A DNA stretch of 64,000 nucleotides from IMG/VR virus record IMGVR_UViG_3300035696_000017, positions 50,054-114,053 of that record; one strand, given 5' to 3'. Below are positions 1 through 64,000 of the stretch, piece after piece (the stretch's first letter is position 1; each line of letters opens with the position of its first letter). A model generated the notes under the pieces. That model saw nothing but the letters and a program-made list of their open reading frames with translations, had not been told where the DNA came from and searched no databases. The stretch comes from a virus. Position numbers and translations under genes: made by a program.

Positions 1-265
1 ACGACGTCCAGAACTGCCAACCCAGAACCAGCTCGGCGGTGGGCCCGTAGTCGAAGACCCCCTCGTGGATGCGGGTCCGGAGCAGGAGTAGCAGAGGCAC
101 GTAGATCGCAGCGTAGACCAGGCAATGTCGCGCTCGCACCAGGTGGTTCTTGGCCTTCGCCAACGCCTCCTTCTCGGACTGGAAGAGCCAGTCGGCCGGG
201 AAGTGCCAGAATGCCAGCAGCACGTAGATTCCACCCAACAGGGCGAGCAACATCAACAGGTCCAT
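1..265 (-). CDS. DUF3307-like membrane protein (partial, runs off window start)
   Basis: Translated by hand from ATG 265: MDLLMLLALLGGIYVLLAFWHFPADWLFQSEKEALAK...ARHCLVYAAIY; H-x-x-x-D-W-x-x-Q motif plus hydrophobic helices. Confidence 0.6.
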   Translation of the reverse strand, partial: MDLLMLLALLGGIYVLLAFWHFPADWLFQSEKEALAKAKNHLVRARHCLVYAAIYVPLLLLLRTRIHEGVFDYGPTAELVLGWQFWTS

Positions 266-274
266 GGCTCGACC

Positions 275-589
275 CTACACCCGAGTGCCGTTGCTTTTCA
301 CCACGGTGCGGGCTTCCACCCGCTGTGTTCGGGGTGGATTCGAACGTGCTCGACTGGTCTGGGTGTCTCCCCCAAACCAGATGACCAGCACCTCGTACCC
401 GTTGACGGGTGCAGTCTTCTTCGCGTGTCGACGTGAGATGTCGGGGTAGTAGGCGATGACCATGCACGGACGCCAGGTATCGACCCAGTCATCCTTGAGG
501 TGACGGCCCTCCTTGTCGAAGCGTGCAACACGCTTTTCAGACAGGCGGAGAAGCACCCGGCCTGGGACCAGATGCTTCTCCTTGATCAT
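275..589 (-). CDS. hypothetical protein (small SH3/KOW-like family)
   Basis: ATG 589 with AGGAG upstream, overlaps RNA ligase stop; LVPGRVLL...CMVIAY...VLVIW pattern. Confidence 0.6.
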   Translation of the reverse strand: MIKEKHLVPGRVLLRLSEKRVARFDKEGRHLKDDWVDTWRPCMVIAYYPDISRRHAKKTAPVNGYEVLVIWFGGDTQTSRARSNPPRTQRVEARTVVKSNGTRV

Positions 590-1446
590 GTCTCCTGCAA
601 CGCCTTGACAAACCGCTGCTTGAACAGCTTCGCTGCTCGAGCCCCGATCGCCTTGCGTGCCTCCTTGGAGTCGATGATCTCGCCAGCACCCTCGCGGGTG
701 ACGTCTTCGACCATCGCGGCGATGACCTTGCCCGTGTCGGTGATGGTCGCCCCAGGCAGCTTGTCGAGGACATGGTCGAGCCGGGTCTCGGTGACCCACT
801 CGAGAGCGATGGCCTCAGCCTCCTGCAGCACCTGCAGCTTGGCCGGGTCATCGACCTTGCGAGCCGTTGCGGTCTCCCGTTCGACGTCCCTCTTGTGCTT
901 GCTGATGACGCGGTCAACACCGTTGGTACGGAACTCCATCAGGGGACGGAGGACCACACCCTCACGGGGCTGGTCGCCCTCGACGCCGTTCTTGCGAGCC
1001 TGCTCGCTGGGTGCATCGCGCTCTGCGTTCAGGGCTTCGATCTCGGCGGGAACCTTCTTCCAATGGACGAAGTCGAGGCCGAGCCGGCGGGCGACCTGGT
1101 CAGCGTTGGGGACGTCGAGCCAGTAGTCACCAATCTTGACGTCGAACGCAACGAAGCGCAGCTGCTTGCCGTAGCGCCAGGCCTGCTGTTGCTGCTTGCC
1201 ACCGTAGGCCTCACCGAAGATGACGACTTCCGTGTGACCAAGGTCGTTCATGCCCTTGGCCAGGGCCTCGGCGTCGAACAGCTTGACGAAGTTGTCGTGC
1301 GACTCACCGCCCGAGTTGAAGTGGAGCTGCCCGTCCTTCCAGGAGATGTGTGCCGACGTGCCGTGGATCTTCTCCATGGCGTAGCACTCCCGGAACATCA
1401 GGATGGTCTGGTTCTTGTAGAGATTGTCGATGTGCAGGTAGCCCAT
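586..1446 (-). CDS. RNA ligase, Rnl2 family
   Basis: Nucleotidyltransferase motifs EKIHGTS, IFGEAYG, FVAFDV, REGVVLRP, ISKHK. Confidence 0.85.
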   Translation of the reverse strand: MGYLHIDNLYKNQTILMFRECYAMEKIHGTSAHISWKDGQLHFNSGGESHDNFVKLFDAEALAKGMNDLGHTEVVIFGEAYGGKQQQQAWRYGKQLRFVAFDVKIGDYWLDVPNADQVARRLGLDFVHWKKVPAEIEALNAERDAPSEQARKNGVEGDQPREGVVLRPLMEFRTNGVDRVISKHKRDVERETATARKVDDPAKLQVLQEAEAIALEWVTETRLDHVLDKLPGATITDTGKVIAAMVEDVTREGAGEIIDSKEARKAIGARAAKLFKQRFVKALQET

Positions 1447-1639
1447 GTTCGTTCAGGGAATGAAACCCCTCTCCCTCTTGTCTCTGCGTGTGATCAACCA
1501 GTGAACGAGCTTCGCCAACTGACGATCACTCATCCCATCAATCCTCTTCAGACCCAGCCAGAGAGCCAACCGACGAAGACCGCCAGACGGGCCACCCCGC
1601 CTGAGCTGGCTCTTCGTGAGCCCTCGCATGACGAAGTCC

Positions 1640-1837
1640 TTACTGCGCTTTGCGCGTTGCTTTCAAGTACGTGCCCAGTGCCTTGTGGAGCGCTTCGGCG
1701 TCCGTCGGCTGGAGGTCGAAGACGACCGTCCGTGCTGGGTTGAACCTGGGTTGCAGAGAGAAGGTGAACTCGCCGTCCGTCCCCGTCTGCCCGGGATCGA
1801 TGAGCGCCATCTTGACCGTCTTGACGTTGTCCGACAT
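1640..1837 (-). CDS. hypothetical protein
   Basis: ATG 7 nt after TAGGAT of a class I promoter motif (GTGCAA-N17-TAGGAT). Confidence 0.65.
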   Translation of the reverse strand: MSDNVKTVKMALIDPGQTGTDGEFTFSLQPRFNPARTVVFDLQPTDAEALHKALGTYLKATRKAQ

Positions 1838-2433
1838 GGAGACCATCCTACACCCTCGGGTGTGCCTTTGCACCCTCACCACAGGTCCCAACTCGACAGC
1901 GAAGGTGCATTGAAGCCCTCATCCCACCAGCGGTCAGGATCATGGACCATCTGGCGAGTGACGTGGTTCAAGGCTCGACGGTGTCGACGGTTGGCATTCC
2001 GCTTGTCGTCGCGGAGGCTCTTGGCACCGATGCAGGCATAGCGTTTGACGCGGCTGCAGTTTCCCTGCACCGCGGGCAGTGTTGCGATCATTCTCTAGGC
2101 TCCTTTCGTGAACCTAAAGCATGTCAGCCTCCATCCTCATGTCGAGTACCTATTCGTGTGGGTAGCCCTCGAACACGGGCCTTTCGCCCTCTTCTTCGAA
2201 CCTGTCGGCAGCCCAGTTCCAGTGCCGCCTGTCGGTGAGGTTCAACTCGAACATCCAGTCACCCCGGGCAAGGTAGACACGGAGCCCAGCGTGATCACCC
2301 CGAGTGTTGAAGCTGAAGTGGATGTCAGCCGACCGGATCGGGTGCCTGAGCAACCCTCCACCGATCTCCAACGATTTGTTGAGGATGGGTCCGACAGTGA
2401 CGTACGCAGTGCCGTCATGAGTGTGGGCGCGGA

Positions 2434-3432
2434 TCACTTGGCGTCCTCGCAGCAACGGGTGCCCGTCTCGTACCAGCCGAACCACTCGTTGTGGCCGTCG
2501 GTGATCGCCCGGCACTGGTTGCGAACCCCGAAGACGTGGCCGCTCATCAACCCGCTCCGGAAGGGCGCCTTCTTCGAGTGCTCGGGGATCGCGGTGTTGT
2601 CGATGAGTTCGTCGATGTTACCCACCATGTCATGGACGCCGAAGGGGCTGACGCAAGCGGGCATTGACCCAGCCGGGACCAGCAGGTCCTGGAGGATGCT
2701 ACTGACGCGATCGCCAGGTTTCTTGGCATCGAAGACGCTGATCTTGTGGCCGGGGCGCAGCGGGTCTTCTGGGATCGGGTTGTCGAAGTTGCAGGCCGTC
2801 CTGTCGCGGGTGTAGCCCGGGTGCTCTCCCGGTCCCGCGTACGGGTAGGGCTGCATGTCGGGGCCTTCGCAGGAAAACGTCCATTCCTCTTTGGTGCAGA
2901 GGCGCTTGCCCTGTGCGGCGCAGGCGTTCTTCGCGCTGTACCAGTCCATCCACGACTGGGGCCGTTGCCCCTCGACGTTGGGGTACTCGTAGGTGTCGAC
3001 GCAGAAGTGCATGTGGGGCCGCTTGGCGACGGGGGTCAGGCACGTCGACGGGTACTTCCACTCACCACACCGGCCCGTTGGGAACTTCTTGCTGGGCCTG
3101 GCCGCTTCCGACCGGTTGCCCTTGTAGTCGACCCAGTACAGGCACGTCTCCTGGACGTTGGGGCAGTAGGTGCCCTCGATTTCGATCATGCCCGCTGGGC
3201 AGGCGCCGTTCGAGGGAACGGGCGCAGTGACGGCATCGACGATGCTCTGGGCAAGGTCGGCATCGTGTTGCAAGTCGAGGACTGGTGTCGCTGGCGCAGC
3301 GGGAGGCGTCTCCCGGTGGAAGGACGTCATCGTCCGCCCGGGTGGGGTCTGGGCGATGTCGTGGTGGTTGTTGGTGCAGGCGATTGCGATGGCGGCGAGG
3401 GCGATGGGTATCGCCGCAGTCACTCGTCTCAT
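2434..3432 (-). CDS. FGE-sulfatase (SUMF1-like) domain lipoprotein
   Basis: Lipoprotein-like signal (AIAC); CPAGMIEIEG, FCVDTYEYPN, CAAQGKRLCTKEEW, SPFGVHDMVGNIDE, GTRCC. Confidence 0.85.
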   Translation of the reverse strand: MRRVTAAIPIALAAIAIACTNNHHDIAQTPPGRTMTSFHRETPPAAPATPVLDLQHDADLAQSIVDAVTAPVPSNGACPAGMIEIEGTYCPNVQETCLYWVDYKGNRSEAARPSKKFPTGRCGEWKYPSTCLTPVAKRPHMHFCVDTYEYPNVEGQRPQSWMDWYSAKNACAAQGKRLCTKEEWTFSCEGPDMQPYPYAGPGEHPGYTRDRTACNFDNPIPEDPLRPGHKISVFDAKKPGDRVSSILQDLLVPAGSMPACVSPFGVHDMVGNIDELIDNTAIPEHSKKAPFRSGLMSGHVFGVRNQCRAITDGHNEWFGWYETGTRCCEDAK

Positions 3433-3486
3433 GTGAGGGACCTCTACTGCTGATCCTCCTACAGGAGGGGCTCGTTTTTCACCGTC

Positions 3487-3729
3487 TCAGTCGCGGTCGG
3501 CTTTCGCGCCGTTCGCAACGTCCTGTGGGACCCGGCTGTCCGGGACGATGTGGTCGGTGCCGCAGACGCTGCACTTCACGTAGTACTTCTGCTCTCCGTT
3601 GTCCCCGGCGTAGTAGCACGCGTTGAAGGTGCCGATCCGGACGTCAGAGGCCTCAGCCTCGAGCTCAGTCTGGCAGCCCTTACACGTGAACTTGTGCTTC
3701 CACGGAGGCCGTGCTTTCACGACTTTCAT
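3487..3729 (-). CDS. zinc-ribbon protein
   Basis: CKGC...CSVC pairs. Confidence 0.65.
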   Translation of the reverse strand: MKVVKARPPWKHKFTCKGCQTELEAEASDVRIGTFNACYYAGDNGEQKYYVKCSVCGTDHIVPDSRVPQDVANGAKADRD

Positions 3730-3730
3730 G

Positions 3731-3931
3731 TCAGTCTCCCCAGTCTGCCCCGCAGTCGGGGCACGAACACCGCGCCTTGTTGGGGTGGGAGCAGAACTGC
3801 TGGACGGTCTTTAACAACTCCTGGGTGATCCGAGCGTCAGCCTGGAGGCCTCGGAGGTGCTTGTACAGCATCTCGTGGGTCTCCTTGACCTGCTCCTGCG
3901 TCAGCGGGAACGTGACCTGGGGGATCGCCAT
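3731..3931 (-). CDS. hypothetical protein with C-terminal Cys cluster
   Basis: GGAGGAG SD, coupled to upstream stop; CSHP...CPDCG. Confidence 0.6.
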   Translation of the reverse strand: MAIPQVTFPLTQEQVKETHEMLYKHLRGLQADARITQELLKTVQQFCSHPNKARCSCPDCGADWGD

Positions 3932-4257
3932 CACTCCTCCTTCTTGCCGCTCTTGGAGCAGTGCTCCCAGTGGAAGCCGCTGTCGCGGCCGCACTCCTTG
4001 CACCACAGTGTGGGCCGGCCCATCATGTCGTTGGCGACACGGAAGCCAGCTGCGGCGACGGCCTGCTCGATGGGGGACCTCGGCGGCGCGTCAGGGTTGC
4101 CACCCAAGGCCTTGATCAGGCTGGGCAGCCCCTCGAGGTTCTTCTTGCGCGCCTCGTAGGCCTCCTTGTTCAGCCTCTCGTTGCGAGCGAGGTGCTCCAA
4201 GTGTTCCTCGAGCGAGGCGCAGCACTTCCACTTGGCGAGGCTCTCTTCGGGGGTCAT
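3931..4257 (-). CDS. hypothetical protein
   Basis: Follows the ligase in the operon; CKEC..H..HC motif. Confidence 0.55.
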   Translation of the reverse strand: MTPEESLAKWKCCASLEEHLEHLARNERLNKEAYEARKKNLEGLPSLIKALGGNPDAPPRSPIEQAVAAAGFRVANDMMGRPTLWCKECGRDSGFHWEHCSKSGKKEE

Positions 4258-4258
4258 C

Positions 4259-5698
4259 TCAGTCCTCGTTCTTGTCGCGGGTGACCGCATCGAGGCGCTC
4301 CTGGCGCTCGGCAGCGCTGAGGCCCTTCCACCACTTGTACGTGGCGGTGATGCTCTTGTCGACGTCGCCCGCCGGGCGGATCCGGCAGTAGACCGGGAAC
4401 CGCATCTTGCCGTCCACAGTGAGGCCGTCCTTCGTCAGCGGGTCGGGCTGTGCCTCGCACTCGGCGACCTTGCCGTTCCAGGAATCGGGATCGTCCTGCT
4501 GGATCTGGGCGCGAAGAGCGTCGTTGAAGCCGCCGCCGACCCGGGTGATGACCTGGTTGGGGAGCAGCACGTAGAAGCCACCGAACTGTCCCTCGCGCTT
4601 GGTGTTCTTGCGGCCCAGGTACGAGCCAACGATGACGCCCTCGTAGGTGACGCAGGGCTTCAGCTTCAGGATGTTCTTGGAGCGATCCCAGACGTAGGGA
4701 GTGTCGAGCGTCTTCAGCATGACGCCCTCGTAGCCGTCGCTCATGCACTTCGAGAAGAAGGCCTTGAGCTCCTCCTCGTTCTTGGCGTTGATGTGGGGCA
4801 CCTGCCGGACCCGAGCGGGCTCGTTGTCGAAGGAGACGCAGGCCAGCACCACCTCGTGGACCAGCTTGACGCGGTCGCGGTAGAGCGTCTTGCCTTCCTG
4901 CGCCACCCACTCGTTGAGGGGCATCGCATCGAAGACGTTGTAGTAGAGGTTCGAGTCGTCCTTCTGCGTCTTGGACATCATGACGCTGGCGCTCTCGTTC
5001 CAGTCGGCCGCCATGCCCTCGCCGTCCAGGACGACGTTGTCGTACTTGGCACCCTCGAGGACCGCCTTGATCTTCGGCATCGACTCGAGGACGGTGCCGT
5101 TGCGGGTGTAGAAGGTGACCACGCCGTCCTTCTTGACGGCGATGCACCGCAGCCCGTCGAGCTTCGGCTCGACCCGGACCGGGTAGTTGACCTTGTCGAG
5201 GATCTTGATGCCCTCGCCGCGGGTGAAGCTGCTGTTCAACGTCTTGGCCAGGGCGACCTCGAACCCCTTGATGAGGTTGGGCCACACCTTGTTGACGCTC
5301 TCCTGGACACCGGCACGGAGGTTCTTCAGCAGGATGCGCTGGCACCACTTCTGCTGGAGCTCGGTCATCACGGCGAAACGCCTTTGGACAGCGTCCTTGG
5401 CAGCGTTGCCCGTCGTCTCACGGCGGGAGAGCGGGCCGAGAAAGTCCAGGAACTTCTCGATGAGGAGGTCGTCTGCCATGCCGTTCTTCCACCCAATCGG
5501 GGCGGTGGCCCAGGTCGCGCTGAGCGCCTTGGGCATCTTGAACTTGCTGACGTAGTAGACCGTGTACGGGTCCTGTGCCGCGACGAAGACCCGCTTCAGG
5601 AGGTCGTTCTTGCGAGCTGCCTCCATGATGTCGATCTTGGCAAGCTTGCCGGAGGTGGACTCGAGCTCTTCGAGGATGTCGATGACCGTTCGTGCCAT
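4259..5698 (-). CDS. ATP-dependent DNA ligase
   Basis: Motif I EPKLDGLR, VLDGE, YNVFD, YEGVMLK, LKLKP, OB domain ending RFPVY. Confidence 0.95.
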   Translation of the reverse strand: MARTVIDILEELESTSGKLAKIDIMEAARKNDLLKRVFVAAQDPYTVYYVSKFKMPKALSATWATAPIGWKNGMADDLLIEKFLDFLGPLSRRETTGNAAKDAVQRRFAVMTELQQKWCQRILLKNLRAGVQESVNKVWPNLIKGFEVALAKTLNSSFTRGEGIKILDKVNYPVRVEPKLDGLRCIAVKKDGVVTFYTRNGTVLESMPKIKAVLEGAKYDNVVLDGEGMAADWNESASVMMSKTQKDDSNLYYNVFDAMPLNEWVAQEGKTLYRDRVKLVHEVVLACVSFDNEPARVRQVPHINAKNEEELKAFFSKCMSDGYEGVMLKTLDTPYVWDRSKNILKLKPCVTYEGVIVGSYLGRKNTKREGQFGGFYVLLPNQVITRVGGGFNDALRAQIQQDDPDSWNGKVAECEAQPDPLTKDGLTVDGKMRFPVYCRIRPAGDVDKSITATYKWWKGLSAAERQERLDAVTRDKNED

Positions 5699-5704
5699 GG
5701 TTCT

Positions 5705-5734
5705 AGTCTACCTCAGGTGAGGTCCCGCTTTCAC
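5705..5734 (-). promoter_or_regulatory. class I promoter motif (leaderless) for DNA ligase
   Basis: GTGAAA-N18-TAGACT-AGAACC-ATG; TGA within GTGAAA is the stop of the upstream gene. Confidence 0.75.
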
Positions 5735-5970
5735 TGTTTCACGAAGTCCACGGGCAGCACGACAGCAATGGTCGAGCCACAGCTCCCACAGTTGCGCATC
5801 TCTAGGTCTGGGATGCCGTACTCTTTGGGAACCTTCTGGACCCCGACGTAGTCGAGGGTGTCCCACTCCGCCTCCGAGATGTCGTGGCCGCAAGCGCAGT
5901 GCTTGGGCCACTTCTCGACGAAGAGCTCGCGTGTTTCCGGGTCGTCCATCGCCGACTGCACCACGCTCAC
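5731..5970 (-). CDS. small zinc-finger protein
   Basis: CACGH...CGSCGS. Confidence 0.6.
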   Translation of the reverse strand: MSVVQSAMDDPETRELFVEKWPKHCACGHDISEAEWDTLDYVGVQKVPKEYGIPDLEMRNCGSCGSTIAVVLPVDFVKQ

Positions 5971-6203
5971 TTCGAAGCTTCCTTCTTCCCGAAAGCCTGC
6001 ATCAGGCCCAAGATCAGGTGGTCGACGTTGAGGCCGCTGATGACCGTCCGGATCGCCTCGTTGTCGTCGTTCATCTGGACGACCTCGATCTCGCCAGTCT
6101 TCTGGTTCGCGTAGACCTGCAGCGTGGAGTTGGGACCGTCGAAGGAGAAGACCTCCTCCCACGGCTCTCGCTGGTACTCACTGAGCTGGATCACGTTTGA
6201 CAT
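5967..6203 (-). CDS. hypothetical protein
   Basis: MSNVIQLSEY start, operon packing. Confidence 0.6.
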   Translation of the reverse strand: MSNVIQLSEYQREPWEEVFSFDGPNSTLQVYANQKTGEIEVVQMNDDNEAIRTVISGLNVDHLILGLMQAFGKKEASK

Positions 6204-6420
6204 TGGCGAGCTTCTCCTCGATTTCGTCCTCATCTGCTCCAAATGCGATGCTGAGAGTCTTGGCCAGCTCCAGCACCTGCTTCATCGACAGCAACGCGGG
6301 CTTGCCGTCGCCTGTTACGAACCTGACACGTCCCTTCGACGAGATGCTGACCCAGAGGTTGCCCCCGATGAAGACGTCTTGAACCCAACGCTCGTCGAAC
6401 AACTGAACCACGTTGGCCAT
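6178..6420 (-). CDS. hypothetical protein
   Basis: Class I promoter motif at 6427-6456 directly upstream. Confidence 0.65.
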   Translation of the reverse strand: MANVVQLFDERWVQDVFIGGNLWVSISSKGRVRFVTGDGKPALLSMKQVLELAKTLSIAFGADEDEIEEKLANVKRDPAQ

Positions 6421-6457
6421 GACCCAATCCTATCCCGGGCACCAGCCCGTTTGCACC

Positions 6458-6694
6458 TCAGCGGACGGTGGACACACCCTCTCGTGCTTCATACAGGATG
6501 GTCCCCGCGCGGATGGCGTTGGTCGCTTCCTCGAGGGTAGCGCCCTCGCCGACAAGCTTGTCCAACGCCTCGATCTCAGAGACGTGACCGAGCAGGTTCG
6601 CTGCCCGCTGGATCATCTTATCGATCCTCGGTTCCCACTCGATGTGAGCCTGAACGTTCGGGCTGATGGGCGGGATGTTGGTGAAGTCACGCAT
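6458..6694 (-). CDS. hypothetical protein
   Basis: Operon packing, phage-like codon usage. Confidence 0.55.
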   Translation of the reverse strand: MRDFTNIPPISPNVQAHIEWEPRIDKMIQRAANLLGHVSEIEALDKLVGEGATLEEATNAIRAGTILYEAREGVSTVR

Positions 6695-6905
6695 GGTCTG
6701 TTGCTTTCTTGAGGCTGATTTTGAACGATTCCCAGTGCTCGTCACAGGCCCATGTCTCGTCGACGGCCACCTTGGTCTGCACTCCAGACAGGCAGACGGG
6801 TCGAGCGTTGTAGAAACGCTGCTGTGCAGGTTTCCCGCAGGTGTACCCATTGTGGTGGCACGGGTGGGGACCGTCTCCAGAGTGCCCACATCTACAAGTC
6901 GACAT
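6687..6905 (-). CDS. Cys/His-rich small protein
   Basis: Class I promoter (GTGTAA-N18-TAGAGT) upstream; CRCGH, CH, CGK, CDEH. Confidence 0.6.
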   Translation of the reverse strand: MSTCRCGHSGDGPHPCHHNGYTCGKPAQQRFYNARPVCLSGVQTKVAVDETWACDEHWESFKISLKKATDHA

Positions 6906-6935
6906 GTTGTCACTCTACTTCAGTTCGTTGGGTTC

Positions 6936-7160
6936 TTACACCCGTCTGATCAGGTGCCAGTACCTGGACAGCTCGGCGAGAGACACGTAGAAAACTTGGC
7001 CACCCTCGTGAAGGTAGTGTAGCTTGCCACAACCCGTGCCTTCGTTGATGAGGGTCAACCGAGCCTGACACCAGGTGTAGTTCCTGTTCGCTGGGTACCG
7101 CGAGTAGATCGCACCCAAGATGATCGGGACTGTCCCGGGTTCGACGTAGTGGGTGGCCAT
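6936..7160 (-). CDS. hypothetical protein
   Basis: ATG 7160; stop TAA lies within the next promoter's -35. Confidence 0.55.
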   Translation of the reverse strand: MATHYVEPGTVPIILGAIYSRYPANRNYTWCQARLTLINEGTGCGKLHYLHEGGQVFYVSLAELSRYWHLIRRV

Positions 7161-7167
7161 GTGACCC

Positions 7168-7425
7168 TCAGGAAAGCGCCGTGATGTCACCGGTGTGGAC
7201 TGCCCCGAAGGGCACGAAGAAAAAGCCTGTGCCCTCGGAGGGCAGGAGCAGGTAGCCCTGTGCCGTCTCATCTGTCTGCGGGTCTGCCCGGAACCTGCGC
7301 TCCCGGGTCTCAACGGTACCGGGGGTGCCAGAAGCACGGGTGAAAGACCAGGTGCCGACGATGACTCCGAGGCCCGAACCGGACACCTCACACAGGGTCC
7401 CGAGAGCGAGCCGGTCAGCTCTCAC
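7168..7425 (-). CDS. hypothetical protein (small SH3/KOW-like family)
   Basis: GTG overlapping upstream TGA; LALGTLCEV..SGLGVIVG. Confidence 0.5.
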   Translation of the reverse strand: MRADRLALGTLCEVSGSGLGVIVGTWSFTRASGTPGTVETRERRFRADPQTDETAQGYLLLPSEGTGFFFVPFGAVHTGDITALS

Positions 7426-7877
7426 GTATGCATGACCAGCCGCAGGTCGTGGATGATGCACCTGCCGATGTTCGGGATGATGAAGGTGTGCTTCGGCACC
7501 TCCATGTCGACCAGCTGTCGGTTCGACCTGACCCGCTCGACGACCCTCACGGTACCGGCATAGATCATACACGCGCCCACCGGCACCACGATCAGCTCCC
7601 TGCGGTACGCCTCGCGGAGCGTCGGGAACGGGTAATTGGGACGCTCCTTGTCGATCTTGGACATCGGCAGCCGCGCCGCCATCAGTGCCCCGATGGTCAG
7701 CTTCTCTTTGAAGGAGCTGGTGAACACGCCAGGGCTTCGGTAACGAAGCGGCTTCTCCCGACGCCCCAGCCCATAGCCCGCATCCGGGTCCTTCCACGTG
7801 ATGACGGGCTTGGGTTCCTTGGACGCGTGCCTTCGCCGGTTCGGGTTGCCGGATGAGTGAGGGGGTCGCCATGCCAT
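7422..7877 (-). CDS. hypothetical protein
   Basis: Class I promoter (GTGCAA-N18-TACACT) 7 nt upstream. Confidence 0.65.
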   Translation of the reverse strand: MAWRPPHSSGNPNRRRHASKEPKPVITWKDPDAGYGLGRREKPLRYRSPGVFTSSFKEKLTIGALMAARLPMSKIDKERPNYPFPTLREAYRRELIVVPVGACMIYAGTVRVVERVRSNRQLVDMEVPKHTFIIPNIGRCIIHDLRLVMHT

Positions 7878-8080
7878 TGGTTACAGTGTACCACCTTGGG
7901 CCACCCGTTTGCACTGCTTAACGAAACAAGGCCGGCACCCACGGGTTAGTCCCAGTCGACCACGATTCAAGGTCACTGGGGCATCGCTCGGTCCGGCCAG
8001 GTTACCAGAGGGAATGCGGGTCCCTCGTTCACCTTCATTCAAGCATTGGTGTCCCCCATCGCCGCTGGGGACGTCACACT

Positions 8081-8533
8081 TCAAGTGTTGGGGGCCTGTG
8101 CGGTGGGCTTCGCCCTCTTCCCGAACTTCTCGCCTGCGCTCTCGAAGTTGGCGATCAGCGGCGCGATGTACGCATTCCAGACCTGGTCGAACACGAGCTG
8201 CTTGCGAGCGTTGAGCTCCTGACGGCTCGGGGTCTTCTTACCAACACCCAGACGGGTCTTGGCAAGCAACTCCTTGGCGTCAGCGCGCTTTCCTTTCGGG
8301 CTTCCCACCTCCTTCTTCATTGCTTTGCGCCACATCTTCCTGAACTTTCGTTTCAGTTGACGTTGCTCGTCGGGCGACAGCTGCTTGAGGGCGCGCTCCA
8401 TGTCGAGCGTAGTGCTCTCCATCGGCAGGATCCCGAGCTCGAACATGACGGCGTGGATGAACGCTCGGTCAACGTCTCTCAGGTTCTTCCTAGGCTTCAC
8501 TGTCGGTGCCACCGAGCGGTCCTCCGTGTCCAT
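8081..8533 (-). CDS. basic hypothetical protein
   Basis: ORF track, Lys/Arg-rich helical sequence. Confidence 0.6.
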   Translation of the reverse strand: MDTEDRSVAPTVKPRKNLRDVDRAFIHAVMFELGILPMESTTLDMERALKQLSPDEQRQLKRKFRKMWRKAMKKEVGSPKGKRADAKELLAKTRLGVGKKTPSRQELNARKQLVFDQVWNAYIAPLIANFESAGEKFGKRAKPTAQAPNT

Positions 8534-9053
8534 CAACCTGCAACGCCCACTTCATGTACGTCTTGATGTACGTAGCACGGGCGCGGTCAAAAAGCTTCTT
8601 GTCGATCCTGATGCCGAGGCGTCCTGCGAGCTTCCGTCCCCTGTCCCACGCTTCGAACTCTTCATCAACAACGTCGATGCGGTGAACCAGGGTCTTCTTC
8701 TCGTTGGGCTCGTCAGCATTGTACCCCATGCCGTAGCGTTGGTCCTTCTCACGTTCCCCGATGAGGATATGTCCACACTCGTGTGCCAGGTTGTAGACTT
8801 GGTTCTCTGGGGAGAGGTGACAGTTGATCAGGATCGACTTTTCTTCGGAATCGACTTCACCTCCGACCGCTGTCTTCCCAAACCTGACGCTGTAGCCCTG
8901 GGCCTTGGCCCACTCAACGAACGCAGCGATGCCGTTGATGAACCTGAGGTCCCGCTTGTAGCGCCGGTTGGCCTCGGTGCGACGGGCGCGAGGAGCCCTG
9001 CGGAGCCTCTCCGCCGCCCGAGACTTCCAGACCTCCAGCGCAAACTCCGCCAC
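8490..9053 (-). CDS. ImmA/IrrE-like (M78) HExxH metallopeptidase
   Basis: ILINCHLSPENQVYNLAHECGH followed by EEFEAW. Confidence 0.7.
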   Translation of the reverse strand: MAEFALEVWKSRAAERLRRAPRARRTEANRRYKRDLRFINGIAAFVEWAKAQGYSVRFGKTAVGGEVDSEEKSILINCHLSPENQVYNLAHECGHILIGEREKDQRYGMGYNADEPNEKKTLVHRIDVVDEEFEAWDRGRKLAGRLGIRIDKKLFDRARATYIKTYMKWALQVDGHGGPLGGTDSEA

Positions 9054-9073
9054 AACCCTTAGGTATCGTTCGA

Positions 9074-10285
9074 CTACTTGGCCCCCTTGGCCCCTTTCGC
9101 CGAGCCTTTGAAGATGCCTGGGATGTTCGGGATGATCCCGATCCCTGCTTCACCCATGGGCACGCCGAAGACGTTGAGGATGTCCTTGGCGCAGTGCTTG
9201 TGGATGCTCTTCGCGAGGCCGATCTTGTCGATACCGTGACTCGTCATCTTCGACCACAGCGTGATCCGGTGCTCTTCGCCGAGCTCGGTCATGATGGCCG
9301 CGATGTTCTTGCCCTGCTGGTCCGTCAGGTTGGTGGTGACGTTCTTGGTGACGTAGTCCGCCAGCTTCTCGATGAGGCCGTTCCGTCGTTCGTGCGACTG
9401 GCGGTCGAACTTCCCGCGGATCGCTGCGGTGTGGAACTTGTTGAGCATCTCCTCGCCGGTGATCTGGTTGTCCACTGTCTTGCAGTAGGCGTGGAACGCC
9501 GAGGCACACTCGTTGCCGACGAAGCCGCGGCACACGTCCCAGAAGAGCGGGTCGGCCGGGTTCTCGATGAGGCCGGAGTAGACCAGTGCCTCGTTGACGA
9601 ACTCCCACCCACGCGGGGTCGGGTGCTGGGTGCCGGTCTCGGCGTTGGACGGGGGCAGCAGCCACTTCTCGTTCGCCTCGACGAAGTCCGGGATGAAGTA
9701 GTGGAGGTTGCCTCCCTGCTCGGGGTCAGTGTCACGGGCCCAGGCGACGAACTCCTTGACGCTGGGGTGCAGGTCCACGACGAAGAAGCGGGACAGCAGC
9801 GCCGGGTCCATCTCGTTGACCTGGTACTGCGCGCCGGTGTTGATCGCGGTGTAGACCCGGGAGAGCGGGTGCATCTTGTTGAGGTCGAGCTCGTGGTCCA
9901 GAGCGATCTGGAACGCCGCCTGCATGACCTCGGGCGTCGCGCGGTTCAGCTCGTCCAGGAAGAGGCAGCACGGCTCGTCGCAGGCCATGCGGTACCAGTT
10001 GGGCGGGTTGAAGCGGGTCACCCGTCCGTCGGTGCTGGGGAGGCCGATGACGTCGCCCTCGCTGCGCTGACCGAGCCGGATGTCGATGACCGGGTACCCG
10101 TTGACCGGGTCCTTGATCGCCTTCTTCTCGAAGAGTTGCTTCCTGATCTTGGCACTGATCTGCCTGACCACCTTGCTCTTCCCGACGCCGTGACCCGCTC
10201 TGAGCAGGACTGACCGGCTCGGCGGGAGACACAGTGCGACCTTCTTCAGGGTCGCGATGGACATCGATGTCTCGGTCGCAGCCAT
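9074..10285 (-). CDS. MoxR-like AAA+ ATPase
   Basis: Walker A GHGVGKS, Walker B LFLDELNRA, MDPALLSRF, PTPRGW; GAGGAG SD before ATG 10285. Confidence 0.85.
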   Translation of the reverse strand: MAATETSMSIATLKKVALCLPPSRSVLLRAGHGVGKSKVVRQISAKIRKQLFEKKAIKDPVNGYPVIDIRLGQRSEGDVIGLPSTDGRVTRFNPPNWYRMACDEPCCLFLDELNRATPEVMQAAFQIALDHELDLNKMHPLSRVYTAINTGAQYQVNEMDPALLSRFFVVDLHPSVKEFVAWARDTDPEQGGNLHYFIPDFVEANEKWLLPPSNAETGTQHPTPRGWEFVNEALVYSGLIENPADPLFWDVCRGFVGNECASAFHAYCKTVDNQITGEEMLNKFHTAAIRGKFDRQSHERRNGLIEKLADYVTKNVTTNLTDQQGKNIAAIMTELGEEHRITLWSKMTSHGIDKIGLAKSIHKHCAKDILNVFGVPMGEAGIGIIPNIPGIFKGSAKGAKGAK

Positions 10286-10366
10286 TCCTTGACTCCTCGT
10301 CAGTGGATGATTCCACCTTACCACGGAGGACCCGTGGTTTGCACTGTGGCTAAGACAAGAGTGAAG

Positions 10367-10774
10367 TCAGACGAGGCGCTTGCGCACCGAAGTCACAAGG
10401 CGAGGAAACTCGTCAGCGAGTTCCTCATATACGCGCCACTGCTGGCCCATCAGCCGGAAGCACCGGTAGTAGGACAGCCGGCCCACGCTCTCGACGAACT
10501 CACGGACGCCGTTGAAGTGTGCGGGCATCACGCTGTCGATGAACAGCACCCAGTCGCCGATGCGTTGGAAGCCGACGAAGTCGCCGCGTTCGTTGGCGTC
10601 CAAGTACGCCAGCAGCACAGACTGGTTCGACAGGTCTTCGCCGTCCCACTTACGCTTGCCCAACACTCCCACAACGTAGGCGACTGCCTCCGGGCTGGCG
10701 GGGATGCCCGTCAGCCTCTCAGCGAAGTGGTCACTGATTCCAGTCTTGGCGGCGGGGACGATCAGACCCATCAT
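10367..10774 (-). CDS. hypothetical protein
   Basis: ORF track; FQRIGDWVLF...GRLSYY...YEELA; CTAGTTA motif upstream. Confidence 0.65.
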   Translation of the reverse strand: MMGLIVPAAKTGISDHFAERLTGIPASPEAVAYVVGVLGKRKWDGEDLSNQSVLLAYLDANERGDFVGFQRIGDWVLFIDSVMPAHFNGVREFVESVGRLSYYRCFRLMGQQWRVYEELADEFPRLVTSVRKRLV

Positions 10775-10780
10775 GGGTAA

Positions 10781-11218
10781 CTAGTCCTGCTTTGGGGGTT
10801 GAACCTTGTCTCGCTTCTGAAGCTTTTTCGATGGGCGGACCGTGTCCTCCTGCTCAGGTTCAGGAGACAAGAAAGGGTGGTCGGTCAGCACCAAGACACC
10901 GGGCTGCTCGACGGGTGCATCGGGATCGATCTGGTGGCCTGTGTGCTCGTCGATGACGGGAGGGGGCTCCAGCACCACGACGCCCTCCTGTGGGCTGTTC
11001 ACTGGAGTGGGCCAGGCAGCCTTGAACTCCTCCTCGGTGGGCGGGACGACCCCGATCCGGTCACACCAGGTCACCAACGCTTGGTGGGTGCTGATGCCCC
11101 GGTCGAGCAACATCTGCTTCAGTGTCGTCTTGCGGCGACGCAGCAAGTCGCTGAGCTTGAGCCGGGGCTGGTGCTTGGGCACGTACCGGCCGGGGACGCC
11201 TCGTCCGTCACGGTTCAT
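10781..11218 (-). CDS. hypothetical protein
   Basis: ATG overlapping upstream stop (ATGA). Confidence 0.6.
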   Translation of the reverse strand: MNRDGRGVPGRYVPKHQPRLKLSDLLRRRKTTLKQMLLDRGISTHQALVTWCDRIGVVPPTEEEFKAAWPTPVNSPQEGVVVLEPPPVIDEHTGHQIDPDAPVEQPGVLVLTDHPFLSPEPEQEDTVRPSKKLQKRDKVQPPKQD

Positions 11219-11529
11219 GCTGATACTATACCCCTCCGAGCGCGCCTCTCCGCCTCGACGACGTGGAGAAGGTCGGCAATGCCGTGCTGGAACTGCGGCG
11301 ACTTGGCGATCTCGTCGATCCGCTGCTCGCTGAGATCCAGCTGCCACTCGTCGGCCAGAGCCTTGACGAACTTCCTCATCACCCGCAGCACATAGTTGCG
11401 AGCAGACGAGTGGTTCATGCTGAACCCGAGCTCGGTCATCATGTCCGCGATCTCGCGGTAGTTGTCGCCTTCATCACCAGCGACTGTGGCGTATCCCCTG
11501 TCGACCGTCATTCCCCTGCGTAGTGCCAT
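11215..11529 (-). CDS. HTH protein resembling sigma region 4.2
   Basis: GDNYREIADMM...MNHSSARNYVLRVMRKF. Confidence 0.6.
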   Translation of the reverse strand: MALRRGMTVDRGYATVAGDEGDNYREIADMMTELGFSMNHSSARNYVLRVMRKFVKALADEWQLDLSEQRIDEIAKSPQFQHGIADLLHVVEAERRARRGIVSA

Positions 11530-11534
11530 GTGCC

Positions 11535-11954
11535 TCAGTCCTTCTTGGTTGTGTCATCAGGCTTCGGCATCTTCACCGGGAGCTGGACGACCTTTGCTGG
11601 TTCTTGCTTCGGTCTTGTGGGTGTGGGCTGCCGAGGTGTCGAGTACGGCCTCGTCCTGGGCGGGACCGCCCTTAGCGGTGGTACCACGCGGGGCCCGTCA
11701 GGTTCACCGGGCGAGGGCACGTGTTCAACTTGTCGTCGGCTGATGATTGGCGCGTAACGTTGTGTCTGGAACGCTTGGAGGCGACCGACGAGGTCGTGCT
11801 CAGCAGGCGTCGGTTCGTCCCCGACACGTGTGGGTGCCGACGACGAGGGAAGCTTTCCCCCGCCCGGGCTGCGCACCAGCCTCACCGCCCATGCTCCGGA
11901 AACGAGCAGGCCGCTGATGCCGCCGCAGTACAGGAGGAAGTCCAGTGCCTGCAT
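11535..11954 (-). CDS. membrane-anchored Pro-rich protein
   Basis: N-terminal TM helix, Pro-rich tail. Confidence 0.55.
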   Translation of the reverse strand: MQALDFLLYCGGISGLLVSGAWAVRLVRSPGGGKLPSSSAPTRVGDEPTPAEHDLVGRLQAFQTQRYAPIISRRQVEHVPSPGEPDGPRVVPPLRAVPPRTRPYSTPRQPTPTRPKQEPAKVVQLPVKMPKPDDTTKKD

Positions 11955-12247
11955 CAGCTCGGGAGCTTCTCGAACCTCGACTTGGCGCAGTCGGCGTTGA
12001 AGATCTTCATGTAGCGGTTGTGCTTGATCTTGGCGTGGATGAGTCCACCCAGGATAGACAAGCCGATGGCACCGCTCATGACGGCGATGGTGATCCCGAA
12101 GAGGCTGAAGCTACCTGCGAACATCTTCCTTCTCCTTCTTGGCTTTGACGCTGTCGATGACCTTCAGCGTCGTCTTCCAGCCGACGTAGGTGCCAGCCGC
12201 GAACGCAACCCCGGCGACCATCCCGCCGCCGATGAGAACCCACTTGA

Positions 12248-13110
<863 letters not shown>

Positions 13111-13120
<10 letters not shown>

Positions 13121-13536
13121 CTCGGGCGGCCGCCAGTGGCCGCGTAAACGAACGCGCTGTTGTCGAAGTCACCGGGCGGCAGCCTTGCTTCGAGATCATC
13201 GAAGGCTTTCTGCTCGCTCCGTACGAACTCAGAGTGGTTTTCACGGCGTGCGCGGCGCATCTGCTGCTCACGACGAACGTAGGCGATCTCCTCTTCCCAG
13301 GGCCGTGTTTCCACACGGGCCTCGAACGCCTTGTTGCGGTCCTCATCGAGGGCACGGAGGCGGACGATGAGGTCCGCGTCGTCAAGGGTCCCCAAGACGT
13401 CGCAGGAAACGACCTCGGGCAGGGGCACGACCTGGCGGCGGTTGGGACGGGAAGGAAGGGAAGGAGTCGACTCTGAACGCTTCCGGGTCTTCTGCACGTA
13501 GTCCTCGTCTGGTTGGGGCCCGTCAGGGCGCTTCAC
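13111..13536 (-). CDS. hypothetical protein
   Basis: ORF track, adjacent to the sigma gene. Confidence 0.55.
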
Positions 13537-13602
13537 CGATGACAGTCACTCCTGCGTCGCCATGAGGAAACTCAGGAGTGAAGGTAGTTGTGTTGACTGT
13601 AA

Positions 13603-14010
13603 TCACTGCGGGGAGTCTTGTACAGGCGGAACTACCTCTTGTAGAACGTCGAGGACTCTACGCCACATCACCTGGTGCACCCGTCGGCCGAAGACGAGGT
13701 CTTCCTCGTCCATCTCGTCTAGGGTCTTGCTGTTCAACTTCGACCACATGTAGACCAGCTCGAACGGGGACATCACCTGGACGCGGTTGGCGACGCTGCC
13801 CGGGCTGCCGTGCTGTGACATCAGGTCGGGCCTGACGTGCTCCAGGAAGGTGCTGAAGCCCGGGTCGAGCTCGTTGAACCGCTCGACCAGCGCCGCGTAC
13901 GCTTCCTTGTGGGCCGGGTCTGGGCTGTCGCCCTGGACCAAGAAGTCGCTGGCGGTGAGAGACTTGATGTCCCTCAACGTCATCGCTCGGGCTTGGGAGG
14001 CAGTGATCAC
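13603..14010 (-). CDS. hypothetical protein
   Basis: GTG overlapping upstream stop. Confidence 0.55.
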   Translation of the reverse strand: MITASQARAMTLRDIKSLTASDFLVQGDSPDPAHKEAYAALVERFNELDPGFSTFLEHVRPDLMSQHGSPGSVANRVQVMSPFELVYMWSKLNSKTLDEMDEEDLVFGRRVHQVMWRRVLDVLQEVVPPVQDSPQ

Positions 14011-14189
14011 GGCAACACCCGGTGCTTCTTGATGTCGCTCAAGGCCCGGGCCACGTTGAGCGCCAGGGTCATCTGGCCTTGGGACCGCCCGCTGATGACC
14101 GAAGTGCAGAGCTCGTCTGCGGCACCGAGAGCGACCTTCAGCGTCGCAAGCTGTTCCTCGTTCAGAGTGATTGTCACCTCTTTCGCCAT
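14007..14189 (-). CDS. hypothetical protein
   Basis: GAGGAGG SD and class I promoter upstream. Confidence 0.65.
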   Translation of the reverse strand: MAKEVTITLNEEQLATLKVALGAADELCTSVISGRSQGQMTLALNVARALSDIKKHRVLP

Positions 14190-14247
14190 GTCGCCTCCTC
14201 GGGTTGGAGTCCAACCCTAAACCTGCGTTCCGTTGGTTTGCACTTGG

Positions 14248-14589
14248 TCAGTTGAGCGTGTTCTGGGGACGTTCTGAGTGAGAGCGGACGAAGACGATCT
14301 TCTCGCACTCCTCGACATCCAGCGCCATCTGGTGAAGGGCGCGGTACCGCTCGCGGAGCTTCTCGATGATGTCGGGAGGTTGGCTGATGCCAATCTCTTG
14401 CAGCTCCTGAACCAGCGACGCCGTCTCCATGACAGAAGCACCAGCGTCAGCGATGCGGTCCTTGGCGACGGTCAGGTTGGGCTTGACCCCAAACGCACGC
14501 TTGGCGGCGGCGAACCGGGCATCGACCTGCTGGAGCATGACGTTGAGGTCGGCCGCCATCTGGCGGATGTCGACGGTCTGCTTGCTCAC
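14248..14589 (-). CDS. hypothetical coiled-coil protein
   Basis: ORF track. Confidence 0.6.
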   Translation of the reverse strand: MSKQTVDIRQMAADLNVMLQQVDARFAAAKRAFGVKPNLTVAKDRIADAGASVMETASLVQELQEIGISQPPDIIEKLRERYRALHQMALDVEECEKIVFVRSHSERPQNTLN

Positions 14590-14702
14590 CGGGGCCCCAC
14601 CCGCAGGAGGTTGGGGCTGACGCGCCAGGTCATGTCATGGTTGATGAACTTGAGAACGTCGAGGAGTGTGGTTGCCATGGTCCCAGTCTACCATTGGAAC
14701 CG

Positions 14703-14897
14703 TCAGGCTTGCACCATCTCGAGGTGGTCCTTGTACACTGCGTGGACCTCACCTTCGTGGAGAACTACGACGTGGTCACGCTTCGGGTGACGCCGGATGA
14801 CGTCAACGACGACACCCTTGTGCAGGGTGCCGGAGGGGACCATGTGCTCCACCACGTCCCACAACTGGGCGGTGAGCTTCGCGCGCGCTTTGAACAT
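14703..14897 (-). CDS. hypothetical protein
   Basis: GTGCAA-N18-TAGAAT-N6-ATG upstream. Confidence 0.65.
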   Translation of the reverse strand: MFKARAKLTAQLWDVVEHMVPSGTLHKGVVVDVIRRHPKRDHVVVLHEGEVHAVYKDHLEMVQA

Positions 14898-14947
14898 TTG
14901 ACGATTCTACCCGGCTGGGCAGACTCGTTGCACAGCGTGAAAGAGGG

Positions 14948-15018
14948 CTGGGGCGGAGGGATTCGGACCCCCATCATTGGTGTCAAAGGCCAAGGTCCTG
15001 CCGTTAGACGACACCCCA
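14948..15018 (-). tRNA. tRNA-Gln(TTG), non-canonical T loop
   Basis: TGGGGTG/CGCCCCA acceptor, loop CT-TTG-AC, T loop TCCGAAT. Confidence 0.8.
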
Positions 15019-15045
15019 ATGTGTTGACATCTGCGTTCCGTGTAG

Positions 15046-15116
15046 CTGGCCCGGAAGGATTCGAACCTTCATGACGACGGTCAGAGCGTCGCATCCTGCC
15101 GTTAGATGACAGGCCA
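15046..15116 (-). tRNA. tRNA-Gln(CTG)
   Basis: Cloverleaf; CGACG-CTCTGAC-CGTCG; GGTTCGAATCC. Confidence 0.9.
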
Positions 15117-15130
15117 ATGTGTTGTCGAGG

Positions 15131-15199
15131 TCGCTCCGACTGGACTCGAACCAGTGGCTCCCGCTCCATGGTAACGGGTGTCCGCCGAGATGCGGAGCG
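15131..15199 (-). tRNA. aberrant tRNA-like RNA (possible CAT anticodon)
   Basis: CGCTCCG/CGGAGCG acceptor and perfect T arm; reduced D arm; loop ACCATGG lacks U33. Confidence 0.5.
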
Positions 15200-15202
15200 A
15201 TC

Positions 15203-15300
15203 GTCACGTCGAACGGAATCGAACCGTTGCTCGTAGTAGCAGCCGCGAGCCTTTCACAGGATTCTGTGTTTTTCTACGACCTTTCCTCGAACGACGTGAC
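15203..15300 (-). ncRNA. tRNA-like RNA without a canonical anticodon arm
   Basis: GTCACGTCG/CGACGTGAC stem, T arm AACGG-TTCGATT-CCGTT, internal hairpins CACAG-AATC-CTGTG and GCTCG..CGAGC. Confidence 0.5.
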
Positions 15301-15375
15301 TGGCAGGTGGACTGGGACTCGAACCCAGGTAGCGAGTTTTGGAGGCTCGCGTCCTAGCCGCTGAACGACCCACCT
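15301..15375 (-). tRNA. tRNA-Trp(CCA)
   Basis: Cloverleaf, loop CT-CCA-AA, encoded 3' CCA. Confidence 0.9.
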
Positions 15376-15387
15376 ATGTGTGAAAAC

Positions 15388-15462
15388 TGGCACCAACGAC
15401 GGGACTCGAACCCGCGTATTCTCCTAGACAGGGAGACGTCCTAGCCGCTGAACGACGTCGGT
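15388..15462 (-). tRNA. tRNA-Asp(GTC)
   Basis: TCTCC-CTGTCTA-GGAGA, encoded CCA. Confidence 0.9.
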
Positions 15463-15472
15463 ATGCAGAAAC

Positions 15473-15546
15473 TGGCGAGCACGGCGGGATTCGAACCCGT
15501 ATACGCTTCCTAGACAGGGAAGTCGCCTCCCATGGCGCACGTGCCC
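15473..15546 (-). tRNA. tRNA-Asp(GTC), second copy
   Basis: CTTCC-CTGTCTA-GGAAG, encoded CCA. Confidence 0.85.
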
Positions 15547-15556
15547 AATGTTGTGA

Positions 15557-15632
15557 TGGTGGAGCTCACGGGGATCGAACCCGTCACCTCCTGCTTGCAA
15601 GGCAGGCGCTCTCCCAAATGAGCTAGAGCCCC
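15557..15632 (-). tRNA. tRNA-Ala(TGC)
   Basis: GGGGCTC acceptor with G3:U70, CT-TGC-AA, CCA. Confidence 0.95.
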
Positions 15633-15645
15633 ATACGTATGGAAC

Positions 15646-15918
15646 ATGAAACCGTGGGAAAAAGAACACGATGAAGACCCGTCCCAAGAGGGCGGGATGG
15701 CACTTTCAAGCCTGAAACGCACCGCCAAGATGGCTAGAGAGTTGGTTGATCTAATCGGACCCAATGACACCCTACCCGGGTGGGTACAGGCTAAGCTGAC
15801 CACGGTGTACGAGGATCTCAATGATGTTCACGGTTACATGATGGGTTTGGATCGCGGTGAAAGCCAGAGTGAGGTTCAAGAGGCTATCAACCAGCTAATC
15901 AAACGTCATCGCCGTTGA
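15646..15918 (+). CDS. conserved phage hypothetical protein (EG.MA...LP.WVQ.K motif)
   Basis: EGGMALSSLKRTAKMARELVDLI...LPGWVQAKLT; ATACGTA-N6-ATG upstream. Confidence 0.7.
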   Translation: MKPWEKEHDEDPSQEGGMALSSLKRTAKMARELVDLIGPNDTLPGWVQAKLTTVYEDLNDVHGYMMGLDRGESQSEVQEAINQLIKRHRR

Positions 15919-15919
15919 A

Positions 15920-16258
15920 TCACAGCTTGCCCTTGTGGTTCATGCCGAGGCCGGCTTCGTGGACCTTAGTGAACTTGACGTTGGGAGTGCGCTTCTGGAA
16001 ACCAAGCTGGCAAGACTTGCCAACCATCATGCCAGAATTGACCCACCACATCTGACGATACTCTTCACGGTCAGCCTCGGAATCGAACTTGAGAATGGTG
16101 ACACCAGCAGCTTTACCGTCAGCCGACTGAAGGCCAAGGTACTTGGGAACCGACTCTGAAGAACAATCAGGACAACAGGTTATGAGCCCGCCGACGCGGC
16201 GTTTCTCAGGTGACATCGGGTCGTACTCGCAATTGCAAACAATGCAGGTTCGCTCCAT
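15920..16258 (-). CDS. zinc-finger hypothetical protein
   Basis: CIVC...CPDC; class I promoter upstream. Confidence 0.65.
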   Translation of the reverse strand: MERTCIVCNCEYDPMSPEKRRVGGLITCCPDCSSESVPKYLGLQSADGKAAGVTILKFDSEADREEYRQMWWVNSGMMVGKSCQLGFQKRTPNVKFTKVHEAGLGMNHKGKL

Positions 16259-16299
16259 GAGTAGCCCAGTGTACCACAGCCAGGTAATGCTTTGCACTG

Positions 16300-16376
16300 T
16301 GGAGCTGGAGGGAGTCGAACCCTCAGTCACTCAGGTTCCATTGTCGGCTTTCCTGTGCGACTCGCCTTTCAGCCCC
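16300..16376 (-). ncRNA. minimal tmRNA-like RNA (tRNA-like domain only) or aberrant Ala-accepting RNA
   Basis: GGGGCTG/CAGCTCC-A acceptor with G3:U70, stemless D region AAAGGCGAGTCG, central helix, T arm GAGGG-TTCGACT-CCCTC; no anticodon arm and no tag ORF. Confidence 0.6.
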
Positions 16377-16386
16377 GTGTTTTCAG

Positions 16387-16459
16387 TGGAGCACGCGGGA
16401 CTCGAACCCGCCACCTCAACGTTGCGAACGTTGCGCTCTCCCAGATGAGCTAGTGCCCC
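16387..16459 (-). tRNA. tRNA-Ala(CGC)
   Basis: CAACG-TTCGCAA-CGTTG, G3:U70. Confidence 0.92.
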
Positions 16460-16461
16460 AT

Positions 16462-16536
16462 TGGCTGCGGGGGAAGGGTTTGAGCCTTCGTCTCCGAGCG
16501 TTGGATGCTCGGCGCCTTCGATCAGACCACCCCGCA
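16462..16536 (-). tRNA. aberrant tRNA with CCA (Trp) anticodon
   Basis: TGCGGGG/CCCCGCA-G-CCA, 6-bp anticodon stem with loop ATCCAAC, T loop CTCAAAC. Confidence 0.6.
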
Positions 16537-16537
16537 G

Positions 16538-16610
16538 TGGAGCTAGCGGGATTCGAACCCGCCACCTCTTCGATGCCATCGAAGCGCTCTCCCGAATGAG
16601 CTATAGCCCC
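16538..16610 (-). tRNA. tRNA-Ala(GGC)
   Basis: CTTCG-ATGGCAT-CGAAG, G3:U70. Confidence 0.92.
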
Positions 16611-16611
16611 G

Positions 16612-16684
16612 TCACCCGAGTGGGACTCGAACCCACGTTCTCTACCGTGTCAGGGTAGCGATCTCGCCGCTGATCTACCGGGTG
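16612..16684 (-). tRNA. tRNA-Val(GAC)
   Basis: CTACC-CTGACAC-GGTAG. Confidence 0.9.
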
Positions 16685-16740
16685 TTGGCCGGTCTCTCCC
16701 GGCAGTCATAGCGCGCCTGATGGGCACGCTCGGTTCGTCT

Positions 16741-16842
16741 CTACCTTCCCTTCCGCTTGTTGCGGTACTGCCGTCGCCAACAGGGCCGGCACATGTATGC
16801 CATCCCCGCGAGCTGTGCAGCGATCTGACACCACTTACACAT
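16741..16842 (-). CDS. 33-aa Cys-rich basic peptide embedded in a structured RNA
   Basis: AAAGGAGG SD; MCKWCQIAAQLAGMAYMCRPCWRRQYRNKRKGR* (two CxxC). Confidence 0.6.
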   Translation of the reverse strand: MCKWCQIAAQLAGMAYMCRPCWRRQYRNKRKGR

Positions 16843-16924
16843 TCCGCGCCTCCTTTCTTGCGAAAGGGGGACGCTACGAATCTCTACTGTGTACCATGCT
16901 GAAGCACCTCTGGTTGGGTGAGGT

Positions 16925-17001
16925 TGGTTGCAAGCCCTGGGAGTCGAACCCAGTGTCTCCGGGTTATGGGCCCGGCGAGGAAGCCGTTTCTCTCTGCTGC
17001 G
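16925..17001 (-). tRNA. degenerate initiator-like tRNA-Met(CAT)
   Basis: CCGGG-CCCATAA-CCCGG (3 GC pairs), T arm and CCA present, imperfect acceptor and D arm. Confidence 0.6.
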
Positions 17002-17002
17002 G

Positions 17003-17076
17003 TAACGGGAGGTGGATTTGAACCACCGACCTCTGGGTTATGAGCCCAGCAAGCTACCTGGCTGCTCCATCCCGCT
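17003..17076 (-). tRNA. tRNA-fMet(CAT)
   Basis: CTGGG-CTCATAA-CCCAG with three consecutive G-C pairs. Confidence 0.9.
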
Positions 17077-17077
17077 G

Positions 17078-17149
17078 TGGGTCCACCCGGATTCGAACCG
17101 AGATCACGGCGCTTAAAAGGCGAGTCTCTGCCTGTTGAGTTATGGACCC
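17078..17149 (-). tRNA. tRNA-Lys(TTT)
   Basis: GGGTCCA/TGGACCC, loop CT-TTT-AA, weak anticodon stem. Confidence 0.8.
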
Positions 17150-17164
17150 GTGTGTTGCGTTTCA

Positions 17165-17232
17165 CCTGCTCGGATTTGCACCGCTCCTCCAGCTTTCAAG
17201 GGCCGGCGTGCTGACTGTTACACTAGCGATCG
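17165..17232 (-). pseudogene. degenerate tRNA remnant
   Basis: D arm GTGT..GCAC and anticodon stem CCGGC/GCTGG recognisable; acceptor and T stem decayed. Confidence 0.4.
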
Positions 17233-17264
17233 TATGGGATCGTGACCGTGGTTACTTGCAACGG

Positions 17265-17335
17265 AGCCCCCGCTTGGAGTCAAACCAAGACCTTCGGGCC
17301 GCAAGGCCCGACGCTCTGCACTGAGCTACGGGGGC
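17265..17335 (-). tRNA. aberrant tRNA with closed or expanded anticodon loop
   Basis: GCCCCCG/CGGGGGC acceptor, normal D arm, TCGGGCC-TTGC-GGCCCGA anticodon arm, T loop TTTGACT. Confidence 0.55.
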
Positions 17336-17340
17336 GTAAG

Positions 17341-17415
17341 TGGTGGGGAGGGGAGGATTCGACACCTCCAACCGCCGGGCTAAATGCCCGGTGCTCTATC
17401 TTGAGCTACCTCCCC
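17341..17415 (-). tRNA. tRNA-Lys(TTT), non-canonical (A33, 8-nt T loop)
   Basis: CCGGG-CATTTAG-CCCGG, T loop TGTCGAAT, encoded CCA. Confidence 0.7.
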
Positions 17416-17436
17416 GTGACTACATTCTACACCTTG

Positions 17437-17510
17437 CCTCCCCGAGTGGATTCGAACCACCGACCTCCACCTTCGCAGGGTGGCGCTCTATCCAGCTGAG
17501 CTACGGGGAG
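17437..17510 (-). tRNA. tRNA-Arg(GCG)
   Basis: CCACC-CTGCGAA-GGTGG. Confidence 0.9.
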
Positions 17511-17535
17511 ATGTCATCGTTGGACGTTCACATTC

Positions 17536-17619
17536 ACAGGTTCACTGCCTGCCTCGCTCCTAAGCGTCCCGGGGATGAGTGCTCCGAAGAGCGGCCCCCA
17601 GGGCCCGATTCGAACGGGC
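17536..17619 (-). ncRNA. candidate circularly permuted tRNA-like gene
   Basis: T arm plus 3' acceptor strand (CCTGGGG-G-CC) precede a UUCG hairpin linker, then the 5' acceptor strand (CCCCGGG), a D-like hairpin and a GCAGG-CAGTGAA-CCTGT arm. Confidence 0.45.
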
Positions 17620-17649
17620 TCAGTTTTGGGTTGTTACTTGTCGCGACGG

Positions 17650-17725
17650 TGCATCTGGTGGGATTCGAACCCACAACCTACCGGGTAAGAGCCGGTTGCT
17701 GCTGAACCAGTTGAGCTACAGATGC
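17650..17725 (-). tRNA. tRNA-Lys(CTT)
   Basis: ACCGG-CTCTTAC-CCGGT. Confidence 0.88.
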
Positions 17726-18129
17726 GTTGATGAAAGTTGAGTTGCTACGTACGTTTCACTTCGGTACGACGGAAATCGTGACTTTTCTCGTCGTGGACAT
17801 TTGGGACGACCAATGTTGCGGCCGCAGTATGTCGGGGTCTGCGCGTGACAGTTCGGACAGATAAGACCAAGATTGGTCTTGTCACCATTCGTTGGGTTGC
17901 CATCACGGTGTTCAAGTTGAAGTGGGATGGGTTTGCCACGCCATTCTGTCAACCCACAATCTTCACATCGGTGACCTCGTTCAAAAATCAGTCGAGCTTT
18001 TTGAGCACCTTCGGAACGAATGAGAGCGAAGTCTCGATGAACTCGTCGCTTGTGTCCTGCTAGCTTCTGAGGTGAGTCAAACACATCTCCGCAGATCGAA
18101 CACTTGCCGTCTGCACGCTTGTAGGACAT
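17716..18129 (-). CDS. HNH endonuclease with N-terminal C2H2 zinc finger
   Basis: CSIC..H..H; CEDCG..WRGKPIPLQLEHRDGN..NL.LICPNCH; AT-richer than flanks. Confidence 0.9.
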   Translation of the reverse strand: MSYKRADGKCSICGDVFDSPQKLAGHKRRVHRDFALIRSEGAQKARLIFERGHRCEDCGLTEWRGKPIPLQLEHRDGNPTNGDKTNLGLICPNCHAQTPTYCGRNIGRPKCPRREKSRFPSYRSETYVATQLSSTHL

Positions 18130-18160
18130 ACGCTCATTCTACACTACATGAATGTGCTAG

Positions 18161-18234
18161 TGGGTCTGATGGGACTCGAACCCATATCTCACCGCTTAAG
18201 AGGCGGGACTCTGAACCAGTTGAGTTACAGACCC
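18161..18234 (-). tRNA. tRNA-Lys(CTT)
   Basis: CCCGC-CTCTTAA-GCGGT. Confidence 0.9.
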
Positions 18235-18288
18235 AGATTGCGAGGTAGTTCTGCTGAGAGTTGGTGCCTCGCATCACGTTTGCTCTCA

Positions 18289-18364
18289 TGGCTGGGGAAG
18301 AAGGACTCGAACCTTCGTGTGGTAGGGTCAGAACCTACTGCTGTTGCCGCTGAGCCATTCCCCA
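18289..18364 (-). tRNA. tRNA-Gln(CTG)
   Basis: GTAGG-TTCTGAC-CCTAC, encoded CCA. Confidence 0.88.
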
Positions 18365-18428
18365 ATGGGCCGACGCGGGGGAGAAGTGTTGTGCATCTCC
18401 ATCCTTACGGGGGTCGCCGCGTCAGCTG

Positions 18429-18511
18429 CTCATGGAGTAGGAATCGAACCTACCTACGGGTTTCCCCTGGCCGGTTAACAGCCGGCTGCCTGGCCAATAG
18501 GCTATCCATGA
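18429..18511 (-). tRNA. tRNA-Asn(GTT) with long variable arm
   Basis: GCCGG-CTGTTAA-CCGGC then GGG-GAAA-CCC variable hairpin. Confidence 0.85.
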
Positions 18512-18578
18512 ATGGCGGTGACGGCCAGGGGCGGACTCGGCTCTCATCGAGCTCTGTCGGACCATAGCAGGTCACCAG

Positions 18579-18651
18579 CTGGCACAGCAGGCTTCGAACC
18601 TGCATCCTCCTGGTTAACAGCCAGGCGCACTGCCAATTGTGCTACATGCCA
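18579..18651 (-). tRNA. tRNA-Asn(GTT)
   Basis: CCTGG-CTGTTAA-CCAGG. Confidence 0.88.
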
Positions 18652-18703
18652 AAACGGAACGCAGATTGTCAAGGATCGGAGAGCAGCTTGCGCTGATCTT
18701 CGG

Positions 18704-18786
18704 TGGAGCGTAAGGGAGTCGAACCCCTCGGGGCATAAGCCGCCTGGGTTACAGCCAGGCCCATCTCCGTAGTGGTCTACCGCTCC
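18704..18786 (-). tRNA. tRNA-Tyr(GTA)
   Basis: CCTGG-CTGTAAC-CCAGG, type II variable arm. Confidence 0.85.
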
Positions 18787-19018
18787 ATGCGGTCTGTGTC
18801 AGTGTCTTAAACGTCGAATGCCGAGGAACTCTTTCTTTCCTCGGCAACCTCGTGGGGCTTCTCTTACCCTACTCAGTCGCTTCGGAAGCTCGAAGCGACA
18901 GGGTCGCTTCGTTCACGTATCGCGGGCTGCCGCATTGGCATACTGCCAACGCTTCTGATCCGCCTGTTGAACTTTGACTTGGGTATTCATGATGACTGTC
19001 TTTTGGGACTTGTCTTCG

Positions 19019-19092
19019 TAGGACGAAGTGGAATCGAACCACCGACCTCACGCTTATCAGGCGTGCGCTCTCACCAACTGAGCTACCGTCCT
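19019..19092 (-). tRNA. tRNA-Ile(GAT)
   Basis: CACGC-CTGATAA-GCGTG. Confidence 0.95.
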
Positions 19093-19131
19093 ATGCGACC
19101 TCCACGGAGAAACTCCGCGGCGGTATCGAGT

Positions 19132-19161
19132 ACTTTATCCTGGTCAGGGAACCTGTTTCAC
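19132..19161 (-). promoter_or_regulatory. class I promoter heading the tRNA array
   Basis: GTGAAA-N18-TAAAGT about 40 nt upstream of tRNA-Ile. Confidence 0.7.
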
Positions 19162-19189
19162 ACTTTTTTCAGCAGTGATGCTCTTTTTC

Positions 19190-19405
19190 TCAGTCCAGGA
19201 AATCGGCCGCTCTCAGCAACTCGCAGTCACAGACCTCACTGAACCAAAGTGGATGGGACCAGAGGACCTTGATGCGTTCCTCGCAGCCGTGGTGTCCCAC
19301 TCTGGGATAATCGACCCCGATGACGACTCCCATCGAGAACATGGTCTCAGCGGTCCCTGGCCTCATCACCAGGTCACCGGGCTTCAGGTCTTTGGGTGCC
19401 GCCAC
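19190..19405 (-). CDS. small SH3/KOW-like protein
   Basis: LKPGDLV...MGVVIGV...IKVLW. Confidence 0.6.
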   Translation of the reverse strand: MAAPKDLKPGDLVMRPGTAETMFSMGVVIGVDYPRVGHHGCEERIKVLWSHPLWFSEVCDCELLRAADFLD

Positions 19406-19414
19406 CCCTCGATT

Positions 19415-20104
19415 CTACATCTCCCGACGTCGCAGCTCGGCCAGCATCCAGTAGACCCGATCAGGCAAGCCCGGGAAGGGCCACTCCTCTGGGTTGTCAA
19501 GGATGAACTCGAGCTGGGAGTCCTCAGGGCGGTCCAGTTCGCTCTGGTGCTTGCGCCAGGCAGCTCCATCGTTCTTCTTCACCGGAGCGCGGACGTCGAC
19601 ACGGTGGGCACCCAGCCACTCGTGCAGGTTGTTGCGGTCGTTCTGGTAACGGGCGTCGTTGATGACGACGTTCTTGCCTGCCTCCATCATCGGGACCAGG
19701 TCCCACGTGGCGCGGAAAGTGAGGCAGTCCGGGTGGACCATGTCACGCAAGTACTCGCTGCCCAGGGGTTGGAGAGTGCTGCGGACGCTGATCTCGGTCT
19801 TGCCCGTGCCGTTGCACTTGGAACACGTGGACACAGCGTAATCGGGAGCAACGGGCTCCGGGTATGGGATCCTGATGCTGCCGGTGCCGCCGCACTTCAC
19901 GCACTTGAGGTTCCACCTCGGGTTGTGCTGGTTGCGGGCATGCGAGGGCCCGTACAGCTGCTCCTGAGTGAAGCCGAACATGTCATCGGCGAAGCGCTTC
20001 AACGGCCCCGCCAACGAGAACAGCTCGAACCCGTGACGTTCGACCAGCACCTTGGCAGTGCTGTCCTTACCCGCACCCGCTTCGCCAGAGAGGACGATGA
20101 TCAT
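19415..20104 (-). CDS. deoxynucleoside monophosphate kinase with zinc-finger insertion
   Basis: LSGEAGAGKDS, SLAGPLK, R..LQ.LGSE, VVINDARYQND, H.SE; inserted CVKCGGTG...CSKCNGTG. Confidence 0.85.
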   Translation of the reverse strand: MIIVLSGEAGAGKDSTAKVLVERHGFELFSLAGPLKRFADDMFGFTQEQLYGPSHARNQHNPRWNLKCVKCGGTGSIRIPYPEPVAPDYAVSTCSKCNGTGKTEISVRSTLQPLGSEYLRDMVHPDCLTFRATWDLVPMMEAGKNVVINDARYQNDRNNLHEWLGAHRVDVRAPVKKNDGAAWRKHQSELDRPEDSQLEFILDNPEEWPFPGLPDRVYWMLAELRRREM

Positions 20105-20135
20105 GTTCCGATTCTACTTTCTCACCCTGGGGTGG

Positions 20136-20660
20136 TCACTCTTCGGGCTCGGGCCGGAACGACGAGTGGACAGTCGGACACGGGAGCCCCACCTTGAGAG
20201 CAGCGACGATCAACGTATCGCTTGCACGCTTGAAGTGGATCGACGGGGTCGTCGGAGGAGGCGGTGGGATCGTTGCTCGGAAGTCGTAAGCCGCCGTCGC
20301 CCGTCGCCTGATCTCGGGCTTGGTCGTCCGCTCACGACGTTCCTTGTCATGGGAAGCGTTCACCGCGTTGGCCATGTTGTCCCAGGACTGACGTAGGCCT
20401 TCCTCCTCGATGGGAACCGCCATCGACTCCTGGCTCGGAGTGCGAGGACACGACAGGGCTTTGATGAGCTCGTCGGCGAGTCGCACCGCTTCGGTGACTC
20501 GCTCCATGGGGGACAGGTCGCGCATCAGCTCAGGGTTCATCATCGCAAGCCCGGCGAACCACTCGCGGACCGTGACCCCGGCAGGCGGAGGCGGAGGGCT
20601 TTCCTGCAATTGGCTGCGAATTGCCCTGAGTTCCATGGACCTCGTGCGTGTTCCTGCCAT
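20136..20660 (-). CDS. hypothetical protein (GxTxREWFAG motif)
   Basis: Class I promoter upstream; GVTVREWFAGLAM...A.RLADELI. Confidence 0.65.
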   Translation of the reverse strand: MAGTRTRSMELRAIRSQLQESPPPPPAGVTVREWFAGLAMMNPELMRDLSPMERVTEAVRLADELIKALSCPRTPSQESMAVPIEEEGLRQSWDNMANAVNASHDKERRERTTKPEIRRRATAAYDFRATIPPPPPTTPSIHFKRASDTLIVAALKVGLPCPTVHSSFRPEPEE

Positions 20661-20740
20661 GTAACCACCCTACCACGGTCACTCAGCGACTTTCACCGTT
20701 TCCGAGCGGTCCCGCGCGGAGTACAAGAAAGCAGACAGCC

Positions 20741-22099
20741 ATGAACGTACCCGTCATCCACGTCCACTCACAGTCAGACAAGGGAACCATCGGGTACGTC
20801 ACTTTCATGTGGGAAACCATGAGAGCATTGGCGACCCACCCTGATGCGTTGAAGCTGTCAATCCATTGCATCGGTCCCACAGCGACTGAGCGTCTCAAGG
20901 GACTGCCCGCGTGCAAGACCTACTATGTGCCCAACGCCGACTCGGACAAGGGCATGTCGGGTTCGACAGCTCATGGAGCTTGCGTCGAACACGCGCTCCA
21001 GATGACCGACGACGGCGACATCCACATCATCTGTGATTCAGACACAGTTGTCCTGGCGAAGGGGTGGGACGACTACGTCAGGTGTGAGCTCATCGACAAG
21101 ATGCTCGGCACCATGGGCGCTACCTACGAGGACGTGGGAGGCTTCAGCTCGGGTGGGGGCAACGTCCAGACGTACAAGGGCGCTCCCAACGTCGTCTGGA
21201 TGGCGCTGTCACCGACGTGCCGGTGGCGTGACCTACGAGCGATCCCAGCCAAGGGCGATGACATCCACATCACCAACGAAGGCCAGGCCAAGATGTATGG
21301 GCTTCCCATTGGCTACCATGTCCTCCGCGATGTAGGCTGGCAGATCCCAGAGTACCTCGCCTCACGGGGCATCACCCACGTGGGTTGGAAGCAACGCAAG
21401 GGGACCAAGGACGCAACTGTCATCAAGGACCTCAGCGATTACCACGAGGAGTTCCAGGTCACCGCCGACAACGTCCCATTCGTCGTCCACCAACGTGGCA
21501 GCCTTCGACACTCGTACCGTGGTGACCGGATCGGCCAGAACTTCTACAACACCGTCGAGAAGTACCTCACTCAGGAGAAGACCAGGTCACCTCGATGGAT
21601 CTGGCAACCGAACGCTTCGAATGAGGGCACTCTACGCACCATGCAAGCGACCAAGGAACAAGCGGCATCACGAATCGCTGAGTTCGAAAAGATGGCAGGT
21701 GTGACTCCGACTCCTCCCTCTCAACCGGGCCTCAATGTTCCACCGACCCCGGCTCCCGTGCCCGGCCAGTCTGGACCGACGGTGTCGGGTTGGCTCAAGG
21801 CAACGTTGGACGGCGCAGGCGTTCACAACCGCTACTCGCAACCCGTACAAGCAACGGTCGACATCAGCTTCACTCCCAGCGACCTCGGCAAGCACCTGAG
21901 GTTGGAGGGCACAGTGTCGGGCATCAATGTCAACTTGCCGGTGCCGTCCAATGACAAGCAGTACTGGATGACGGTCAGGAACTTGACGGCAGGCAACGTC
22001 AGGTTGCAGATCACCGGGGGCCGTCAGATGCTGGACGTGCCAACGAACGTGTGTTACCAGGTCCTGGTCGACGTCGACGGACCCATTCACATCCAGTGA
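20741..22099 (+). CDS. putative GT-A-like glycosyltransferase with C-terminal beta domain
   Basis: HG...IICDSD (DxD) motif, RDVGW; paralog of 36489..37283. Confidence 0.6.
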   Translation: MNVPVIHVHSQSDKGTIGYVTFMWETMRALATHPDALKLSIHCIGPTATERLKGLPACKTYYVPNADSDKGMSGSTAHGACVEHALQMTDDGDIHIICDSDTVVLAKGWDDYVRCELIDKMLGTMGATYEDVGGFSSGGGNVQTYKGAPNVVWMALSPTCRWRDLRAIPAKGDDIHITNEGQAKMYGLPIGYHVLRDVGWQIPEYLASRGITHVGWKQRKGTKDATVIKDLSDYHEEFQVTADNVPFVVHQRGSLRHSYRGDRIGQNFYNTVEKYLTQEKTRSPRWIWQPNASNEGTLRTMQATKEQAASRIAEFEKMAGVTPTPPSQPGLNVPPTPAPVPGQSGPTVSGWLKATLDGAGVHNRYSQPVQATVDISFTPSDLGKHLRLEGTVSGINVNLPVPSNDKQYWMTVRNLTAGNVRLQITGGRQMLDVPTNVCYQVLVDVDGPIHIQ

Positions 22100-22396
22100 T
22101 CAGGGCGGAAAGTTGTACTCGCTTTCCCTGAAGTTCCAGAGGACGTAGCACTCGAACTTCATGTCCCCGTGTGCCCGCTCGAGCGGGACAACACCGACGA
22201 TGATCCCGATGCCGATGAGGCCCGTCTTGTCGAGGTGCTTCTGGCCCTTGTATGACGTCACCAGCATGCCCGGGTATGGGCGGAAATATTGACGGTCACC
22301 GCACCTGAACAGGTTTGGGAACTGCGTGTCCTGGCCCAACAGCTCCCACGTGGTGCAGTTGTCCTGCTGGGTGAGAGCGACCGCGGGCTCGATCAC
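22100..22396 (-). CDS. small SH3/KOW-like protein
   Basis: YPGMLV...IGIGIIVGV...CYVLW. Confidence 0.5.
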   Translation of the reverse strand: MIEPAVALTQQDNCTTWELLGQDTQFPNLFRCGDRQYFRPYPGMLVTSYKGQKHLDKTGLIGIGIIVGVVPLERAHGDMKFECYVLWNFRESEYNFPP

Positions 22397-22590
22397 GGGA
22401 TTGCTTCGGGGTTCAGGCGCCAGTCCTTGAACTCCTTGGTGTGCCTGTCGAGGAAACCCCAGTCCTTCGACCGTGGGCCGGTGAAGAAGATGGTCCACGC
22501 ACCCTTCTTTTCATCACGTAGATCGACCCGATGGAAGTCGGTCGTCTTGGGTAGCTTGGCCTCAAGCCACAGCAGCAGCCGGTGCATCAT
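22393..22590 (-). CDS. hypothetical protein
   Basis: FHRVDL...AWTIFFTGPR..DWGF. Confidence 0.55.
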   Translation of the reverse strand: MMHRLLLWLEAKLPKTTDFHRVDLRDEKKGAWTIFFTGPRSKDWGFLDRHTKEFKDWRLNPEAIP

Positions 22591-22819
22591 GCCCCGACAG
22601 TACCACGTGGGAAGGCCGTGTACCGGCTGACTCCAGGCGGGCGACGACCTTGGTGTCCTTCAGCAACTCCACTCTCGTCCCGTGGGTCACGTGGGCGCAC
22701 CACTTCAGGAACAACCCCCAAGCTTCGTGCTCGTTCTTGTCGACTGCGACCTTGTCATCAATCCTGACGGAGTAGACAGCGGGCTTGGCAGACGGGTGCA
22801 CTGAGCGCTTGAGGGCCAT
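22562..22819 (-). CDS. hypothetical protein
   Basis: Class I promoter 6 nt upstream of ATG 22819. Confidence 0.6.
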   Translation of the reverse strand: MALKRSVHPSAKPAVYSVRIDDKVAVDKNEHEAWGLFLKWCAHVTHGTRVELLKDTKVVARLESAGTRPSHVVLSGHDAPAAAVA

Positions 22820-22857
22820 GACCGTAGTGTACCACGGTCCGGTGCACCGTTGCACCG

Positions 22858-23229
22858 TCACTCGTCAGGGCGGCTCAACAGCTTGTCGAGCTTCTCTTCG
22901 AGTTTCTTCAAGCGCTCATCAACATCATGGGTCAGGTCGTAGTCCCCATACAACGCTTTTCGGTCCTTCTCAGCCTGCCTGTTCTGTGCCATCAGGATCA
23001 TGGGCGCGGTGTAAGCAGCCTGGAGCGACAGCATCAGGTTGAGCAGGATGTATGGGTACGGGTCGAAGTGAGCCAGTCCCGCAGAGTTGATGTAGACCCA
23101 GATCCCCAAGCCCAGGGTCTGGACAGCGAAGAATTGCCAGCTGCCCACCTGTTTTGCAAGCGACTCGGCGAGCCGCTGGCTGAAAGTGGTGGGGGTCTTC
23201 TCGAGCTCTTCTTCGATGCCACCGCTCAT
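22858..23229 (-). CDS. DUF1003 membrane protein
   Basis: GSWQF...FDPYPYILLNLMLSLQAAYTAPMILMAQNRQAEKDR. Confidence 0.9.
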   Translation of the reverse strand: MSGGIEEELEKTPTTFSQRLAESLAKQVGSWQFFAVQTLGLGIWVYINSAGLAHFDPYPYILLNLMLSLQAAYTAPMILMAQNRQAEKDRKALYGDYDLTHDVDERLKKLEEKLDKLLSRPDE

Positions 23230-23255
23230 GCCGTTAAGTAACGGCGAACGACGGG

Positions 23256-23600
23256 TCAGTCGAGGCCTGTGTCCCAATTGCGCGCAGTGGGCTCACCGTG
23301 CTCGTCCCACCTGGGGTCCCCCACTCGTTTGCCACCGTGCTCTTCGCTGTGATCGTCCTCAGACTCGTCGAGGTCGGGACTCATCTCCAGGGGCTGCTCC
23401 ATCGCGGGAGGCGGCACGTCGGGTCCCTGCATCTCGTCCAGGCCGAGGTCCCAGTTGCGCGCTGACGGATCCGGGTGAGCGTCCTTGTTGAAGTTCGGCT
23501 CCTTCTTGGTCTCGTCATTGGCAACGTACTCGCGGATCAAACCGCGGACCAGTCCCCGGAACTGGGACTCAGTCATCACCCTCTTCTTTGGCTCACTCAT
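23256..23600 (-). CDS. acidic protein with N-terminal LIRE motif
   Basis: MTESQFRGLVRGLIREYV; internal repeat P(S/T)ARNWD.GLD. Confidence 0.65.
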   Translation of the reverse strand: MSEPKKRVMTESQFRGLVRGLIREYVANDETKKEPNFNKDAHPDPSARNWDLGLDEMQGPDVPPPAMEQPLEMSPDLDESEDDHSEEHGGKRVGDPRWDEHGEPTARNWDTGLD

Positions 23601-23998
23601 CGGTGTCCCCCGTGACCGCCACCGTGGTAGCCGCCACCGCCGTGCCAGCCCCCACCTGCGTGTCCTTCATAATGGAAACCGCCGTGGTAGACTGGACCTC
23701 GCCAGCCACCGCCGTGGTACCAACCGTGCCCGTTCCAACCCATCCACCCGTGGAAGACCCAACCGCTCGGGCCCCAGCCGTAGTAGTAACGGTACGGGAC
23801 CCCAGCGTAGATGACGACGCGGTAGTAGACGCAGGGCTCCTCCATGACGAAGCCATCGGGCACCACGACTGGTCCTGCCACACAGGCCCCAACGGGGACA
23901 ACGGGCGGGGGATAGTCGTACTCGGCCACGCATGCCGTCGTCGTGGTCATCAACCCCAGGATGAGTGCCAGGGGGAGCAACAGTTTGGCGAGCTTCAT
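23597..23998 (-). CDS. Gly/His/aromatic-rich lipoprotein
   Basis: Signal peptide ending TTAC; GWHGGG-type repeats; ATAGTTA upstream. Confidence 0.65.
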   Translation of the reverse strand: MKLAKLLLPLALILGLMTTTTACVAEYDYPPPVVPVGACVAGPVVVPDGFVMEEPCVYYRVVIYAGVPYRYYYGWGPSGWVFHGWMGWNGHGWYHGGGWRGPVYHGGFHYEGHAGGGWHGGGGYHGGGHGGHR

Positions 23999-24016
23999 GA
24001 GGGTAACTATCTACCC

Positions 24017-24400
24017 TCAGCGGCCAGTCGGATAGCCCTCCGCCCAGTCTGTGAGCCTTTCCGTCAGGTCGTCGATGACATCTTTGGCTTCGTCATCGTC
24101 GTCCCACGAGGGCTCGAACACATCGAACTCGTACACCTTGAGGCCATCGACGACCTTGCCGTTCTCGTCGAAGGTGACCTTGCAACCGTACTCGTCCTCG
24201 AAATCATCGATGAGTGAGTCGAGATCGTAGCCGCTCTCGCTGCCGTCAGCGAGGTGGACGACGCTGTTGGCCGGGTCGTTGATGATGTTCCCAGCGACGG
24301 GAGTCTCGATGCTCAAGCCCGATCTAGCGTGGACTCCATTGCCGTTCATGGAGACCGGCTCGCCGTGGTAGGCACAGACCCTGAAGATGAAGCTGCTCAT
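24017..24400 (-). CDS. acidic hypothetical protein
   Basis: Class I promoter upstream. Confidence 0.65.
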   Translation of the reverse strand: MSSFIFRVCAYHGEPVSMNGNGVHARSGLSIETPVAGNIINDPANSVVHLADGSESGYDLDSLIDDFEDEYGCKVTFDENGKVVDGLKVYEFDVFEPSWDDDDEAKDVIDDLTERLTDWAEGYPTGR

Positions 24401-24418
24401 GTGTCTACCGTAACACGC

Positions 24419-24637
24419 TCAGGTGTCAAGTTGCACCAGCGTGAAGGCTGAGAGCGATGACGTCCTCACCAAACGCTGGTTGATGACGATGCTCCACTCC
24501 CACTCTGGACAGTCGACACCGTCCTCAGCGCTGTCACGCTGGTAGGGCAGCGAGGCGACGACGAGGCCGAAGCCCCGGCCCTTCGCATGGACTAGGTCAC
24601 CTGGCTTGAAACCGTACTTTGGGGGTCGTCTCGCCAC
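24419..24637 (-). CDS. small SH3/KOW-like protein
   Basis: FKPGDLV..KGRGFGLVVAS. Confidence 0.55.
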   Translation of the reverse strand: MARRPPKYGFKPGDLVHAKGRGFGLVVASLPYQRDSAEDGVDCPEWEWSIVINQRLVRTSSLSAFTLVQLDT

Positions 24638-25059
24638 CGTTCTGCTCGTTTCTGTTGGAGTTGGGCGATGACCTCGTCGGCCCTTCCACCCTTGCCAGCA
24701 TGCATGTCGTGCCGGACGCCCTTCTCGTTATTGCAACGGGAGCATGCCAGCGCCAGGTTACGCGGGTCTGTTGGGTCACCCCCATCGCACAGCGGCTTGA
24801 TGTGCTCAATGGTAGCGTCAGTGAGACCATCACGGGAGACGACGAGCTTGGTGTTGCAGTGGATGCAACGCCCGTGCCAGAGCCCCAACGAGTTTGCTAG
24901 GGGTGGGTCATCCCACCTGAGCTGGCCCGGCTTCCAGTGGAACGTGTTGTCGGTACGGACGATTGACAGGACGACTTCAGCCCTGCTCTTCGCCCTCGCC
25001 TTGTGCGGCGTCGGCTGCTGCCTCGCCGTCTTCTCCTTCTTCGCCTTCTTCCGGCTCAC
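24592..25059 (-). CDS. HNH endonuclease
   Basis: CIHC...TIEHIKP..GG....NLALACSRCNNEKG. Confidence 0.85.
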   Translation of the reverse strand: MSRKKAKKEKTARQQPTPHKARAKSRAEVVLSIVRTDNTFHWKPGQLRWDDPPLANSLGLWHGRCIHCNTKLVVSRDGLTDATIEHIKPLCDGGDPTDPRNLALACSRCNNEKGVRHDMHAGKGGRADEVIAQLQQKRAERWRDDPQSTVSSQVT

Positions 25060-25954
25060 CCTCAGAGTCTACATCGCCTCCACCGGGTTTTGCATTGGCT
25101 CCCAGCATCTTGCTGGTGTCGCTGCCACCTGAAAGCTCAGGGATCTCGGGAGCACGCCTGGATGCAACGCCGTCCATGCCCATCACCGACGGGTGCACCG
25201 TTGTCGGGTCGTTGTCACGTGGGTGCATCTTCAGCTGAGCCTGTGGGTCCTCTTCGCGGCGAAAATCGCCGTTGGTGCCCATGGGACGGGCGGGAGAAGC
25301 GTACCAGAAGCCGTCGATGTCTTCGCCGTCGTGATGATCGCGAGACATGTCGAAGTCGGTGTAGAAGCCCTTGGGTTCCGTCGTTGGATCGACCATGCCC
25401 GCGCCGGGCGGGTACTCCAACAGCAGGTGTTTCTCTTGCTTGAAGAACTCGCGGATCTCGTAGCGCAGCCACAGCGGCATCACGCTCTCCCCATAGAACC
25501 CTTTCTCAGGCTTCTCTTCTGGGGGTGACCCCAACGACGTCTTCTCCTCATCGCCCTTAAGATGGGGAGACATCTTCAGGTCATCATCGCTGTCGTCGGG
25601 GTCCGGGATGCCGTTGCCCTTGCCGTCACCGATCATGCGATCGTCGGTCTCATCCAGGTCGCCCTCAGCGCCTGAGGGTTGGCCTGTCGGGTCGCCGAGA
25701 CGTTCGTGATCGTACGGTTCAGCCTCAAGCCCGTTCGGGAACCAGCGGCCCGGGACCCACGCTTCCTCGTCCATCTCACCCGGCTTGGGCGGGTTGCCGT
25801 TCTCATCATCAAGCGCCGCACTGCCCGGCAGCTCACTGGGCCGGTGCCCTGGAACGCCTGCGTCTGGGTCACCCGGCGCGGACGGGGAGTCCAACGCTGA
25901 CATCGCCACCGCTTCGTACAGGTACTCCCGTAGCAGCCCCAGCCTGACTTTCAC
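24977..25954 (-). CDS. acidic low-complexity protein, possible virion component
   Basis: GTG start 5 nt after ATAGTTA; MKVRLGLLREYLYEAV. Confidence 0.65.
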   Translation of the reverse strand: MKVRLGLLREYLYEAVAMSALDSPSAPGDPDAGVPGHRPSELPGSAALDDENGNPPKPGEMDEEAWVPGRWFPNGLEAEPYDHERLGDPTGQPSGAEGDLDETDDRMIGDGKGNGIPDPDDSDDDLKMSPHLKGDEEKTSLGSPPEEKPEKGFYGESVMPLWLRYEIREFFKQEKHLLLEYPPGAGMVDPTTEPKGFYTDFDMSRDHHDGEDIDGFWYASPARPMGTNGDFRREEDPQAQLKMHPRDNDPTTVHPSVMGMDGVASRRAPEIPELSGGSDTSKMLGANAKPGGGDVDSEGEPEEGEEGEDGEAAADAAQGEGEEQG

Positions 25955-25962
25955 GAGAGTAA

Positions 25963-26229
25963 CTATTCGACGTGGTAGATGGTCGCTTCGTTGAGTGTGG
26001 TGACGTCGTATTCCGTGTAGCCGTCCTTGCAGTTGCCGCCCCAGAGCACCGCGATCTGTGAGACACCATCGTTGGCCACCACCATCCCGAGCCCGACGAA
26101 GGGCCTCAGGTGCGCGGGGGACCCCATCCTCTTCCACTCTTCGTTCTGATCGATCAGGATGAACTCACCGGGTGGCCACGTCTTGATGTCATGGAGGCTC
26201 CTCGTGCGGTGGGGGACTTTCTTCATCAC
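25963..26229 (-). CDS. small SH3/KOW-like protein
   Basis: WPPGEFIL...GLGMVVA...IAVLW. Confidence 0.55.
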   Translation of the reverse strand: MMKKVPHRTRSLHDIKTWPPGEFILIDQNEEWKRMGSPAHLRPFVGLGMVVANDGVSQIAVLWGGNCKDGYTEYDVTTLNEATIYHVE

Positions 26230-26666
26230 ATCCCCGGCAAGTGCTCAGGTAGGTGGATGAACTCGAAGCCCGGCAGCGTCGGTTGCTTGCGCAACCTCGG
26301 GGGCAACGTCTCGATCGCCATGAACTGCTGCGGGATGATCCGGTGCGGGACCCTGGCGTTGATCCACTCCTTGAACGCTTGGGGTCCCATCACCCGACGT
26401 TTCCGGGAGATGACGTACACTGCGTCCAAGAGGCTCATGTTCTCGCGGAACCTGTTTCAGTTGTAGTGCGTGGGCGCCTTGTTCTGGTGAGCGTGCTTCG
26501 GGGCCAACGACCGGGGCATCAAGTGTTCGACAGTGATGCTCTCCAGGTTCTCGAACGGGTGGCCGCACAGGATGCACAGGAAGTCCCACTCTCGGAGGAG
26601 CCTGAGCCGCTTCTCGACGTCCCGTTGCTTCATCACCTCGGGAGGGCTGCGGTGCTTCTTTGCCAT
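26226..26666 (-). pseudogene. HNH endonuclease interrupted by an in-frame TGA (pseudogene or recoded)
   Basis: CILCG..TVEHLMPRS..NKAPTHYN[TGA 26457-26459]NRFRENMSLL continues in frame. Confidence 0.7.
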
Positions 26667-26758
26667 GTGGTTCTACCTTACCAGGATAGCCCCAGAAAAT
26701 GCACAACGAGGGCCATCCATTGGACAGCCCTCGCCGGGGAGGTGAACTCGAGAAGGGT

Positions 26759-27331
26759 TCAGTGGGACGGGGCGGGAGCCAGCTGGATCGGGCCCGCCTT
26801 CTTGGTGTCGAAGGCCTTCTGGGTCTCGTCGTTGATGACGATGTCGAAGACGCTCAGGTCCTTCTTCGGAAAGCCGAGGAAGTGGGCGAACTGGCCGTTC
26901 GGCATCGAACCCAGGTAGGTCTCGTAGACCCGCTTCTTGTCGAGCAGCGTCTTCTGGTCGGCCTCGAAGCTGTTGCGGCCCGCCTCGATGACCTGCTGGA
27001 CCCGGATGTACATCTGGGGATCGAGGTTCGGGTTCGCTTCCGTCAGGACCTGGAAGACGGCTTTCGACCCGTCGGCGCCGTAGCGACCCCGCATCGCACC
27101 GTCGTACACCTCCTTGAGCTTGGAGGCATACATGTCGGGGATCTGGATCATCTCCTTGATCTTGTTGAAGTAGTTCGCGTAGTTGTTCTGGTTCTGCTTG
27201 TACTGCGCTTCGAGCCCAGCTTCCTGGGCGACGCAGGTGTTGTTGACGCCGGCGACACAGCTGAAGCAGCCGACGCCGAAGACGAGGCACAGTGCCACGA
27301 GGGCGATGAGAGCCTTGAGAGCGGTTGACAT
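26759..27331 (-). CDS. LemA-like membrane-anchored protein
   Basis: TM helix then coiled coil ([15 protein letters not shown]...[15 protein letters not shown]). Confidence 0.6.
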
Positions 27332-27370
27332 GGGAAGGTTCTACCTTGTTTGGGTTGGTTGTTCAGTGTC

Positions 27371-28525
27371 TCAGTACGGTCCGCTACCCGACGTACCGTA
27401 CCCGTATCGGTTGCGACGACGCTTGGGAGCATACCCAAAGTCGTCCTCGTCTCCCTCCTCGAAGGGATCCTCAAGTTCGAAGAAGACCGTCAGCCCGATG
27501 CTGACAATGAGGGCGATGATGAGGGTGACGACCCATGCTGTGGTCGACGGGGTCATCTCGCTCTCCAGGTACTGGAAGTCAGCCATGGGCTTGCGGACGA
27601 AGTACTGCGAGACGTTGGTCTTTAGGTCTGCGATGACGGCGTCCTTGGTCAGGACCGGGTCGTTCATGACGTCGTCGCGGAGTTTGACCTTGAAGATCTC
27701 GTTAGTCGTCCAGCACATGACCGTCGCCCACTGGGGCTTCAGGTCGCCGTCAACACCGACCACCAGCACTACATCGTTTTTCTTGCCCCCGATCCACTTC
27801 TGCTCGAGGGCGTAGTACCAGTCCTGTGGCTGGTCTTTGACGAGGACAACGATGATGTTGGCCTGTTTGGGCGCGCCGAGCTCGGCATTGAGCTCTTCCA
27901 ACGCGGCATTCCAACCACGTGGATCGTCTACGCTGATGCCGACGGTGACCAGCCGGTTGAGGTGCCAGTAGTCGTAGATGTTCTGCGGGTTGTTGGGCAG
28001 CGTCGTCGCGTACTTCTCGGTCAAGCCCTGGTGACGGAACAGGGTGCCAGGTGAGGCCTTGACATAGTTCTCGTACGAGTGGGTGACGCTGACAGGCTCG
28101 CCGACACGGGTGGACGTCCAACGCGGGGGCTCCCGCAGGCCCTGGCGATCGATGGTGTCGATGCTGAAGCCACCCACTGTCGACGCCACGTCCCAGTCGA
28201 CGTCGAAGCTGTGTTCGTAGCAGGTGTCGCAGACCTGGCTACACGACCTGTTCTTGCCCGACCCACTGCACTCTTGTCTGCAATTGCAACTGTATGAGTG
28301 CCGGCAGCTGACCACATCACGGGTCTTGCTGGTCACCCGTCCGTTCAGGATCTCGACGTCATGCTTCGCCGAACACGACACGATGCCAGCGCTCGAACCC
28401 GCGATGACGATGTTGGCCAACAGGATGCAACCGGCCTCTTTCCAGTTGACGCCCTTCAGGAAGATGAAGGCTCCCGCTGGCACGACAACGGAGACCGCCA
28501 GCACGATCAGGAAGAATGACATCAT
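27371..28525 (-). CDS. membrane protein with Cys-rich insert and TPM-like domain
   Basis: Terminal TM helices; CRHSYSCNC..C..C..C; WIGGKKNDVVLVVG. Confidence 0.65.
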   Translation of the reverse strand: MMSFFLIVLAVSVVVPAGAFIFLKGVNWKEAGCILLANIVIAGSSAGIVSCSAKHDVEILNGRVTSKTRDVVSCRHSYSCNCRQECSGSGKNRSCSQVCDTCYEHSFDVDWDVASTVGGFSIDTIDRQGLREPPRWTSTRVGEPVSVTHSYENYVKASPGTLFRHQGLTEKYATTLPNNPQNIYDYWHLNRLVTVGISVDDPRGWNAALEELNAELGAPKQANIIVVLVKDQPQDWYYALEQKWIGGKKNDVVLVVGVDGDLKPQWATVMCWTTNEIFKVKLRDDVMNDPVLTKDAVIADLKTNVSQYFVRKPMADFQYLESEMTPSTTAWVVTLIIALIVSIGLTVFFELEDPFEEGDEDDFGYAPKRRRNRYGYGTSGSGPY

Positions 28526-28974
28526 CGGACGATCCCCATCTCCAGGTCGTTCAACACCTGGAAGCCCTCGGTGATTGCTTTCTGGAACTCCTCGAACTCG
28601 TCCATCGTCATCGACATCGCACCAGCCGTGGCGATGTGGACGCACTTGCGGCTCTGTTCGACCGGACGCCTCACTGAGTCGAAGCGATGTTCAGCCAACT
28701 CCTTCCACCGTTTCTCGTTCTCGGGAGTCTGGCGGGTGTTGTAGCCCTTGTACCTGTAACCCTTCAGCGACAGGATGATGACGGTCGAGTCACGCCGGAT
28801 CTCGACCTGTGGAAAGCCCAGGGTCGCGCCGACCAGCTTGGCCTTCCATCGCAGGTTGTCATCGCGGCTCATGTTGGACATGAACGTCCCTGGGGGCGCT
28901 CCGTCTGCTTGGTTGCCGGCCCATTCCTCCTTCGAAAGGACGGGCTCGGGCTTGTCCCACATCAGGACTGTCAT
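28522..28974 (-). CDS. hypothetical protein
   Basis: Class I promoter upstream. Confidence 0.65.
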   Translation of the reverse strand: MTVLMWDKPEPVLSKEEWAGNQADGAPPGTFMSNMSRDDNLRWKAKLVGATLGFPQVEIRRDSTVIILSLKGYRYKGYNTRQTPENEKRWKELAEHRFDSVRRPVEQSRKCVHIATAGAMSMTMDEFEEFQKAITEGFQVLNDLEMGIVR

Positions 28975-29006
28975 GCTCCCAGTCTACCACTGGGTGGGGT
29001 GGGTAT

Positions 29007-30005
29007 TCACACCAGCTTGTTCAGGCGCTCGACGGCCAACGAGAGCAGCGAGTTGTCGATGGCGAGGTTGATTCGTGCTCGAGTCGAGTCACCGAAAGCG
29101 CTCCCGGGCGGGATGCGAACCTGGGCAAGTTCCGGGTTGAACTTGGGTCCGGGCTTGAACCAACCGAAGATGCCGTGCTCCGGCATGTCGCTGGTGTCCA
29201 GCACCTCGGGTGACAGCGTCTGCACCAATCGCTTGTTCTTGTTGAGCAACTCCCGTGCCATGATGTGGAAGGTGTCAGCCTCACTGGGATGGAGCCGTTC
29301 GTGCTCGACGATGTTGTAGAGGATCTGTTGTGACAGCAGAGAGACTCCCACCGTAGATGCTTCAACGTAGTCGCTCGCCAGCTTTGCGATGCGTTCGTCA
29401 TCGGTGACAACCCAACCCACCCGGAGCCCGCTGAGCCCGTACATCTTGCTGGCGCTGTAGACGGTGGTTCCCGCTAGGGACCTGTCATCGTCAACGTAGA
29501 CCGGCGTGTGGTATGCAGCATCGTGGACCAGGAACGTCTTGAGCTTGTCACACTTCTTCTGGAGTTCGTGAGCTTCGTCGACCGACGTGATGTGACCGTC
29601 CGGGTTGTTGGGGGAGACGACCAAGTACGATGTTCCCCACGTTGGTTCGTTGCTCAGGTGTAGGCCCAGCCCGCCCAAGCGGATCGCTTCGGGCATTTGT
29701 GACCAATAGGGCGACCGCATCGCCAGGTGGGTCTGGCCCAGCTTCCGCAACGCGTAGAAGACCGCTAGCAGCCCCTGCTTTGCCCCAGAAGTGATCACTA
29801 CGTGGTCGCCGTACCGTTCTTCCAACGCTTGAACGAGGGGCATGTAGCCCTCAGGCGCCTGGTAGTCACAACCATCGGCGACACCCTCGAGGTTGAACAA
29901 CGAGGGACCGTAGGCAACCTGCATCGCATGGCGGACCACGTGAGCCTCGCCGACTGCGAGGTCGATCCAACCGGGAGGGAGGTGCTTCCTGACGAGCGGG
30001 TCCAC
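29007..30005 (-). CDS. PLP-dependent aminotransferase class I/II
   Basis: ITSGAKQGL, SPNNPDG, HDAAY, SASKMYGLSGLRVGW. Confidence 0.9.
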   Translation of the reverse strand: MDPLVRKHLPPGWIDLAVGEAHVVRHAMQVAYGPSLFNLEGVADGCDYQAPEGYMPLVQALEERYGDHVVITSGAKQGLLAVFYALRKLGQTHLAMRSPYWSQMPEAIRLGGLGLHLSNEPTWGTSYLVVSPNNPDGHITSVDEAHELQKKCDKLKTFLVHDAAYHTPVYVDDDRSLAGTTVYSASKMYGLSGLRVGWVVTDDERIAKLASDYVEASTVGVSLLSQQILYNIVEHERLHPSEADTFHIMARELLNKNKRLVQTLSPEVLDTSDMPEHGIFGWFKPGPKFNPELAQVRIPPGSAFGDSTRARINLAIDNSLLSLAVERLNKLV

Positions 30006-30014
30006 AGATCAGAT

Positions 30015-31325
30015 CTACTCTGCTGTGCCCTCTTCGAACAAGCGAACGTACCGCAGTGCGACCTTGGCCCAGGTGTTGTCGTTGAGGTAGGCAAGCTGCT
30101 TGTCGACCTGCGCTTTCCTCGCGACTGGGTTCGAGAACATCTGGTCGAGCGCGTCGGCGATCTCTTCGACATTGTCACCCTTCAACGTCGGTACGTCGCT
30201 GAAGTGGTTGACGTTGGTGGTGATGACGGGTGCCATCTTGGACATCGCCAGACGGGCAGCACCTGACACTCCAAAGACTTCGTGTGATGGGTGTGACACA
30301 TACGGGAACAGGATGGCCTGGTTCGTCCGCATGTATGAATCCAACGCGACATCCGACTGGTAGCCTCGGATCAACGCCACGTTGGAGTGGAGGTCGAGGT
30401 CATCAACGAGCTGGCTCAGTTCGTCGAAGTAGACCTGGTGATCGACGCGGTTGTAGGGCGATTCGCTGAAGAGCCCGGTGAAGAACACGTCGGGGTACTT
30501 CTTGCGTAGCAGGTCAGCGGCACGGATCGCCAGCTCCCAGCCCTTGTAGCGGAAGCCGAAGCCAAACTGCATGAAAGTGTGATCGCTCTTGTAGAAGTTC
30601 CACAGCCTGTTGGTGCTCTCGACCGGAGCGCAGCCGTGCGGGATGACCCAGACCTTGCCGGGCACTCCCTTCTCTTCCTTGAGGACCTGCCTCGCTCCCT
30701 CCAGGTGGACGACGATCTCCGGCATTGCCGCCTCAACGATCGTCTTGTCCTTGTGGTGGAAGACCGAGTGCATCGTCACGATGACGCGGTAGTTGCTGAG
30801 CTGGCCCATCAGCCCGAGCCAGTAACCGGCGTTGGGCCAGATGCCGAACTCGTGTTGGATCCACACGATGTCTGGATCATACTCGCGGATCGCCTTTCCC
30901 AGCTCGGCCAGGGGTTCTCCACGACGCCAGCAGGCGATGACGCGGTCAGGCGGGATGGCTGTCTCACCGATGACGTTGCTGGGGCCCGTCGGAGCGTCGT
31001 TCTTCTCGATGAAGAGCCGGAAGTCCCCGACGTGCTTGGCAACCTCAGGCCACAGGTTCTCGCTGTAGGTAGCGATGCCACACTGCATCTTCCAGTTGCC
31101 GACGAAGGCCACTTTCAGGCTCTTGGCGGGACCCTTCCTCACACGGGTACGTGGTCGAAGCTTGCCGCCGTTGACCCGGAAGTTCAGCATCAGCTCCTGT
31201 GGCGTCAGGTGCTGGTGTTCTTCTGGGACCTCAACGATGACTCTGTCAGCATCCTCATGAAGGATGGGCGAGCTGGAGACGAGGTGGATCGTTCCGCGCT
31301 TGGCGATGACGTACTTGCTCTTCAC
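30015..31325 (-). CDS. glycosyltransferase family 4 (GT-B)
   Basis: CGIATYS, IQHEFG, TMHSV, VIPHG, FGFGFRYKG.E, FPY...SGAARLAM. Confidence 0.85.
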   Translation of the reverse strand: MKSKYVIAKRGTIHLVSSSPILHEDADRVIVEVPEEHQHLTPQELMLNFRVNGGKLRPRTRVRKGPAKSLKVAFVGNWKMQCGIATYSENLWPEVAKHVGDFRLFIEKNDAPTGPSNVIGETAIPPDRVIACWRRGEPLAELGKAIREYDPDIVWIQHEFGIWPNAGYWLGLMGQLSNYRVIVTMHSVFHHKDKTIVEAAMPEIVVHLEGARQVLKEEKGVPGKVWVIPHGCAPVESTNRLWNFYKSDHTFMQFGFGFRYKGWELAIRAADLLRKKYPDVFFTGLFSESPYNRVDHQVYFDELSQLVDDLDLHSNVALIRGYQSDVALDSYMRTNQAILFPYVSHPSHEVFGVSGAARLAMSKMAPVITTNVNHFSDVPTLKGDNVEEIADALDQMFSNPVARKAQVDKQLAYLNDNTWAKVALRYVRLFEEGTAE

Positions 31326-32284
31326 TCCCGTTCCTTAATCACCGCCGCAATGCGGCCGATGACGTCATCGTACACTGCCCGGGGCGGGTGATAAGGATCG
31401 ATCCGCATCGCCAACGCTTGCTCGACGCAGTCCCACACCGGGTCCTTCTGAACGCTGTAGTATGAAGTATCGGGCCCGCGATGCGGGTGTGAGAGTTTGA
31501 GCTTGTTGTGGTGGCTGATGCTAACGTATGGGACGCCGGCCATCTCAGCAAGGATGATGCCGTGGTAACGTTGCGTGATGACAACCCGGTAGTGCCTCAT
31601 CAACCTCGTTGCCCACAACGGGTCCTTGCTGCAGGTGTAGACGTGGTAGTTGTCCCGTCGTGACATCCGGCCCATCAGCTCAGCAGCACACCAGGCATCG
31701 TCCTTGTGCGGGTTCTTGCACATCGACAGGAACGCGAGGGGGTGCTTGCGCTCGACCGCACGGTCCAGGACTTGAGCAAACTCGTTCTTGAAGTGTTCCC
31801 ATCCCGCATGCTTCCAGTGCGGGTCAACATGGGTCGGCAACACCTCACAGTTCGGGATGACCAGGACACCCTTGGGCTCATGGGCGGGGAGACCGTAGTG
31901 CTGGTCGAGGGCCAGCGCATCGAACCAGTATGCCAGGTCAGGAGTGTCGAGCTCCCGGAAGGCAACGACGGGAGATGCGTTGATCAGACGTTGGTGGATC
32001 GGGCTGATCTCTGTCTCTCCCCCCACCCCGACGTAGAAGACAGGCACACGTAGAGCCGCCAACGTCTCAACCGCGGTGTGACTGACGTCGGGATCGTCGG
32101 TCAGGATGCTGCCGCCGCCGAAGACAACGCCCGCTGCACCTTCAAGGACGCCATCGTCGATCTTGTCGACGAACTTGGGTTCCAAGCCGTGAGCGACCAG
32201 CATCTCGCTGAGCGCCAGCTTCATCAGCTCGTCGCCAGCGTTCCCGCGCCCGTACCAGCCGTAGACGAGGACGGGACCAGCCAT
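31322..32284 (-). CDS. polysaccharide pyruvyl-transferase family protein
   Basis: GWYGRGNAGDE, FGGGS, GVG, PDLAY, RYHGIILA. Confidence 0.85.
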   Translation of the reverse strand: MAGPVLVYGWYGRGNAGDELMKLALSEMLVAHGLEPKFVDKIDDGVLEGAAGVVFGGGSILTDDPDVSHTAVETLAALRVPVFYVGVGGETEISPIHQRLINASPVVAFRELDTPDLAYWFDALALDQHYGLPAHEPKGVLVIPNCEVLPTHVDPHWKHAGWEHFKNEFAQVLDRAVERKHPLAFLSMCKNPHKDDAWCAAELMGRMSRRDNYHVYTCSKDPLWATRLMRHYRVVITQRYHGIILAEMAGVPYVSISHHNKLKLSHPHRGPDTSYYSVQKDPVWDCVEQALAMRIDPYHPPRAVYDDVIGRIAAVIKERE

Positions 32285-32288
32285 GAGC

Positions 32289-32636
32289 TCAATCCACTTC
32301 GAAGATCTTCCAGATGATGGTGCGTGCCGTGTTGACGCGCCAGGTGATCCTGAGAAACAGCTGGCGACGAAGCTCTACAGCTTCCCACTTCAGCTCATCG
32401 GGAGCCGCGCCAGCACAGGGCGGGGGCGGGGGCTCCGTGGGGTCGAACTCGACCAGCACTGCGTCTTCAGAACCGATCAGCAAAGCGCGTGAACGCTTCA
32501 GCGGCTCGTCAAGGGTGACGTGGCCTTTGCCGGTGACCAGCATCGAACCTTCATTGACCACCTTGAGAGTGGGCTTTGGGTAGTGGACGTTGATGGGAGG
32601 CGGCGGGGGATTGGGCCTGCGGGGTCCTCGGGGCAT
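32289..32636 (-). CDS. hypothetical protein, tandem paralog A
   Basis: Shares V.FDP..P.PPPCAG..PDE..WE and WRV...RTIIW.I with the next gene. Confidence 0.7.
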   Translation of the reverse strand: MPRGPRRPNPPPPPINVHYPKPTLKVVNEGSMLVTGKGHVTLDEPLKRSRALLIGSEDAVLVEFDPTEPPPPPCAGAAPDELKWEAVELRRQLFLRITWRVNTARTIIWKIFEVD

Positions 32637-32637
32637 T

Positions 32638-32991
32638 TCACAGCCTCACATTCGCGGGCCCATCTGACGGCTCCTCTTGGAGGATCTGCCAGATGATGGT
32701 CCGTGATGACTGGACCCGCCACAAGATCTTGAGCTTCAGGACATCACGCTTGTTCTTCTTGAAGCCAAACATGCCCACATCGTGGACGTGTTGATAGAAC
32801 AGCTCCCAGTCAACCTCATCAGGCAGGCCACCCGCGCAAGGAGGCGGAGCGGGCTGTGAGGGGTCGAACTGGACGACGATGTAGGCTTCTGGGTTCTCCA
32901 GGAGAGCCTTGTTCTGGGGAAGAGTCTCGTCAATGACGACTTCATCCTCCCCAGTGACCTGGAGGGTGCCTGATGCATAGACGCTTGTCAT
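32638..32991 (-). CDS. hypothetical protein, tandem paralog B
   Basis: Paralog of 32289..32636; GTAGTTA motif upstream. Confidence 0.7.
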   Translation of the reverse strand: MTSVYASGTLQVTGEDEVVIDETLPQNKALLENPEAYIVVQFDPSQPAPPPCAGGLPDEVDWELFYQHVHDVGMFGFKKNKRDVLKLKILWRVQSSRTIIWQILQEEPSDGPANVRL

Positions 32992-33081
32992 GTTCTTCTT
33001 CCCTGAGGTCCCGAGCGTAGAGCACGGAAACCATGCTCGTTAACTACCCTACTCGGGGAACGAAGAACAGTTACAACGGCG

Positions 33082-33459
33082 TTACGGACGGTGGGTCTTG
33101 CGTTTCTGGGTGAAGCCCGGGACCCTGATCTTGTCCAGCCGCGCCGCCAGTGCCTCGACGTAGCTGACGATCGTTGCGACGTGGATCCGCTGGTCGGGGG
33201 TCAGCTCGTCGTTGGGAGCCCCGAGAGCCTTCGATGCTTCGTCGATGAAGATGGTCAGACCCACCTTGGCATCGCCCAACCGTTCCAGCGGTGTCACCGG
33301 CTGTTCATCAGCACCCATGAAGAACTGGGTGGTGTACGTGCCAGTGTCCATCTCCTTCGAAGCGGGCACGCTGATGCCGGGCCGGTTGCCCGGGACGGGC
33401 ATGCTCAGGAGGTCGTCAACTGCCTTGAAACTGTCGTCGAGGCCTGTGTCAGTGTCCAT
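33082..33459 (-). CDS. hypothetical protein
   Basis: Class I promoter upstream of ATG 33459. Confidence 0.6.
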   Translation of the reverse strand: MDTDTGLDDSFKAVDDLLSMPVPGNRPGISVPASKEMDTGTYTTQFFMGADEQPVTPLERLGDAKVGLTIFIDEASKALGAPNDELTPDQRIHVATIVSYVEALAARLDKIRVPGFTQKRKTHRP

Positions 33460-33499
33460 GGTCCCAGTGTACCACGGGCGGTTGAACACTTGCACCAGG

Positions 33500-33841
33500 T
33501 CAATTGATGATTTCGCCCATGAGCTCTTCGAGCTCGATGGTGATGTCTTGGAACTCGACCATGCAGTTGAAGATGTCACGGCAGCACAGCAGCTCGTATG
33601 TGATGTCGTTTTGCTTCCGTGCGAACAACATATCGTCGATGTGGTCCAACACTTCGACCATCCGCTCAGGGGGCAGCGCTCTCGGGTTGAAATGCGACAG
33701 CATGTCATCGATGAGGCGCCGAGCTGCTGTCACCCTGACTTCGGGCGAGACGAATGCACGGTTGCGAGCAACGGTCGTGATGTCATCAACACCGTCTCCA
33801 TCGTCGATGTAGTGGACAACCAGCAGGTAGACCGTCGCCAT
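33500..33841 (-). CDS. hypothetical protein
   Basis: ORF track. Confidence 0.6.
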   Translation of the reverse strand: MATVYLLVVHYIDDGDGVDDITTVARNRAFVSPEVRVTAARRLIDDMLSHFNPRALPPERMVEVLDHIDDMLFARKQNDITYELLCCRDIFNCMVEFQDITIELEELMGEIIN

Positions 33842-33875
33842 GGTGTGTGCATCCTACCCCACGTGTGGGGGCTGT

Positions 33876-34619
33876 TCAGCGTGTCAGCTCTTCCCATCGG
33901 GCTTCAAGGAATCGCGCGTACGGCAGGCCCGCGAGCCCGTACGACCCGAGCGCGTAGCCCTCGTTGGCCTCGACCAGCAACGTCTGGTGGGTGCCATCTT
34001 CGTTCTCGACGACGCCCAAGTCGATCGAGTATGCCGCGGGCATCTTGCCCTTGCAACACTTGATCGCCTTGTTATAGACCGACTTGTCGAGCGAGATGAA
34101 GCTGTCGCCCCGGTAGTGTTTGACCCCGATGGGCTGGTCGTGCTTGATGAAGCACCTGTACTCGCTGACGAAGTTGACCTCGTCGCTGATGATGCAGGGA
34201 GTGTCGTCCGGGTAGGGGGCGACGGCCAGGCGTGACCGCGGGTCGAGTGGGTCAAAGACGAAGCCACCGAACAGCTTCTGCTTCACCGGCTTGACGAACT
34301 TGCGGGTGATGAGACCCCTGACCTGCTCGAGCGTGACGTAGTCGAACTGCCGGCCCATCAGCCACATCAGGTGCTCGGGGTAGTCGAGCGGGGGTGGGAT
34401 GGGTTTGCCGAGCAACGTCAACGTCTCCCAGACGTCGCCGATGTTGCCGCAGACGATCGTCGATGGCCCAAGGTCGGGCATGTTCTGGAGCGTGAGGTCG
34501 CCGAAGCCGTAGAAGGGCACCACCGGGATGCCCTGGATGTGGAAGCCCTCGGCTGCAGCGTAGGTGTTGGCGTTGTCCGGGATGTTCTCTCGGAACCTGA
34601 CGTATGCCTTGTCCAACAT
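33876..34619 (-). CDS. ATP-grasp protein (DUF4343/R2K-like)
   Basis: FVKP..QKLF.G, SEYRCFI, Y.IDLGV, LVEANEGYALGSYG. Confidence 0.8.
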   Translation of the reverse strand: MLDKAYVRFRENIPDNANTYAAAEGFHIQGIPVVPFYGFGDLTLQNMPDLGPSTIVCGNIGDVWETLTLLGKPIPPPLDYPEHLMWLMGRQFDYVTLEQVRGLITRKFVKPVKQKLFGGFVFDPLDPRSRLAVAPYPDDTPCIISDEVNFVSEYRCFIKHDQPIGVKHYRGDSFISLDKSVYNKAIKCCKGKMPAAYSIDLGVVENEDGTHQTLLVEANEGYALGSYGLAGLPYARFLEARWEELTR

Positions 34620-34948
34620 CAGTCGAACTCCCTCAACAACAGCTTCAGCCCATCAACTGCAGTGTCGATGCGTTCCTGGTGCTCCTGGACGTGCTGCTCC
34701 AGGCACCGGGTCAGGTGTGTCTCCATCTCCCGGTACAGGCGCTCGGGGTCGTTGCCAACGAGCACCGGCTCCTCGTGGGCGTAGTGACGCCCGAACTCCC
34801 AGCACGCCAGAGCGTACTGGGCGCCGTAGTGGTTGTCCTCGGGCAGCGGCCAGAAGTGGACCTGCGGCTCGATGCCGAGGACCCGGTGCAGGCGCACCAG
34901 GCGGTCATGGAGGACCTCACAGATCGGGCTCAGCTTCGGGACGGGCAT
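34619..34948 (-). CDS. hypothetical protein
   Basis: Operon packing. Confidence 0.55.
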   Translation of the reverse strand: MPVPKLSPICEVLHDRLVRLHRVLGIEPQVHFWPLPEDNHYGAQYALACWEFGRHYAHEEPVLVGNDPERLYREMETHLTRCLEQHVQEHQERIDTAVDGLKLLLREFD

Positions 34949-35861
34949 CTGAAAACTCCTCGACCAACATCAGGCCGTGTTCGACGTAGTACTCCACCGG
35001 CTTGCCGACGTCCAGGACGCCCGCACGCATCATCGCCTCGAGCTCGTCACGCACCGCGTTGCACCACTTGCCTGGCCGGGTGGCGACCTTCGACATGATG
35101 ATGCCCATGGTGCCCTTCGGCAGCTTGGGCGCGTTGTCCTCCTCGTAGACCAGCTTGACGCGGGCCTCAAGCTCTGCAGCACGGGCCAGGGCACGTGCAC
35201 GCTTGTCCGGACGCTTCGTGGTGAGGTCGGCGCGGGACAGTGCCATCAGGCGCTCGAAGTTGCGCAGGTCCCCAATGTCGACCAGCAGACGCCGGACCCC
35301 CGAGTCACCCCAGGACTTCTTGTACGCAGCGGGCCGTAGGTGGTTCAGCACCAGCGCGCGGACCGTCGTGAACAGGCTGTGGTCGGTCTTGAACAGGTCC
35401 AGCCGGTGCTCGATGGTGTCCAGCATCCGGGCCCCCACCACATCGTGCTGGTGGAAGGTGACGATGCCATTGATGAACTTCCGGGTCCGCGCCTTGCCGA
35501 TGTCGTGCATCAGCGCGCCCCAACGCAGCTCCAGCTGCGTGGGAACACCCGCGACGACCTGCTTGGTGTGATCCCAGACGTCCTTGTGGAGAGCCGCACG
35601 CGGGTCCTCGCCCAAGCCACGCATCTCGCGGATCTCGGGCAGCAACGCCTCGAGGCAGCCCGTCCTCATCAGGAGCTCGAGCCCGTCAGCCGGGTGGGAC
35701 CCACACAGGATCGCGTCGAGCAGAGCCCTGACCTGCGCCGGGTTGCGACGCCACAGGTCCTCGAACTCTCCCGCGGTGAAGATGCGGGGGACGACAAGGT
35801 CGTCAGGGGCCCCTTGTTCGGAACCCCTGACGCACAGTTGAAGCAGCTCGATCGGGTCCAT
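34917..35861 (-). CDS. HD-domain protein resembling the C-terminal half of CCA-adding enzyme (no nucleotidyltransferase head)
   Basis: GLELLMRTG.LEALLPEI, HKDVWDHT, LRWGALMHDIGK, FHQHDVVGA, NHLR, DSGVRR, LSRAD. Confidence 0.85.
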   Translation of the reverse strand: MDPIELLQLCVRGSEQGAPDDLVVPRIFTAGEFEDLWRRNPAQVRALLDAILCGSHPADGLELLMRTGCLEALLPEIREMRGLGEDPRAALHKDVWDHTKQVVAGVPTQLELRWGALMHDIGKARTRKFINGIVTFHQHDVVGARMLDTIEHRLDLFKTDHSLFTTVRALVLNHLRPAAYKKSWGDSGVRRLLVDIGDLRNFERLMALSRADLTTKRPDKRARALARAAELEARVKLVYEEDNAPKLPKGTMGIIMSKVATRPGKWCNAVRDELEAMMRAGVLDVGKPVEYYVEHGLMLVEEFSDARPEAEPDL

Positions 35862-35900
35862 TCGGACCCTATCGTACCACAATCACCTGTGGCTTTTCAC

Positions 35901-36350
35901 TCACGAGGCTGCAACGAAAACCCAGATTTGTGCAGTGGGATTGTTGATGGGAAAAGCGTACATACCCTGGACTGCTTGACTCGGGTAGTCTCCATCGACA
36001 TCAATCGGACAGGTGTACAAGAAGCGACCAACCAACGGTGTAACGGGAGGACTTCCACCCGAACCCGACAATTGACCCGCAACCACCAGCTGACCATTCT
36101 GCGACGGAGTCCCGCCTCCGGGCTTGGGGCTGCTAGCGACGACGATGGCTTGATCGTAGACCTCCATGTAGACGGCGGTGACTTGATCACCAGTACCTCC
36201 GTCTAGTGGGATCGATGACAAGCCAGAATCAGGTGTTACTTCATAAGTGAAGACCGATGTGTAGTAGACGTTGTCCAGAAAATTCACCACGTTCAGCGGC
36301 GCACCTGACGGTTGCCAGGACAGACTTCCACTCAATGCAACTTGATCCAT
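35901..36350 (-). CDS. hypothetical beta-rich protein
   Basis: GAGGT SD; lower GC. Confidence 0.55.
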   Translation of the reverse strand: MDQVALSGSLSWQPSGAPLNVVNFLDNVYYTSVFTYEVTPDSGLSSIPLDGGTGDQVTAVYMEVYDQAIVVASSPKPGGGTPSQNGQLVVAGQLSGSGGSPPVTPLVGRFLYTCPIDVDGDYPSQAVQGMYAFPINNPTAQIWVFVAAS

Positions 36351-36488
36351 TCATACCTCATTGCGTACACCACCCTCGTAACGAGAGACCAATCAGAAGT
36401 GATGGTCGCTCGAACGTTAGATGGCAGCCATGGATAGTATACCATCAGGCGCACAAGGACCGGCGTGGAGTATAGTTTATGCACCAGC

Positions 36489-37283
36489 ATGATCACCGTG
36501 CACATCCCATGTGACGTCAACACGAGACCGTACGCCGAGTACGCAATCAACGCCATGCGAAACCTTGCGCGTGACCCGACACAACTACGATTCGAACACC
36601 ACTCCATCACTCACAAGCACGCTGGCGTCGCCGGGCCCAGCACCGATCACAGCATCGCGGTGCGGGAAGCTCTCAGGTCGATCGAAAACACGCCCTGTGA
36701 CACCCACATCATCTGTGACAGCGACACCGTCGTCGTCCAGCCCGGATGGGACATTACCACCAAGCGACTCCTGGAGGAGTTTGACTGCGTCGGTGGTGCA
36801 TATAAGCCCTTCAACCAGAACACGTGGATCAATGCCTGGCAAGGCAAACCCAGTGTAACATGGCTGGCATTGAGGCCTGGTAAACCCTGGCATCGTTTTG
36901 AGCCGATGCCCCCATTCAAGGAAACTCCGTACGTCAATGACGATGCAGATTCGGAGCTCTGGGGGCTGCCCGTCGGACAGTCGGTTCACTGTGATGTCTG
37001 TTGGAACTTCCCGATCTTCCTACATAACAACCATCTGACGTCGCTAGCGTTCCAGAACACCGGGACGACGGGTGATGAGTGGGTGTTGCCTGATGGCTCG
37101 CCGTTCGTCGTTCACCAGGGCAGGTCGTTGAGCATGTCGTTCCGTGGGACGGAACACTCTCGAACATTTTACGATCGCTGTGACCAGCTACTTGGTCGGG
37201 CGATGGTACAGCTGGCGTTCTGCGATAGCGAACAGCTTGCCGTCGCGCTTGAAGACCCAGACCTGGTCGCGGGTCGGACCTGA
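36489..37283 (+). CDS. putative GT-A-like glycosyltransferase, paralog of 20741..22099
   Basis: HIICDSDTVVV..GWD, GLPVG..V.CDV.W, PFVVHQ. Confidence 0.6.
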   Translation: MITVHIPCDVNTRPYAEYAINAMRNLARDPTQLRFEHHSITHKHAGVAGPSTDHSIAVREALRSIENTPCDTHIICDSDTVVVQPGWDITTKRLLEEFDCVGGAYKPFNQNTWINAWQGKPSVTWLALRPGKPWHRFEPMPPFKETPYVNDDADSELWGLPVGQSVHCDVCWNFPIFLHNNHLTSLAFQNTGTTGDEWVLPDGSPFVVHQGRSLSMSFRGTEHSRTFYDRCDQLLGRAMVQLAFCDSEQLAVALEDPDLVAGRT

Positions 37284-37475
37284 CGGCTTCTTGACGAGCT
37301 CAGCGTCCGAGAAGTAGGTGACCTGGGGCAGCGTGGTGTAACGCCAGGCCCGGGCAGGTTCGCCTTCGAACTTGAAGAGGACCTCACTCCCGCCGCGGAC
37401 GACCCACTCGCCCTCGCCTGACATCCAGGCCTCACGGATGAACTGTCGGACTTGCTCGACGGTCAGCTGGCTCAC
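37188..37475 (-). CDS. hypothetical protein with N-terminal FIRE motif
   Basis: ATAGTTA-N6-GTG; MSQLTVEQVRQFIREAW. Confidence 0.6.
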   Translation of the reverse strand: MSQLTVEQVRQFIREAWMSGEGEWVVRGGSEVLFKFEGEPARAWRYTTLPQVTYFSDAELVKKPSGPTRDQVWVFKRDGKLFAIAERQLYHRPTK

Positions 37476-37950
37476 GCTCAATAACTATCGGGCCCGTACG
37501 CCCACTTGGGGAACTCTTGCCGGCAGCACGCGGGCAGGCGCCACATGTCGCTCAGCATCGGGTAGGTGTCGAGGAGGTGCTCAGTGCCCCCAGCGCCTGA
37601 CCCGCAGGCACTTCGGACACATCCGCAGCTGTCGTCCCTGGCGCAGCCAGCGAACCCACATCAGCCACAGCGTCCGGAACCACGAGCGCTTCCTCACGCC
37701 GGTAACTGGCGCACTGGGTGTTACGGTGTCGAAACATCGTCGAAATTTCTCGATTCCTTCTCGAAGGGCGACGTCCAGGGCATCCAGATCCTGACGGTGA
37801 CGATGATCAGCAAGCCACCGATCCACATCTGTGGGAACTCGACCCGGTATCCCAGTTGGTCGGCCAAGATGAACTTCATGCTGAGGGCCGCGCCCGTCAG
37901 CACCCCCAGGCGCACCAACCAGACAACCATGTTGCCAATTGCCCATCGGA

Positions 37951-38355
37951 TCACAGTGGGCCGCAGCCTTCCTGTTCTGGCAGACCAGCGCCGTCGGGGA
38001 AGAGGTGCTGCATCAGGTTGACGGTGTCGCGGAGGAGCTCGGTCTTGAAGTGGAGCAGGCCCGTCTCCTGGACGTAGTCGACTTCGACCTTGGGCCACTC
38101 GGGCGGGTGTGGGGGCGTCCAGATCACGCAGACCCGGCTCAGCAGGGCGTAGGCACGCCACCGGCGCTCGGGGTCCGGGTCGGTGTCGATGATGGTGTTG
38201 AGGACGTTGACCAGCCGCGCCGTCTGCGGCGGGAAGATGGGTACCTTCGGGTTCTTGGGCGGGCGTTCCTTCTTGCCACGCCAGTCGGTGTCGTACGTCT
38301 GGATGGCGATGCGCTTCTGCTCGCTCTTCGAGATAGCGACCTGCTTCGTCTTCAT
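37951..38355 (-). CDS. hypothetical protein
   Basis: AAAGGA SD, ATGA overlap. Confidence 0.6.
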   Translation of the reverse strand: MKTKQVAISKSEQKRIAIQTYDTDWRGKKERPPKNPKVPIFPPQTARLVNVLNTIIDTDPDPERRWRAYALLSRVCVIWTPPHPPEWPKVEVDYVQETGLLHFKTELLRDTVNLMQHLFPDGAGLPEQEGCGPL

Positions 38356-38573
38356 AGGTCGTCCTTTCCTGTCGGGTCCTTGAGGACGTCGTGGACAAGC
38401 TCACGGGCCTGTTGCATGCGTTCGAGCTCGCTCTGCAGGTTTGCGACGTGGTGGTCTGCAAGCAGCTCGCCCCAGTCCGTGTCCACGATGCGTTTGATGC
38501 AGGCAATGCCCTGATCGAGCCCGTCTTGTGCGGACTTCAGGTTGGTCGCCAGGCGTTGCTGCTTCGTGGCCAT
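38352..38573 (-). CDS. hypothetical protein
   Basis: Class I promoter upstream. Confidence 0.6.
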   Translation of the reverse strand: MATKQQRLATNLKSAQDGLDQGIACIKRIVDTDWGELLADHHVANLQSELERMQQARELVHDVLKDPTGKDDL

Positions 38574-38607
38574 GGCACCATCGTACCACGGGGCGGTGTT
38601 GCTTGCA

Positions 38608-39165
38608 CTAGTAGCAGTATGACAACCCGTCGAGGTTGATTTGCCACCATGCGGCAACTTGAGCGACGGTCGTCTTGTCGGGACAGACGAAGGTGTGTGG
38701 GTACCAACGTGGGTTCATCAAGGTGCCTGCGACGTGTTGTGCTCCGAAGGCGTGTCCCATCTCGTGTTGGAGGATGCCGCTGACATCTTGCTCATACCAG
38801 TTCTTCCGCATCGAGATCTCGAAGCCACCCAGGTGTGACGTCCACGCCAGGGGCCTGTGGTTGGAGGCATCATCCTCGGGAGCGTCAGCAGTCTCATGGA
38901 CCCACAGAGTGCAGACATCGATCCAGGGCTTGCCGTGGTCAACGGCTTCAACGTGGCGCCACTGGTGCAGAGCGTGATCCCACTGGTTCACCGCGTCGTG
39001 GGCTCCGGGCAGCTGCGCGTCGGGTAGGTCGAGGCACACGTAGATGTGACCCTGTTCGTCTGCAGGAACTTCCAACGCGGGTTTGGACCATTGCGGGCCC
39101 ACGCATGCCGGTGTCAGAGCACATGCCAGAACAGACGCGAGAACCAACCCTGCGATCTTCTTCAT
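38608..39165 (-). CDS. secreted/lipoprotein metzincin (matrixin-like) metalloprotease
   Basis: Signal peptide; HEMGHAFGAQH (HExxHxxGxxH) and Met-turn LMNP. Confidence 0.85.
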   Translation of the reverse strand: MKKIAGLVLASVLACALTPACVGPQWSKPALEVPADEQGHIYVCLDLPDAQLPGAHDAVNQWDHALHQWRHVEAVDHGKPWIDVCTLWVHETADAPEDDASNHRPLAWTSHLGGFEISMRKNWYEQDVSGILQHEMGHAFGAQHVAGTLMNPRWYPHTFVCPDKTTVAQVAAWWQINLDGLSYCY

Positions 39166-39200
39166 GGCCGACAGGGAGTACCTATCGGCCCGGACGCGGA

Positions 39201-39836
39201 CTACGAGTTGTGGCGACGAAACGTCAGGGAGACTCGGGTGCCCACACGGGACGGCTCTTCGGGGATGCTGTGGTGGTAATGGGTGTCACAGTTCCCGTAC
39301 ATGACAAAGAGGTCCCCGCTGGCGAGCTGGACGCTGATCGGAGCGCCACCCTTGACCCGCTTGTTGGTGGCGGGATCGGCAGGGTGCAGGAGGAAGGTGC
39401 GGGTGCAGCCGAAGGACAGGGCGGCGATGGTGGGTGTGTTGCCCAGCTGCGGGATGTAGTTGCCGTCCCGGTGCGGGTAGAGGCCCGACGTGGGTTCGTA
39501 GGAGTTGATGACGACGCAGTTGAAGGCGGTGCCCAACGCGAGATCGACCCGCACCAGCGCCTGGCACAGGGCAGGGGTGAAGGGGAACATGGGCTTGGGC
39601 TTGCCCTTGTAGGTGTAGGTAACGCCCGGGGCGCCGAAGCGGGCCATGGTGTGACCCTTGTCCACACGAGCGGGCCAGCCCTTGCTGTACGACAGCTGAG
39701 CCTTCCACCGGTCACACGTTTCGGTGACGATGGCAGCGCCGAGGGCATCGGCGACAGCGGGGGTGAGGAAACCGGGCACGTGGAAAGCACACCCGGGGAT
39801 GGTTTGGACGGCGTTGGGAGGGGTGGTGATGGGCAT
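39201..39836 (-). CDS. AlkB-like 2OG-Fe(II) dioxygenase
   Basis: FNCVVINSY, HRD, IAALSFG, L.SGDLFVM, YHHSIP, RVSLTFR. Confidence 0.9.
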   Translation of the reverse strand: MPITTPPNAVQTIPGCAFHVPGFLTPAVADALGAAIVTETCDRWKAQLSYSKGWPARVDKGHTMARFGAPGVTYTYKGKPKPMFPFTPALCQALVRVDLALGTAFNCVVINSYEPTSGLYPHRDGNYIPQLGNTPTIAALSFGCTRTFLLHPADPATNKRVKGGAPISVQLASGDLFVMYGNCDTHYHHSIPEEPSRVGTRVSLTFRRHNS

Positions 39837-39877
39837 GGTCACCATCCTACCAGGCTTCCCAGCCGACTTGCACTGTC

Positions 39878-40339
39878 TCAGTAGCGATCGCGGTCCGGGT
39901 TGTTCAGTTCCTCGAGCGCCTTCAGGAACTCGGGGCTGGGAGGGCCATCTCCACCCCGTGAACCGTCGTCCATGTTCGGGATGCGGACCGGGTTCGAGGC
40001 AGTCATCCAGTGCTTCTTGTCAGGTCGGTACTCCCAGGGTGCTGTCTCGCGACGACGATCGATGCCGGGGTCGCCTCCCCGAGCGGGAACCAAGCGTTCG
40101 AGCTCCTTGCGCTTGACCTCGGTCTTCAGGCGATCGATCTCGGCCTGGAGCTGCTGGCGCTCGCCGTCAAACGCATCCTTCGGCACCTTCTGGCCGAACA
40201 ACGTCATCACTGCATCGCGGCACTTGTTGAAGAAGTCGAAGACCTGTCTGGAGTCGATGTCATCACCGAAGCGAACGCCACGAGCGTCCTCGGGAGGGAC
40301 ATCGGTCTCACGGACGCTGAAGTCAATGCGGAGCTTCAC
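39878..40339 (-). CDS. hypothetical protein sharing its N-terminal domain with the bL12-fusion gene
   Basis: LRIDF.V.E...VRFGDD....V.DFF.KC. Confidence 0.65.
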   Translation of the reverse strand: MKLRIDFSVRETDVPPEDARGVRFGDDIDSRQVFDFFNKCRDAVMTLFGQKVPKDAFDGERQQLQAEIDRLKTEVKRKELERLVPARGGDPGIDRRRETAPWEYRPDKKHWMTASNPVRIPNMDDGSRGGDGPPSPEFLKALEELNNPDRDRY

Positions 40340-40542
40340 TTTTTCCTCGCGCTGTTGAACGCCCTGGCGTGGTACTGGATGCGGTAGGCACCGCAGACGA
40401 CGACGAGCTGTTGGAACCAGTAGTGGAAGATGGGAGGGCGCCCGTGCTTCCACCAGTCCCCCGCGGCGTAACCGAAGACGATGCCGGTGACGACGATGAG
40501 GACCAATGTCCACACCAGGTGGTAGCGGGCGAGCTTCGTCAT
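40336..40542 (-). CDS. small membrane protein
   Basis: Two hydrophobic segments; ATGA overlaps. Confidence 0.55.
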   Translation of the reverse strand: MTKLARYHLVWTLVLIVVTGIVFGYAAGDWWKHGRPPIFHYWFQQLVVVCGAYRIQYHARAFNSARKK

Positions 40543-40790
40543 TCCCAGGGCCTCTTCACCTTGAGCTTCGTCGCGGGCCTGATGACCTCGGTGATGATGA
40601 TCTTGCCCCTGCTTCTCGGGTGGGGCCACACCAGGTATGACAGGCGGGCGACCAACAACGACAGGACGAGGATCAACGCGATGACGGGAAGCGTCAACCC
40701 GTCGCCCCTCCTGACCCAGACGCAGTAGGCCGCCAGCGCTGCCCCGATCGTGTTGAGGGCATGGTGGAGCCAGTTGGGGATCTTTCTCAT
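40539..40790 (-). CDS. small membrane protein
   Basis: [10 protein letters not shown], two TM segments. Confidence 0.55.
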   Translation of the reverse strand: MRKIPNWLHHALNTIGAALAAYCVWVRRGDGLTLPVIALILVLSLLVARLSYLVWPHPRSRGKIIITEVIRPATKLKVKRPWE

Positions 40791-40996
40791 GGCAACCTGT
40801 CCAGCCGGCGACGGCGGCGCCAGGCGTTGAAGCGGAGCCGCAGGTCGTTGTAGAGGACGTAGAGGTTCCAGCCGACGAACAGCACGCACAGGAGGGTGCT
40901 GACGCTGAAGCGCCCGCGGGTCTCCCACAGAGAGTTCAACATCCACGTGGTGAAGCCGACGATCAGGACATAGTGCAACCAACGGGGCATCTTCAT
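40787..40996 (-). CDS. small membrane protein
   Basis: MKMPRWLHY, two TM segments. Confidence 0.55.
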
Positions 40997-41463
40997 GCGG
41001 GCCTCCGGTACGTGGCGATGGGAGCGAGGGCGATGCCGCCCTGTCCCCGGCGGTCTCCCGGGGTGGAGATGGTGCGGACCTCGACCTTGGCCCCAGCATC
41101 GGACATCATCCGGAGCGCGTGCTGCAACGAGTAGCTGTCCTCGGTGACCAGGACCGGAGTGCCCGACGGGGCCTCGACGATGTCCTTGGCTTCCTTCAAC
41201 CCGTGGCCCGTCAGCTCACGGACCACCTTGATGAGGGCGATCTTGTTGGGCCCATGGTCGACCAGACACAGGACGGTGCTGCCCTGGCGGAACATCAGGC
41301 CCATGGCGTTGCCGCAGCGGTCGAAGAAGTCCCGAACGTGTGGGATGGGCACGTCGTCCCCGAACCTGATGTAGCGTAGGTCGTCGGTGGGAGTGCCGTC
41401 ATCGGCCACCTCTTGGACGATGAAGTCGATCCTGAGGTGGGTCTTGCGAGCTTCTTCTGTCAC
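40993..41463 (-). CDS. ribosomal protein bL12 (L7/L12) C-terminal-domain fusion
   Basis: [28 protein letters not shown]...AGAKVEV. Confidence 0.85.
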
Positions 41464-41807
41464 GCCAGTATCTCCTCGCCGCGGACGTGCTCCAACAACT
41501 CTATCCCCTTGTGGCTGATGCGAACAAGGTCGGTACCGGCGTGGCCCTCGCAGCAGAACTCAACGAGGCCCAGGCGCTTCAGGGCCCGCACCGTGGCGAG
41601 CTTGACGTGCCGGTTGTAGCGCATGTAGGTCCAGCCCTTGTTCCATCCCCTCTTGGTCGCGCGGGCGATCGCTTTCTGCCGGATCGCTGTCTCGGCCAGG
41701 TGCTCGAGGACGGCGTACCCGTGCTTGGTGCACAGGTTCAGGCACTGCTCGAGGGTGAACTCGGTGGTGGGGTGGGCGACTGGGACGCCGACGATGCCCG
41801 GGATCAT
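41460..41807 (-). CDS. winged-helix-like hypothetical protein
   Basis: [13 protein letters not shown]...ISHKG.ELL. Confidence 0.55.
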
Positions 41808-42058
41808 GCTTCCTTCTCCTCGCCGGCAGTGAAGCCGACGCCCTTCTCTTTCCACGACGGGTGACGAAGTTCGATGAGAGCTTCGAGCATGACGCCGCCC
41901 AGAGCACGCATCGAGAGCTCGCTGAACCGTTTCGGCTCGGCGGTGTACGGGTAGACGCTGACGACGCGGTCACCGGGTTGGAGCTTGCTCTTGAGCGCCC
42001 TCTCCAGGTTGCTAGGGTTCCCGACGTGGACGATGAGGTAACGAGGTGAGTCTTCCAT
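41804..42058 (-). CDS. hypothetical protein
   Basis: Operon packing. Confidence 0.5.
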   Translation of the reverse strand: MEDSPRYLIVHVGNPSNLERALKSKLQPGDRVVSVYPYTAEPKRFSELSMRALGGVMLEALIELRHPSWKEKGVGFTAGEEKEA

Positions 42059-42282
42059 CACGGCTGCCTCGGAGCGGGCTCGGCACACAGGCACTGGTGA
42101 TCGAGGAGGCGGCTGACCTGGCCGTTGGGGCAGGTGATCTTGCTGCAGTCCTTCTCGTTGGAGTCGGCGACAGTGTAGGCGATCACCGCAACGATGACGA
42201 TGAAGATGACACCGAACCAACCACCGGGGCCGAAGATGATGGCGTCGTCCGTCACGTTGTTTGCATCATCCCAATCGAACAT
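42058..42282 (-). CDS. small membrane protein with Cys-rich tail
   Basis: GGAGG SD; TM helix. Confidence 0.55.
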   Translation of the reverse strand: MFDWDDANNVTDDAIIFGPGGWFGVIFIVIVAVIAYTVADSNEKDCSKITCPNGQVSRLLDHQCLCAEPAPRQP

Positions 42283-42284
42283 GG

Positions 42285-42896
42285 TCAAACCTCCGGGGGC
42301 CGGCAACGCCACGGCAACCGCGCCGGGCACTCAGACGGGACGTCGAGCTCAGCCAGCGCTGACATGCCCTCGCTGCGGGCACAGACCAGCTGGAAGCCGG
42401 CGCTCTTGAAGAAGGTGTCGGACCGCCCGTTCCAGGGGGAAGCGGTGATGCGACCGATGCCGAGCCGGTGGGAGAGGCGGGTGGCTTCGTTGACGAGCAA
42501 CGCACCCAGGCCACGCTTGCGCCAGGCGGGCGAGGTGTAGACGGCGATGCGGAAGGTGGGAGCGTACCGGGAGGGCTCTGGTCGGAGCAAGCACCAAGCG
42601 ACCGGGCCCCGGTGCTGCGAGCCCTGAGGCCAGACGGTGATGACCCACCAGTCGGTGGCGTTGGCGACCCCGATGTTGTAGTCGTCGATGAGCTCCCGCA
42701 TCAAGCTGCCAGCGTTGGCGCCCACGTCGGTGAGGTCCCCACGCTCGCCCGAGTTGGTCAGGCGGTTGCGGAGGTCGAGGATGAGCTGCTTGGGAAGCGC
42801 ATGCCACGGCTCGGCCTCCAGCCGGAGGGAGACCGGCAGGGGCGGGGGCACGCTTCGAGGACGCTCAGGTGAGGCAGGAAAACTCGCCAGGGCCAT
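42285..42896 (-). CDS. GNAT family acetyltransferase
   Basis: VYTSPAWRKRGLGALLV, N..S..FFKSAGF; class I promoter 42903-42932. Confidence 0.8.
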   Translation of the reverse strand: MALASFPASPERPRSVPPPLPVSLRLEAEPWHALPKQLILDLRNRLTNSGERGDLTDVGANAGSLMRELIDDYNIGVANATDWWVITVWPQGSQHRGPVAWCLLRPEPSRYAPTFRIAVYTSPAWRKRGLGALLVNEATRLSHRLGIGRITASPWNGRSDTFFKSAGFQLVCARSEGMSALAELDVPSECPARLPWRCRPPEV

Positions 42897-42928
42897 GATA
42901 GCAGTGTACCACGGCCTGGCTCACGCTT

Positions 42929-43198
42929 TCACTGCTTCTTCTTGCCCTTCTCGGGCTTGTCCTGTGGCTTGGCCATCTCACGGATCTCGACGGTGAATCG
43001 CTGGTACGAGCTGCCGTCCTTCAAGAAGGCCTTGACCCGTGCAACGTCCTCGTCGGTCTTGGTGGCGACCATCAGGCCGAAAGCGCCGCCGCCCATCCGG
43101 GCAGCGACGGGGAGACCGAGAGCCTTCTCCAACGACTGTCGGGCTTCGCTGAGCTTGCCGATGGTCGCTGTCGACGTCCCGCCAGAACGGGTGGCCAT
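42929..43198 (-). CDS. hypothetical protein
   Basis: Stop lies in the GTGAAA -35 box of the next promoter. Confidence 0.6.
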   Translation of the reverse strand: MATRSGGTSTATIGKLSEARQSLEKALGLPVAARMGGGAFGLMVATKTDEDVARVKAFLKDGSSYQRFTVEIREMAKPQDKPEKGKKKQ

Positions 43199-43494
43199 CA
43201 GAGGCCCCCCTTGGGAGACGATCTCTTGAGGATGAACATGTCCTCGTTGACTGCCATCGGGTTGCCGCCCTTGTCGAGGCGTTCCGTCAGGTAGTCGCTG
43301 AGGCCCGTTGCGGCGCCGTTCCAGGCAACGAGCTTGTCGGCCAGCTGCGCGTCGAGCGGGCGGATGCGGTCAGCGATCTCGCTGGCGGTCATCGACTCGA
43401 CGCCGTCGACCGAGAACGAGATGGTGCGGGGCAGGTAGCGGTGGAGGCACTCGGCGATGAAGCGGAGCTGCTCCTTCGAGAGGGGGTTGCTCAC
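43198..43494 (-). CDS. hypothetical helical protein
   Basis: D..LA...DYL..RL motif shared with 44317. Confidence 0.6.
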   Translation of the reverse strand: MSNPLSKEQLRFIAECLHRYLPRTISFSVDGVESMTASEIADRIRPLDAQLADKLVAWNGAATGLSDYLTERLDKGGNPMAVNEDMFILKRSSPKGGL

Positions 43495-43497
43495 GGT

Positions 43498-43764
43498 TCA
43501 GCCCCCGGTCTTCGTCGACGCCAGGAACTCGCCCTTGGTGGCGCAGTACTCGCCGAACTCACGCATGCTGGTCATGATGGCCTCGAACTTGGTGGCCATC
43601 ACGGTGTCGAACTTGCGGATCTCGGCGACCATCAGCGGGCCCTCCTTGACCAGCAGCTGGAAGTCGCCATGGGGGTCAGCCATGTCCTGGATGACTTCCG
43701 TCACCATCTCCTGGAAGTCTTCCTTGGTCAGCTCGGGACGCTCGAACTCGCGGGTGTTGCTCAT
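43498..43764 (-). CDS. hypothetical helical protein
   Basis: GAGGT SD before ATG 43764. Confidence 0.6.
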   Translation of the reverse strand: MSNTREFERPELTKEDFQEMVTEVIQDMADPHGDFQLLVKEGPLMVAEIRKFDTVMATKFEAIMTSMREFGEYCATKGEFLASTKTGG

Positions 43765-43823
43765 GTGGGTTACCTCTCCACCGAGCATCATATCCCACGG
43801 GTGCACGTTGGTCAACGGTTCCA

Positions 43824-44138
43824 TCAGCGGCCCGACAGGTTCTTGTCCTTGCCCTCGGGCTTGCCACCGCCACCCTTCTTGACGCGGGTGCGGGTGCGGC
43901 CGATGCACTGCGGGTTCTTGGCGAAGTTGGCGCGCTTGTTGTGCATCCAGTCCTGGACCTGGATGACGGTGACGTCGTCCTTCTGGCTGCGGAGCCAGGC
44001 CTTCAGCGAGAGCTTCGAGGCCGACTTGTGCCACTTGGTGATGAGGGACCGGCGGGCCGAGGCATGGGGCGTCGGGGGCACGCGCTTGCTGGGCTGCTTG
44101 GTCGAGGCGTAGTGGGACTTGGACTCGGGCACGGTCAC
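43824..44138 (-). CDS. basic hypothetical protein
   Basis: AAGGAG SD. Confidence 0.55.
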   Translation of the reverse strand: MTVPESKSHYASTKQPSKRVPPTPHASARRSLITKWHKSASKLSLKAWLRSQKDDVTVIQVQDWMHNKRANFAKNPQCIGRTRTRVKKGGGGKPEGKDKNLSGR

Positions 44139-44316
44139 TTCTCCTTCTTGGTCGTCTTGACGAACACGGGCTCGGGCCCGTTGAGCTTGGGGTCATCCTT
44201 GCACGTGCTGCACAGGTGACGCGGATCGAGTTGGACTGCGACTGCCATGCAGCAGTGGTTGCTGCACAGCGGGGCACAAGCGGGTCGGCCGGTCGTCATG
44301 AGACCAGTCTACCCCG

Positions 44317-44568
44317 TCAGCCCGGTTGCTTGCACTCCAGGCGGGCGTTGAGGTAGTCGAGGATGCGCTGGCTGTTCTTGCCGCGTTCCTCGATGCCCTG
44401 CTTCAGGAGGACGGCGAGGCCCGGGTCGTGGGCAGCGAGGCGGTCCAGGGCCCGGTTGGAGTTGTCTCGCACGAGCTGCGCGGACTTGACGTTGTTCTTG
44501 GCGGTGAGGATGATGTTCCCCAGCATCGCCCGGAAGGCTTCGTTGGTCATCTTATCGACGTCGGACAT
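44317..44568 (-). CDS. hypothetical helical protein
   Basis: GAGGT SD. Confidence 0.6.
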   Translation of the reverse strand: MSDVDKMTNEAFRAMLGNIILTAKNNVKSAQLVRDNSNRALDRLAAHDPGLAVLLKQGIEERGKNSQRILDYLNARLECKQPG

Positions 44569-44847
44569 GGTCACCTCAAATTACAGCACCAGATGCTGAA
44601 GGACAACCCCCAAGCAAACGACGCAGAGAAAAAGCGGGGGCCACCAGAGGCGAAGGCGGGCCATCACGGCACCTCCATCTGGTGGAACTGCTGCATGTCG
44701 AGGCCCTCCTCGATGCGAGCCATGTAACCGGCCCACAGGACGACCAGGGCGGCAGCGCTGGCAAGGACCAGGAGGACAACGAGCCCATCATGGACGATGC
44801 GTTTCAGCATGGAGTGGGTTGTCTCTCAGCAAAATGGGAGGACGGCA

Positions 44848-45060
44848 TCAGCGTTTCTTCTCGAGGCGGATGCGGCACTCCTGCCGCAGGTCGGGGTTCT
44901 TGATGAACTCACACTCGGACTTCAGGTTGCCGTCGAGGGCTCGGCACATGTGGCGCGCGTCTGCATCGTGCAGGACGCTGCAGTCGGCGCCGTGCGCGAT
45001 CCTCGCGAGGCCAAAGGCGCCGCAACAGAAGAGGAGGATGACCACCGACGCTCGCTCCAT
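44848..45060 (-). CDS. small secreted Cys-rich protein
   Basis: Signal peptide; C..I...D.R..C repeats. Confidence 0.55.
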   Translation of the reverse strand: MERASVVILLFCCGAFGLARIAHGADCSVLHDADARHMCRALDGNLKSECEFIKNPDLRQECRIRLEKKR

Positions 45061-45070
45061 GTTCCCCACC

Positions 45071-45364
45071 CTACACCTGAGCGCGGCGGGCTTTCACCCG
45101 TTTGGGCGGCCGGCCGAAGGCAGCCCTTGCCCCGAGCTCGAGGGGATCCTGCTGCCAGGGCAGCCACATCATGTAGACGAGGCCGTCCCAGAGCCCGATG
45201 CAGGTGCCGACCCGCGGGCGGATGCCGTTGCCCTCCGGGCGCATGGCGACGAAGGCACCGGGGACCAACGACCGGGAACCATCGGGGGCGACGATGTCGC
45301 ACCGGCGCGGGGACTCGAAGTAGCCGTCGATGATCCGGTGGGTCTTGAACTCGATGTCAGCCAT
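45071..45364 (-). CDS. small SH3/KOW-like protein
   Basis: LVPGAFVA...VGTCIG...MMW. Confidence 0.5.
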   Translation of the reverse strand: MADIEFKTHRIIDGYFESPRRCDIVAPDGSRSLVPGAFVAMRPEGNGIRPRVGTCIGLWDGLVYMMWLPWQQDPLELGARAAFGRPPKRVKARRAQV

Positions 45365-45827
45365 CGTTGTGGAAGACGAGGTGGCGGTGGGTGGGGGCCT
45401 GAAAGAAGGGCTTGTTCATCAGCATGTAGACGACCCAGCGCCAGCGCTTGGGCCGGGTCAACAGGTTGCGGACGTGCTTGAAGAAGGGGGTCCTGACCCA
45501 GCGCCAGTCGACAGCGAGGCCGTGCTCGACCAGGTACGCCTCGAAAGCCCGGCGGTCCTCATCCAAATAGAGGGCCTGCGAGACGACCAGCGTCGCGCTG
45601 TCGCACTGCTGCGCGTGCTCGACGACAGCGCGGCTGAGGACCTGCACGAACTCCCGGATGACCCCGCGTGGGATGGGCTTGAAGCGGCCCGACCTGTCCA
45701 GCAGCTCGTGGGTGACGACGCTGTCGCCCTCGAAGAAGCAGAAGCCGCGGTCCCCAGCGTACCTCTCGGCGCACCAGGACTTGCCGGAACCCATCTCACC
45801 GAAGAAGACAACGACGCGTTGGGCCAT
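45357..45827 (-). CDS. P-loop kinase (AAA_33/gluconokinase-like)
   Basis: FFGEMGSGKS, FFEGD, LVVSQALY. Confidence 0.75.
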   Translation of the reverse strand: MAQRVVVFFGEMGSGKSWCAERYAGDRGFCFFEGDSVVTHELLDRSGRFKPIPRGVIREFVQVLSRAVVEHAQQCDSATLVVSQALYLDEDRRAFEAYLVEHGLAVDWRWVRTPFFKHVRNLLTRPKRWRWVVYMLMNKPFFQAPTHRHLVFHNDG

Positions 45828-45865
45828 GGTGGGCTGCTCCCCTCAGACGGGTGTGAGGCAGTGCC

Positions 45866-46570
45866 TCACACCGGATCGTTCTCCTGCCTCGAGACCCAGA
45901 GGCGGACCTCCTGCTCGACCTTGGCTTCCTCGCGCTCGGCTTCGAGGCGCTTGGCACGTGCTACGGCCAGGCGGTCGATCAGCTCCTGCGGCATCGGGAT
46001 GGCTTCCTCGTAGGCATGGAGCTCGTGTTGGGGAGCGCCGAGGGGAGGCAGCGGGGTGGGGACGAGCTCGACGCGCAGGACCTCGTACTCGGCCCAGTCC
46101 TCCCGGACCCCGAAGCGGGGGTAATGCGTGCGGGCTTCCCGGTCGAGCCGGGCCTTGAGGTCGCGGCGGCGCTGCAGGTTCTTGGCGGTGCCAGAGGAGT
46201 GCCGCTTGCTGCCGGTCGGCCGCACCCAAGCGATGTCGTGGGTGGAGGCTGCCGTCATCGCCGCGTCGCGCTCCTCGTCGGAGCCAAAGCCGCCGACGGT
46301 GGGGCACGGGATGCAGTGGTTGCGCGGCCGCTGCAGCATGTGGAAGACGCGGACCCGGCGAGCGCAGTCGACCCCGAGCAGCACCCCCAGCAGCCGCTGG
46401 GCCATGGTGTCACAACCGGGGGCATCGCCGACAACGAAGCGGCAGCCCTCGCCCGCACGGCGGGCGATCAACGGGGCATAACGCTCGTCGAACTCGGCCT
46501 GCGTCAGGTCGAGATGACCGGAGACGAAGACGGTGTCGCCTGGAAGGAGGGAGGGCTCAGCTTGCAGCAT
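45866..46570 (-). CDS. SLOG/YspA-like Rossmann protein
   Basis: VFVSGH, FVVGDAPGCDTMAQ, RDAAMTAAS, SGTAKN. Confidence 0.65.
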   Translation of the reverse strand: MLQAEPSLLPGDTVFVSGHLDLTQAEFDERYAPLIARRAGEGCRFVVGDAPGCDTMAQRLLGVLLGVDCARRVRVFHMLQRPRNHCIPCPTVGGFGSDEERDAAMTAASTHDIAWVRPTGSKRHSSGTAKNLQRRRDLKARLDREARTHYPRFGVREDWAEYEVLRVELVPTPLPPLGAPQHELHAYEEAIPMPQELIDRLAVARAKRLEAEREEAKVEQEVRLWVSRQENDPV

Positions 46571-46763
46571 GTGACGGGGGTTCCTGGTGGGGGAGGCTGC
46601 CGCCCAGAGCGTAACGCTCCAGGGCCTCCACGGCGGCGGGGCCCAGGTGGGGACGCTCACGGAGCTCGTCGAAGTCCAGCGGGATGGCGCATCCCCGTGC
46701 CGTCATCTCGAGCTCGTAGAGGTCGCGCTTGGTGGCGAAGACAGTGCCCTGGGTGTGGTCCAT
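46557..46763 (-). CDS. hypothetical protein
   Basis: Class I promoter upstream. Confidence 0.6.
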   Translation of the reverse strand: MDHTQGTVFATKRDLYELEMTARGCAIPLDFDELRERPHLGPAAVEALERYALGGSLPHQEPPSHAAS

Positions 46764-46807
46764 GGAGACCATCCTACCACCGCCGCTGCGGGAGTTGCAC
46801 CGCTCTC

Positions 46808-47380
46808 TCAGTCTTCGGGGGTGGGACCGGGTTCACCAGGGACTGCGTCACGGACCTGCTGCGCCCGGTACTCGAGGGCGCCGCGGAGGATCTCCTCGGA
46901 GCAGACGACGGCGATGACGTCGGTGACGAACCACTGGACCTCGCGGATGCGCATGCCGCGGGCCTGGGCGAACTCGACGATGCCGTAGCCCACCTGCTCA
47001 GCGAGCGGGGCCAGCTCGGCCTGGATGGCGGGGTCCAGCACCTCGCAGTCGTTGTAGCGAGTGGGCCTGGTGGTGGGGACCGGGTCGGGCCCGCCGTGGT
47101 GGACCGGGCAGCCCGGGTCGGCGCACTCTTGGCCGTCTTCACCTGGGAGGCCGGGCCCCTCGCCCAGCAGGGCCAGGAGGTCGTCAGCGGTCATCGGGGT
47201 GGCACCGGCCGGCGTCACCAGCACCCCGGGCTCGCTCCTCGGTGTGGCGCGTTTCTTGGCGGTTCCCTTGGCGGTTCCCTTGGCGGTTCCCTTGGCGGTT
47301 CCCTTGGCCGGCGTCGTGCGACGCCCCGGACGCTTCGCGGTCGACTTCACGCTCTTCTTCGCAGGCTTCTTCGAGGGCAT
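46808..47380 (-). CDS. protein with histone-like Lys/Ala-rich N-terminus
   Basis: AAGGAG SD; MPSKKPAKK...(AKGT)x4; C..P.CPVH. Confidence 0.6.
   Translation of the reverse strand: MPSKKPAKKSVKSTAKRPGRRTTPAKGTAKGTAKGTAKGTAKKRATPRSEPGVLVTPAGATPMTADDLLALLGEGPGLPGEDGQECADPGCPVHHGGPDPVPTTRPTRYNDCEVLDPAIQAELAPLAEQVGYGIVEFAQARGMRIREVQWFVTDVIAVVCSEEILRGALEYRAQQVRDAVPGEPGPTPED
47255..47308. repeat. 12-bp tandem repeat (CTTGGCGGTTCC x4.5)
   Basis: Seen directly; encodes AKGT repeats. Confidence 0.95.
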
Positions 47381-47725
47381 CGGCAGCTCCTTGGTGGTGC
47401 CCCAACCGTACACCGTGCGTCGCTGCAAGGACAAGGGGCGCCACGTCCCGAGAGGGGGACCGATTTCGACTCGTGATTTGCGCGTGATTTGTGCGAACGA
47501 TCTAAGCGGAGCCACCCCCTGGAAGGTCCTGCAAAGGTTGCCAGGGGGCCGGGGGGCCATGGGGCCCGCTAGGGGGCCTTCGAGGGGCCCCGATGGGGCC
47601 CCCTGTGGGCGGTCGATGGGGCCAGGCCCCCGGCGGGGCCCGTTACTCGCCGTCGAAGCAGATGATCCCGACGCTGCCCAGGCCCGAGCCGTCGAGCTCC
47701 CGCCCCGTCGCTGCGTCGTGCTGCA

Positions 47726-47938
47726 TCACTCCACCCCCAGCGCCAGCAGCTCGTCGCAGGCCTCGTGGTAGCGCTTGCTGAAGACAGGCACCGTGTCGAG
47801 CACCTCCTGCAGCTGCTCCTCGGTGCGGAGCTGGCGGGCGCCGTGGCGACGGCTCATCTTGGCAGCCTGACGCTTCGCCCCCTTCTTGTACCCGTCGTCC
47901 TTGCGCAGCTGCTGGGCCTTGCTCTTCTCGTACTTCAT
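47726..47938 (-). CDS. basic hypothetical protein
   Basis: Class I linker upstream. Confidence 0.65.
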   Translation of the reverse strand: MKYEKSKAQQLRKDDGYKKGAKRQAAKMSRRHGARQLRTEEQLQEVLDTVPVFSKRYHEACDELLALGVE

Positions 47939-48089
47939 GGTTCTAGTCTACCCCTTTCGCTGCTGGGTTTCACAGAAGAACAACGTGAGGGTGGGTGTCG
48001 CCAGGCGTCGTTTCACCACCACCCGGCTGCTCTCCGCTCTCTCTCGCGGCATACCTGGCACCGGGGCAGGCGCTCTCACGTAAGCTGGG

Positions 48090-48284
48090 TCAGTTGTCGC
48101 CGTAGTAGAAGGCGTTGAGGGCCCGACGGACCTCGGCGACGAGCTCCTCCTCGTAGAGCTTCTGTGCTGCCTTGCTGTCGAAGCGCTGCTCCATCCGGAG
48201 CTCGGCGATGCGGGCACCGCCCTTCTTGTGGCTCTTGCCGTGCCAGCTCGTCGCCTCGGGGTTGTGTCGGGTGTGGTTGGCCAT
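48090..48284 (-). CDS. hypothetical protein
   Basis: Class I linker upstream (48291-48320). Confidence 0.65.
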   Translation of the reverse strand: MANHTRHNPEATSWHGKSHKKGGARIAELRMEQRFDSKAAQKLYEEELVAEVRRALNAFYYGDN

Positions 48285-48316
48285 GAGTAGACTCTACCTC
48301 GATCTGCGCTGGTCTT

Positions 48317-48517
48317 TCACCTCAACGGGGTCGACGACGCCGGGTAGCCGCCGGTGATGGAGCGGTAGCACTCGCCGCTGTCGCAGCAGTAGTGCTGCTC
48401 GGTGAAGCCCACCTGGGTCTCGACCCGAGACGTCGCCTTGCGCATGCACTTGAAAACGCCGAAGCTCCCCTTGCGGAACTGCCGGCGCTTGCCCTCACAG
48501 CGTTGGGTGGTGACCAT
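48317..48517 (-). CDS. Cys-rich small protein
   Basis: Bounded by linkers on both sides. Confidence 0.65.
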   Translation of the reverse strand: MVTTQRCEGKRRQFRKGSFGVFKCMRKATSRVETQVGFTEQHYCCDSGECYRSITGGYPASSTPLR

Positions 48518-48649
48518 GGTGCTACTCTACCTCTTCTCGCTGGCGACTTGCACCGAGCGCTGGATGTATGCGGCTACCGCGAGCCAGCCGAAGACCTCGA
48601 TGACGGCGATCAGCATGTGGTAGACTCTACCAGGATCTGTGCTGATCTT

Positions 48650-48991
48650 TCACTGGTCCGGGTCAGCCCAGTGGACGTCTGACGCCGACGGCTTCTTCGC
48701 CCGTCGCTTGCTGCTCATCGAGCTCCGCGCGTCCTCGACGTTCTCTGCGGCGCGCTCGAGCAGGTCCTGCAGGCCGCGGTTGTCCTCTGCTGCTTTCGCC
48801 ATCCGTCGCAGCTGCTGGCCCATCGAGCGCAGGCGTGAGGACAGGCTCGTCGTCTTGGGGTCGGGCTTCTGGTTTGCCTCGAGCTGCTCCACGTACTTGA
48901 CGAGGGCGTGCTCCATCCCGTGCTCGTCGGACATCCAGTGCTTCGGGACGTCCTCGTGGTAGTCTCCCTGCTTCTTCACCCGCTCGAGCAT
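48650..48991 (-). CDS. hypothetical protein
   Basis: Stop within linker -35. Confidence 0.55.
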   Translation of the reverse strand: MLERVKKQGDYHEDVPKHWMSDEHGMEHALVKYVEQLEANQKPDPKTTSLSSRLRSMGQQLRRMAKAAEDNRGLQDLLERAAENVEDARSSMSSKRRAKKPSASDVHWADPDQ

Positions 48992-49140
48992 CTTCGCAGC
49001 GAGCGGCGGGCGTGTTGTCGCGGTCAAAGCAACCTCCACACGTGGACGGCGCCGGCGATGATGCCGACCCAACTGGCGACGCAGAAGGCGAGGAGACCGA
49101 GGTAGACGGCGATGGTCTTGGCAGCTTCCATGAGTCCAAT

Positions 49141-49410
49141 CTACCTCTTTTCGTCTGCGAGTTGCACAGGCTTCCACTCGAAAGCCTTCCTGTCGTAGGC
49201 AAAGAGTCCCGGCGGCGTACGCCTGACGAGCACAACCTCGCGCGGACCTACCTGCAGCAGCTTGAAGCCCACCGGCAGCTCGAACGCGGGGACGTCGTCG
49301 AGCGTCTTCACGTTGTCGGGCAACGGGAACAACCCGATGAGGTTGACGTAGGCGTTCGGGTCCAGCAGCAGGAGCTGCGCAGGCGTCACTGGGATGGGAC
49401 CGTCGGGCAT
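49141..49410 (-). CDS. hypothetical protein
   Basis: Class I linker upstream. Confidence 0.6.
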   Translation of the reverse strand: MPDGPIPVTPAQLLLLDPNAYVNLIGLFPLPDNVKTLDDVPAFELPVGFKLLQVGPREVVLVRRTPPGLFAYDRKAFEWKPVQLADEKR

Positions 49411-49442
49411 GTGGAAGACTCTATCCCTTTCTCTTAAAGAGT

Positions 49443-49472
49443 TTCACCCCGGATCTTTCGACCCAGGGTGAA
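49443..49472 (-). terminator. hairpin after the histone-like gene, overlapping the next -35 box
   Basis: TTCACCC...GGGTGAA inverted repeat. Confidence 0.45.
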
Positions 49473-49513
49473 GCCTGCGCATGATCTGTGGTAGATCTGA
49501 GCTGGTGAGGTGC

Positions 49514-50200
49514 TCAGCCTGCAGCCGCCGCCTTCGCAGCCGCCGCCGAGACGATCTCGACGTCGCTGGTGAAGAGGTAGACCGGCTTCTTGGCGCCCTC
49601 GACCTCGACGTAGCAGCGGATGCGCTGCGCCTTGGAGACGGTGCCCGTCTGGCCGATGTAGCGGGGGTCGCCGCCGACGATGGTGACCTTCATGCCCGCC
49701 TCGATGGTCTGGCTCAGCGCACGCTCGGTCGCCCGGACGCGGTTGAAGTGCTGCAGCTGCAGCGCCAGGATGGAGACCTGAGCCGCCGGCAGGTTCGCCG
49801 TCGCCTCGTTGAAGATGAGCTGAGCAGCCTCGGTCATCGTGCCGAGACGCTCGCCCGCCTTCGCGACCTTCCGCATGTGGGCAGGCTGGCGTGCAGCTTC
49901 ACGCTCCGCCTTCTTCGTCGCCCGCGCAGCCTCGCGAGCCGCCTTCTTCTCGGCGCGCTCCTGGGCCTTCGCCGCTTCCCGAGCAGCCTTCTGCTCGTCG
50001 GTGAGGCGCGGGCGCTTGGGAGCGGAGGGCTCCTTCGCGGCCTTGGGAGGCTTCGCGGGCTTCTCGCCAGTCGTCTCGGCAGTCGCCGTTGCAGCGGTGC
50101 CGCTCTTCGAGGCCTTGCGGTTCTTCGCAGCGGCCAGCGCCTTGTCGAGCTGCGTGACCTTCTCGTCGGTCAGCGTGCCCGTCGTTTCCTTGGTTGCCAT
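49514..50200 (-). CDS. histone-like Lys/Ala-rich protein with C-terminal KOW/SH3 domain
   Basis: AGGAG SD; KA-rich; GMKVTIVGG...GQTGTV. Confidence 0.7.
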   Translation of the reverse strand: MATKETTGTLTDEKVTQLDKALAAAKNRKASKSGTAATATAETTGEKPAKPPKAAKEPSAPKRPRLTDEQKAAREAAKAQERAEKKAAREAARATKKAEREAARQPAHMRKVAKAGERLGTMTEAAQLIFNEATANLPAAQVSILALQLQHFNRVRATERALSQTIEAGMKVTIVGGDPRYIGQTGTVSKAQRIRCYVEVEGAKKPVYLFTSDVEIVSAAAAKAAAAG

Positions 50201-50278
50201 GGTCGGGTTTCTCCTGTGTTCCTTGTTCGTGGGTGTTGTTACCCTGTCGAGTTCCACTCTATCGCTTGCCAGGGGGAA

Positions 50279-50896
50279 TTACACCGCCTGAGCAACATTC
50301 GTGTCTGCCGGCTTTTCCTCGCGAATCGCCGGGACCCGCATCGCGTCCTGGATGCTCTTGAGGTCGGCCTTGAGCTGGTCGACGCTGTACTCCGCCTCGT
50401 AGTAGGCTCGCGCGAGCTCCTCGTCGACGTTCTCGAGGTACTTGCCCACGAAGTCGTGCTCCCAGATGCCCGCGGCCTTGCAAGCCCGGAACTGGTAGAG
50501 CTTCTCGGGCATGTACTCTGCGTGCCTGCACGTCTGCGTGTCGAGGGGCCGACCCAGCTTCTGCTGGGCAAGCGCCATGCGACAGTGCTGCAGCATGCGG
50601 CTGCGGAGGATGTAGCGGTCGTCGCCCTCGCGCCCGTCTTCCTTGTCCCACTTGACGTTGGCTAGGTTGACGATGTTGTAGGTCGTCCGCTTGGGGTGCG
50701 ACCAGTTGTTGTGCCCGAGCACCACGCCCGGCTTGACGCCGACCTCGGTCTTGACGTGGCACCAGAACTTGTAGTGGTCGTGGGGGACCGAGTTCTCCCA
50801 GGTCCCGTCGCTGATCTGCCCGCTGACCTCGCTGTGCCAGAGGCAGACCGCCGTCAGGGTCGGGAGGACGAGCTTGTTGCTTGCTTTGGCTTCCAT
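50279..50896 (-). CDS. hypothetical protein (GQISDG.WEN motif)
   Basis: Linker upstream; stop TAA within GTGTAA. Confidence 0.7.
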   Translation of the reverse strand: MEAKASNKLVLPTLTAVCLWHSEVSGQISDGTWENSVPHDHYKFWCHVKTEVGVKPGVVLGHNNWSHPKRTTYNIVNLANVKWDKEDGREGDDRYILRSRMLQHCRMALAQQKLGRPLDTQTCRHAEYMPEKLYQFRACKAAGIWEHDFVGKYLENVDEELARAYYEAEYSVDQLKADLKSIQDAMRVPAIREEKPADTNVAQAV

Positions 50897-51103
50897 GGTT
50901 CCATCCTACCCCAGTTCGGCTGGGACTTTCACAGTAGTCCGGCTTCTCGGAGCTCCCGCTCCGCATCGTTGCTCGCTGAGCAGGCAACCCTCAGGGCCTG
51001 CTCGAGGTCCCTCGACAGCTCCTCGAGCCGCTTTGCGGACTCGTAGTGGTGGAACTGCCTCAGCTCCTTGATGAGCTCCTCGTCGGTCTTCCTGCGGGCC
51101 ATG

Positions 51104-51364
51104 TCAGCGCTCCCACAGGTGTTCGGAGGCCATGAAGCCCTCCGCGAAAGCTTTGACCTCGAGCGAGGCTCGACGGAGGTCCTCGCTCTCGACGGTGTAG
51201 ACCCCGAGCGCGTGCTCAGCTGCCTTGACGAAGAACTTGAAGCCCGGGTACTTCTTCGCCAGCGCGTCGCAGCAGCGCTTGGCGTCGTGCTTGACCTCCT
51301 CGTCGATGTTCTGAGCGTACTGGGCTCGGGGGTTGACGGGCTTGCCGACGGTGATGAGGATCAC
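51104..51364 (-). CDS. hypothetical protein
   Basis: GTGA overlap. Confidence 0.55.
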   Translation of the reverse strand: MILITVGKPVNPRAQYAQNIDEEVKHDAKRCCDALAKKYPGFKFFVKAAEHALGVYTVESEDLRRASLEVKAFAEGFMASEHLWER

Positions 51365-51762
51365 AGGTCCCACCCTTTCTCGATGCCGCGGGAGGTGCGA
51401 GCCTGCTTGCGGAGGTACACGGTGTAGACCCGCGTGGGTCGCACCGTCGCCGTCACGTACTGCAGGTCGTCCGCCACGTTCCAGCAGACCGTCGCACGGT
51501 CGACACGGTCGATGTCGGGCTCGAACGGGTCCGTCGCTGCGGCGGCCTGCACCTGCCGCAGGATGCGGAGCACCTGCTTGTCGTTGACCTGGTCGTCGTC
51601 GTAGGCGTAGCCGTGGCTCGCCGTGACCTCGTCCTTCGAGGCGACGGTGCAGTAGTACTTGCCGTTGCAGCCGCAGGCGCAGCCGGGCTTGCCGCTGTAG
51701 GCGTTCTCGATGTCCGCGACGGTGAGGGACTGGACGATCTCGTTGGCTTTGGCTTGGTCCAT
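51361..51762 (-). CDS. hypothetical protein (YSGK.GCACGC.G.Y motif)
   Basis: Linker upstream. Confidence 0.7.
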   Translation of the reverse strand: MDQAKANEIVQSLTVADIENAYSGKPGCACGCNGKYYCTVASKDEVTASHGYAYDDDQVNDKQVLRILRQVQAAAATDPFEPDIDRVDRATVCWNVADDLQYVTATVRPTRVYTVYLRKQARTSRGIEKGWDL

Positions 51763-51794
51763 GGTCTTATCCTACCCCAAGTCGCTGACGACTT

Positions 51795-51995
51795 TCACCG
51801 AGCGGGCACGTAGTCCCACTTTGAGTAGTTGAAGTCGAACTGCAGGTTGTACGGAAGGGCGGCCCAGAAGCCCTTGAGGGTCTGGACGTTGCAGTAGGTG
51901 TCGACGTGCTTGCAGAGGTCCACGGCGTCCTTGACGCGGGACAGCTGCTCGGGGGTGTAGTCCTGCGGGGGCGCTCCGTCGGTTGTTCCAGGCAT
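51795..51995 (-). CDS. hypothetical protein
   Basis: Bounded by linkers. Confidence 0.65.
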   Translation of the reverse strand: MPGTTDGAPPQDYTPEQLSRVKDAVDLCKHVDTYCNVQTLKGFWAALPYNLQFDFNYSKWDYVPAR

Positions 51996-52027
51996 GAGCC
52001 AATCCTACCAGGCTTCCCGGTGGACTT

Positions 52028-52366
52028 TCACAGCGACCGGAACAGGACCTCGCACTTCAGCTTCTCGCTCCACCCCGCCCTCAGGCCCTTCGGCCGGCGG
52101 TGATAGCCTACCCACTGTGGACGACACGAAGTGACGACGAGGGCCAACGTGAGGGTCTTGAGGGTCCCGTCGGGCTTGTGGGGCCAGGACTTGTAGGGCC
52201 CGTACAGGATGGGCTCGCCCCCGTCGTCGTGCCAGCGACCCGCAGCTGCATCGCGGGCTCGAAGCTCGGCGATGTCAGCGGCGGTCCGCAGGACCCAGAT
52301 GTCGTGCTTGCGGGCGTTGAGGAAGACGCGGTCACCACGGCGGACGGTGCAGCTGAGGGGTTCCAT
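52028..52366 (-). CDS. hypothetical protein
   Basis: Bounded by linkers. Confidence 0.65.
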   Translation of the reverse strand: MEPLSCTVRRGDRVFLNARKHDIWVLRTAADIAELRARDAAAGRWHDDGGEPILYGPYKSWPHKPDGTLKTLTLALVVTSCRPQWVGYHRRPKGLRAGWSEKLKCEVLFRSL

Positions 52367-52469
52367 GGTGACCAGTCTACTCCTTTTCCTAGCCAACTTT
52401 CACCGTTCCTTGTTGCCGGCCGTCAGCTGCTTGCGGAGGGCCTCCGGGGTGGTGGGTGACTAGACGATA

Positions 52470-52661
52470 CTACCACCTCTCTTCCACGGCGACTTGCACC
52501 GGGGGAGAGATGACGTTGACGTGGGCGTAGAAGTTGGGCCCTCGCGGGCGACCCGCGCGCGTGCGCGGTGGCGAGTTCGTTCGAGCCTGTGCCCACCGCA
52601 TGAACTCGATGTAGCACGTCCAGCAGCGGAAGGGCTCGTTGCAGTAGTGATGGAACGTCAT
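52470..52661 (-). CDS. hypothetical protein
   Basis: AGGAG SD, ATGA overlap. Confidence 0.5.
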   Translation of the reverse strand: MTFHHYCNEPFRCWTCYIEFMRWAQARTNSPPRTRAGRPRGPNFYAHVNVISPPVQVAVEERW

Positions 52662-52861
52662 GGTTGTCTCCTCGTCACCGTGTAGCCCGCGTGCTCCATC
52701 ATCCTGATGATGACCTCCATCGGGACGTACGCCGTCGTGTGCTCCCGCAAGTAGCCGCTCCCCTGCTCGACGTCGACCTGCACGGTCTCGTTGTCAACGC
52801 ACACCTCAACCCCGCCCTCTCGAGCGAAGTTCATGAACTCTGACTGCTCGAACGTCCACAT
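52658..52861 (-). CDS. hypothetical protein
   Basis: GAGGAG SD. Confidence 0.6.
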   Translation of the reverse strand: MWTFEQSEFMNFAREGGVEVCVDNETVQVDVEQGSGYLREHTTAYVPMEVIIRMMEHAGYTVTRRQP

Positions 52862-52873
52862 GATGCGCTCCTC

Positions 52874-53080
52874 TCAGACGTTGTGACAACGTCGGTACTG
52901 CGACAGGAACTGGGCGACAGACAGCCTCTGGGGCGACGAGCCGGGCTCGAAGCTGACGAAGCTGACGTGGCTGCAGCTGACCTGTCGGACGAGCTGGGGG
53001 ATGCCCCCGCCTCGAGCGACCCAAGAAGACCCGGGGAGCAGCTGGCGGAAGCGGCGGTGAGAGATTCCGTTGTTGTTCAT
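52874..53080 (-). CDS. hypothetical protein
   Basis: Linker upstream. Confidence 0.55.
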   Translation of the reverse strand: MNNNGISHRRFRQLLPGSSWVARGGGIPQLVRQVSCSHVSFVSFEPGSSPQRLSVAQFLSQYRRCHNV

Positions 53081-53154
53081 GAGTCCAATCTAACACGAAA
53101 TCCCCGGGACCTTCACAGATCCCAGGGAGAACGTGACGGTTGTTGCGGTTGTTG

Positions 53155-53622
53155 TCAGCCCAGGTCAGCTTCCTTCATCTGGTCCTTCCAGGCGTCCCAG
53201 TCAAAGCCGGAGGTGTCCCCCTCCGCCATGATGCGAGCGACGCTGGCCCAGCTGCCCACCGGGGGCTCACTGACCTCACGGTTGTAGCCCGAGGTAGTTG
53301 CTACTGTTGCCGCGGCCGGGCGCTTCTGCGTCTCCTTGGCGTTGGCAATCTCGCACAGTTGTCGATGGTAGTGCTTCGCAATCCGACGGGCGTTGCCCAG
53401 GTGGTGTCCCGTCAGCTTGCGGCCACTGAGCACCCACCGAGCGTAGTACGAGCCCTTCGAGGCGTGTGCCGCGGTGAAGCCCACGGTGTTGTCGTGCTTC
53501 GTGTCCGACGTTGCCTTCTCGTCGCGGGTCTGGCGATCGTAGATGGCGACGATGGCGCGCTCGACGGCGCGGTCGTTGTTGTCCAGCAGGTTCTGAATCT
53601 TGTCTTTGGTCCAGGTTGCCAT
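53155..53622 (-). CDS. conserved phage hypothetical protein
   Basis: Linker upstream; AVERAIVAIYDRQT.DE...N.VGF...Y.RQL. Confidence 0.7.
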   Translation of the reverse strand: MATWTKDKIQNLLDNNDRAVERAIVAIYDRQTRDEKATSDTKHDNTVGFTAAHASKGSYYARWVLSGRKLTGHHLGNARRIAKHYHRQLCEIANAKETQKRPAAATVATTSGYNREVSEPPVGSWASVARIMAEGDTSGFDWDAWKDQMKEADLG

Positions 53623-53719
53623 GAGTCCAATCTAACACGATTACCCCGGACCTTGCACAGATCCAGGGTGGGTGATGGAGCGAGGCGGATGTAAAATCCG
53701 CCCCGTTTGGGTGAAAGTG

Positions 53720-53896
53720 CTAGAAGAAGTTGCGGGCGTTCCGGATGGCCCGGACCGGCCAAGAGAAGCCCCGACGCAGGTGGGGGGCGATGAGGCCGAA
53801 GGAGATGAGGACGTATACGGTGAACTCCAGCGCAAGCCAGGCGGCGATGATGGTGACGATGGGGTGAGAGGTGGCGAGGGTGGTGATGTTTTCCAT
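53720..53896 (-). CDS. small membrane protein
   Basis: Linker upstream; TM helix. Confidence 0.6.
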   Translation of the reverse strand: MENITTLATSHPIVTIIAAWLALEFTVYVLISFGLIAPHLRRGFSWPVRAIRNARNFF

Positions 53897-53936
53897 GGTC
53901 CCAGTATACCCCAATCACCCCTGATCTTTCACCGTT

Positions 53937-54116
53937 TCAGTTCATGTCCTGGGGACGGGACGCCTTGTTGCCGAAGGTGCGGTCCCAGCCGGTGTCGTAT
54001 GCGCGGCTGGGTCCCCTGGAGCGGCTGCCACCGGACGTCTGGGCGTCCTGGGTGCTGGTGTCCTTGTTGTCGACCCGCTCGATGACGACGATGGCGACGA
54101 GGATGTCTTCCTTCAT
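53937..54116 (-). CDS. hypothetical protein (Y..GWDR.FG motif)
   Basis: Linker upstream. Confidence 0.6.
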   Translation of the reverse strand: MKEDILVAIVVIERVDNKDTSTQDAQTSGGSRSRGPSRAYDTGWDRTFGNKASRPQDMN

Positions 54117-54153
54117 GGTGTCCACTCTACCTCGAGTTGGTGATGCGTTGCAC

Positions 54154-54603
54154 TCAGTCGCTGGAGTCGACCCGACTCTCGCAGCGGTAGGTGTAGAACG
54201 CCTGCTCGTGGGGAGCGTAGGGCTTGCCGCTGTAGGGGTTGATTGCCTCCCCCTCGATGACCTTCCGGGTCACCCGGTCGACCATGATGCAGGGAACCAT
54301 CTCCTTGCCGGACGGAGCGACGTCGCGCTCCTGAGGGCCCTCCTTGCCCCAGGCTGCGAACTTGGCAGGCACGTGGACCCGCTCCTCGCCGATGACCTGG
54401 TGGCACATGAACTCCTGGCCGTAGCCGAGGAAGCCGCACTCGCGGAGGCGGTACAGGTCCTCCATGTCGAGGGGACGCAGCGAGGTGACCTCGAAGTACG
54501 AGGCGTTGTAGCAATTGCCCAGGCTGGCGCCGCCGGCGTTCTGCACGGTGAGCGAGGGGCGCGGGTTGCGGTAGACGAAGTCGGTGTTGTCGTGTGTTCT
54601 CAT
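54154..54603 (-). CDS. hypothetical protein (ends DSSD)
   Basis: Linker upstream. Confidence 0.7.
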   Translation of the reverse strand: MRTHDNTDFVYRNPRPSLTVQNAGGASLGNCYNASYFEVTSLRPLDMEDLYRLRECGFLGYGQEFMCHQVIGEERVHVPAKFAAWGKEGPQERDVAPSGKEMVPCIMVDRVTRKVIEGEAINPYSGKPYAPHEQAFYTYRCESRVDSSD

Positions 54604-54644
54604 GAGTCCAATCTACCAGGATCCGCGCCTGGCTTTCACTGCGA

Positions 54645-54902
54645 TCAGAACTGGTTGAGCGGCAGGCGCAGCGCCTTGTCGTCGACCTGGGTGAAGTCGT
54701 ACCCCTGAGCGTTCAGCACGTCCCTGACCCGCTCGGTGATGGTGATCGCCGCGTCCGTCTCACAGGAGCGGAAGCGGATGAACACCGTGTCGTCCCTCTT
54801 GACGTCCGACACCTCCCAGGGACGCTGTCCCAGCGGGAGACCGGACGCCGCCTCGACGAGGCGCTTCAGCGTGTTGACCTTGGCCTTGCTGTTGTGAACC
54901 AT
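54645..54902 (-). CDS. hypothetical protein
   Basis: Linker upstream. Confidence 0.65.
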   Translation of the reverse strand: MVHNSKAKVNTLKRLVEAASGLPLGQRPWEVSDVKRDDTVFIRFRSCETDAAITITERVRDVLNAQGYDFTQVDDKALRLPLNQF

Positions 54903-54952
54903 GCCCCCAATCTACCACGATCAGGGTCATGCTTGCACCGCAACCGCGCCGC

Positions 54953-55198
54953 TCAGCCCTTGCTGTTGCAGGGGACGCGGACCTTGCCCCACGTCTCCGA
55001 GACGCCCTTGGCGCCGCGCTTCCGCTGCGTGACGGTGATGGTGCCGTCGCCGTTGCCCACGATGCGGACCAGGAGCTCCGCGCTCGGGACGATCTTGCTC
55101 TCTTCCTTCGTGCCGAAGGTCTCGCCGGCGAAGAGGGTGTGGGTGACGCCGTTGCGGCAGTAGACCCGGCGGGGGCTGTTGGTGCTCTTCATGCTCAT
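54953..55198 (-). CDS. hypothetical protein
   Basis: Leadered linker variant plus GGAG SD. Confidence 0.6.
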   Translation of the reverse strand: MSMKSTNSPRRVYCRNGVTHTLFAGETFGTKEESKIVPSAELLVRIVGNGDGTITVTQRKRGAKGVSETWGKVRVPCNSKG

Positions 55199-55273
55199 GA
55201 TGTTCTCTCCGTGTCGGTTGGTTGTTGCGGTGACTTGTCTAGAGTAACACTGATCCGCGCAGCCTTGCACAGT

Positions 55274-55561
55274 TCAGTCGTTGTAGATGTTGATCCGGAT
55301 GCCGTCTTCGGACCGGAAGTACCAGGAGGTGATCTCGCCCTCGCCGTCCTTCTCCTCGCTTTCGAGCGTGAAGAGCTTGAGCTCGTTCTTGCCCTGGACC
55401 ATGAAGCCAACGTCGGCGCTGTCCGGCCAGACGCGAGCGTAGAAGAAGCTGAAGCCGTGAGCCGGTCGGAGGTCGCTGGCCTCGCAGACGCCGAGGCGAC
55501 CGCGCCAGCCGAACTGGTTGCCCTTGAAGCAGGGAATCTCGAGGGTTCGTTTCGTCATCAT
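55274..55561 (-). CDS. hypothetical protein
   Basis: Linker upstream. Confidence 0.7.
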   Translation of the reverse strand: MMTKRTLEIPCFKGNQFGWRGRLGVCEASDLRPAHGFSFFYARVWPDSADVGFMVQGKNELKLFTLESEEKDGEGEITSWYFRSEDGIRINIYND

Positions 55562-55593
55562 GAGACCATCCTACCAGGATCTGCGTTGTTCTT

Positions 55594-55959
55594 TCACCGC
55601 CGGCAGAAGCGCTCGGCAGCTTTGGCACACGCCTCGTAGCGCATGATCATCACCCGGTTGTTCCCATCGCCGACGCCCCAGCTCATGGCAGCGACGATCT
55701 CGCGGCCGAGGCGGGACGGGTAGGGCTGACCCGCACGGTGGCATCCCTCTCTCCGCACGAGCATCGCGCGCTCGCGCATGCGCTTGGCGAAAGCCAGGGC
55801 CTTGGTGTACCTCTCATACCGGGAGTAGATGCCCTTGAGGGCGTTGGACACCATCGTCTCGTACCGCTTGGTGTCGAGGGAGCGGACGCCCTTGCCGAAC
55901 GTCCACTCCGCGTAACCCTTGTCGCTCTGAACCGCTTGCTTCCAGGTCTTCCTTGCCAT
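55594..55959 (-). CDS. hypothetical protein
   Basis: Bounded by linkers. Confidence 0.7.
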   Translation of the reverse strand: MARKTWKQAVQSDKGYAEWTFGKGVRSLDTKRYETMVSNALKGIYSRYERYTKALAFAKRMRERAMLVRREGCHRAGQPYPSRLGREIVAAMSWGVGDGNNRVMIMRYEACAKAAERFCRR

Positions 55960-56004
55960 GAGTCAGTTGTACCAGGATCTGCGTTGATCTTTCACTGCAC
56001 CGGT

Positions 56005-56517
56005 TCAGAACTTGCTGCGAGGCAACGTGATGGGACGCTTGATGGATGAAGCCGGGACGGGACCAGCACCCGTGATGGGCCCCCAGAAGGCACGGTCGTT
56101 GAGCCATTTGTCGAACTCGAAGTTGTGCCCGCGCTGGCAGCGCCGGGTCTGGAGGCCGCCCATCTCGCTGTAGAGCTTCTTGCTCTTTGCACCGCAGGTT
56201 GGGCAGCAGATGAACTGCGGCTTAGCGCCACGCTCGATGTTCTTGGCCCGGGTCTTGGCTGCCTTCTCGGCACCCTTGGCACGGCGAGAAGCGACGTTGG
56301 CCTTGACCGTAGCCAACAGCTTCTTGTACTGGATGGGCCCACAGATGCGATACTCGGGGGAGTGGCCGCACTTCTCGGCGTGCTTGAGCATCCGGGCCTT
56401 CTCCTCCTTGAGGAAGACCTCGTTGTCGGACTCGACCTTGACGGTGACCTTCATCTTGCCGTTCCAGGAACGGGTGACGAGGACCAACTTGAACTTCGGA
56501 GCAGGGGTGGTTTCCAT
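56005..56517 (-). CDS. zinc-ribbon-containing basic protein
   Basis: Linker upstream; CPTCG...C..GH. Confidence 0.7.
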   Translation of the reverse strand: METTPAPKFKLVLVTRSWNGKMKVTVKVESDNEVFLKEEKARMLKHAEKCGHSPEYRICGPIQYKKLLATVKANVASRRAKGAEKAAKTRAKNIERGAKPQFICCPTCGAKSKKLYSEMGGLQTRRCQRGHNFEFDKWLNDRAFWGPITGAGPVPASSIKRPITLPRSKF

Positions 56518-56556
56518 GGTTCTAGTCTACCTCAGATCAGGTTGGGGTTGCACAGA

Positions 56557-56754
56557 TCACGAAAACGAGGGGAAGCCGTCCTCGACCCACTGGGAGACGT
56601 TGTAGTCGGGGTCCCTGGGCAGGATGCCGTCCCAGTATGCCTCACGGAGGAAGTCGCGCTCCTCCTGGTCGGGTCGCCCGCCGCCGTTGCGGTACTTCTG
56701 CCACAGGCGTCGGGCCTCGAGCGCTCTCGCTTGCTTGGGTGCGTAGTTTGCCAT
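56557..56754 (-). CDS. hypothetical protein
   Basis: Linker upstream. Confidence 0.65.
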   Translation of the reverse strand: MANYAPKQARALEARRLWQKYRNGGGRPDQEERDFLREAYWDGILPRDPDYNVSQWVEDGFPSFS

Positions 56755-56786
56755 GATAGCAGTGTACCATGATCAGCACAGATCTT

Positions 56787-57065
56787 TCACCACTGCACGC
56801 CGTTCGTCTTGAGGACGGTGAAGAAGGTGTCGGGCAGCTCGTCACGGACGATGGTGTCGAGCTCAGCCGCCGCGTCTCGAGCCTCCCGCAGCTTGCCCCG
56901 AGCGACGAGGCGAGCGACCGCCTTCAGGTCCTTGCGGTCGTTGCGGTAACACTCGAGCATCTTCTTGTCACCCTTGGAGCTCTTCTTGCCTCCCTCGTTC
57001 CAGCGCTCAGCGCGAGCCACGATGTCACCTGCCACCATCTCGAACACGGCGTTCTTGGTCTTCAT
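56787..57065 (-). CDS. hypothetical protein (LDT.VR motif)
   Basis: GAGGAG SD; stop in linker. Confidence 0.65.
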   Translation of the reverse strand: MKTKNAVFEMVAGDIVARAERWNEGGKKSSKGDKKMLECYRNDRKDLKAVARLVARGKLREARDAAAELDTIVRDELPDTFFTVLKTNGVQW

Positions 57066-57066
57066 C

Positions 57067-57198
57067 TCAGTACTCCTCTCGTTTCCAGCTCTTCCGAGCG
57101 TCCTTGGCTCGCCGGTTGCGGCGGTCCCGGTGGGTGGTCTGGGTCTGGCCGTAGCGCTTCATCATCGCCACGGCGACGGGGTTCCTGGGCTTGGCCAT
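57067..57198 (-). CDS. small basic protein (RNPVA motif)
   Basis: Linker upstream; MAKPRNPVAVAMMKR...H.DRR. Confidence 0.6.
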   Translation of the reverse strand: MAKPRNPVAVAMMKRYGQTQTTHRDRRNRRAKDARKSWKREEY

Positions 57199-57236
57199 GA
57201 GACCAATCTACCAGGAACCCCGCAGATCTTTCACCC

Positions 57237-58004
57237 TCAGTCGTGGTCGAAGGTGTCGTCGTAGAGGGCGTCCACACCGAAGAACGCCGCGGTCTCTGCG
57301 GGCATCTGCTTGCTGTACCGCGAGCGTCGGGTGCTCAGGCGGTGACCGGTGCCGAAGCCGGAGGGGGTGAAGGTCTGGCTTGCACCGCTCTGGATCCTCT
57401 TCTTCATCGCCTCGAGGTTGTCCTGGTGCACCCGGTAGCTGAAGCCTGGTATGCTCACCATGTGCTTGGACGCCTCACGGGACCTGCCAACCAGGGCGAT
57501 CTGCTCCTGGATGACCCTCTCGATGTCCCCGGCGGTGTCGCCGTAGGCACCAAGGTAGAAGCTGTCCGAGACACCCCTGCGGTCGAAGGAGGCCCAGAAA
57601 CCGCTCTCTGCCTTGAAGCAGGTGTGGCCCGACGCCGAGAGGACGGGCTTGGCGGGCAGCTTCTTGGGCTTCTTGCCCTTGGTCCACTCACGGTGCATCT
57701 CCGGCGCACGGGAGACGCAGCAGGAGATGGCGATGCCCGCCGCCTCGTTGCGGATGAGGACGTAGTCGGAGCCGCGCCACCAGGGCTGGCCGATGCCCCA
57801 GCCGCCGTTCTTCTCGTGGGTGGTCCCGTTGTGCCAGCCCTCGCCCGTCTCCTTGACGAAGCCCTCGGGCACCGGGAAGCTGTCGATGAACGCCCTGATG
57901 ACGGGCTTGAACTTCGTGGCCTGCTGCTCGCTGCGCCGGCAGTCGACGCAGACCTTGTTGGTGGAGACGCGGTTGCTGCAATGGAGGCACTTGGTGTTTG
58001 GCAT
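57237..58004 (-). CDS. hypothetical protein with N-terminal zinc finger
   Basis: Linker upstream; CLHC..CVDC; FTPSGFGTG. Confidence 0.7.
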   Translation of the reverse strand: MPNTKCLHCSNRVSTNKVCVDCRRSEQQATKFKPVIRAFIDSFPVPEGFVKETGEGWHNGTTHEKNGGWGIGQPWWRGSDYVLIRNEAAGIAISCCVSRAPEMHREWTKGKKPKKLPAKPVLSASGHTCFKAESGFWASFDRRGVSDSFYLGAYGDTAGDIERVIQEQIALVGRSREASKHMVSIPGFSYRVHQDNLEAMKKRIQSGASQTFTPSGFGTGHRLSTRRSRYSKQMPAETAAFFGVDALYDDTFDHD

Positions 58005-58034
58005 GATCGAATCCTACCAGGATCTGCGCCGATC

Positions 58035-58112
58035 TTACACAGACACCGGGCGCTTGATGGCCGACTCCGGGACGACCTTGCCCGTCAGGACCGGCGCCCA
58101 GAAGGCACGGTC
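58035..58112 (-). pseudogene. C-terminal remnant of a paralog of 56005..56517
   Basis: DRAFWAPVLTGKVVPESAIKRPVSV* versus DRAFWGPITGAGPVPASSIKRPITL; no ATG at the usual position. Confidence 0.7.
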
Positions 58113-58184
58113 CGATAGTAACACGGTCACCCCAGACCTTGCACAGATCCAGGGTGTCCGGTGGAGATCATGTGTGGTAGAGTT

Positions 58185-58868
58185 TCAGTCGACCTTGACG
58201 AACCCCCGTTCGATGAGGGCGTTCCGTGCGTCCTTCTGGACGTTGGAGTTCTTCCCCTCCTTCGACAACCACACCAGTGTCTCTCGGGTCACGTTGGGGT
58301 GAGCGACACAGTCCCGTTGGATGGTGACCTTCTTGGTCTTCCGGGCGACGAGGTCGACGACCTTCCCGGACACGTGTTTGTTGTGGAGGATGAAACACCC
58401 GATCTCTCCACCCTTCGTCCCCTTCGTCGGGTCCTTCTTCGGGTCCCGGTTCAGGATCTCGAGGAGGAGGGACTCGGAGACTTTCGGGTTGTAGATGACC
58501 GAGATGAGGCACTTGGGACAGTTCCGGGCGACGAACTCGAGGATCCTGTCACGGTCGGTGAGGGTCGGGTCCTGGAGGATGCGCCCGTCGATCCAGTGCC
58601 AGGCGACGAGGTGCGAACCCGCCTTCTTCGCTTTCTCGAACTCGTTCCAGTCCTTGTCGACCTTGTAGTACCACTCCTGGTACTCGAGGGCACGGGGCGT
58701 GAAGTTGTCGAAGTTGGGGACCTCGTCGAGTATGTCCCCGAGCGCCTTCTGAAGGTTCCCACTGTGGGTCTCCGAGAAGATGCCCCTGTCGTCCGTCTCG
58801 TAGTACTCGTCTCGTCCGACGTAGGTGTCGTGGGTGGTGTACCAGCGATACGTGCGTTTCTCCGTCAT
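58185..58868 (-). CDS. hypothetical protein with helical (LRV/HEAT-like) repeats
   Basis: GGAGG SD; NPKVS..LL, HPNVT.ETL..L repeats. Confidence 0.6.
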   Translation of the reverse strand: MTEKRTYRWYTTHDTYVGRDEYYETDDRGIFSETHSGNLQKALGDILDEVPNFDNFTPRALEYQEWYYKVDKDWNEFEKAKKAGSHLVAWHWIDGRILQDPTLTDRDRILEFVARNCPKCLISVIYNPKVSESLLLEILNRDPKKDPTKGTKGGEIGCFILHNKHVSGKVVDLVARKTKKVTIQRDCVAHPNVTRETLVWLSKEGKNSNVQKDARNALIERGFVKVD

Positions 58869-58947
58869 GTGACCTCCAGGAGTCCAGTCTACCACGAATC
58901 GTTGTCGAGGTTCACCCTCGCGGGCCCGCGCCCGCGCGTGCGCTTCT

Positions 58948-59445
58948 TCAGCAGGAGAACATCAGGGCATGGGCGCCGCACAGGCCGGGATCGACCTTCA
59001 GCAGCTTCTTGCACGCCTTCCCGATCCGTTCGAGGTCTTCCTGGTGCTTCACCAGCTCCTTGATGCTCGCGCTGCCGTCCTCGTACTTCATCTTGGCGCA
59101 GGTCAGGCAGACGAAGATGTTGCAGCCGTTGTAGAAGTCTCCCGTCACCCGGACATCGCAGTCCAGGAGCTCACCGATCGCTTCGGTGATGTCGTCCTCG
59201 GGGTTGAAGTTCTCGAGGTCGGTGTCGTCCTCGGGTCCCTCGAAGACCCGCTTGCCGACGGCGACGTCGAAGCCCGCTACGCGGTCGACGACCTTCTCCT
59301 GCTTGTCGAGCTTCTTGCCGGTCTTGGGGTCGAAGCGGTCCTCCATGTGGAAGACCTCCTTGCTCTCGACGAGCAGGGGCTTGAAGAAGTCCTCGACGGG
59401 GATGACGTAGCCAACGATGAGTTCTGCGCTTCGGTCGACGCTCAT
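58948..59445 (-). CDS. hypothetical protein (RFDPKTGKK motif)
   Basis: Linker upstream. Confidence 0.7.
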   Translation of the reverse strand: MSVDRSAELIVGYVIPVEDFFKPLLVESKEVFHMEDRFDPKTGKKLDKQEKVVDRVAGFDVAVGKRVFEGPEDDTDLENFNPEDDITEAIGELLDCDVRVTGDFYNGCNIFVCLTCAKMKYEDGSASIKELVKHQEDLERIGKACKKLLKVDPGLCGAHALMFSC

Positions 59446-59454
59446 GGCTCTAGT

Positions 59455-59682
59455 CTACCCCACTTCCTTGTCGAGGTTCACCGCGATGTGATGGAGCTCC
59501 GCCTGCAGCGTGCTCGTGAGCTTCGCCCAGTCTGCTTGGGCGATGACGTTGAGGATGCGTGCTTTGCAGGCGCCGCAGGTGACGAGCTTCACGTTGTCGG
59601 TGATGGAGCCCTCGCTGCGGTCGCCCGCTCCCATGTTGCTCCCGCAGTCCGCGAAGCGGTGGAGCTTCTTGGTGTAGGCCAC
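59455..59682 (-). CDS. small zinc-finger protein
   Basis: GGAG SD; H..CG...VTCGAC. Confidence 0.6.
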   Translation of the reverse strand: MAYTKKLHRFADCGSNMGAGDRSEGSITDNVKLVTCGACKARILNVIAQADWAKLTSTLQAELHHIAVNLDKEVG

Positions 59683-59683
59683 G

Positions 59684-60052
59684 TTACTCTCCAGTCCTCC
59701 ACCCGTAGGGCTTCTTCGAACGACCCTCCCGCGTCACGGTGAAGCGACGTGCCAGGAAGCTGTCGAGGTTCACGTAGGCGTCGTTGAGGCACTCGACGTC
59801 GCTGCGGCTGATGCCACAGTTGTGGAGCATGCCCTCCGTTTGGTCGTTGATGTCCTCGACCCGGGCAACGATGCCCACGATGACGTCGTTGGGCAGCTTG
59901 GCGCCGTGGACCACGAAGTCCGTCGGGTTGAAGTGTCGCAGCTCTCGACGGAGCCACGTGATGGAGGTGCCGCCGATGCCGTCCTCGATGAGGGACTGGA
60001 GCGAGTCGGCGACCTTCTCGGTGATGGTGATTCGCTTGGGGGTGGTTGTCAT
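59684..60052 (-). CDS. hypothetical protein
   Basis: Linker upstream. Confidence 0.65.
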   Translation of the reverse strand: MTTTPKRITITEKVADSLQSLIEDGIGGTSITWLRRELRHFNPTDFVVHGAKLPNDVIVGIVARVEDINDQTEGMLHNCGISRSDVECLNDAYVNLDSFLARRFTVTREGRSKKPYGWRTGE

Positions 60053-60091
60053 GTAGCTAGTGTACCTCAGATCACGCCGGGGTTACACTGG

Positions 60092-60313
60092 TCAGGCGTG
60101 CATCGGCACCGAGGCCGGGATGACCATCCAGCGGTCGCCCTCGCCCCAGTTGACGTTGACGGTGGTGCCGTCTCCCTCGAGGGTCACTGCAACGTTGCCC
60201 GTCTGCTCGTTGACGGTTGCTACCTCCCCCGTCACGCCGTCCTTCGTGGAGGCGCTGTGGAGGATGCGGATGCGGCGGCCTTCGAGAGTCTTGCTGGGGA
60301 GGCGGTTGGTCAT
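60092..60313 (-). CDS. small SH3-like protein (DUF4314-like)
   Basis: Linker upstream; GRRIRI...GVTGEV..V. Confidence 0.6.
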   Translation of the reverse strand: MTNRLPSKTLEGRRIRILHSASTKDGVTGEVATVNEQTGNVAVTLEGDGTTVNVNWGEGDRWMVIPASVPMHA

Positions 60314-60380
60314 GAGCCAAATGTACCACCGGGGACCCGGCGTTTGCACAGGTCCCCGGCGATGGGAGGGAGTTGGTGTG

Positions 60381-60773
60381 TTACCGGCGGACGCCCGGGA
60401 TGCCGGTGATGAAGCCGATGTTCTTGATGCTCTCCAGGTCCTTGACCAGGAGGGCGTCGACCTGCGCACGGGAGAGGCCGAGGTCCAGGCCGTGACGGGC
60501 GCACAGGGACTCGAAGAGGCCACCGAGCTCGTGGGCAGCGTCCTCGATGGGCGTGGTCCGACGGTAGACGGGTTCGATGGAAAACTCGTCGGCGTCGACC
60601 TCGGGATGGACGTCGAGGTACGCAGCGAGGCGCCGGAACGCGTCACCACGCGGGATGGGGTCCGTCTCGTCGCAGGTCATGAAGGGGCGACAGGTCGTCG
60701 GGTCGGCACCGATGAACTCTTCGGTGTCGGGGTGGAGGACGCGGTATCCGATGATTTCGTTGGTTTGGGCCAT
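60381..60773 (-). CDS. hypothetical protein
   Basis: Linker upstream. Confidence 0.65.
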   Translation of the reverse strand: MAQTNEIIGYRVLHPDTEEFIGADPTTCRPFMTCDETDPIPRGDAFRRLAAYLDVHPEVDADEFSIEPVYRRTTPIEDAAHELGGLFESLCARHGLDLGLSRAQVDALLVKDLESIKNIGFITGIPGVRR

Positions 60774-60930
60774 GAGTAGACTCTACCACGAGTGGCGGTT
60801 GGCTTTCACAGTGTTGGGGAGAGATTGTGCCTGGTACGATGGTCTCCCGTGGACGGACACGCGCCCGCGCGTGCGCTTCTATTAAACGAGCCCAGGGGCC
60901 GCAGCCCCTGGACCGACCCTTGGTGATGCT

Positions 60931-61521
60931 TCAGGCGAAGAGGGCTGAGAGCTCCACCATCCGCTTGGCGCACTCCACGGTGGGGGCGTAGATGCCCTTG
61001 GCCGCACGGTACCAGTAGGTGCGCCGGAAGAAGTAGCCTCCCCGGGCGAAGCCCCACGGGTGGTTGGTGTCATCCTTGGCGGCTTCCTTCTCCCGCCTGA
61101 TCTCTGCCTTGGTGGGCGCCTTGTGGCAGGTGGAGACGCTGTAGCCCATGTGCATCCAGTTGCCCGGGCTCATGGCGTTGGCGCCGACGAAGCCGTAGCC
61201 TCCCGAGGCGCAGGTGTTGAAGAGGTACGTGAAGTACATCTTGGGCTTGGTGATGACGCAGGGCACAGTGCGAGACTGGCCGTTGGCGTTGTAGACGTAG
61301 CGGTGGCCCTTCTCCTCCCGCCACTCGGCCTTGCCGAAGCGCCACTCCATCATGGCGTCCTGGATGTCCTGGAGCTGCATGGGTCCCAGCCTCCAGAGCA
61401 GGAACGCCACGGCGTCGTGGTTGTTGATGGTCCTCTTGGTCGGGTTGGTCCGGTGCGAGAACTTGAGGGTCTTGAGCTTGTCGATGGCTTGCTGGCGGTC
61501 TTCTTCGGGGGTGGTCAGCAT
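60931..61521 (-). CDS. hypothetical protein
   Basis: Linker upstream; first gene of the leftward block. Confidence 0.7.
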   Translation of the reverse strand: MLTTPEEDRQQAIDKLKTLKFSHRTNPTKRTINNHDAVAFLLWRLGPMQLQDIQDAMMEWRFGKAEWREEKGHRYVYNANGQSRTVPCVITKPKMYFTYLFNTCASGGYGFVGANAMSPGNWMHMGYSVSTCHKAPTKAEIRREKEAAKDDTNHPWGFARGGYFFRRTYWYRAAKGIYAPTVECAKRMVELSALFA

Positions 61522-61608
61522 GGATACATCCTACCACCAGTCACCCGTCGCTTGCACCGTCTCGTACTCGATCGCGCGCCCGCGCGGACGCATTGGCCGG
61601 CGGGGCCT

Positions 61609-61638
61609 GTGCAACCCGCTGACGCACCGTGGTACACT
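61609..61638 (+). promoter_or_regulatory. class I promoter with no downstream ATG
   Basis: GTGCAA-N18-TACACT-GGGCTC-AATC. Confidence 0.65.
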
Positions 61639-61756
61639 GGGCTCAATCGGCCAGTACCGTCTGGCGGGCCCTGGGTTGCTTGCTCAGCCAAGCGGGGAGC
61701 CACGCAGCCTGCCCTCGTTTCGGGCCAGTGGGAAAGTGCTGGTGGTCTGCTGGACT

Positions 61757-61786
61757 GTGCAAGCTGGTGGGGGTTCGTGGTAGACT
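61757..61786 (+). promoter_or_regulatory. class I promoter (leaderless)
   Basis: GTGCAA-N18-TAGACT-AGGACC-ATG. Confidence 0.75.
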
Positions 61787-61792
61787 AGGACC

Positions 61793-61999
61793 ATGCCCAA
61801 TCGACACGCCACCAGCCACCAGGAACGAGCCGACCGCTGCGAGGACGCCCTCCGCCAGCTCGACGACGCCATCTGCAACGTCAGCCTCATCGTCCAGAGC
61901 CTCAGCGAGACCGGCAACCAGATGGTGGCCGACGAGTGGCAGAAGGTCCAGGAGCAGCTCCACGACTGCCGCATCAAGGCGACCAACCTGGCTCGCTGA
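61793..61999 (+). CDS. hypothetical helical protein
   Basis: Linker upstream. Confidence 0.65.
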   Translation: MPNRHATSHQERADRCEDALRQLDDAICNVSLIVQSLSETGNQMVADEWQKVQEQLHDCRIKATNLAR

Positions 62000-62070
62000 G
62001 GACAGTGTAAACTCCCGACCCACCAGGGTACTATCTACCTCTCTCCACCACCCCAAAGGAGACAACATCC

Positions 62071-62892
62071 ATGGCCGAGATGAACCTCAACGTCAAGCGT
62101 GGCTTCAAGATGGGAACGATGGTGCAGTCCATCAAGGTTCCCCCGGAGCTCAGGGTCAAGCACTCCGTCGGCATCGACTGGGTCAACGACGTCCTGGGCG
62201 GCGAGGGAGGCGTCACCGCCTCCAGCGTGGTGATGCTGACCGGTGGCCCGGGCTGCGGCAAGAGCACCCTGATCCGCCAGCTCGCCAACGCCATGTCCCA
62301 GACCGACTCCACCCTGCTCCCGTTCTACAACTGCGGCGAGGAGTCGCTGTTCCAGGCACGCCTGGCGATGGAGCGGCTGAACTGCGCCAACGACTTCATG
62401 GTGGGTGAGGAGACCGACCTCCCCAAGCTGCTGACCTACCTCGACAACGTGCGGAAGGCCAACCCCAAGAAGGTGGTGACCCTGCTGCAGGACTCGCTGC
62501 AGACCCTCAACGACATGAAGTACAAGGACGGCGGCACCACGGGCAACACCCCGGTCCGCTGCACTGAGCTGCTGGTCGACTGGGCGCAGCGGCGGGAGGG
62601 CAACAGCAACTTCGGCCACATCTGGTTCGTGGGCCAGGTGACGAAGGGCGGGGACTTCGCCGGCAAGAACACCATCAAGCACGCCATCGACGTCCACATG
62701 CACCTGTTCTACGACGAGGACAAGAAGTCGGACACCTACGGCTGCCTCCTCGGCGAGGTGCAGAAGAACCGCTGGGGCTGCAACGGCAAGACCTACATCC
62801 TCGGCATGACCAAGACGGGCATCGAGGAGCGCGGCTCCTTCACCAAGGGCAAGGACTTCAAGGTCGGCGAGGACGCCGAGGAGGACGAGTGA
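62071..62892 (+). CDS. RadA/Sms-like RecA-fold ATPase (core only)
   Basis: GGPGCGKSTL, YNCGEES, DSLQT, GQVTKGGDFAG..IKHAIDV, KNRWG; AAAGGAG SD. Confidence 0.85.
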   Translation: MAEMNLNVKRGFKMGTMVQSIKVPPELRVKHSVGIDWVNDVLGGEGGVTASSVVMLTGGPGCGKSTLIRQLANAMSQTDSTLLPFYNCGEESLFQARLAMERLNCANDFMVGEETDLPKLLTYLDNVRKANPKKVVTLLQDSLQTLNDMKYKDGGTTGNTPVRCTELLVDWAQRREGNSNFGHIWFVGQVTKGGDFAGKNTIKHAIDVHMHLFYDEDKKSDTYGCLLGEVQKNRWGCNGKTYILGMTKTGIEERGSFTKGKDFKVGEDAEEDE

Positions 62893-63155
62893 TGCACTTC
62901 AAGACAACCCGGAGCGTCGTAGACGCCCAGGGCAACCCCTGCGTCCGCGCATACATGACCACCGACGAGGCGACCCAGCTGTTCCACGCCGCCAACCGGA
63001 TCATGGCCCTGGTCGACGAGGTGGCGGAAACCCGCTCCGACGGCAACGGGGGCTGGCAGCTGCTGGACTCGGGCGACCAGGCAGCCTACGACCAGCTCAA
63101 CGGGTTCCTCGCGCAGCTCCAGAGGGACCTGAAGATCGAGCCCGAGGTCACATGA
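62889..63155 (+). CDS. hypothetical protein
   Basis: Overlap coupling with the RadA-like gene. Confidence 0.6.
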   Translation: MMHFKTTRSVVDAQGNPCVRAYMTTDEATQLFHAANRIMALVDEVAETRSDGNGGWQLLDSGDQAAYDQLNGFLAQLQRDLKIEPEVT

Positions 63156-63370
63156 AAGCCCACAGCGGTAACGTCCTGATCGCCCTTGACCAAGACGAAC
63201 GGGTCGCCGTGGTCATGTCCCCCGCCGAGGCCTTCCTGCTGCGGCTGGAGCTGATGGGGGCGATCTCCTACCTCGAGAGCCTGGGTGTCCTCGGGCGTGA
63301 CGAGGGAGGGCCAACAGTGAGGGCCCTCGAGGCAGCCCTGGCGACGCTGCCCCTGCACAGCATGCCGTAA
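63152..63370 (+). CDS. hypothetical protein
   Basis: GAGGT SD, ATGA overlap. Confidence 0.55.
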   Translation: MKAHSGNVLIALDQDERVAVVMSPAEAFLLRLELMGAISYLESLGVLGRDEGGPTVRALEAALATLPLHSMP

Positions 63371-63379
63371 GACTCCTTC

Positions 63380-63449
63380 GCGTCTACGCGGGTGGCCGAG
63401 AGGCCAGGGGTGGTGTCAAGGCCCCCGCGTAGACGCCCTTTCTTTTCTT
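63380..63449 (+). terminator. long inverted repeat followed by a T-rich run
   Basis: GCGTCTACGCGGG (63380-92) / CCCGCGTAGACGC (63424-36) then CCTTTCTTTTCTT. Confidence 0.6.
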
Positions 63450-64000
63450 CAGTGAACCACCCCTGGTTGCCCCGGCGCGTGCGCGTTCCCCCGGGAAGAA
63501 GGCGGAGATCTGCCCTGCGCACGGGCGTCCCGGGACACCAGCACCCACCGAGAGATGTACATCTGCGGCCGCCCTCCCGCGGGCTTTCACCATCTGTCGT
63601 CACGAACCCATTCTTTCCCGATCTGCGCTGATCTGCGTGTGCGCGGGAGGACGAGAAGGGGTGGCGGTGGTAGGGAGGCCGCAGCGGCAGCGGAGGGCGG
63701 GTCGGCGGGCGGGCTGCGCGGTCCCACCAGTGCGCCAGCGTGTTCTGCGTGGATCTGCGGCGAACTGCGCGGGGCGGCGGGCTGTCGAGCAATGCTCCGC
63801 CCCTCCGCTTCCTGCCGCCACGTGCCACCAGATGGCGGATGCCGGTCCCGCGCTCCCTCTGGCGGCGCCCAGTGATAGGCTATTTAGATCGTTACGACGC
63901 GCCCACGTGAGGAACTTAGCGGCCCCTGGGATCGTCGTAGCCCCCGTGTCGCGCGCTCACGCGCGCGGGCCAAGCTCCGTCACATCCGCAGGGCCTGGGC

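What the first reader, a model, noticed from the sequence alone, without database searches (positions are those of the whole stretch)
16300..16376. 77-nt 'mini-tmRNA': a tRNA-like domain with Ala identity but no mRNA-like domain
Seen: GGGGCTGAAAGGCGAGTCGCACAGG...CCTGAGTGACTGAGGGTTCGACTCCCTCCAGCTCCA. It has a perfect acceptor stem with G3:U70 and A73, a stemless ~12-nt D region, one central helix, a 3-nt connector and a perfect T arm. Established: this is the geometry of the tmRNA tRNA-like domain, and both ends resemble tmRNA termini. There is no anticodon arm and no tag ORF, and it lies among the three tRNA-Ala genes. Inference: a SmpB/EF-Tu-binding RNA that could release stalled ribosomes without tagging proteins for degradation, or act as a decoy against host trans-translation.
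Basis: partly seen in the sequence, partly recalled or inferred. Interest (0 to 1): 0.8.

Follow-up and report, generated by a model that had tools for sequence, protein, structure and literature searches.

The report
Phage mini-tmRNA without a tag message
Among its tRNA genes this peat-soil jumbo phage carries a real, conserved 77-base RNA gene that keeps only the alanine-accepting, tRNA-like end of the ribosome-rescue RNA tmRNA. This kind is already published for one mycobacteriophage, but here it proves to belong to a large phage family that gene finders and annotators miss.

Summary
Window 16300-16376 (minus strand) folds as described: a 7-bp acceptor stem with G3:U70 and discriminator A, no D stem, one central helix and a perfect T arm. 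ARAGORN and the Rfam gathering thresholds miss it.

It is not a decayed tRNA-Ala. I found 86 distinct relatives in phage and metagenome contigs, and at least 60 Streptomyces phage isolates carry it unannotated. Covariation is strong: 89% of cells paired against 63% in shuffles. G3:U70 is kept in 85 of 86 and A73 in 86 of 86.

The "loop" is a structured cap: AAAG, a 3-bp stem, an ACAA tetraloop, then AA. No reading frame has a conserved stop, so there is no tag message.

A model built from this clade finds the published "TLD-only" tmRNA of mycobacteriophage DS6A, which has the same architecture. That form was reported to inhibit E. coli tmRNA, perhaps by titrating SmpB.

It is therefore a new, divergent member of a known kind. 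Caveats:
- The window copy scores below Rfam's tmRNA cut-off (34 against 47 bits).
- It has replaced the tmRNA G·A motif that contacts SmpB with Watson-Crick pairs.
- Expression, charging and SmpB binding are untested.

This scan reached the same verdict before, on another genome.

The parts
16300..16376 (-). Whole gene of the CDS-less (TLD-only) mini-tmRNA, 77 nt. RNA position i corresponds to window coordinate 16377 - i.
   Evidence: Model R1 scores it at 93.7 bits, and it is the only copy in the 114-kb record. RF00023 glocal score is 34.2 bits.
16370..16376 (-). Acceptor stem, 5' strand (RNA 1-7, GGGGCUG), including G3 of the G3:U70 alanine identity pair.
   Evidence: All 7 positions pair in 27 of 27 clade members. 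G1:C, G2:C and G3:U are invariant, and positions 4-7 show 4-5 pair types each. G3:U70 is kept in 85 of 86 family members.
16363..16369 (-). D-loop analogue (RNA 8-14, AAAGGCG). It is unpaired and carries the conserved GG. There is no D stem.
   Evidence: (GG invariant in alignment A2).
16352..16362 (-). Central helix, 5' strand (RNA 15-25), equivalent to tmRNA helix 2a. AGUC stands where relatives have CGAC.
   Evidence: All 11 helix pairs show changes on both sides in the family.
16336..16351 (-). Cap (RNA 26-41): AAAG, then CCG-ACAA-UGG (3-bp stem plus tetraloop), then AA.
   Evidence: Identical in distant phages whose stems differ. The same AAAR / 3-bp stem / tetraloop / A(N) plan appears in members found by a pattern blind to the cap. 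The 3 cap pairs are 96% paired and vary on both sides. A strain variant has C31>U, which keeps a G·U pair.
16325..16335 (-). Central helix, 3' strand (RNA 42-52). GACU stands where relatives have GGAC.
16308..16324 (-). T arm (RNA 53-69): GAGGG / UUCGACU / CCCUC.
   Evidence: The T stem pairs in 100% of 86 members and the two outer pairs covary.
16300..16307 (-). Acceptor stem, 3' strand (RNA 70-76, CAGCUCC) and discriminator A (RNA 77, tRNA position 73). No CCA is encoded; the next bases are CAG.
   Evidence: A73 is kept in 86 of 86 members. CCA is encoded in only 17 of 86.
16386..16459 (-). tRNA-Ala(CGC), about 9-10 nt upstream on the same strand. This is context: the element sits in a co-oriented tRNA array and is presumably cut out of the same transcript.
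   Evidence: The same order Ala(UGC) - mini - Ala(CGC) - Ala(GGC) - Val is found in the 340-kb relative G005.

Best explanation
This is a gene for a CDS-less, 'TLD-only' tmRNA. It is a 77-nt RNA that keeps the acceptor stem, T arm and D-loop analogue of tmRNA. The pseudoknots and tag message are replaced by a short helix closed with a small conserved cap.

Inferred pathway:
- It is transcribed with the minus-strand tRNA array and trimmed by the tRNA-processing enzymes.
- It receives CCA post-transcriptionally, because none is encoded.
- It is charged with alanine by the host AlaRS through G3:U70 and A73.
- It is bound by host SmpB and EF-Tu. The phages encode no SmpB of their own.
- It enters ribosomes stalled on message ends and may accept the nascent chain, but it has no message to offer.

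The net effect would be competition with full-length tmRNA for SmpB and for stalled ribosomes, which lowers degradation tagging. Whether the ribosome is then freed productively (tag-free rescue by drop-off or a release factor) or simply blocked is open.

Shown here: the fold, its conservation and covariation, the absence of an ORF, the kinship to tmRNA and to the DS6A form, and the co-occurrence patterns. Inferred: expression, charging, SmpB binding and the effect on trans-translation.

My odds: about 0.9 that it is a functional TLD-only tmRNA relative, and about 0.5 that it acts on the ribosome as described.
For: Fold and specificity:
- The fold is more stable than all 200 shuffles.
- Clade model R1 gives 93.7 bits for the element. 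Members score at least 42.6 bits and ordinary tRNAs at most 33.4 bits.

Conservation without alignment fitting, 27 clade sequences:
- Acceptor and T stems pair at every position in 27 of 27.
- There are 4-5 pair types at acceptor positions 4-7.

Conservation in 86 family members:
- 89.4% of cells are paired against 63.3% in shuffles.
- 586 cells change on both sides against 174 in shuffles.
- The covariation score is 0.632 against 0.07-0.09 for slid partners.

Alanine identity and the cap:
- G3:U70 is kept in 85 of 86 and A73 in 86 of 86, though neither was part of any search pattern. This argues that charging is under selection.
- The cap plan is shared with members found by a pattern that ignores the cap.

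Kinship to tmRNA:
- The element is the best RF00023 match in the record (34.2 bits; the three tRNA-Ala genes score 22-28).
- Relatives with UUCGAC...GGAC score 55-77 bits, over the 47-bit cut-off.
- R1 finds the DS6A element at JN698994 28478-28557 (38.1 bits).

No message: 8 of 24 clade members and 24 of 62 others have no stop in any frame before the T stem.

Literature:
- DS6A is listed as 'TLD only', and a similar molecule 'strongly inhibits tmRNA, perhaps by titrating SmpB' (PMC4131195).

Protein context: no SmpB gene in five carrier genomes. The complete relative G005 encodes a CCA-adding-type nucleotidyltransferase.
Against: - The window copy is below Rfam's tmRNA cut-off (34.2 against 47 bits).
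- Its clade has replaced the tandem G·A motif (CGAC/GGAC) with Watson-Crick AGUC/GACU. In E. coli tmRNA that region holds G19 and A334, which contact SmpB, and G19C abolishes binding (PMC8363625). Only the G19 equivalent is kept.
- The complete phages carrying the window's cap type (G002, G005, G024, Teutsch) also encode a canonical tmRNA with an ...LAA tag. That is odd for a pure inhibitor of trans-translation.
- The published inhibition did not need alanine charging, according to PMC4131195. The natural role may therefore differ from the over-expression effect.
- Alignment A4 was fitted to the model's structure, which favours pairing. The alignment-free count covers only the window's clade.
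Confidence: 0.6

Rival explanations
1. It is a pure SmpB sponge. The RNA binds host SmpB off the ribosome and starves tmRNA of its partner. Charging and ribosome entry are irrelevant.
For: [quoted passage not shown] No phage SmpB gene was found.
Against: The AlaRS identity set (G1:C72, G2:C71, G3:U70, A73) is almost invariant in 86 members, although the rest of the acceptor stem varies freely. A sponge would not need these. The window clade has lost the G·A motif that contacts SmpB.
Confidence: 0.15
2. It is a working mini-tmRNA with a vestigial short tag. In this window the candidates are AUG GAA CCU GAG UGA in one frame and GCC GAC AAU GGA ACC UGA in another.
For: Both frames end in a stop in the window copy. 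The frame containing AUG has a stop before the T stem in 15 of 24 clade members. The cap resembles the start of the tag ORF of the related phage's full tmRNA, GCC AAC GAC AAC GG.
Against: No frame is closed in all members. Eight of 24 clade members, including the close relative L064, and 24 of 62 others have no stop in any frame before the T stem. The 15 with a stop are mostly near-identical Streptomyces phage copies. The 'codons' lie in a base-paired cap and helix only 11-14 nt from the T arm. The cap is conserved at the nucleotide level, third positions included.
Confidence: 0.03
3. It is a decayed tRNA-Ala pseudogene, or a chance tRNA-like fold, in a tRNA array.
For: It lies among three tRNA-Ala genes and shares their acceptor identity. 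Gene finders miss it.
Against: The fold is kept through compensatory changes in 86 distinct sequences from unrelated phage contexts. These include complete phages with no tRNA array, where it sits next to capsid or helicase genes. No RF00005 match was listed for this stretch, and the kept clan hit was only an 11.3-bit local match to tmRNA. The D region of relatives is tmRNA-type, not tRNA-type.
Confidence: 0.02
4. It is a tRNA-like RNA that works away from trans-translation. It could be a decoy for a host nuclease that targets tmRNA or tRNA, or an alanine donor for a non-ribosomal transferase. The conserved cap would be the recognition site.
For: The cap is conserved for no known reason. The window clade lacks the SmpB-contact motif. 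The element coexists with a full tmRNA in the complete genomes of its clade.
Against: No conserved neighbouring protein gene was found. The largest neighbour family is present in 9 of 85 loci. Nothing positive points to a particular nuclease or transferase. The simplest reading of tmRNA ancestry plus alanine identity is a ribosome-directed role.
Confidence: 0.1

Closest known systems
'TLD-only' (CDS-less) tmRNA of Mycobacterium phage DS6A (tmRNA Website tmID 11587 / Phage__Mycobacterium.9; Mao et al. 2009 as cited in PMC4131195 and PMC11915505)
   Same: Phage-encoded and about 80 nt. It has an acceptor stem with G3:U70 and A73, a tmRNA-type D region, one short helix, a cap of A-rich bulge plus 3-bp stem plus tetraloop (GAAAA-CCG-CACG-CGG-UA), a T arm and no tag ORF. 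It is found by the model built from the window's clade (38.1 bits). It is unannotated in GenBank.
   Different: DS6A keeps CGAC at the helix base, scores 43.2 bits with RF00023 against 34.2 here, and has no full tmRNA hit in its genome. The window's clade has an ACAA cap and Watson-Crick pairs in place of the G·A motif. It sits in large tRNA arrays of phages whose complete relatives also carry a full tmRNA.
Canonical one-piece tmRNA (Rfam RF00023), including phage copies such as Streptomyces BE-cluster and G005 tmRNAs
   Same: The 5' and 3' ends form the same tRNA-like domain with alanine identity. The T loop is UUCGANU and the D analogue carries GG.
   Different: Canonical tmRNA is 270-390 nt with pseudoknots and a tag ORF ending in ...LAA: ANSKFAFALAA, ANSNVASAYALAA and ANDNGALPLRLAA. 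The mini form has neither. The window copy is below the family's gathering score.
CDS-less organellar tmRNAs (jakobid and oomycete mitochondria, Rfam RF02544; about 65-bp plastid genes of Mallomonadaceae, PMC11915505)
   Same: They are reduced to little more than the tRNA-like domain and lack a tag reading frame. They are thought to act with SmpB in some reduced form of rescue.
   Different: The lineage differs, and mitochondrial forms are usually permuted two-piece genes. No RF02544 match appears at E up to 10. The resemblance is functional and is not a membership.
tRNA-Ala
   Same: G1:C72, G2:C71, G3:U70, A73 and the T arm. The window's tRNA-Ala genes flank the element.
   Different: The element has no D stem, anticodon arm or anticodon. 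ARAGORN does not call it, and no Rfam tRNA match is listed for it.

Membership tests
TLD-only (CDS-less) tmRNA, DS6A type | 7-bp acceptor stem with G3:U70 and discriminator A73 (alanine identity) | tested here: met
   Invariant in 27 of 27 clade members. Kept in 85 of 86 (G3:U70) and 86 of 86 (A73) family members.
TLD-only (CDS-less) tmRNA, DS6A type | T arm present; D stem and anticodon arm absent; one short helix in place of helix 2, the pseudoknots and the message | tested here: met
   Total length is 77 nt.
TLD-only (CDS-less) tmRNA, DS6A type | No tag reading frame | tested here: met
   No frame has a stop in all members. Eight of 24 clade members and 24 of 62 others have none before the T stem. 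ARAGORN reports no tmRNA or tag here.
TLD-only (CDS-less) tmRNA, DS6A type | Detectable homology to the DS6A element | tested here: met
   R1, built only from the window's clade, hits JN698994 28478-28557 at 38.1 bits, E about 9e-8. It is the only hit in the 50 kb searched and has the same segment order.
tmRNA (Rfam RF00023) | Score at or above the curated gathering threshold (47 bits) | tested here: not met
   The window element scores 34.2 bits and is the best hit in the record. Relatives with the UUCGAC...GGAC motif score 55-77 bits and DS6A scores 43.2.
tmRNA (Rfam RF00023) | tmRNA-specific base of helix 2: 5'-UCGAC and 3'-GGAC forming tandem G·A pairs, the SmpB contact (E. coli G19 and A334) | tested here: not met
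   The window has AGUC/GACU, all Watson-Crick, and keeps only the G19 equivalent. The motif is present in most relatives, including some with the same ACAA cap (L190, L197, L195). The contact residues come from PMC8363625.
tmRNA (Rfam RF00023) | mRNA-like domain with resume codon, tag ORF and pseudoknots | tested here: not met
   Absent by length and by the frame analysis.
tmRNA, functional definition | Alanylation by AlaRS; binding of SmpB and EF-Tu; entry into stalled ribosomes | not testable with these tools
   Only the sequence determinants can be read. No SmpB gene was found in five carrier genomes, so a host SmpB would be used.
tmRNA, functional definition | Expressed and processed as a discrete small RNA | not testable with these tools
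   No RNA run holds the stretch. This is not counted for or against.
tRNA (Rfam RF00005) | Cloverleaf with D arm and anticodon arm | tested here: not met
   ARAGORN does not call it. No RF00005 match at gathering or at E up to 10.
Mitochondrial tmRNA (Rfam RF02544) | Match to the family model | tested here: not met
   No match at E up to 10 in window 16150-16550.

The most novel reading that the evidence does not exclude
Tag-less mini-tmRNAs may be a widespread phage device that has gone unannotated, present in more than a hundred lineages across Actinobacteria phages and uncultured phages. Their conserved cap (AAAR, a 3-bp stem, a tetraloop) would be a functional module of its own, for example a second SmpB or ribosome contact. 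In tRNA-array phages the mini form and a phage-encoded full tmRNA would work as a pair that decides which stalled ribosomes lead to tagged, degraded products and which do not. The window's clade, having lost the G·A SmpB-contact motif, may have moved to a different partner.
Probability: 0.25. Interest if true: 0.7.

Novelty: new member of a known kind. Interest (0 to 1): 0.45.

Why it matters
Trans-translation is the main ribosome-rescue route of bacteria and a drug target. A natural, phage-borne RNA that keeps only the entry half of tmRNA is a ready-made probe of what happens when a stalled ribosome accepts alanine but gets no message.

The kind itself is published for one phage. What this window adds is scale and anatomy:
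- The gene is missed by ARAGORN and by Rfam gathering thresholds.
- It is unannotated in at least 60 sequenced Streptomyces phage isolates, which can be grown and engineered.
- It keeps alanine identity almost without exception.
- It has a conserved cap of unknown role.
- In complete genomes of this clade it stands beside a full phage tmRNA.

That makes one question directly testable in culturable phage-host pairs: is it an inhibitor of tagging or a tag-free rescuer?

Tried and rejected
- **Expression.** No RNA holder was listed for window 15200-17600; only DNA runs from peat, moss, soil and freshwater metagenomes hold it. Nothing can be said about expression.
- **Strain variation.** Laying contigs of four DNA runs gave two substitutions and a 47-nt replacement of the upstream spacer. 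Each comes from single low-depth contigs and is anecdotal.
- **Near-identical phage records.** Megablast of the region against phage records found nothing.
- **Pattern noise.** The exact 16-mer of the cap gave mostly chance hits in viral contigs.
- **Bacterial genomes.** The genome-contig scan gave 42 pattern hits, none in a tRNA-like context. This tests only the ACAA cap pattern and does not show absence of other forms.
- **Alignment.** MAFFT misaligned the 5' ends of members with longer D regions. I used a 15-sequence subset and model-based alignment instead.
- **Trans partner.** A sequence complementary to the cap was sought in the window and not found (one 3-mismatch hit, at chance level).
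- **Protein partner.** Neighbours differ between lineages (capsid, DnaB-like helicase, tRNAs), and the largest family is in 9 of 85 loci. The small ORFs next to the element have no Pfam match.
- **Phage-encoded factors.** No SmpB or peptidyl-tRNA hydrolase was found in five carriers.
- **Possible relative.** The acidobacterial jumbo phage Tunturi_5 has no match to the model.
- **Literature access.** Mao et al. 2009 and Jacob et al. 2004 are not held. Their content is cited only through PMC4131195 and PMC11915505.
- **Anti-CRISPR lead.** AcrIIIA1 concerns fragments of host tRNAs and tmRNA, not a phage gene.
- **16S rRNA resemblance.** From memory, the cap resembles 16S rRNA positions 1492-1510. 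This was not tested and I dropped it.

Full report
**1. What is there.**
It folds, alone, into the shape described. There is a 7-bp acceptor stem whose third pair is G·U, a discriminator A, seven unpaired bases containing GG, one central helix and a perfect T arm. The energy is -33.5 kcal/mol, z = -3.0, and no shuffle of 200 folds as well.

ARAGORN finds 23 tRNAs in the window but not this element. No Rfam family reaches its gathering score. In a permissive scan of 16150-16550 the only clan hit kept on the element is a local 11.3-bit match of the T arm to tmRNA. There is no tRNA or mitochondrial-tmRNA match. The element lies 9-10 nt downstream of tRNA-Ala(CGC), on the same strand, inside a long minus-strand tRNA array and between the three tRNA-Ala genes.

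**2. It is a conserved gene, not a relic.**
BLAST against phage records matched the element itself in Streptomyces phages of about 131-134 kb. There it lies in an unannotated gap between tRNA-Leu and tRNA-Val. At least 60 listed records carry it with no feature annotated.

The stems differ between the window and these phages, while the 16 bases at the top are identical. Pattern scans seeded on that top, in viral, metagenome and genome collections, gave 27 distinct tRNA-like sequences, all from phage or metagenome contigs.

An alignment-free count on these 27 shows the following:
- All seven acceptor positions and all five T-stem positions pair in every sequence.
- G1:C, G2:C and G3:U are invariant.
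- Positions 4-7 show four or five different pair types each.

The top was part of those patterns, so its invariance within this set is by construction. I therefore ran a scan blind to it, TTCGAC, 20-45 bases, GGAC NN GGGTTCRA.

A covariance model built from 15 well-aligned clade members separates members (at least 42.6 bits) from ordinary tRNAs (at most 33.4 bits). It finds a single copy in the window and in the whole 114-kb record. It aligned 86 distinct members. On that alignment:

| Measure | Observed | Control |
|---|---|---|
| Cells paired | 89.4% | 63.3% (shuffles) |
| Cells changed on both sides | 586 | 174 (shuffles) |
| Covariation score | 0.632 | 0.07-0.09 (slid partners) |

The alignment is fitted to the model, which favours pairing. 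The alignment-free count agrees for the window's clade.

**3. Anatomy.**
The 16-nt "loop" is a structured cap: AAAG, a 3-bp stem CCG/UGG closed by an ACAA tetraloop, then AA. Members found by the scan blind to the top have the same plan with other letters. They show an A-rich bulge (AAAG in 42 of 86), a 3-bp stem (mostly CCG/CGG), a tetraloop (ACAA, CACG, CAUG, GCAA and others) and one or two bases starting with A. The three cap pairs are 96% paired and vary on both sides. A strain variant in a metagenome run has C31>U, which keeps a G·U pair. This comes from one low-depth contig.

There is no message. Counting from the cap, no frame has a stop in all members. Eight of 24 clade members and 24 of 62 others have no stop in any frame before the T stem. 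The two short frames that close in the window copy do not hold in close relatives such as L064 and L080. CCA is not encoded here and is encoded in only 17 of 86 members.

**4. Kinship.**
The Rfam tmRNA model, run glocally, gives the element 34.2 bits. That is the best match in the record but below the 47-bit cut-off; the three tRNA-Ala genes score 22-28 bits. Relatives with the UUCGAC...GGAC signature score 55-77 bits, above the cut-off.

The literature already names this form. Hudson, Lau and Williams list "Mycobacterium phage DS6A (TLD only)" and note that a similar molecule, chargeable or not, strongly inhibits tmRNA, perhaps by titrating SmpB (PMC4131195). The 2025 tmRNA database paper repeats that the DS6A form was shown to inhibit endogenous tmRNA in E. 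coli. It also groups it with CDS-less organellar tmRNAs (PMC11915505).

My clade model finds exactly one hit in the first 50 kb of DS6A, at 28478-28557. The hit is unannotated and has the same segment order and cap plan (38.1 bits). The window element is therefore a divergent member of that known kind.

Two defining tmRNA features are not met by this copy: the Rfam threshold and the tandem G·A motif at the base of the helix. The window has Watson-Crick AGUC/GACU where relatives have CGAC/GGAC. In E. coli that region carries G19 and A334, which contact SmpB (PMC8363625). The G19 equivalent is kept.

**5. Context.**
The window is part of a 114-kb fragment, estimated 31% complete. It shares tRNA-array order and 66-72% nucleotide identity in coding stretches with fragment G001. 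It shares the order Ala-mini-Ala-Ala-Val with the complete 340-kb phage G005.

The four complete genomes with the window's cap type (G002, G005, G024, Teutsch) also encode a canonical tmRNA. The tags were read in three of them: ANSNVASAYALAA, ANDNGALPLRLAA and ANSKFAFALAA. A fifth complete genome, G008, has the other cap type and also carries both forms.

This is not general. Five phages rated 92-100% complete (G006, G010, G012, G013, G015) and DS6A have only the mini form. Some of these have no tRNA array at all, and the gene sits beside capsid or helicase genes.

No carrier tested encodes SmpB or a peptidyl-tRNA hydrolase. G005 encodes a CCA-adding-type enzyme. ARAGORN misses every member tested. 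Further isolates carry an unannotated copy: Streptomyces phages pSt2308, LuckySocke, GiJojo, Alone3 and BRock, and Pontimonas phage phiPsal1.

**6. How it most likely works.**
The general model of trans-translation puts alanyl-TLD with SmpB and EF-Tu into the empty A site, where it takes over the nascent chain (PMC3929946). A TLD-only RNA can in principle do those steps but cannot supply a resume codon.

The AlaRS identity set is almost invariant while the rest of the acceptor stem drifts. This argues that charging, and hence ribosome entry, is selected. That goes beyond a simple SmpB sponge. I therefore favour a charged competitor that diverts SmpB and stalled ribosomes from tagging. Whether the ribosome is then released is an open question. 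The coexistence with a full phage tmRNA and the lost G·A motif in this clade are the main facts this reading does not explain.

**7. Novelty.**
The kind is known, from one phage and one over-expression experiment. In the held literature I found no description of the family's breadth, its cap, or its presence in Streptomyces phages.

The scan's own notes show that another agent reached the same verdict on a different genome (e1-5863156). Another reading of this same stretch proposed a vestigial 5-codon tag (e1-6050163), which my frame counts contradict.

Noticed in passing
window 16462-16536 (-): ARAGORN calls a tRNA-Trp(CCA) wedged between two tRNA-Ala genes. The Rfam tRNA model gives it only 37.2 bits, with an oversized anticodon-loop region. 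It is an odd tRNA.
   Followed up: no
window 15129-15220 (-) and 17263-17335 (-): ARAGORN reports two 'tRNA-???' genes with two-base anticodons, meaning irregular anticodon loops. The second still scores 54 bits with Rfam tRNA.
   Followed up: no
window 15920-16258 (-): A 112-aa cysteine-rich ORF with no Pfam match lies directly downstream of the mini-tmRNA. The syntenic gap in the 340-kb relative G005 (L343 1450-1501) is only about 50 nt, so the ORF is absent there.
   Followed up: partly
window 17716-18129 (-): A 137-aa ORF inside the tRNA array has weak, sub-threshold C2H2 zinc-finger matches.
   Followed up: no
window 16377-16384, 16304 and 16346: In contigs of two other metagenome runs, the 8-nt spacer between the mini-tmRNA and tRNA-Ala(CGC) is replaced by 47 other letters. 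One of the two also has C31>U in the cap stem and C73>G in the acceptor stem. The possible compensating base at 16373 lies too near the joint to be reported.
   Followed up: partly
L342 1503-1862 (-), phage G005: The full tmRNA of the 340-kb relative starts its tag ORF GCC AAC GAC AAC GG (tag ANDNGALPLRLAA). The mini-tmRNA cap reads GCC GAC AAU GG. This may be a relic of the resume region or a coincidence.
   Followed up: no
L224 6339-7511 (-) and L229 1846-2703 (+): In two groups of smaller uncultured phages the mini-tmRNA stands alone, with no tRNAs nearby, just upstream of a major capsid gene (8 loci) or a DnaB-like helicase gene (9 loci) on the same strand.
   Followed up: partly
GenBank PP725410.1 17025-17102 (Streptomyces phage GiJojo): A 'hypothetical protein' CDS (gene 44) is annotated over the mini-tmRNA match. 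In the other isolates the stretch has no feature at all.
   Followed up: no
L172 12189-12273 (+): One metagenome member with the same ACAA cap appears to have a regular D stem (GCUCC...GGAGC) and a 5-bp stem under the cap, so it is closer to a cloverleaf. It scores only 31.5 bits with the clade model. It might be an intermediate form or a separate invention.
   Followed up: no

Follow-up and report, generated by a model that had tools for sequence, protein, structure and literature searches.

Layout of the small-gene array

The DNA studied comes from peat and belongs to an uncultured giant phage of the T4 type, a jumbo phage of the T4 superfamily with a genome of roughly 370 kb, of which a 114,053-bp contig fragment is available. 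We analysed a stretch of 64,000 nucleotides of this contig, hereafter the window. It contains a hyperplastic array of 38 small genes in 28 transcription units, all leftward (Table 1), whose products comprise 29-255 aa (median 89). The ten largest array proteins gave no match in a Pfam search and a single PHROG match of unknown function, and no paralogs were detected among the array genes at E<=1e-4. The original prediction described single-gene cassettes, which holds for 20 of the 28 units; the other eight comprise two (six units) or three genes (two units).

The intergenic DNA of the array consists almost solely of the linker, a short element described below, and the stop codon of the preceding gene is located 0-9 nt before the promoter or within it. 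Promoter density is highest in this small-gene block, with one promoter per ~480 bp. A terminator would not fit into most junctions, so transcription from upstream probably continues into the following units, which would form a nested set; only 4-6 junctions add a hairpin. If such read-through is common, downstream genes also lie on long transcripts without a Shine-Dalgarno (SD) sequence, where their translation is unexplained.

Table 1. Features of the array and its surroundings. Boxes are given as -35/-10; "leaderless" denotes a predicted leaderless ATG, and lengths in aa refer to the downstream ORF.
Feature	Position	Strand	Description
Hyperplastic array	46557..61557	-	38 small genes, 28 transcription units
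Plus-strand promoter	61757..61795	+	leaderless, 68 aa (61793-61999)
Opposite-strand promoter	61609..61638	+	no start codon at +1; divergent control region bounding array
Linker GTGCAA/TAGGAT	61519..61557	-	leaderless, 196 aa; first array unit
Linker GTGAAA/TAGAGT	60771..60809	-	leaderless, 130 aa
Linker GTGCAA/TACATT	60311..60349	-	leaderless, 73 aa; -35 box in loop of 13-bp hairpin (-31 kcal/mol)
Linker GTGTAA/TACACT	60050..60088	-	leaderless, 122 aa; GATC in spacer
Linker, variant box GTGAAC	59443..59481	-	leaderless, 165 aa
Promoter GTGAAC/TAGACT	58866..58915	-	11-nt leader with GGAGG, then ATG of ~228-aa gene
Orphan promoter GTGCAA/TACTAT	58106..58144	-	GTG and just 7 codons follow
Fossil	58040..58108	-	non-coding remnant; by sequence comparison homologous to 3' end of gene 56517-56005
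Linker GTGTAA/TAGGAT	58002..58040	-	leaderless, 255 aa; GATC class
Linker GTGAAA/TAGATT	57196..57234	-	leaderless, 43 aa
Linker GTGAAA/TACACT	56752..56790	-	leaderless, 65 aa; box TGA closes upstream ORF; GATC class
Linker GTGCAA/TAGACT	56515..56553	-	leaderless, 170 aa; GATC class
Linker GTGAAA/TACAAC	55957..55995	-	leaderless, 121 aa; GATC class
Linker GTGAAA/TAGGAT	55559..55597	-	leaderless, 95 aa; box TGA is stop of upstream gene; GATC class
Linker GTGCAA/TAGATT	54900..54938	-	leaderless, 85 aa; GATC class
Linker GTGAAA/TAGATT	54601..54639	-	leaderless, 149 aa; GATC class
Linker GTGCAA/TAGAGT, 7 nt to ATG	54114..54153	-	59 aa; missing between orthologous neighbours in G001
Linker GTGAAA/TATACT	53894..53932	-	leaderless, 58 aa
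Linker GTGCAA/TAGATT	53620..53677	-	leaderless, 155 aa; hairpin encloses -35 box; ~50 nt common to copies at 53116 and 58144
Linker GTGAAG/TAGATT	53078..53135	-	leaderless, 68 aa; hairpin (-27.7 kcal/mol) encloses -35 box
Linker GTGAAA/TAGACT, 7 nt to ATG	52364..52403	-	112 aa
Linker GTGAAA/TAGGAT	51993..52031	-	leaderless, 66 aa; box TGA is stop of upstream gene
Linker GTGAAA/TAGGAT	51760..51798	-	leaderless, 133 aa; box TGA is stop of upstream gene; start of three-gene unit
Linker GTGAAA/TAGGAT	50894..50932	-	leaderless, 205 aa
Promoter GTGTAA/TAGAGT, 17-nt spacer	50256..50284	-	no ATG at +1; TAA ends 205-aa gene; serves leadered unit of clade-wide conserved gene 49514-50257
Linker GTGAAA/TAGAGT, 7 nt to ATG	49408..49447	-	89 aa; strong hairpin directly upstream
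Linker GTGCAA/TAGATT	49129..49167	-	leaderless, 35 aa; -10 TAG is stop of upstream gene
Linker GTGAAA/TAGAGT, 7 nt to ATG	48614..48653	-	29 aa; box TGA closes upstream ORF; GATC class
Linker GTGCAA/TAGAGT	48515..48553	-	leaderless, 66 aa; -10 TAG is stop of upstream ORF
Linker GTGAAA/TAGAGT	48282..48320	-	leaderless, 64 aa; box TGA is stop of upstream gene; GATC class
Linker GTGAAA/TAGACT, 17-nt spacer	47936..47973	-	leaderless, 70 aa
Linker GTGCAA/TAGGAT, 7 nt to ATG	46761..46800	-	68 aa; last copy of dense array
22 copies outside dense array (PWM scan)	263..45097	-	-35 box starts: 45097, 44335, 42932, 39873, 38608, 35900, 33495, 29010, 25095, 24436, 22855, 20696, 16297, 14933, 14714, 10344, 7914, 6941, 6456, 5734, 1873, 301
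Phage RpoD-like sigma factor	12248..13120	-	regions 2, 3 and 4.1; stops before -35 recognition helix

Frequency and geometry of the linker

The strict motif GTG(C/A/T)AA-N17/18-TA(G/C)nnT-N6/7-ATG matches 41 sites on the minus strand and one on the plus strand of the window (44 and one in the whole contig), whereas 20 first-order Markov shuffles of the contig averaged 0.05 matches, with no more than 1 in any of them, and the backwards control pattern gave 0 matches. With a PWM scan in which the boxes are scored separately, 52 minus-strand and 2 plus-strand sites were found in the window, i.e., 54 copies. The region at 46.7-61.8 kb holds 32 of these PWM sites (30 minus, 2 plus) and 25 strict matches, so the earlier estimate of about 50 copies, about 30 of them in the array, was accurate. 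The copies outside the dense array stand, among others, before the DNA ligase gene (5698), before a tRNA cluster (copy at 16297), and before the operon containing the phage sigma gene (copies at 14933 and 14714).

The consensus of the linker is cgGTGMAAg-N-tGG-TAGRnT-ggnnyC-ATG. The spacer is 18 nt long in 51 of the 54 sites, and the ATG follows the -10 box by 6 nt in 39 sites and by 7 nt in nine (48/54). The TA...T of the -10 box is invariant, T, G, and G are found at -15, -14, and -13 in 56, 90, and 87% of the copies, and the -1 position is a C in 90% of the sites. ATG is the start codon in 49 of the 51 copies that have a nearby start, and the frames downstream of these starts are open over 29-479 codons, with a high GC3. 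A few copies instead have a short leader with an SD, such as the promoter at 58915. Since these leadered variants and the internal genes of multi-gene units do carry GGAGG-type SDs, the absence of an SD at the motif-linked starts is specific. From its sequence, the linker very probably corresponds to an extended -10 sigma-70-type promoter core (TGG-TAGRnT) with the A of the ATG at +1, and leaderless mRNAs are therefore the best reading of this geometry. The layout originally proposed, with the ATG at +1 and no SD, is thus borne out: the full extended -10 geometry is present, there is no room for an SD, and the positions are conserved in six relatives, the leaderless mRNA itself being a prediction.

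A constant spacing from the start codon would likewise be compatible with an RNA-level signal acting in long polycistronic transcripts, such as a processing site that generates 5' ends close to the AUG or a translation-initiation element comparable to mycobacteriophage start-associated sequences, and terminators are not in excess between the units of the array. Yet the rigid 18-nt gap, the TGn, the TAnnnT, and the pyrimidine-purine step 6-7 nt downstream form a geometry specific to sigma-70 promoters, and the leadered variants retain both boxes with a displaced ATG and an added SD. Furthermore, copies precede tRNA genes and occur on the opposite strand at the divergent control region. The linker matches no Rfam family, and most copies show no conserved RNA structure (mean z -0.6). 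A signal of this kind in place of promoters is thus highly improbable.

Stop codons within the promoter boxes

The original prediction listed 11 stops inside the -35 box. All 11 are TGA or TAA codons within a GTGAAA, GTGAAT, or GTGTAA box and close open frames of 66-332 codons; the coding G+C bias is convincing in nine of these (GC3 0.75-0.94), whereas the frames closed at 5731 and 6936 are doubtful. As originally proposed, a single element literally provides the stop, the promoter, and the start at roughly one-quarter to one-third of the junctions, where the stop is the TGA/TAA of the -35 box or the TAG of the -10 box. About 10 of 26 A/T-variant boxes supply a stop, compared with 8.7 expected for random frames meeting a packed promoter, so the frequency of in-box stops is about that predicted from tight packing and random frames. 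In-box stops would be a by-product of extreme packing, a frame that runs into a promoter being closed by its TGA/TAA or TAG.

Conservation in related phages

Six related T4-superfamily jumbo phages with a G+C content of 47-62% retain the same box, the 18-nt spacing, and the ATG position. When TANNNT-N6-ATG followed by an open frame served as the anchor, without regard to the -35 box, GTGMAA was recovered at precisely 18 nt in the six phages, among which the flavour of the -10 box drifts with G+C. Across ten pairs of orthologous promoters, conservation is confined to the boxes and the start; spacer identity is 33%, as against 34% in random pairs. As box, spacing, and ATG position are kept while spacers are randomised, the signal is under selection, and these comparisons indicate that the linker is a genuine signal for expression, conserved among the relatives.

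In the complete relative G001 (369 kb), 34 of the 37 strict copies are located at 5-84 kb, in a single contiguous, mostly leftward region that includes the sigma gene. The divergent control region at the array edge has the same layout in this genome.

Recognition of the promoters

The overall explanation that we favour, with good confidence, is that the linkers are first of all promoters giving leaderless early messages, and that about 58 copies drive the leftward early region of the phage. In each unit, the extended -10 core, placed 18 nt downstream of the invariant GTGMAA box, would set the transcription start at the A of the ATG, preceded by C at -1, and the resulting mRNA would be translated without an SD. 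The host primary-sigma holoenzyme would most likely give the initial recognition via the TGn and -10 elements, while the conserved GTGMAA box would imply a further specific contact. T4 early promoters are likewise phage-specific, with very strong -35/TGn/-10 elements, and stand ahead of small genes (Hinton 2010, PMC2988021).

The -35 box was correctly described as noncanonical in the original prediction, GTGMAA and TTGACA agreeing at only 3-4 of 6 positions. Its invariance despite this poor match is not what a simple reading by host sigma predicts. When bacterial genomes were scanned for the motif, no taxon was enriched among the first 120 matches listed.

The GTGMAA box could instead be recognised by a phage factor rather than by region 4 of host sigma. 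This factor may be the helix-less RpoD-like sigma acting with a protein partner, or else an activator that takes over the role of the -35 contact in the manner of sigma appropriation. In that case, the array would belong to a delayed-early or middle class, or its expression would be enhanced following weak initiation by the host enzyme. The latter is mechanistically possible, as TGn/-10 promoters do not need the -35 contact (PMC2988021). The noncanonical box is invariant and keeps its position in the six phages despite their differing G+C, and the phage sigma, a candidate reader of the array promoters, aligns to residues 360-570 of E. coli sigma-70 and ends 21 residues later, before the region 4.2 recognition helix. 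Its ortholog is present in 5/5 relatives tested (59-88% identity, one per genome); as these phages are related, the co-occurrence of box and sigma is not independent evidence. Against reading by a phage factor, the sigma gene itself sits behind such promoters: its operon is preceded by the same promoter class in three phages (G000, G001, and G003), so the reader must exist before infection. In addition, a Pfam search of the genes adjoining sigma detected nothing resembling region 4 even with the threshold relaxed to E<=1, and MotA/AsiA homologs were not found in three complete relatives in a search that had no positive control. We therefore hold recognition by a phage factor to be only a tentative alternative.

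Linkers and gene turnover

The gene content of the array turns over fast, with whole genes as the unit: the closest complete relative has homologs of only ~15 of the ~40 array genes in its own array, genes common to both align end to end, and one three-gene block is relocated between the two. The original prediction included an integron-like recombination handle. On this reading, the linkers would also be sites of gain, loss, and reordering of small genes, through homologous or microhomology-mediated exchange between copies. Such a role is compatible with the promoter explanation and has a precedent in the PeSL cassettes of T4-type phages (PMC2839356, PMC4122927).

Several junctions fit this role. 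A gene-plus-linker unit (54153-53933) fits exactly between the stop of a conserved gene and the -35 box belonging to the following one. In the fossil at 58040-58144, a promoter copy and the 3' remnant of a paralog are joined at a GACC microhomology just past the -10 box. The linkers at 58144, 53658, and 53116 share 38-51 nt at 88-92% identity in front of unrelated genes, and a few other linker pairs share 26-39 nt. Within the genome, linker pairs are slightly more alike, 3.3% of them reaching 0.55 identity at variable positions compared with 1.3% and 0% of between-genome pairs; part of this likeness, however, reflects a shared functional sub-motif (the GATC class), which is also present in G001.

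On the other hand, linker identity averages 54%, and exact in-register runs have a median of ~6 nt and a maximum of 22, which is short for homologous recombination. The pairing of promoter and gene is not fixed either: orthologs are leaderless, SD-leadered, or promoterless in different phages, as for the ~228-aa gene behind the promoter at 58915, whose G002 ortholog is leaderless according to sequence and alignment, and a given pair of conserved genes may or may not have a linker between them. Moreover, hardly any intergenic DNA exists besides the linkers, so surviving breakpoints are bound to lie in them, whatever the mechanism. We found no direct evidence for the linker as a gene-shuffling joint; only the one fossil junction and three or four apparently recently copied linkers point that way, and we consider this additional role rather unlikely.

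Comparison with known systems

Leaderless mRNAs are known in bacteria, for example that of lambda cI from PRM, and are abundant in Actinobacteria and Deinococcus. They resemble the units described here in having a TANNNT box 6-7 nt before the ATG and no SD, but here one near-invariant promoter is reused ~50 times and kept across very different G+C contents. Integron cassettes (attC/IntI) also form same-strand arrays of small, unrelated, fast-changing genes. In contrast to integrons, in which one Pc promoter precedes promoterless cassettes, each unit here has its own promoter, with no attC-like imperfect palindrome and no integrase implicated.

PeSL cassettes (Arbiol et al. 2010, PMC2839356; Comeau et al. 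2014, PMC4122927) occur in the same T4-superfamily setting, a gp23-type capsid protein being present in the clade studied here. Both systems comprise repeated strong early-type promoters among small genes without known relatives, in regions of fast-changing content, and 4-6 junctions here pair a hairpin with the promoter. Nevertheless, most copies here have neither the stem-loop nor the AT-rich upstream part, the preceding gene ends within the promoter or 0-9 nt ahead of it, the -35 box departs from the host consensus, and the start codon is predicted to be at +1, whereas PeSL units have leaders. Recombination at the element, which comparison of close pairs and mini-circles demonstrated for PeSLs (PMC2839356, PMC4122927), is a hypothesis for the present linkers.

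Like T4 early promoters (PMC2988021), the linkers represent a single phage-specific extended -10 promoter repeated many times ahead of small prereplicative and tRNA genes, presumably read by the host holoenzyme right after infection. They differ in having no UP element, a GTGMAA -35 box with an 18-nt spacer, and transcripts predicted to be leaderless, and in that this phage, unlike T4, has an RpoD-like sigma. T4 middle promoters, with a MotA box and a -10 box, also combine a host-type -10 with a phage-specific upstream box, but the box here lies at -36 to -31, is not centred at -30, and has another sequence. Sigma appropriation by MotA/AsiA in T4 is a possible model for how such a non-host box may be read.

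Promoter motif and its conservation

With regard to the linker, the ~39-nt element GTG(C/A/T)AA-N17/18-TA(G/C)nnT-N6/7-ATG, the strict pattern is present 41 times on the minus strand of the window and once on the plus strand. In the whole contig of the record (114,053 bp), 44 minus-strand copies and one plus-strand copy are observed, whereas Markov shuffles gave 0.05 on average, and a backwards control pattern gave no match. A weight-matrix scan, which scored the two boxes only, returned about 58 minus-strand and 2 plus-strand sites with a score of 16 or more, clearly separated from the next plus-strand site at 12.7. The window holds 54 of these sites, and 32 of them, or one per ~480 bp, lie between 46.7 and 61.8 kb, a range that covers the dense minus-strand block of small genes referred to here as the array. 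These numbers agree with the original prediction of about 50 copies, about 30 of them in the array. An ATG is found 6 or 7 nt past the -10 box at 48 of the 54 sites, where it opens frames of 29-479 codons, and the start codon is ATG, rather than GTG or TTG, in 49 of the 51 copies having a nearby start.

The consensus, built from the 33 copies that share the commonest spacing, reads cgGTGMAAg, an 18-nt spacer with a tGG end, TAGRnT, ggnnyC and ATG. Within this set, the G, T, G, A and A of the first box and the T, A and T of the second box are invariant. The second box is a -10 hexamer of the TAnnnT type, whose T, A and final T are also invariant in the strict set, and it was recovered in five relatives too. 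The three bases directly before it (-15 to -13) are T in 56%, G in 90% and G in 87% of the copies, which corresponds to the extended -10 'TGn'. The predicted +1 falls on the A of the ATG, with a C at -1 in 90% of the copies. The first box had been described as different from the canonical -35 TTGACA, and indeed GTG(C/A)AA agrees with it at only 3-4 of the 6 positions and exhibits an invariant G where T is expected at position 1. A generic promoter scan picks up only 1 of 32 array copies.

The exact pattern was found many times in each of at least ten other large IMG/VR contigs. In G001, the closest relative and a complete genome, 34 of the 37 strict copies lie within 5-84 kb, almost all on the same strand. 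When six phages with a G+C of 47 to 62% were scanned with an anchor independent of the -35 box (TANNNT, 6 nt, ATG, open frame), GTGMAA was present at exactly 18 nt in 50-80% of the anchors. A comparison of ten orthologous promoter pairs shows conserved boxes, TGG and CATG, whereas the spacers are 33% identical, compared with 34% for random pairs. Because the pattern recurs across phages, with boxes, TGG and CATG kept and spacers random, the element is maintained by selection, which acts on exactly the positions needed by a promoter whose start codon is at +1. The linker is a conserved promoter, and its predicted products are very probably leaderless early messages. A search for RNA sequencing runs covering 47,900-57,800 listed none. 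One linker-type promoter (16,256-16,297) lies upstream of a tRNA cluster (tRNA genes at 14,945-15,632; 23 tRNA genes in the window), so this promoter class is not confined to protein-coding genes.

Origin of the DNA

The window covers positions 50,054-114,053 of the record contig, which is 31% complete according to CheckV, and the G+C of the window is about 62%. Its genes include an ATP-dependent DNA ligase, two RNA ligases and an RpoD-like sigma factor. G001 comprises 369,475 bp, with direct terminal repeats at its ends, and encodes, as do the related records G004 and G011, a gp23-type major capsid protein (PF07068, E about 1e-65) that is at most 30-50% identical to that of any deposited phage. 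Based on this capsid protein, the size of G001 and the gene content of the contig, the source DNA is a fragment of an uncultured T4-superfamily jumbo phage.

Megablast of the window against cultured phages gave no match. The nearest of the 15 motif-bearing IMG/VR records in DNA searches is G001, with 66-82% identity in patches, and a scan of metagenome contigs with one array protein returned a single locus, at 48% identity. Two of the records, G005 and G008, were considered as a close strain pair, which was rejected as they are the same phage (99.998% identical, zero gaps): positions 136,229-188,836 of G005 correspond to the entire 52,608 bp of G008, and the samples differ (3300028654 and 3300031344). 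A 57-kb contig from a Bdellovibrionales MAG bin, CAZPXK010000001.1 (loci L125 and L144 of our scans), exhibits three leaderless-ATG motif copies within 1 kb; it looks like a contig of this phage clade placed in a bacterial MAG by binning.

Organization of the array

The array extends on the minus strand from 61,557 down to 46,557 and comprises 38 genes (median 89 aa) in 28 units. The proposed single-gene cassettes account for 20 of these units; six others contain two genes and two contain three. The inner genes of the multi-gene units exhibit GGAG-type Shine-Dalgarno sequences and often abut or overlap the preceding stop. The start of the array is a divergent control region, with one promoter on the minus strand (61,557) and two on the plus strand (61,609 and 61,757), and the same layout is observed in G001.

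The 11 stop codons originally located inside the -35 box are all correct. The more general proposal, that one element supplies stop, promoter and start, applies to part of the junctions: in about 8 cases the upstream frame ends at the TGA or TAA of the -35 box, with a stop-to-ATG distance of exactly 32 nt, in about 5 it ends at the TAG of the -10 box, and in 12 it ends 0-9 nt ahead of the next -35 box. About ten of the 26 A- or T-variant -35 boxes serve as stops, compared with 8.7 predicted for a random frame. For this reason, we take the shared stop to result from packing rather than from design.

Some promoters of this class are followed by a leader. The promoter at 58,915 keeps both boxes and has an 11-nt leader with GGAGG, and in G001 the orthologs of two genes predicted to be leaderless in the window exhibit both boxes and a short leader with a Shine-Dalgarno sequence. 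Terminator-like sites in the array are not in excess (13, compared with 11.8 expected), and an Rfam search of the array gave no match.

No Pfam family was found for the ten largest array proteins, and their only PHROG match is of unknown function. An origin of the array by paralogy was rejected, as no pair of proteins within the array matches at E<=1e-4. The gene at 49,514-50,257 is the only array gene conserved clade-wide at the DNA level (G001-G005, G011, G012 and G015). It has no Pfam or PHROG match, and its look-alikes are all viral hypothetical proteins. The Atlas record of this gene begins at residue 20, therefore placing a leader of ~50 nt behind the promoter at 50,284.

Two subclasses of linkers

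Ten of 30 array promoters, spanning 48,282-60,088, exhibit a GATC at spacer position 10 or 11 (about -20 to -17), compared with none of the 28 promoters outside the array. A second GATC is often present immediately past the -35 box, at spacer position 1. The GATC feature is also found in 17 of the 42 array promoters of G001 (66.5-78.8 kb), mostly as CGCAGATC, while about 0.3 copies per spacer position are expected by chance. This fixed position, the restriction to the array and the excess over chance suggest that GATC may be an operator for a regulator, or a methylation-sensitive switch, specific to the small-gene block.

The second subclass comprises four copies here and one in G001; their -35 box is enclosed by a hairpin, with an energy of -20 to -31 kcal/mol. 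The stems, of 10-13 bp, vary in sequence yet remain complementary among copies and phages, with compensatory changes in 4 of 11 pairs among the five sequences. At these junctions the upstream gene is farther away, and the layout resembles that of PeSLs, which combine a terminator with a promoter.

Hairpin-class linkers of the window and of the relative G001
Feature	Promoter	Hairpin or locus	Position of the -35 box
Hairpin-class linker	60,349	60,326-60,368	in loop
Hairpin-class linker	58,144	58,121-58,163	in loop
Hairpin-class linker	53,658	53,635-53,677	in loop
Hairpin-class linker	53,116	53,093-53,135	in loop
Hairpin-class linker of G001		L031:3898-3940	in loop

Comparison with known systems and possible gene shuffling

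Of the systems described so far, the PeSL cassettes of T4-type phages come closest (PMC2839356, PMC4122927). Promoter repeats, genes without known relatives and plasticity of the array are common to both and, as is characteristic of PeSLs, a strong early promoter is repeated in a hyperplastic region by genes without known relatives. In contrast to PeSL cassettes, most copies lack an adjacent terminator stem-loop, hairpins well beyond shuffles being observed at only about 6 of 58 copies (z about -2.8 to -6.3; mean z -0.6), and the sequence upstream of the boxes is C/G-rich with little information. For 20 junctions, the distance from the stop to the -35 box is 9 nt at most, or the stop is inside the box. 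PeSL cassettes are also characterized by indel and replacement breakpoints that fall within the element when close relatives are compared, and by mini-circles. The array is a variant of the T4-type promoter cassettes, mostly free of terminators and predicted to be leaderless. Unlike in T4 middle promoters, where the MotA box is centred at -30 and acts with MotA and AsiA, the box here is at -36 to -31 and has another sequence. Unlike integrons, in which one common promoter serves promoterless cassettes, every unit here has its own promoter, and the linkers are not imperfect palindromes of the attC type. The literature that we searched contained no account of arrays of leaderless early promoters in jumbo or T4-type phages.

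The original prediction also considered the linker as a recombination handle, and it is plausible that linkers serve as joints for gene shuffling. About 15 of the about 40 array genes have a homolog in the G001 array, mostly collinear and aligned end to end. One block of shared array genes sits elsewhere in G001, and one gene-plus-linker unit lies exactly between two conserved neighbours. At 58,040-58,144, an orphan promoter is fused to the decayed non-coding 3' remnant of a paralog of the gene at 56,517-56,005, and the two meet at a GACC microhomology immediately downstream of the -10 box. With regard to linkers travelling with their genes, orthologous spacers are no more alike than random pairs, so the signal is saturated. 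Three linkers before unrelated genes have 38-51 nt in common at 88-92% identity, and given this saturation these copies must be recent.

However, linker pairs average 54% identity, and their exact runs have a median of about 6 nt. Similarity within a genome only slightly exceeds that between genomes, part of it being due to the functional GATC sub-motif. Promoters also come and go between the same conserved genes, as seen for genes 30-31-32 of the record contig and genes 39-40-42 of G001. Finally, intergenic DNA other than the linker is almost absent, so any mechanism would leave its surviving breakpoints in linkers. The idea of gene shuffling at linkers is an extension of the published PeSL model, not a new principle.

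Recognition of the GTGMAA box

The primary sigma factor reads the -10 and TGn parts of a promoter. The phage sigma gene sits in an operon behind linker-class promoters in the record contig, in G001 and in the related record G003, so an enzyme present at the moment of infection must use these promoters. The simplest candidate is the host holoenzyme. A simple reading by the host is complicated by the -35 box, which is invariant, does not resemble TTGACA and is kept by phages of very different G+C content, and by two features of the phage sigma factor, its presence in the relatives and its truncation.

One ortholog of the phage sigma factor is present in each of the five relatives tested. The phage protein (12,248-13,120) aligns to residues 360-570 of E. 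coli sigma-70 and ends 21 residues later; on this alignment, it appears to retain the first helix of the region 4.2 helix-turn-helix and ends before the recognition helix. With regard to a split-sigma partner, the ORFs adjoining the sigma gene showed no Pfam match and no region-4 similarity at E<=1. MotA and AsiA (PF09158, PF09010) were not found in the record contig, G001, G004 and G011 by a search that had no positive control. A 335-aa frame of G001 exhibits a weak second Sigma70_r2-like match (48,968-49,099; E 1e-3) and may encode a second, divergent sigma-like protein.

Bacterial genomes scanned for the full motif showed no enriched taxon among the matches listed. The Gammaproteobacteria MAG CAXXLL01 was rejected as a lead to the host, as its 11 matches are identical copies of one repeat and due to chance. 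This repeat (L105, L110, L115 and eight more loci), in which the pattern precedes a 91-codon frame, is probably an insertion sequence and is unrelated to the phage.

A joint reading, which we consider unlikely, is that GTGMAA is the dock for a phage-encoded -35 reader partnering the truncated RpoD-like sigma factor. The clade would then have a private two-part code on leaderless messages, in which the GATC-spacer subclass would time or silence the array and the repeats would double as gene-shuffling joints.

Implications

The motif is of use for annotation, as it fixes the true start codons of about 50 genes here and of hundreds of genes in the relatives. Provided that the predicted starts are right, most early genes of a large, uncultured branch of T4-type jumbo phages are expressed from leaderless messages. 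The conserved non-host -35 box, together with a sigma factor without the -35-reading helix, is a concrete and testable starting point for the study of what may be a new mode of promoter recognition.
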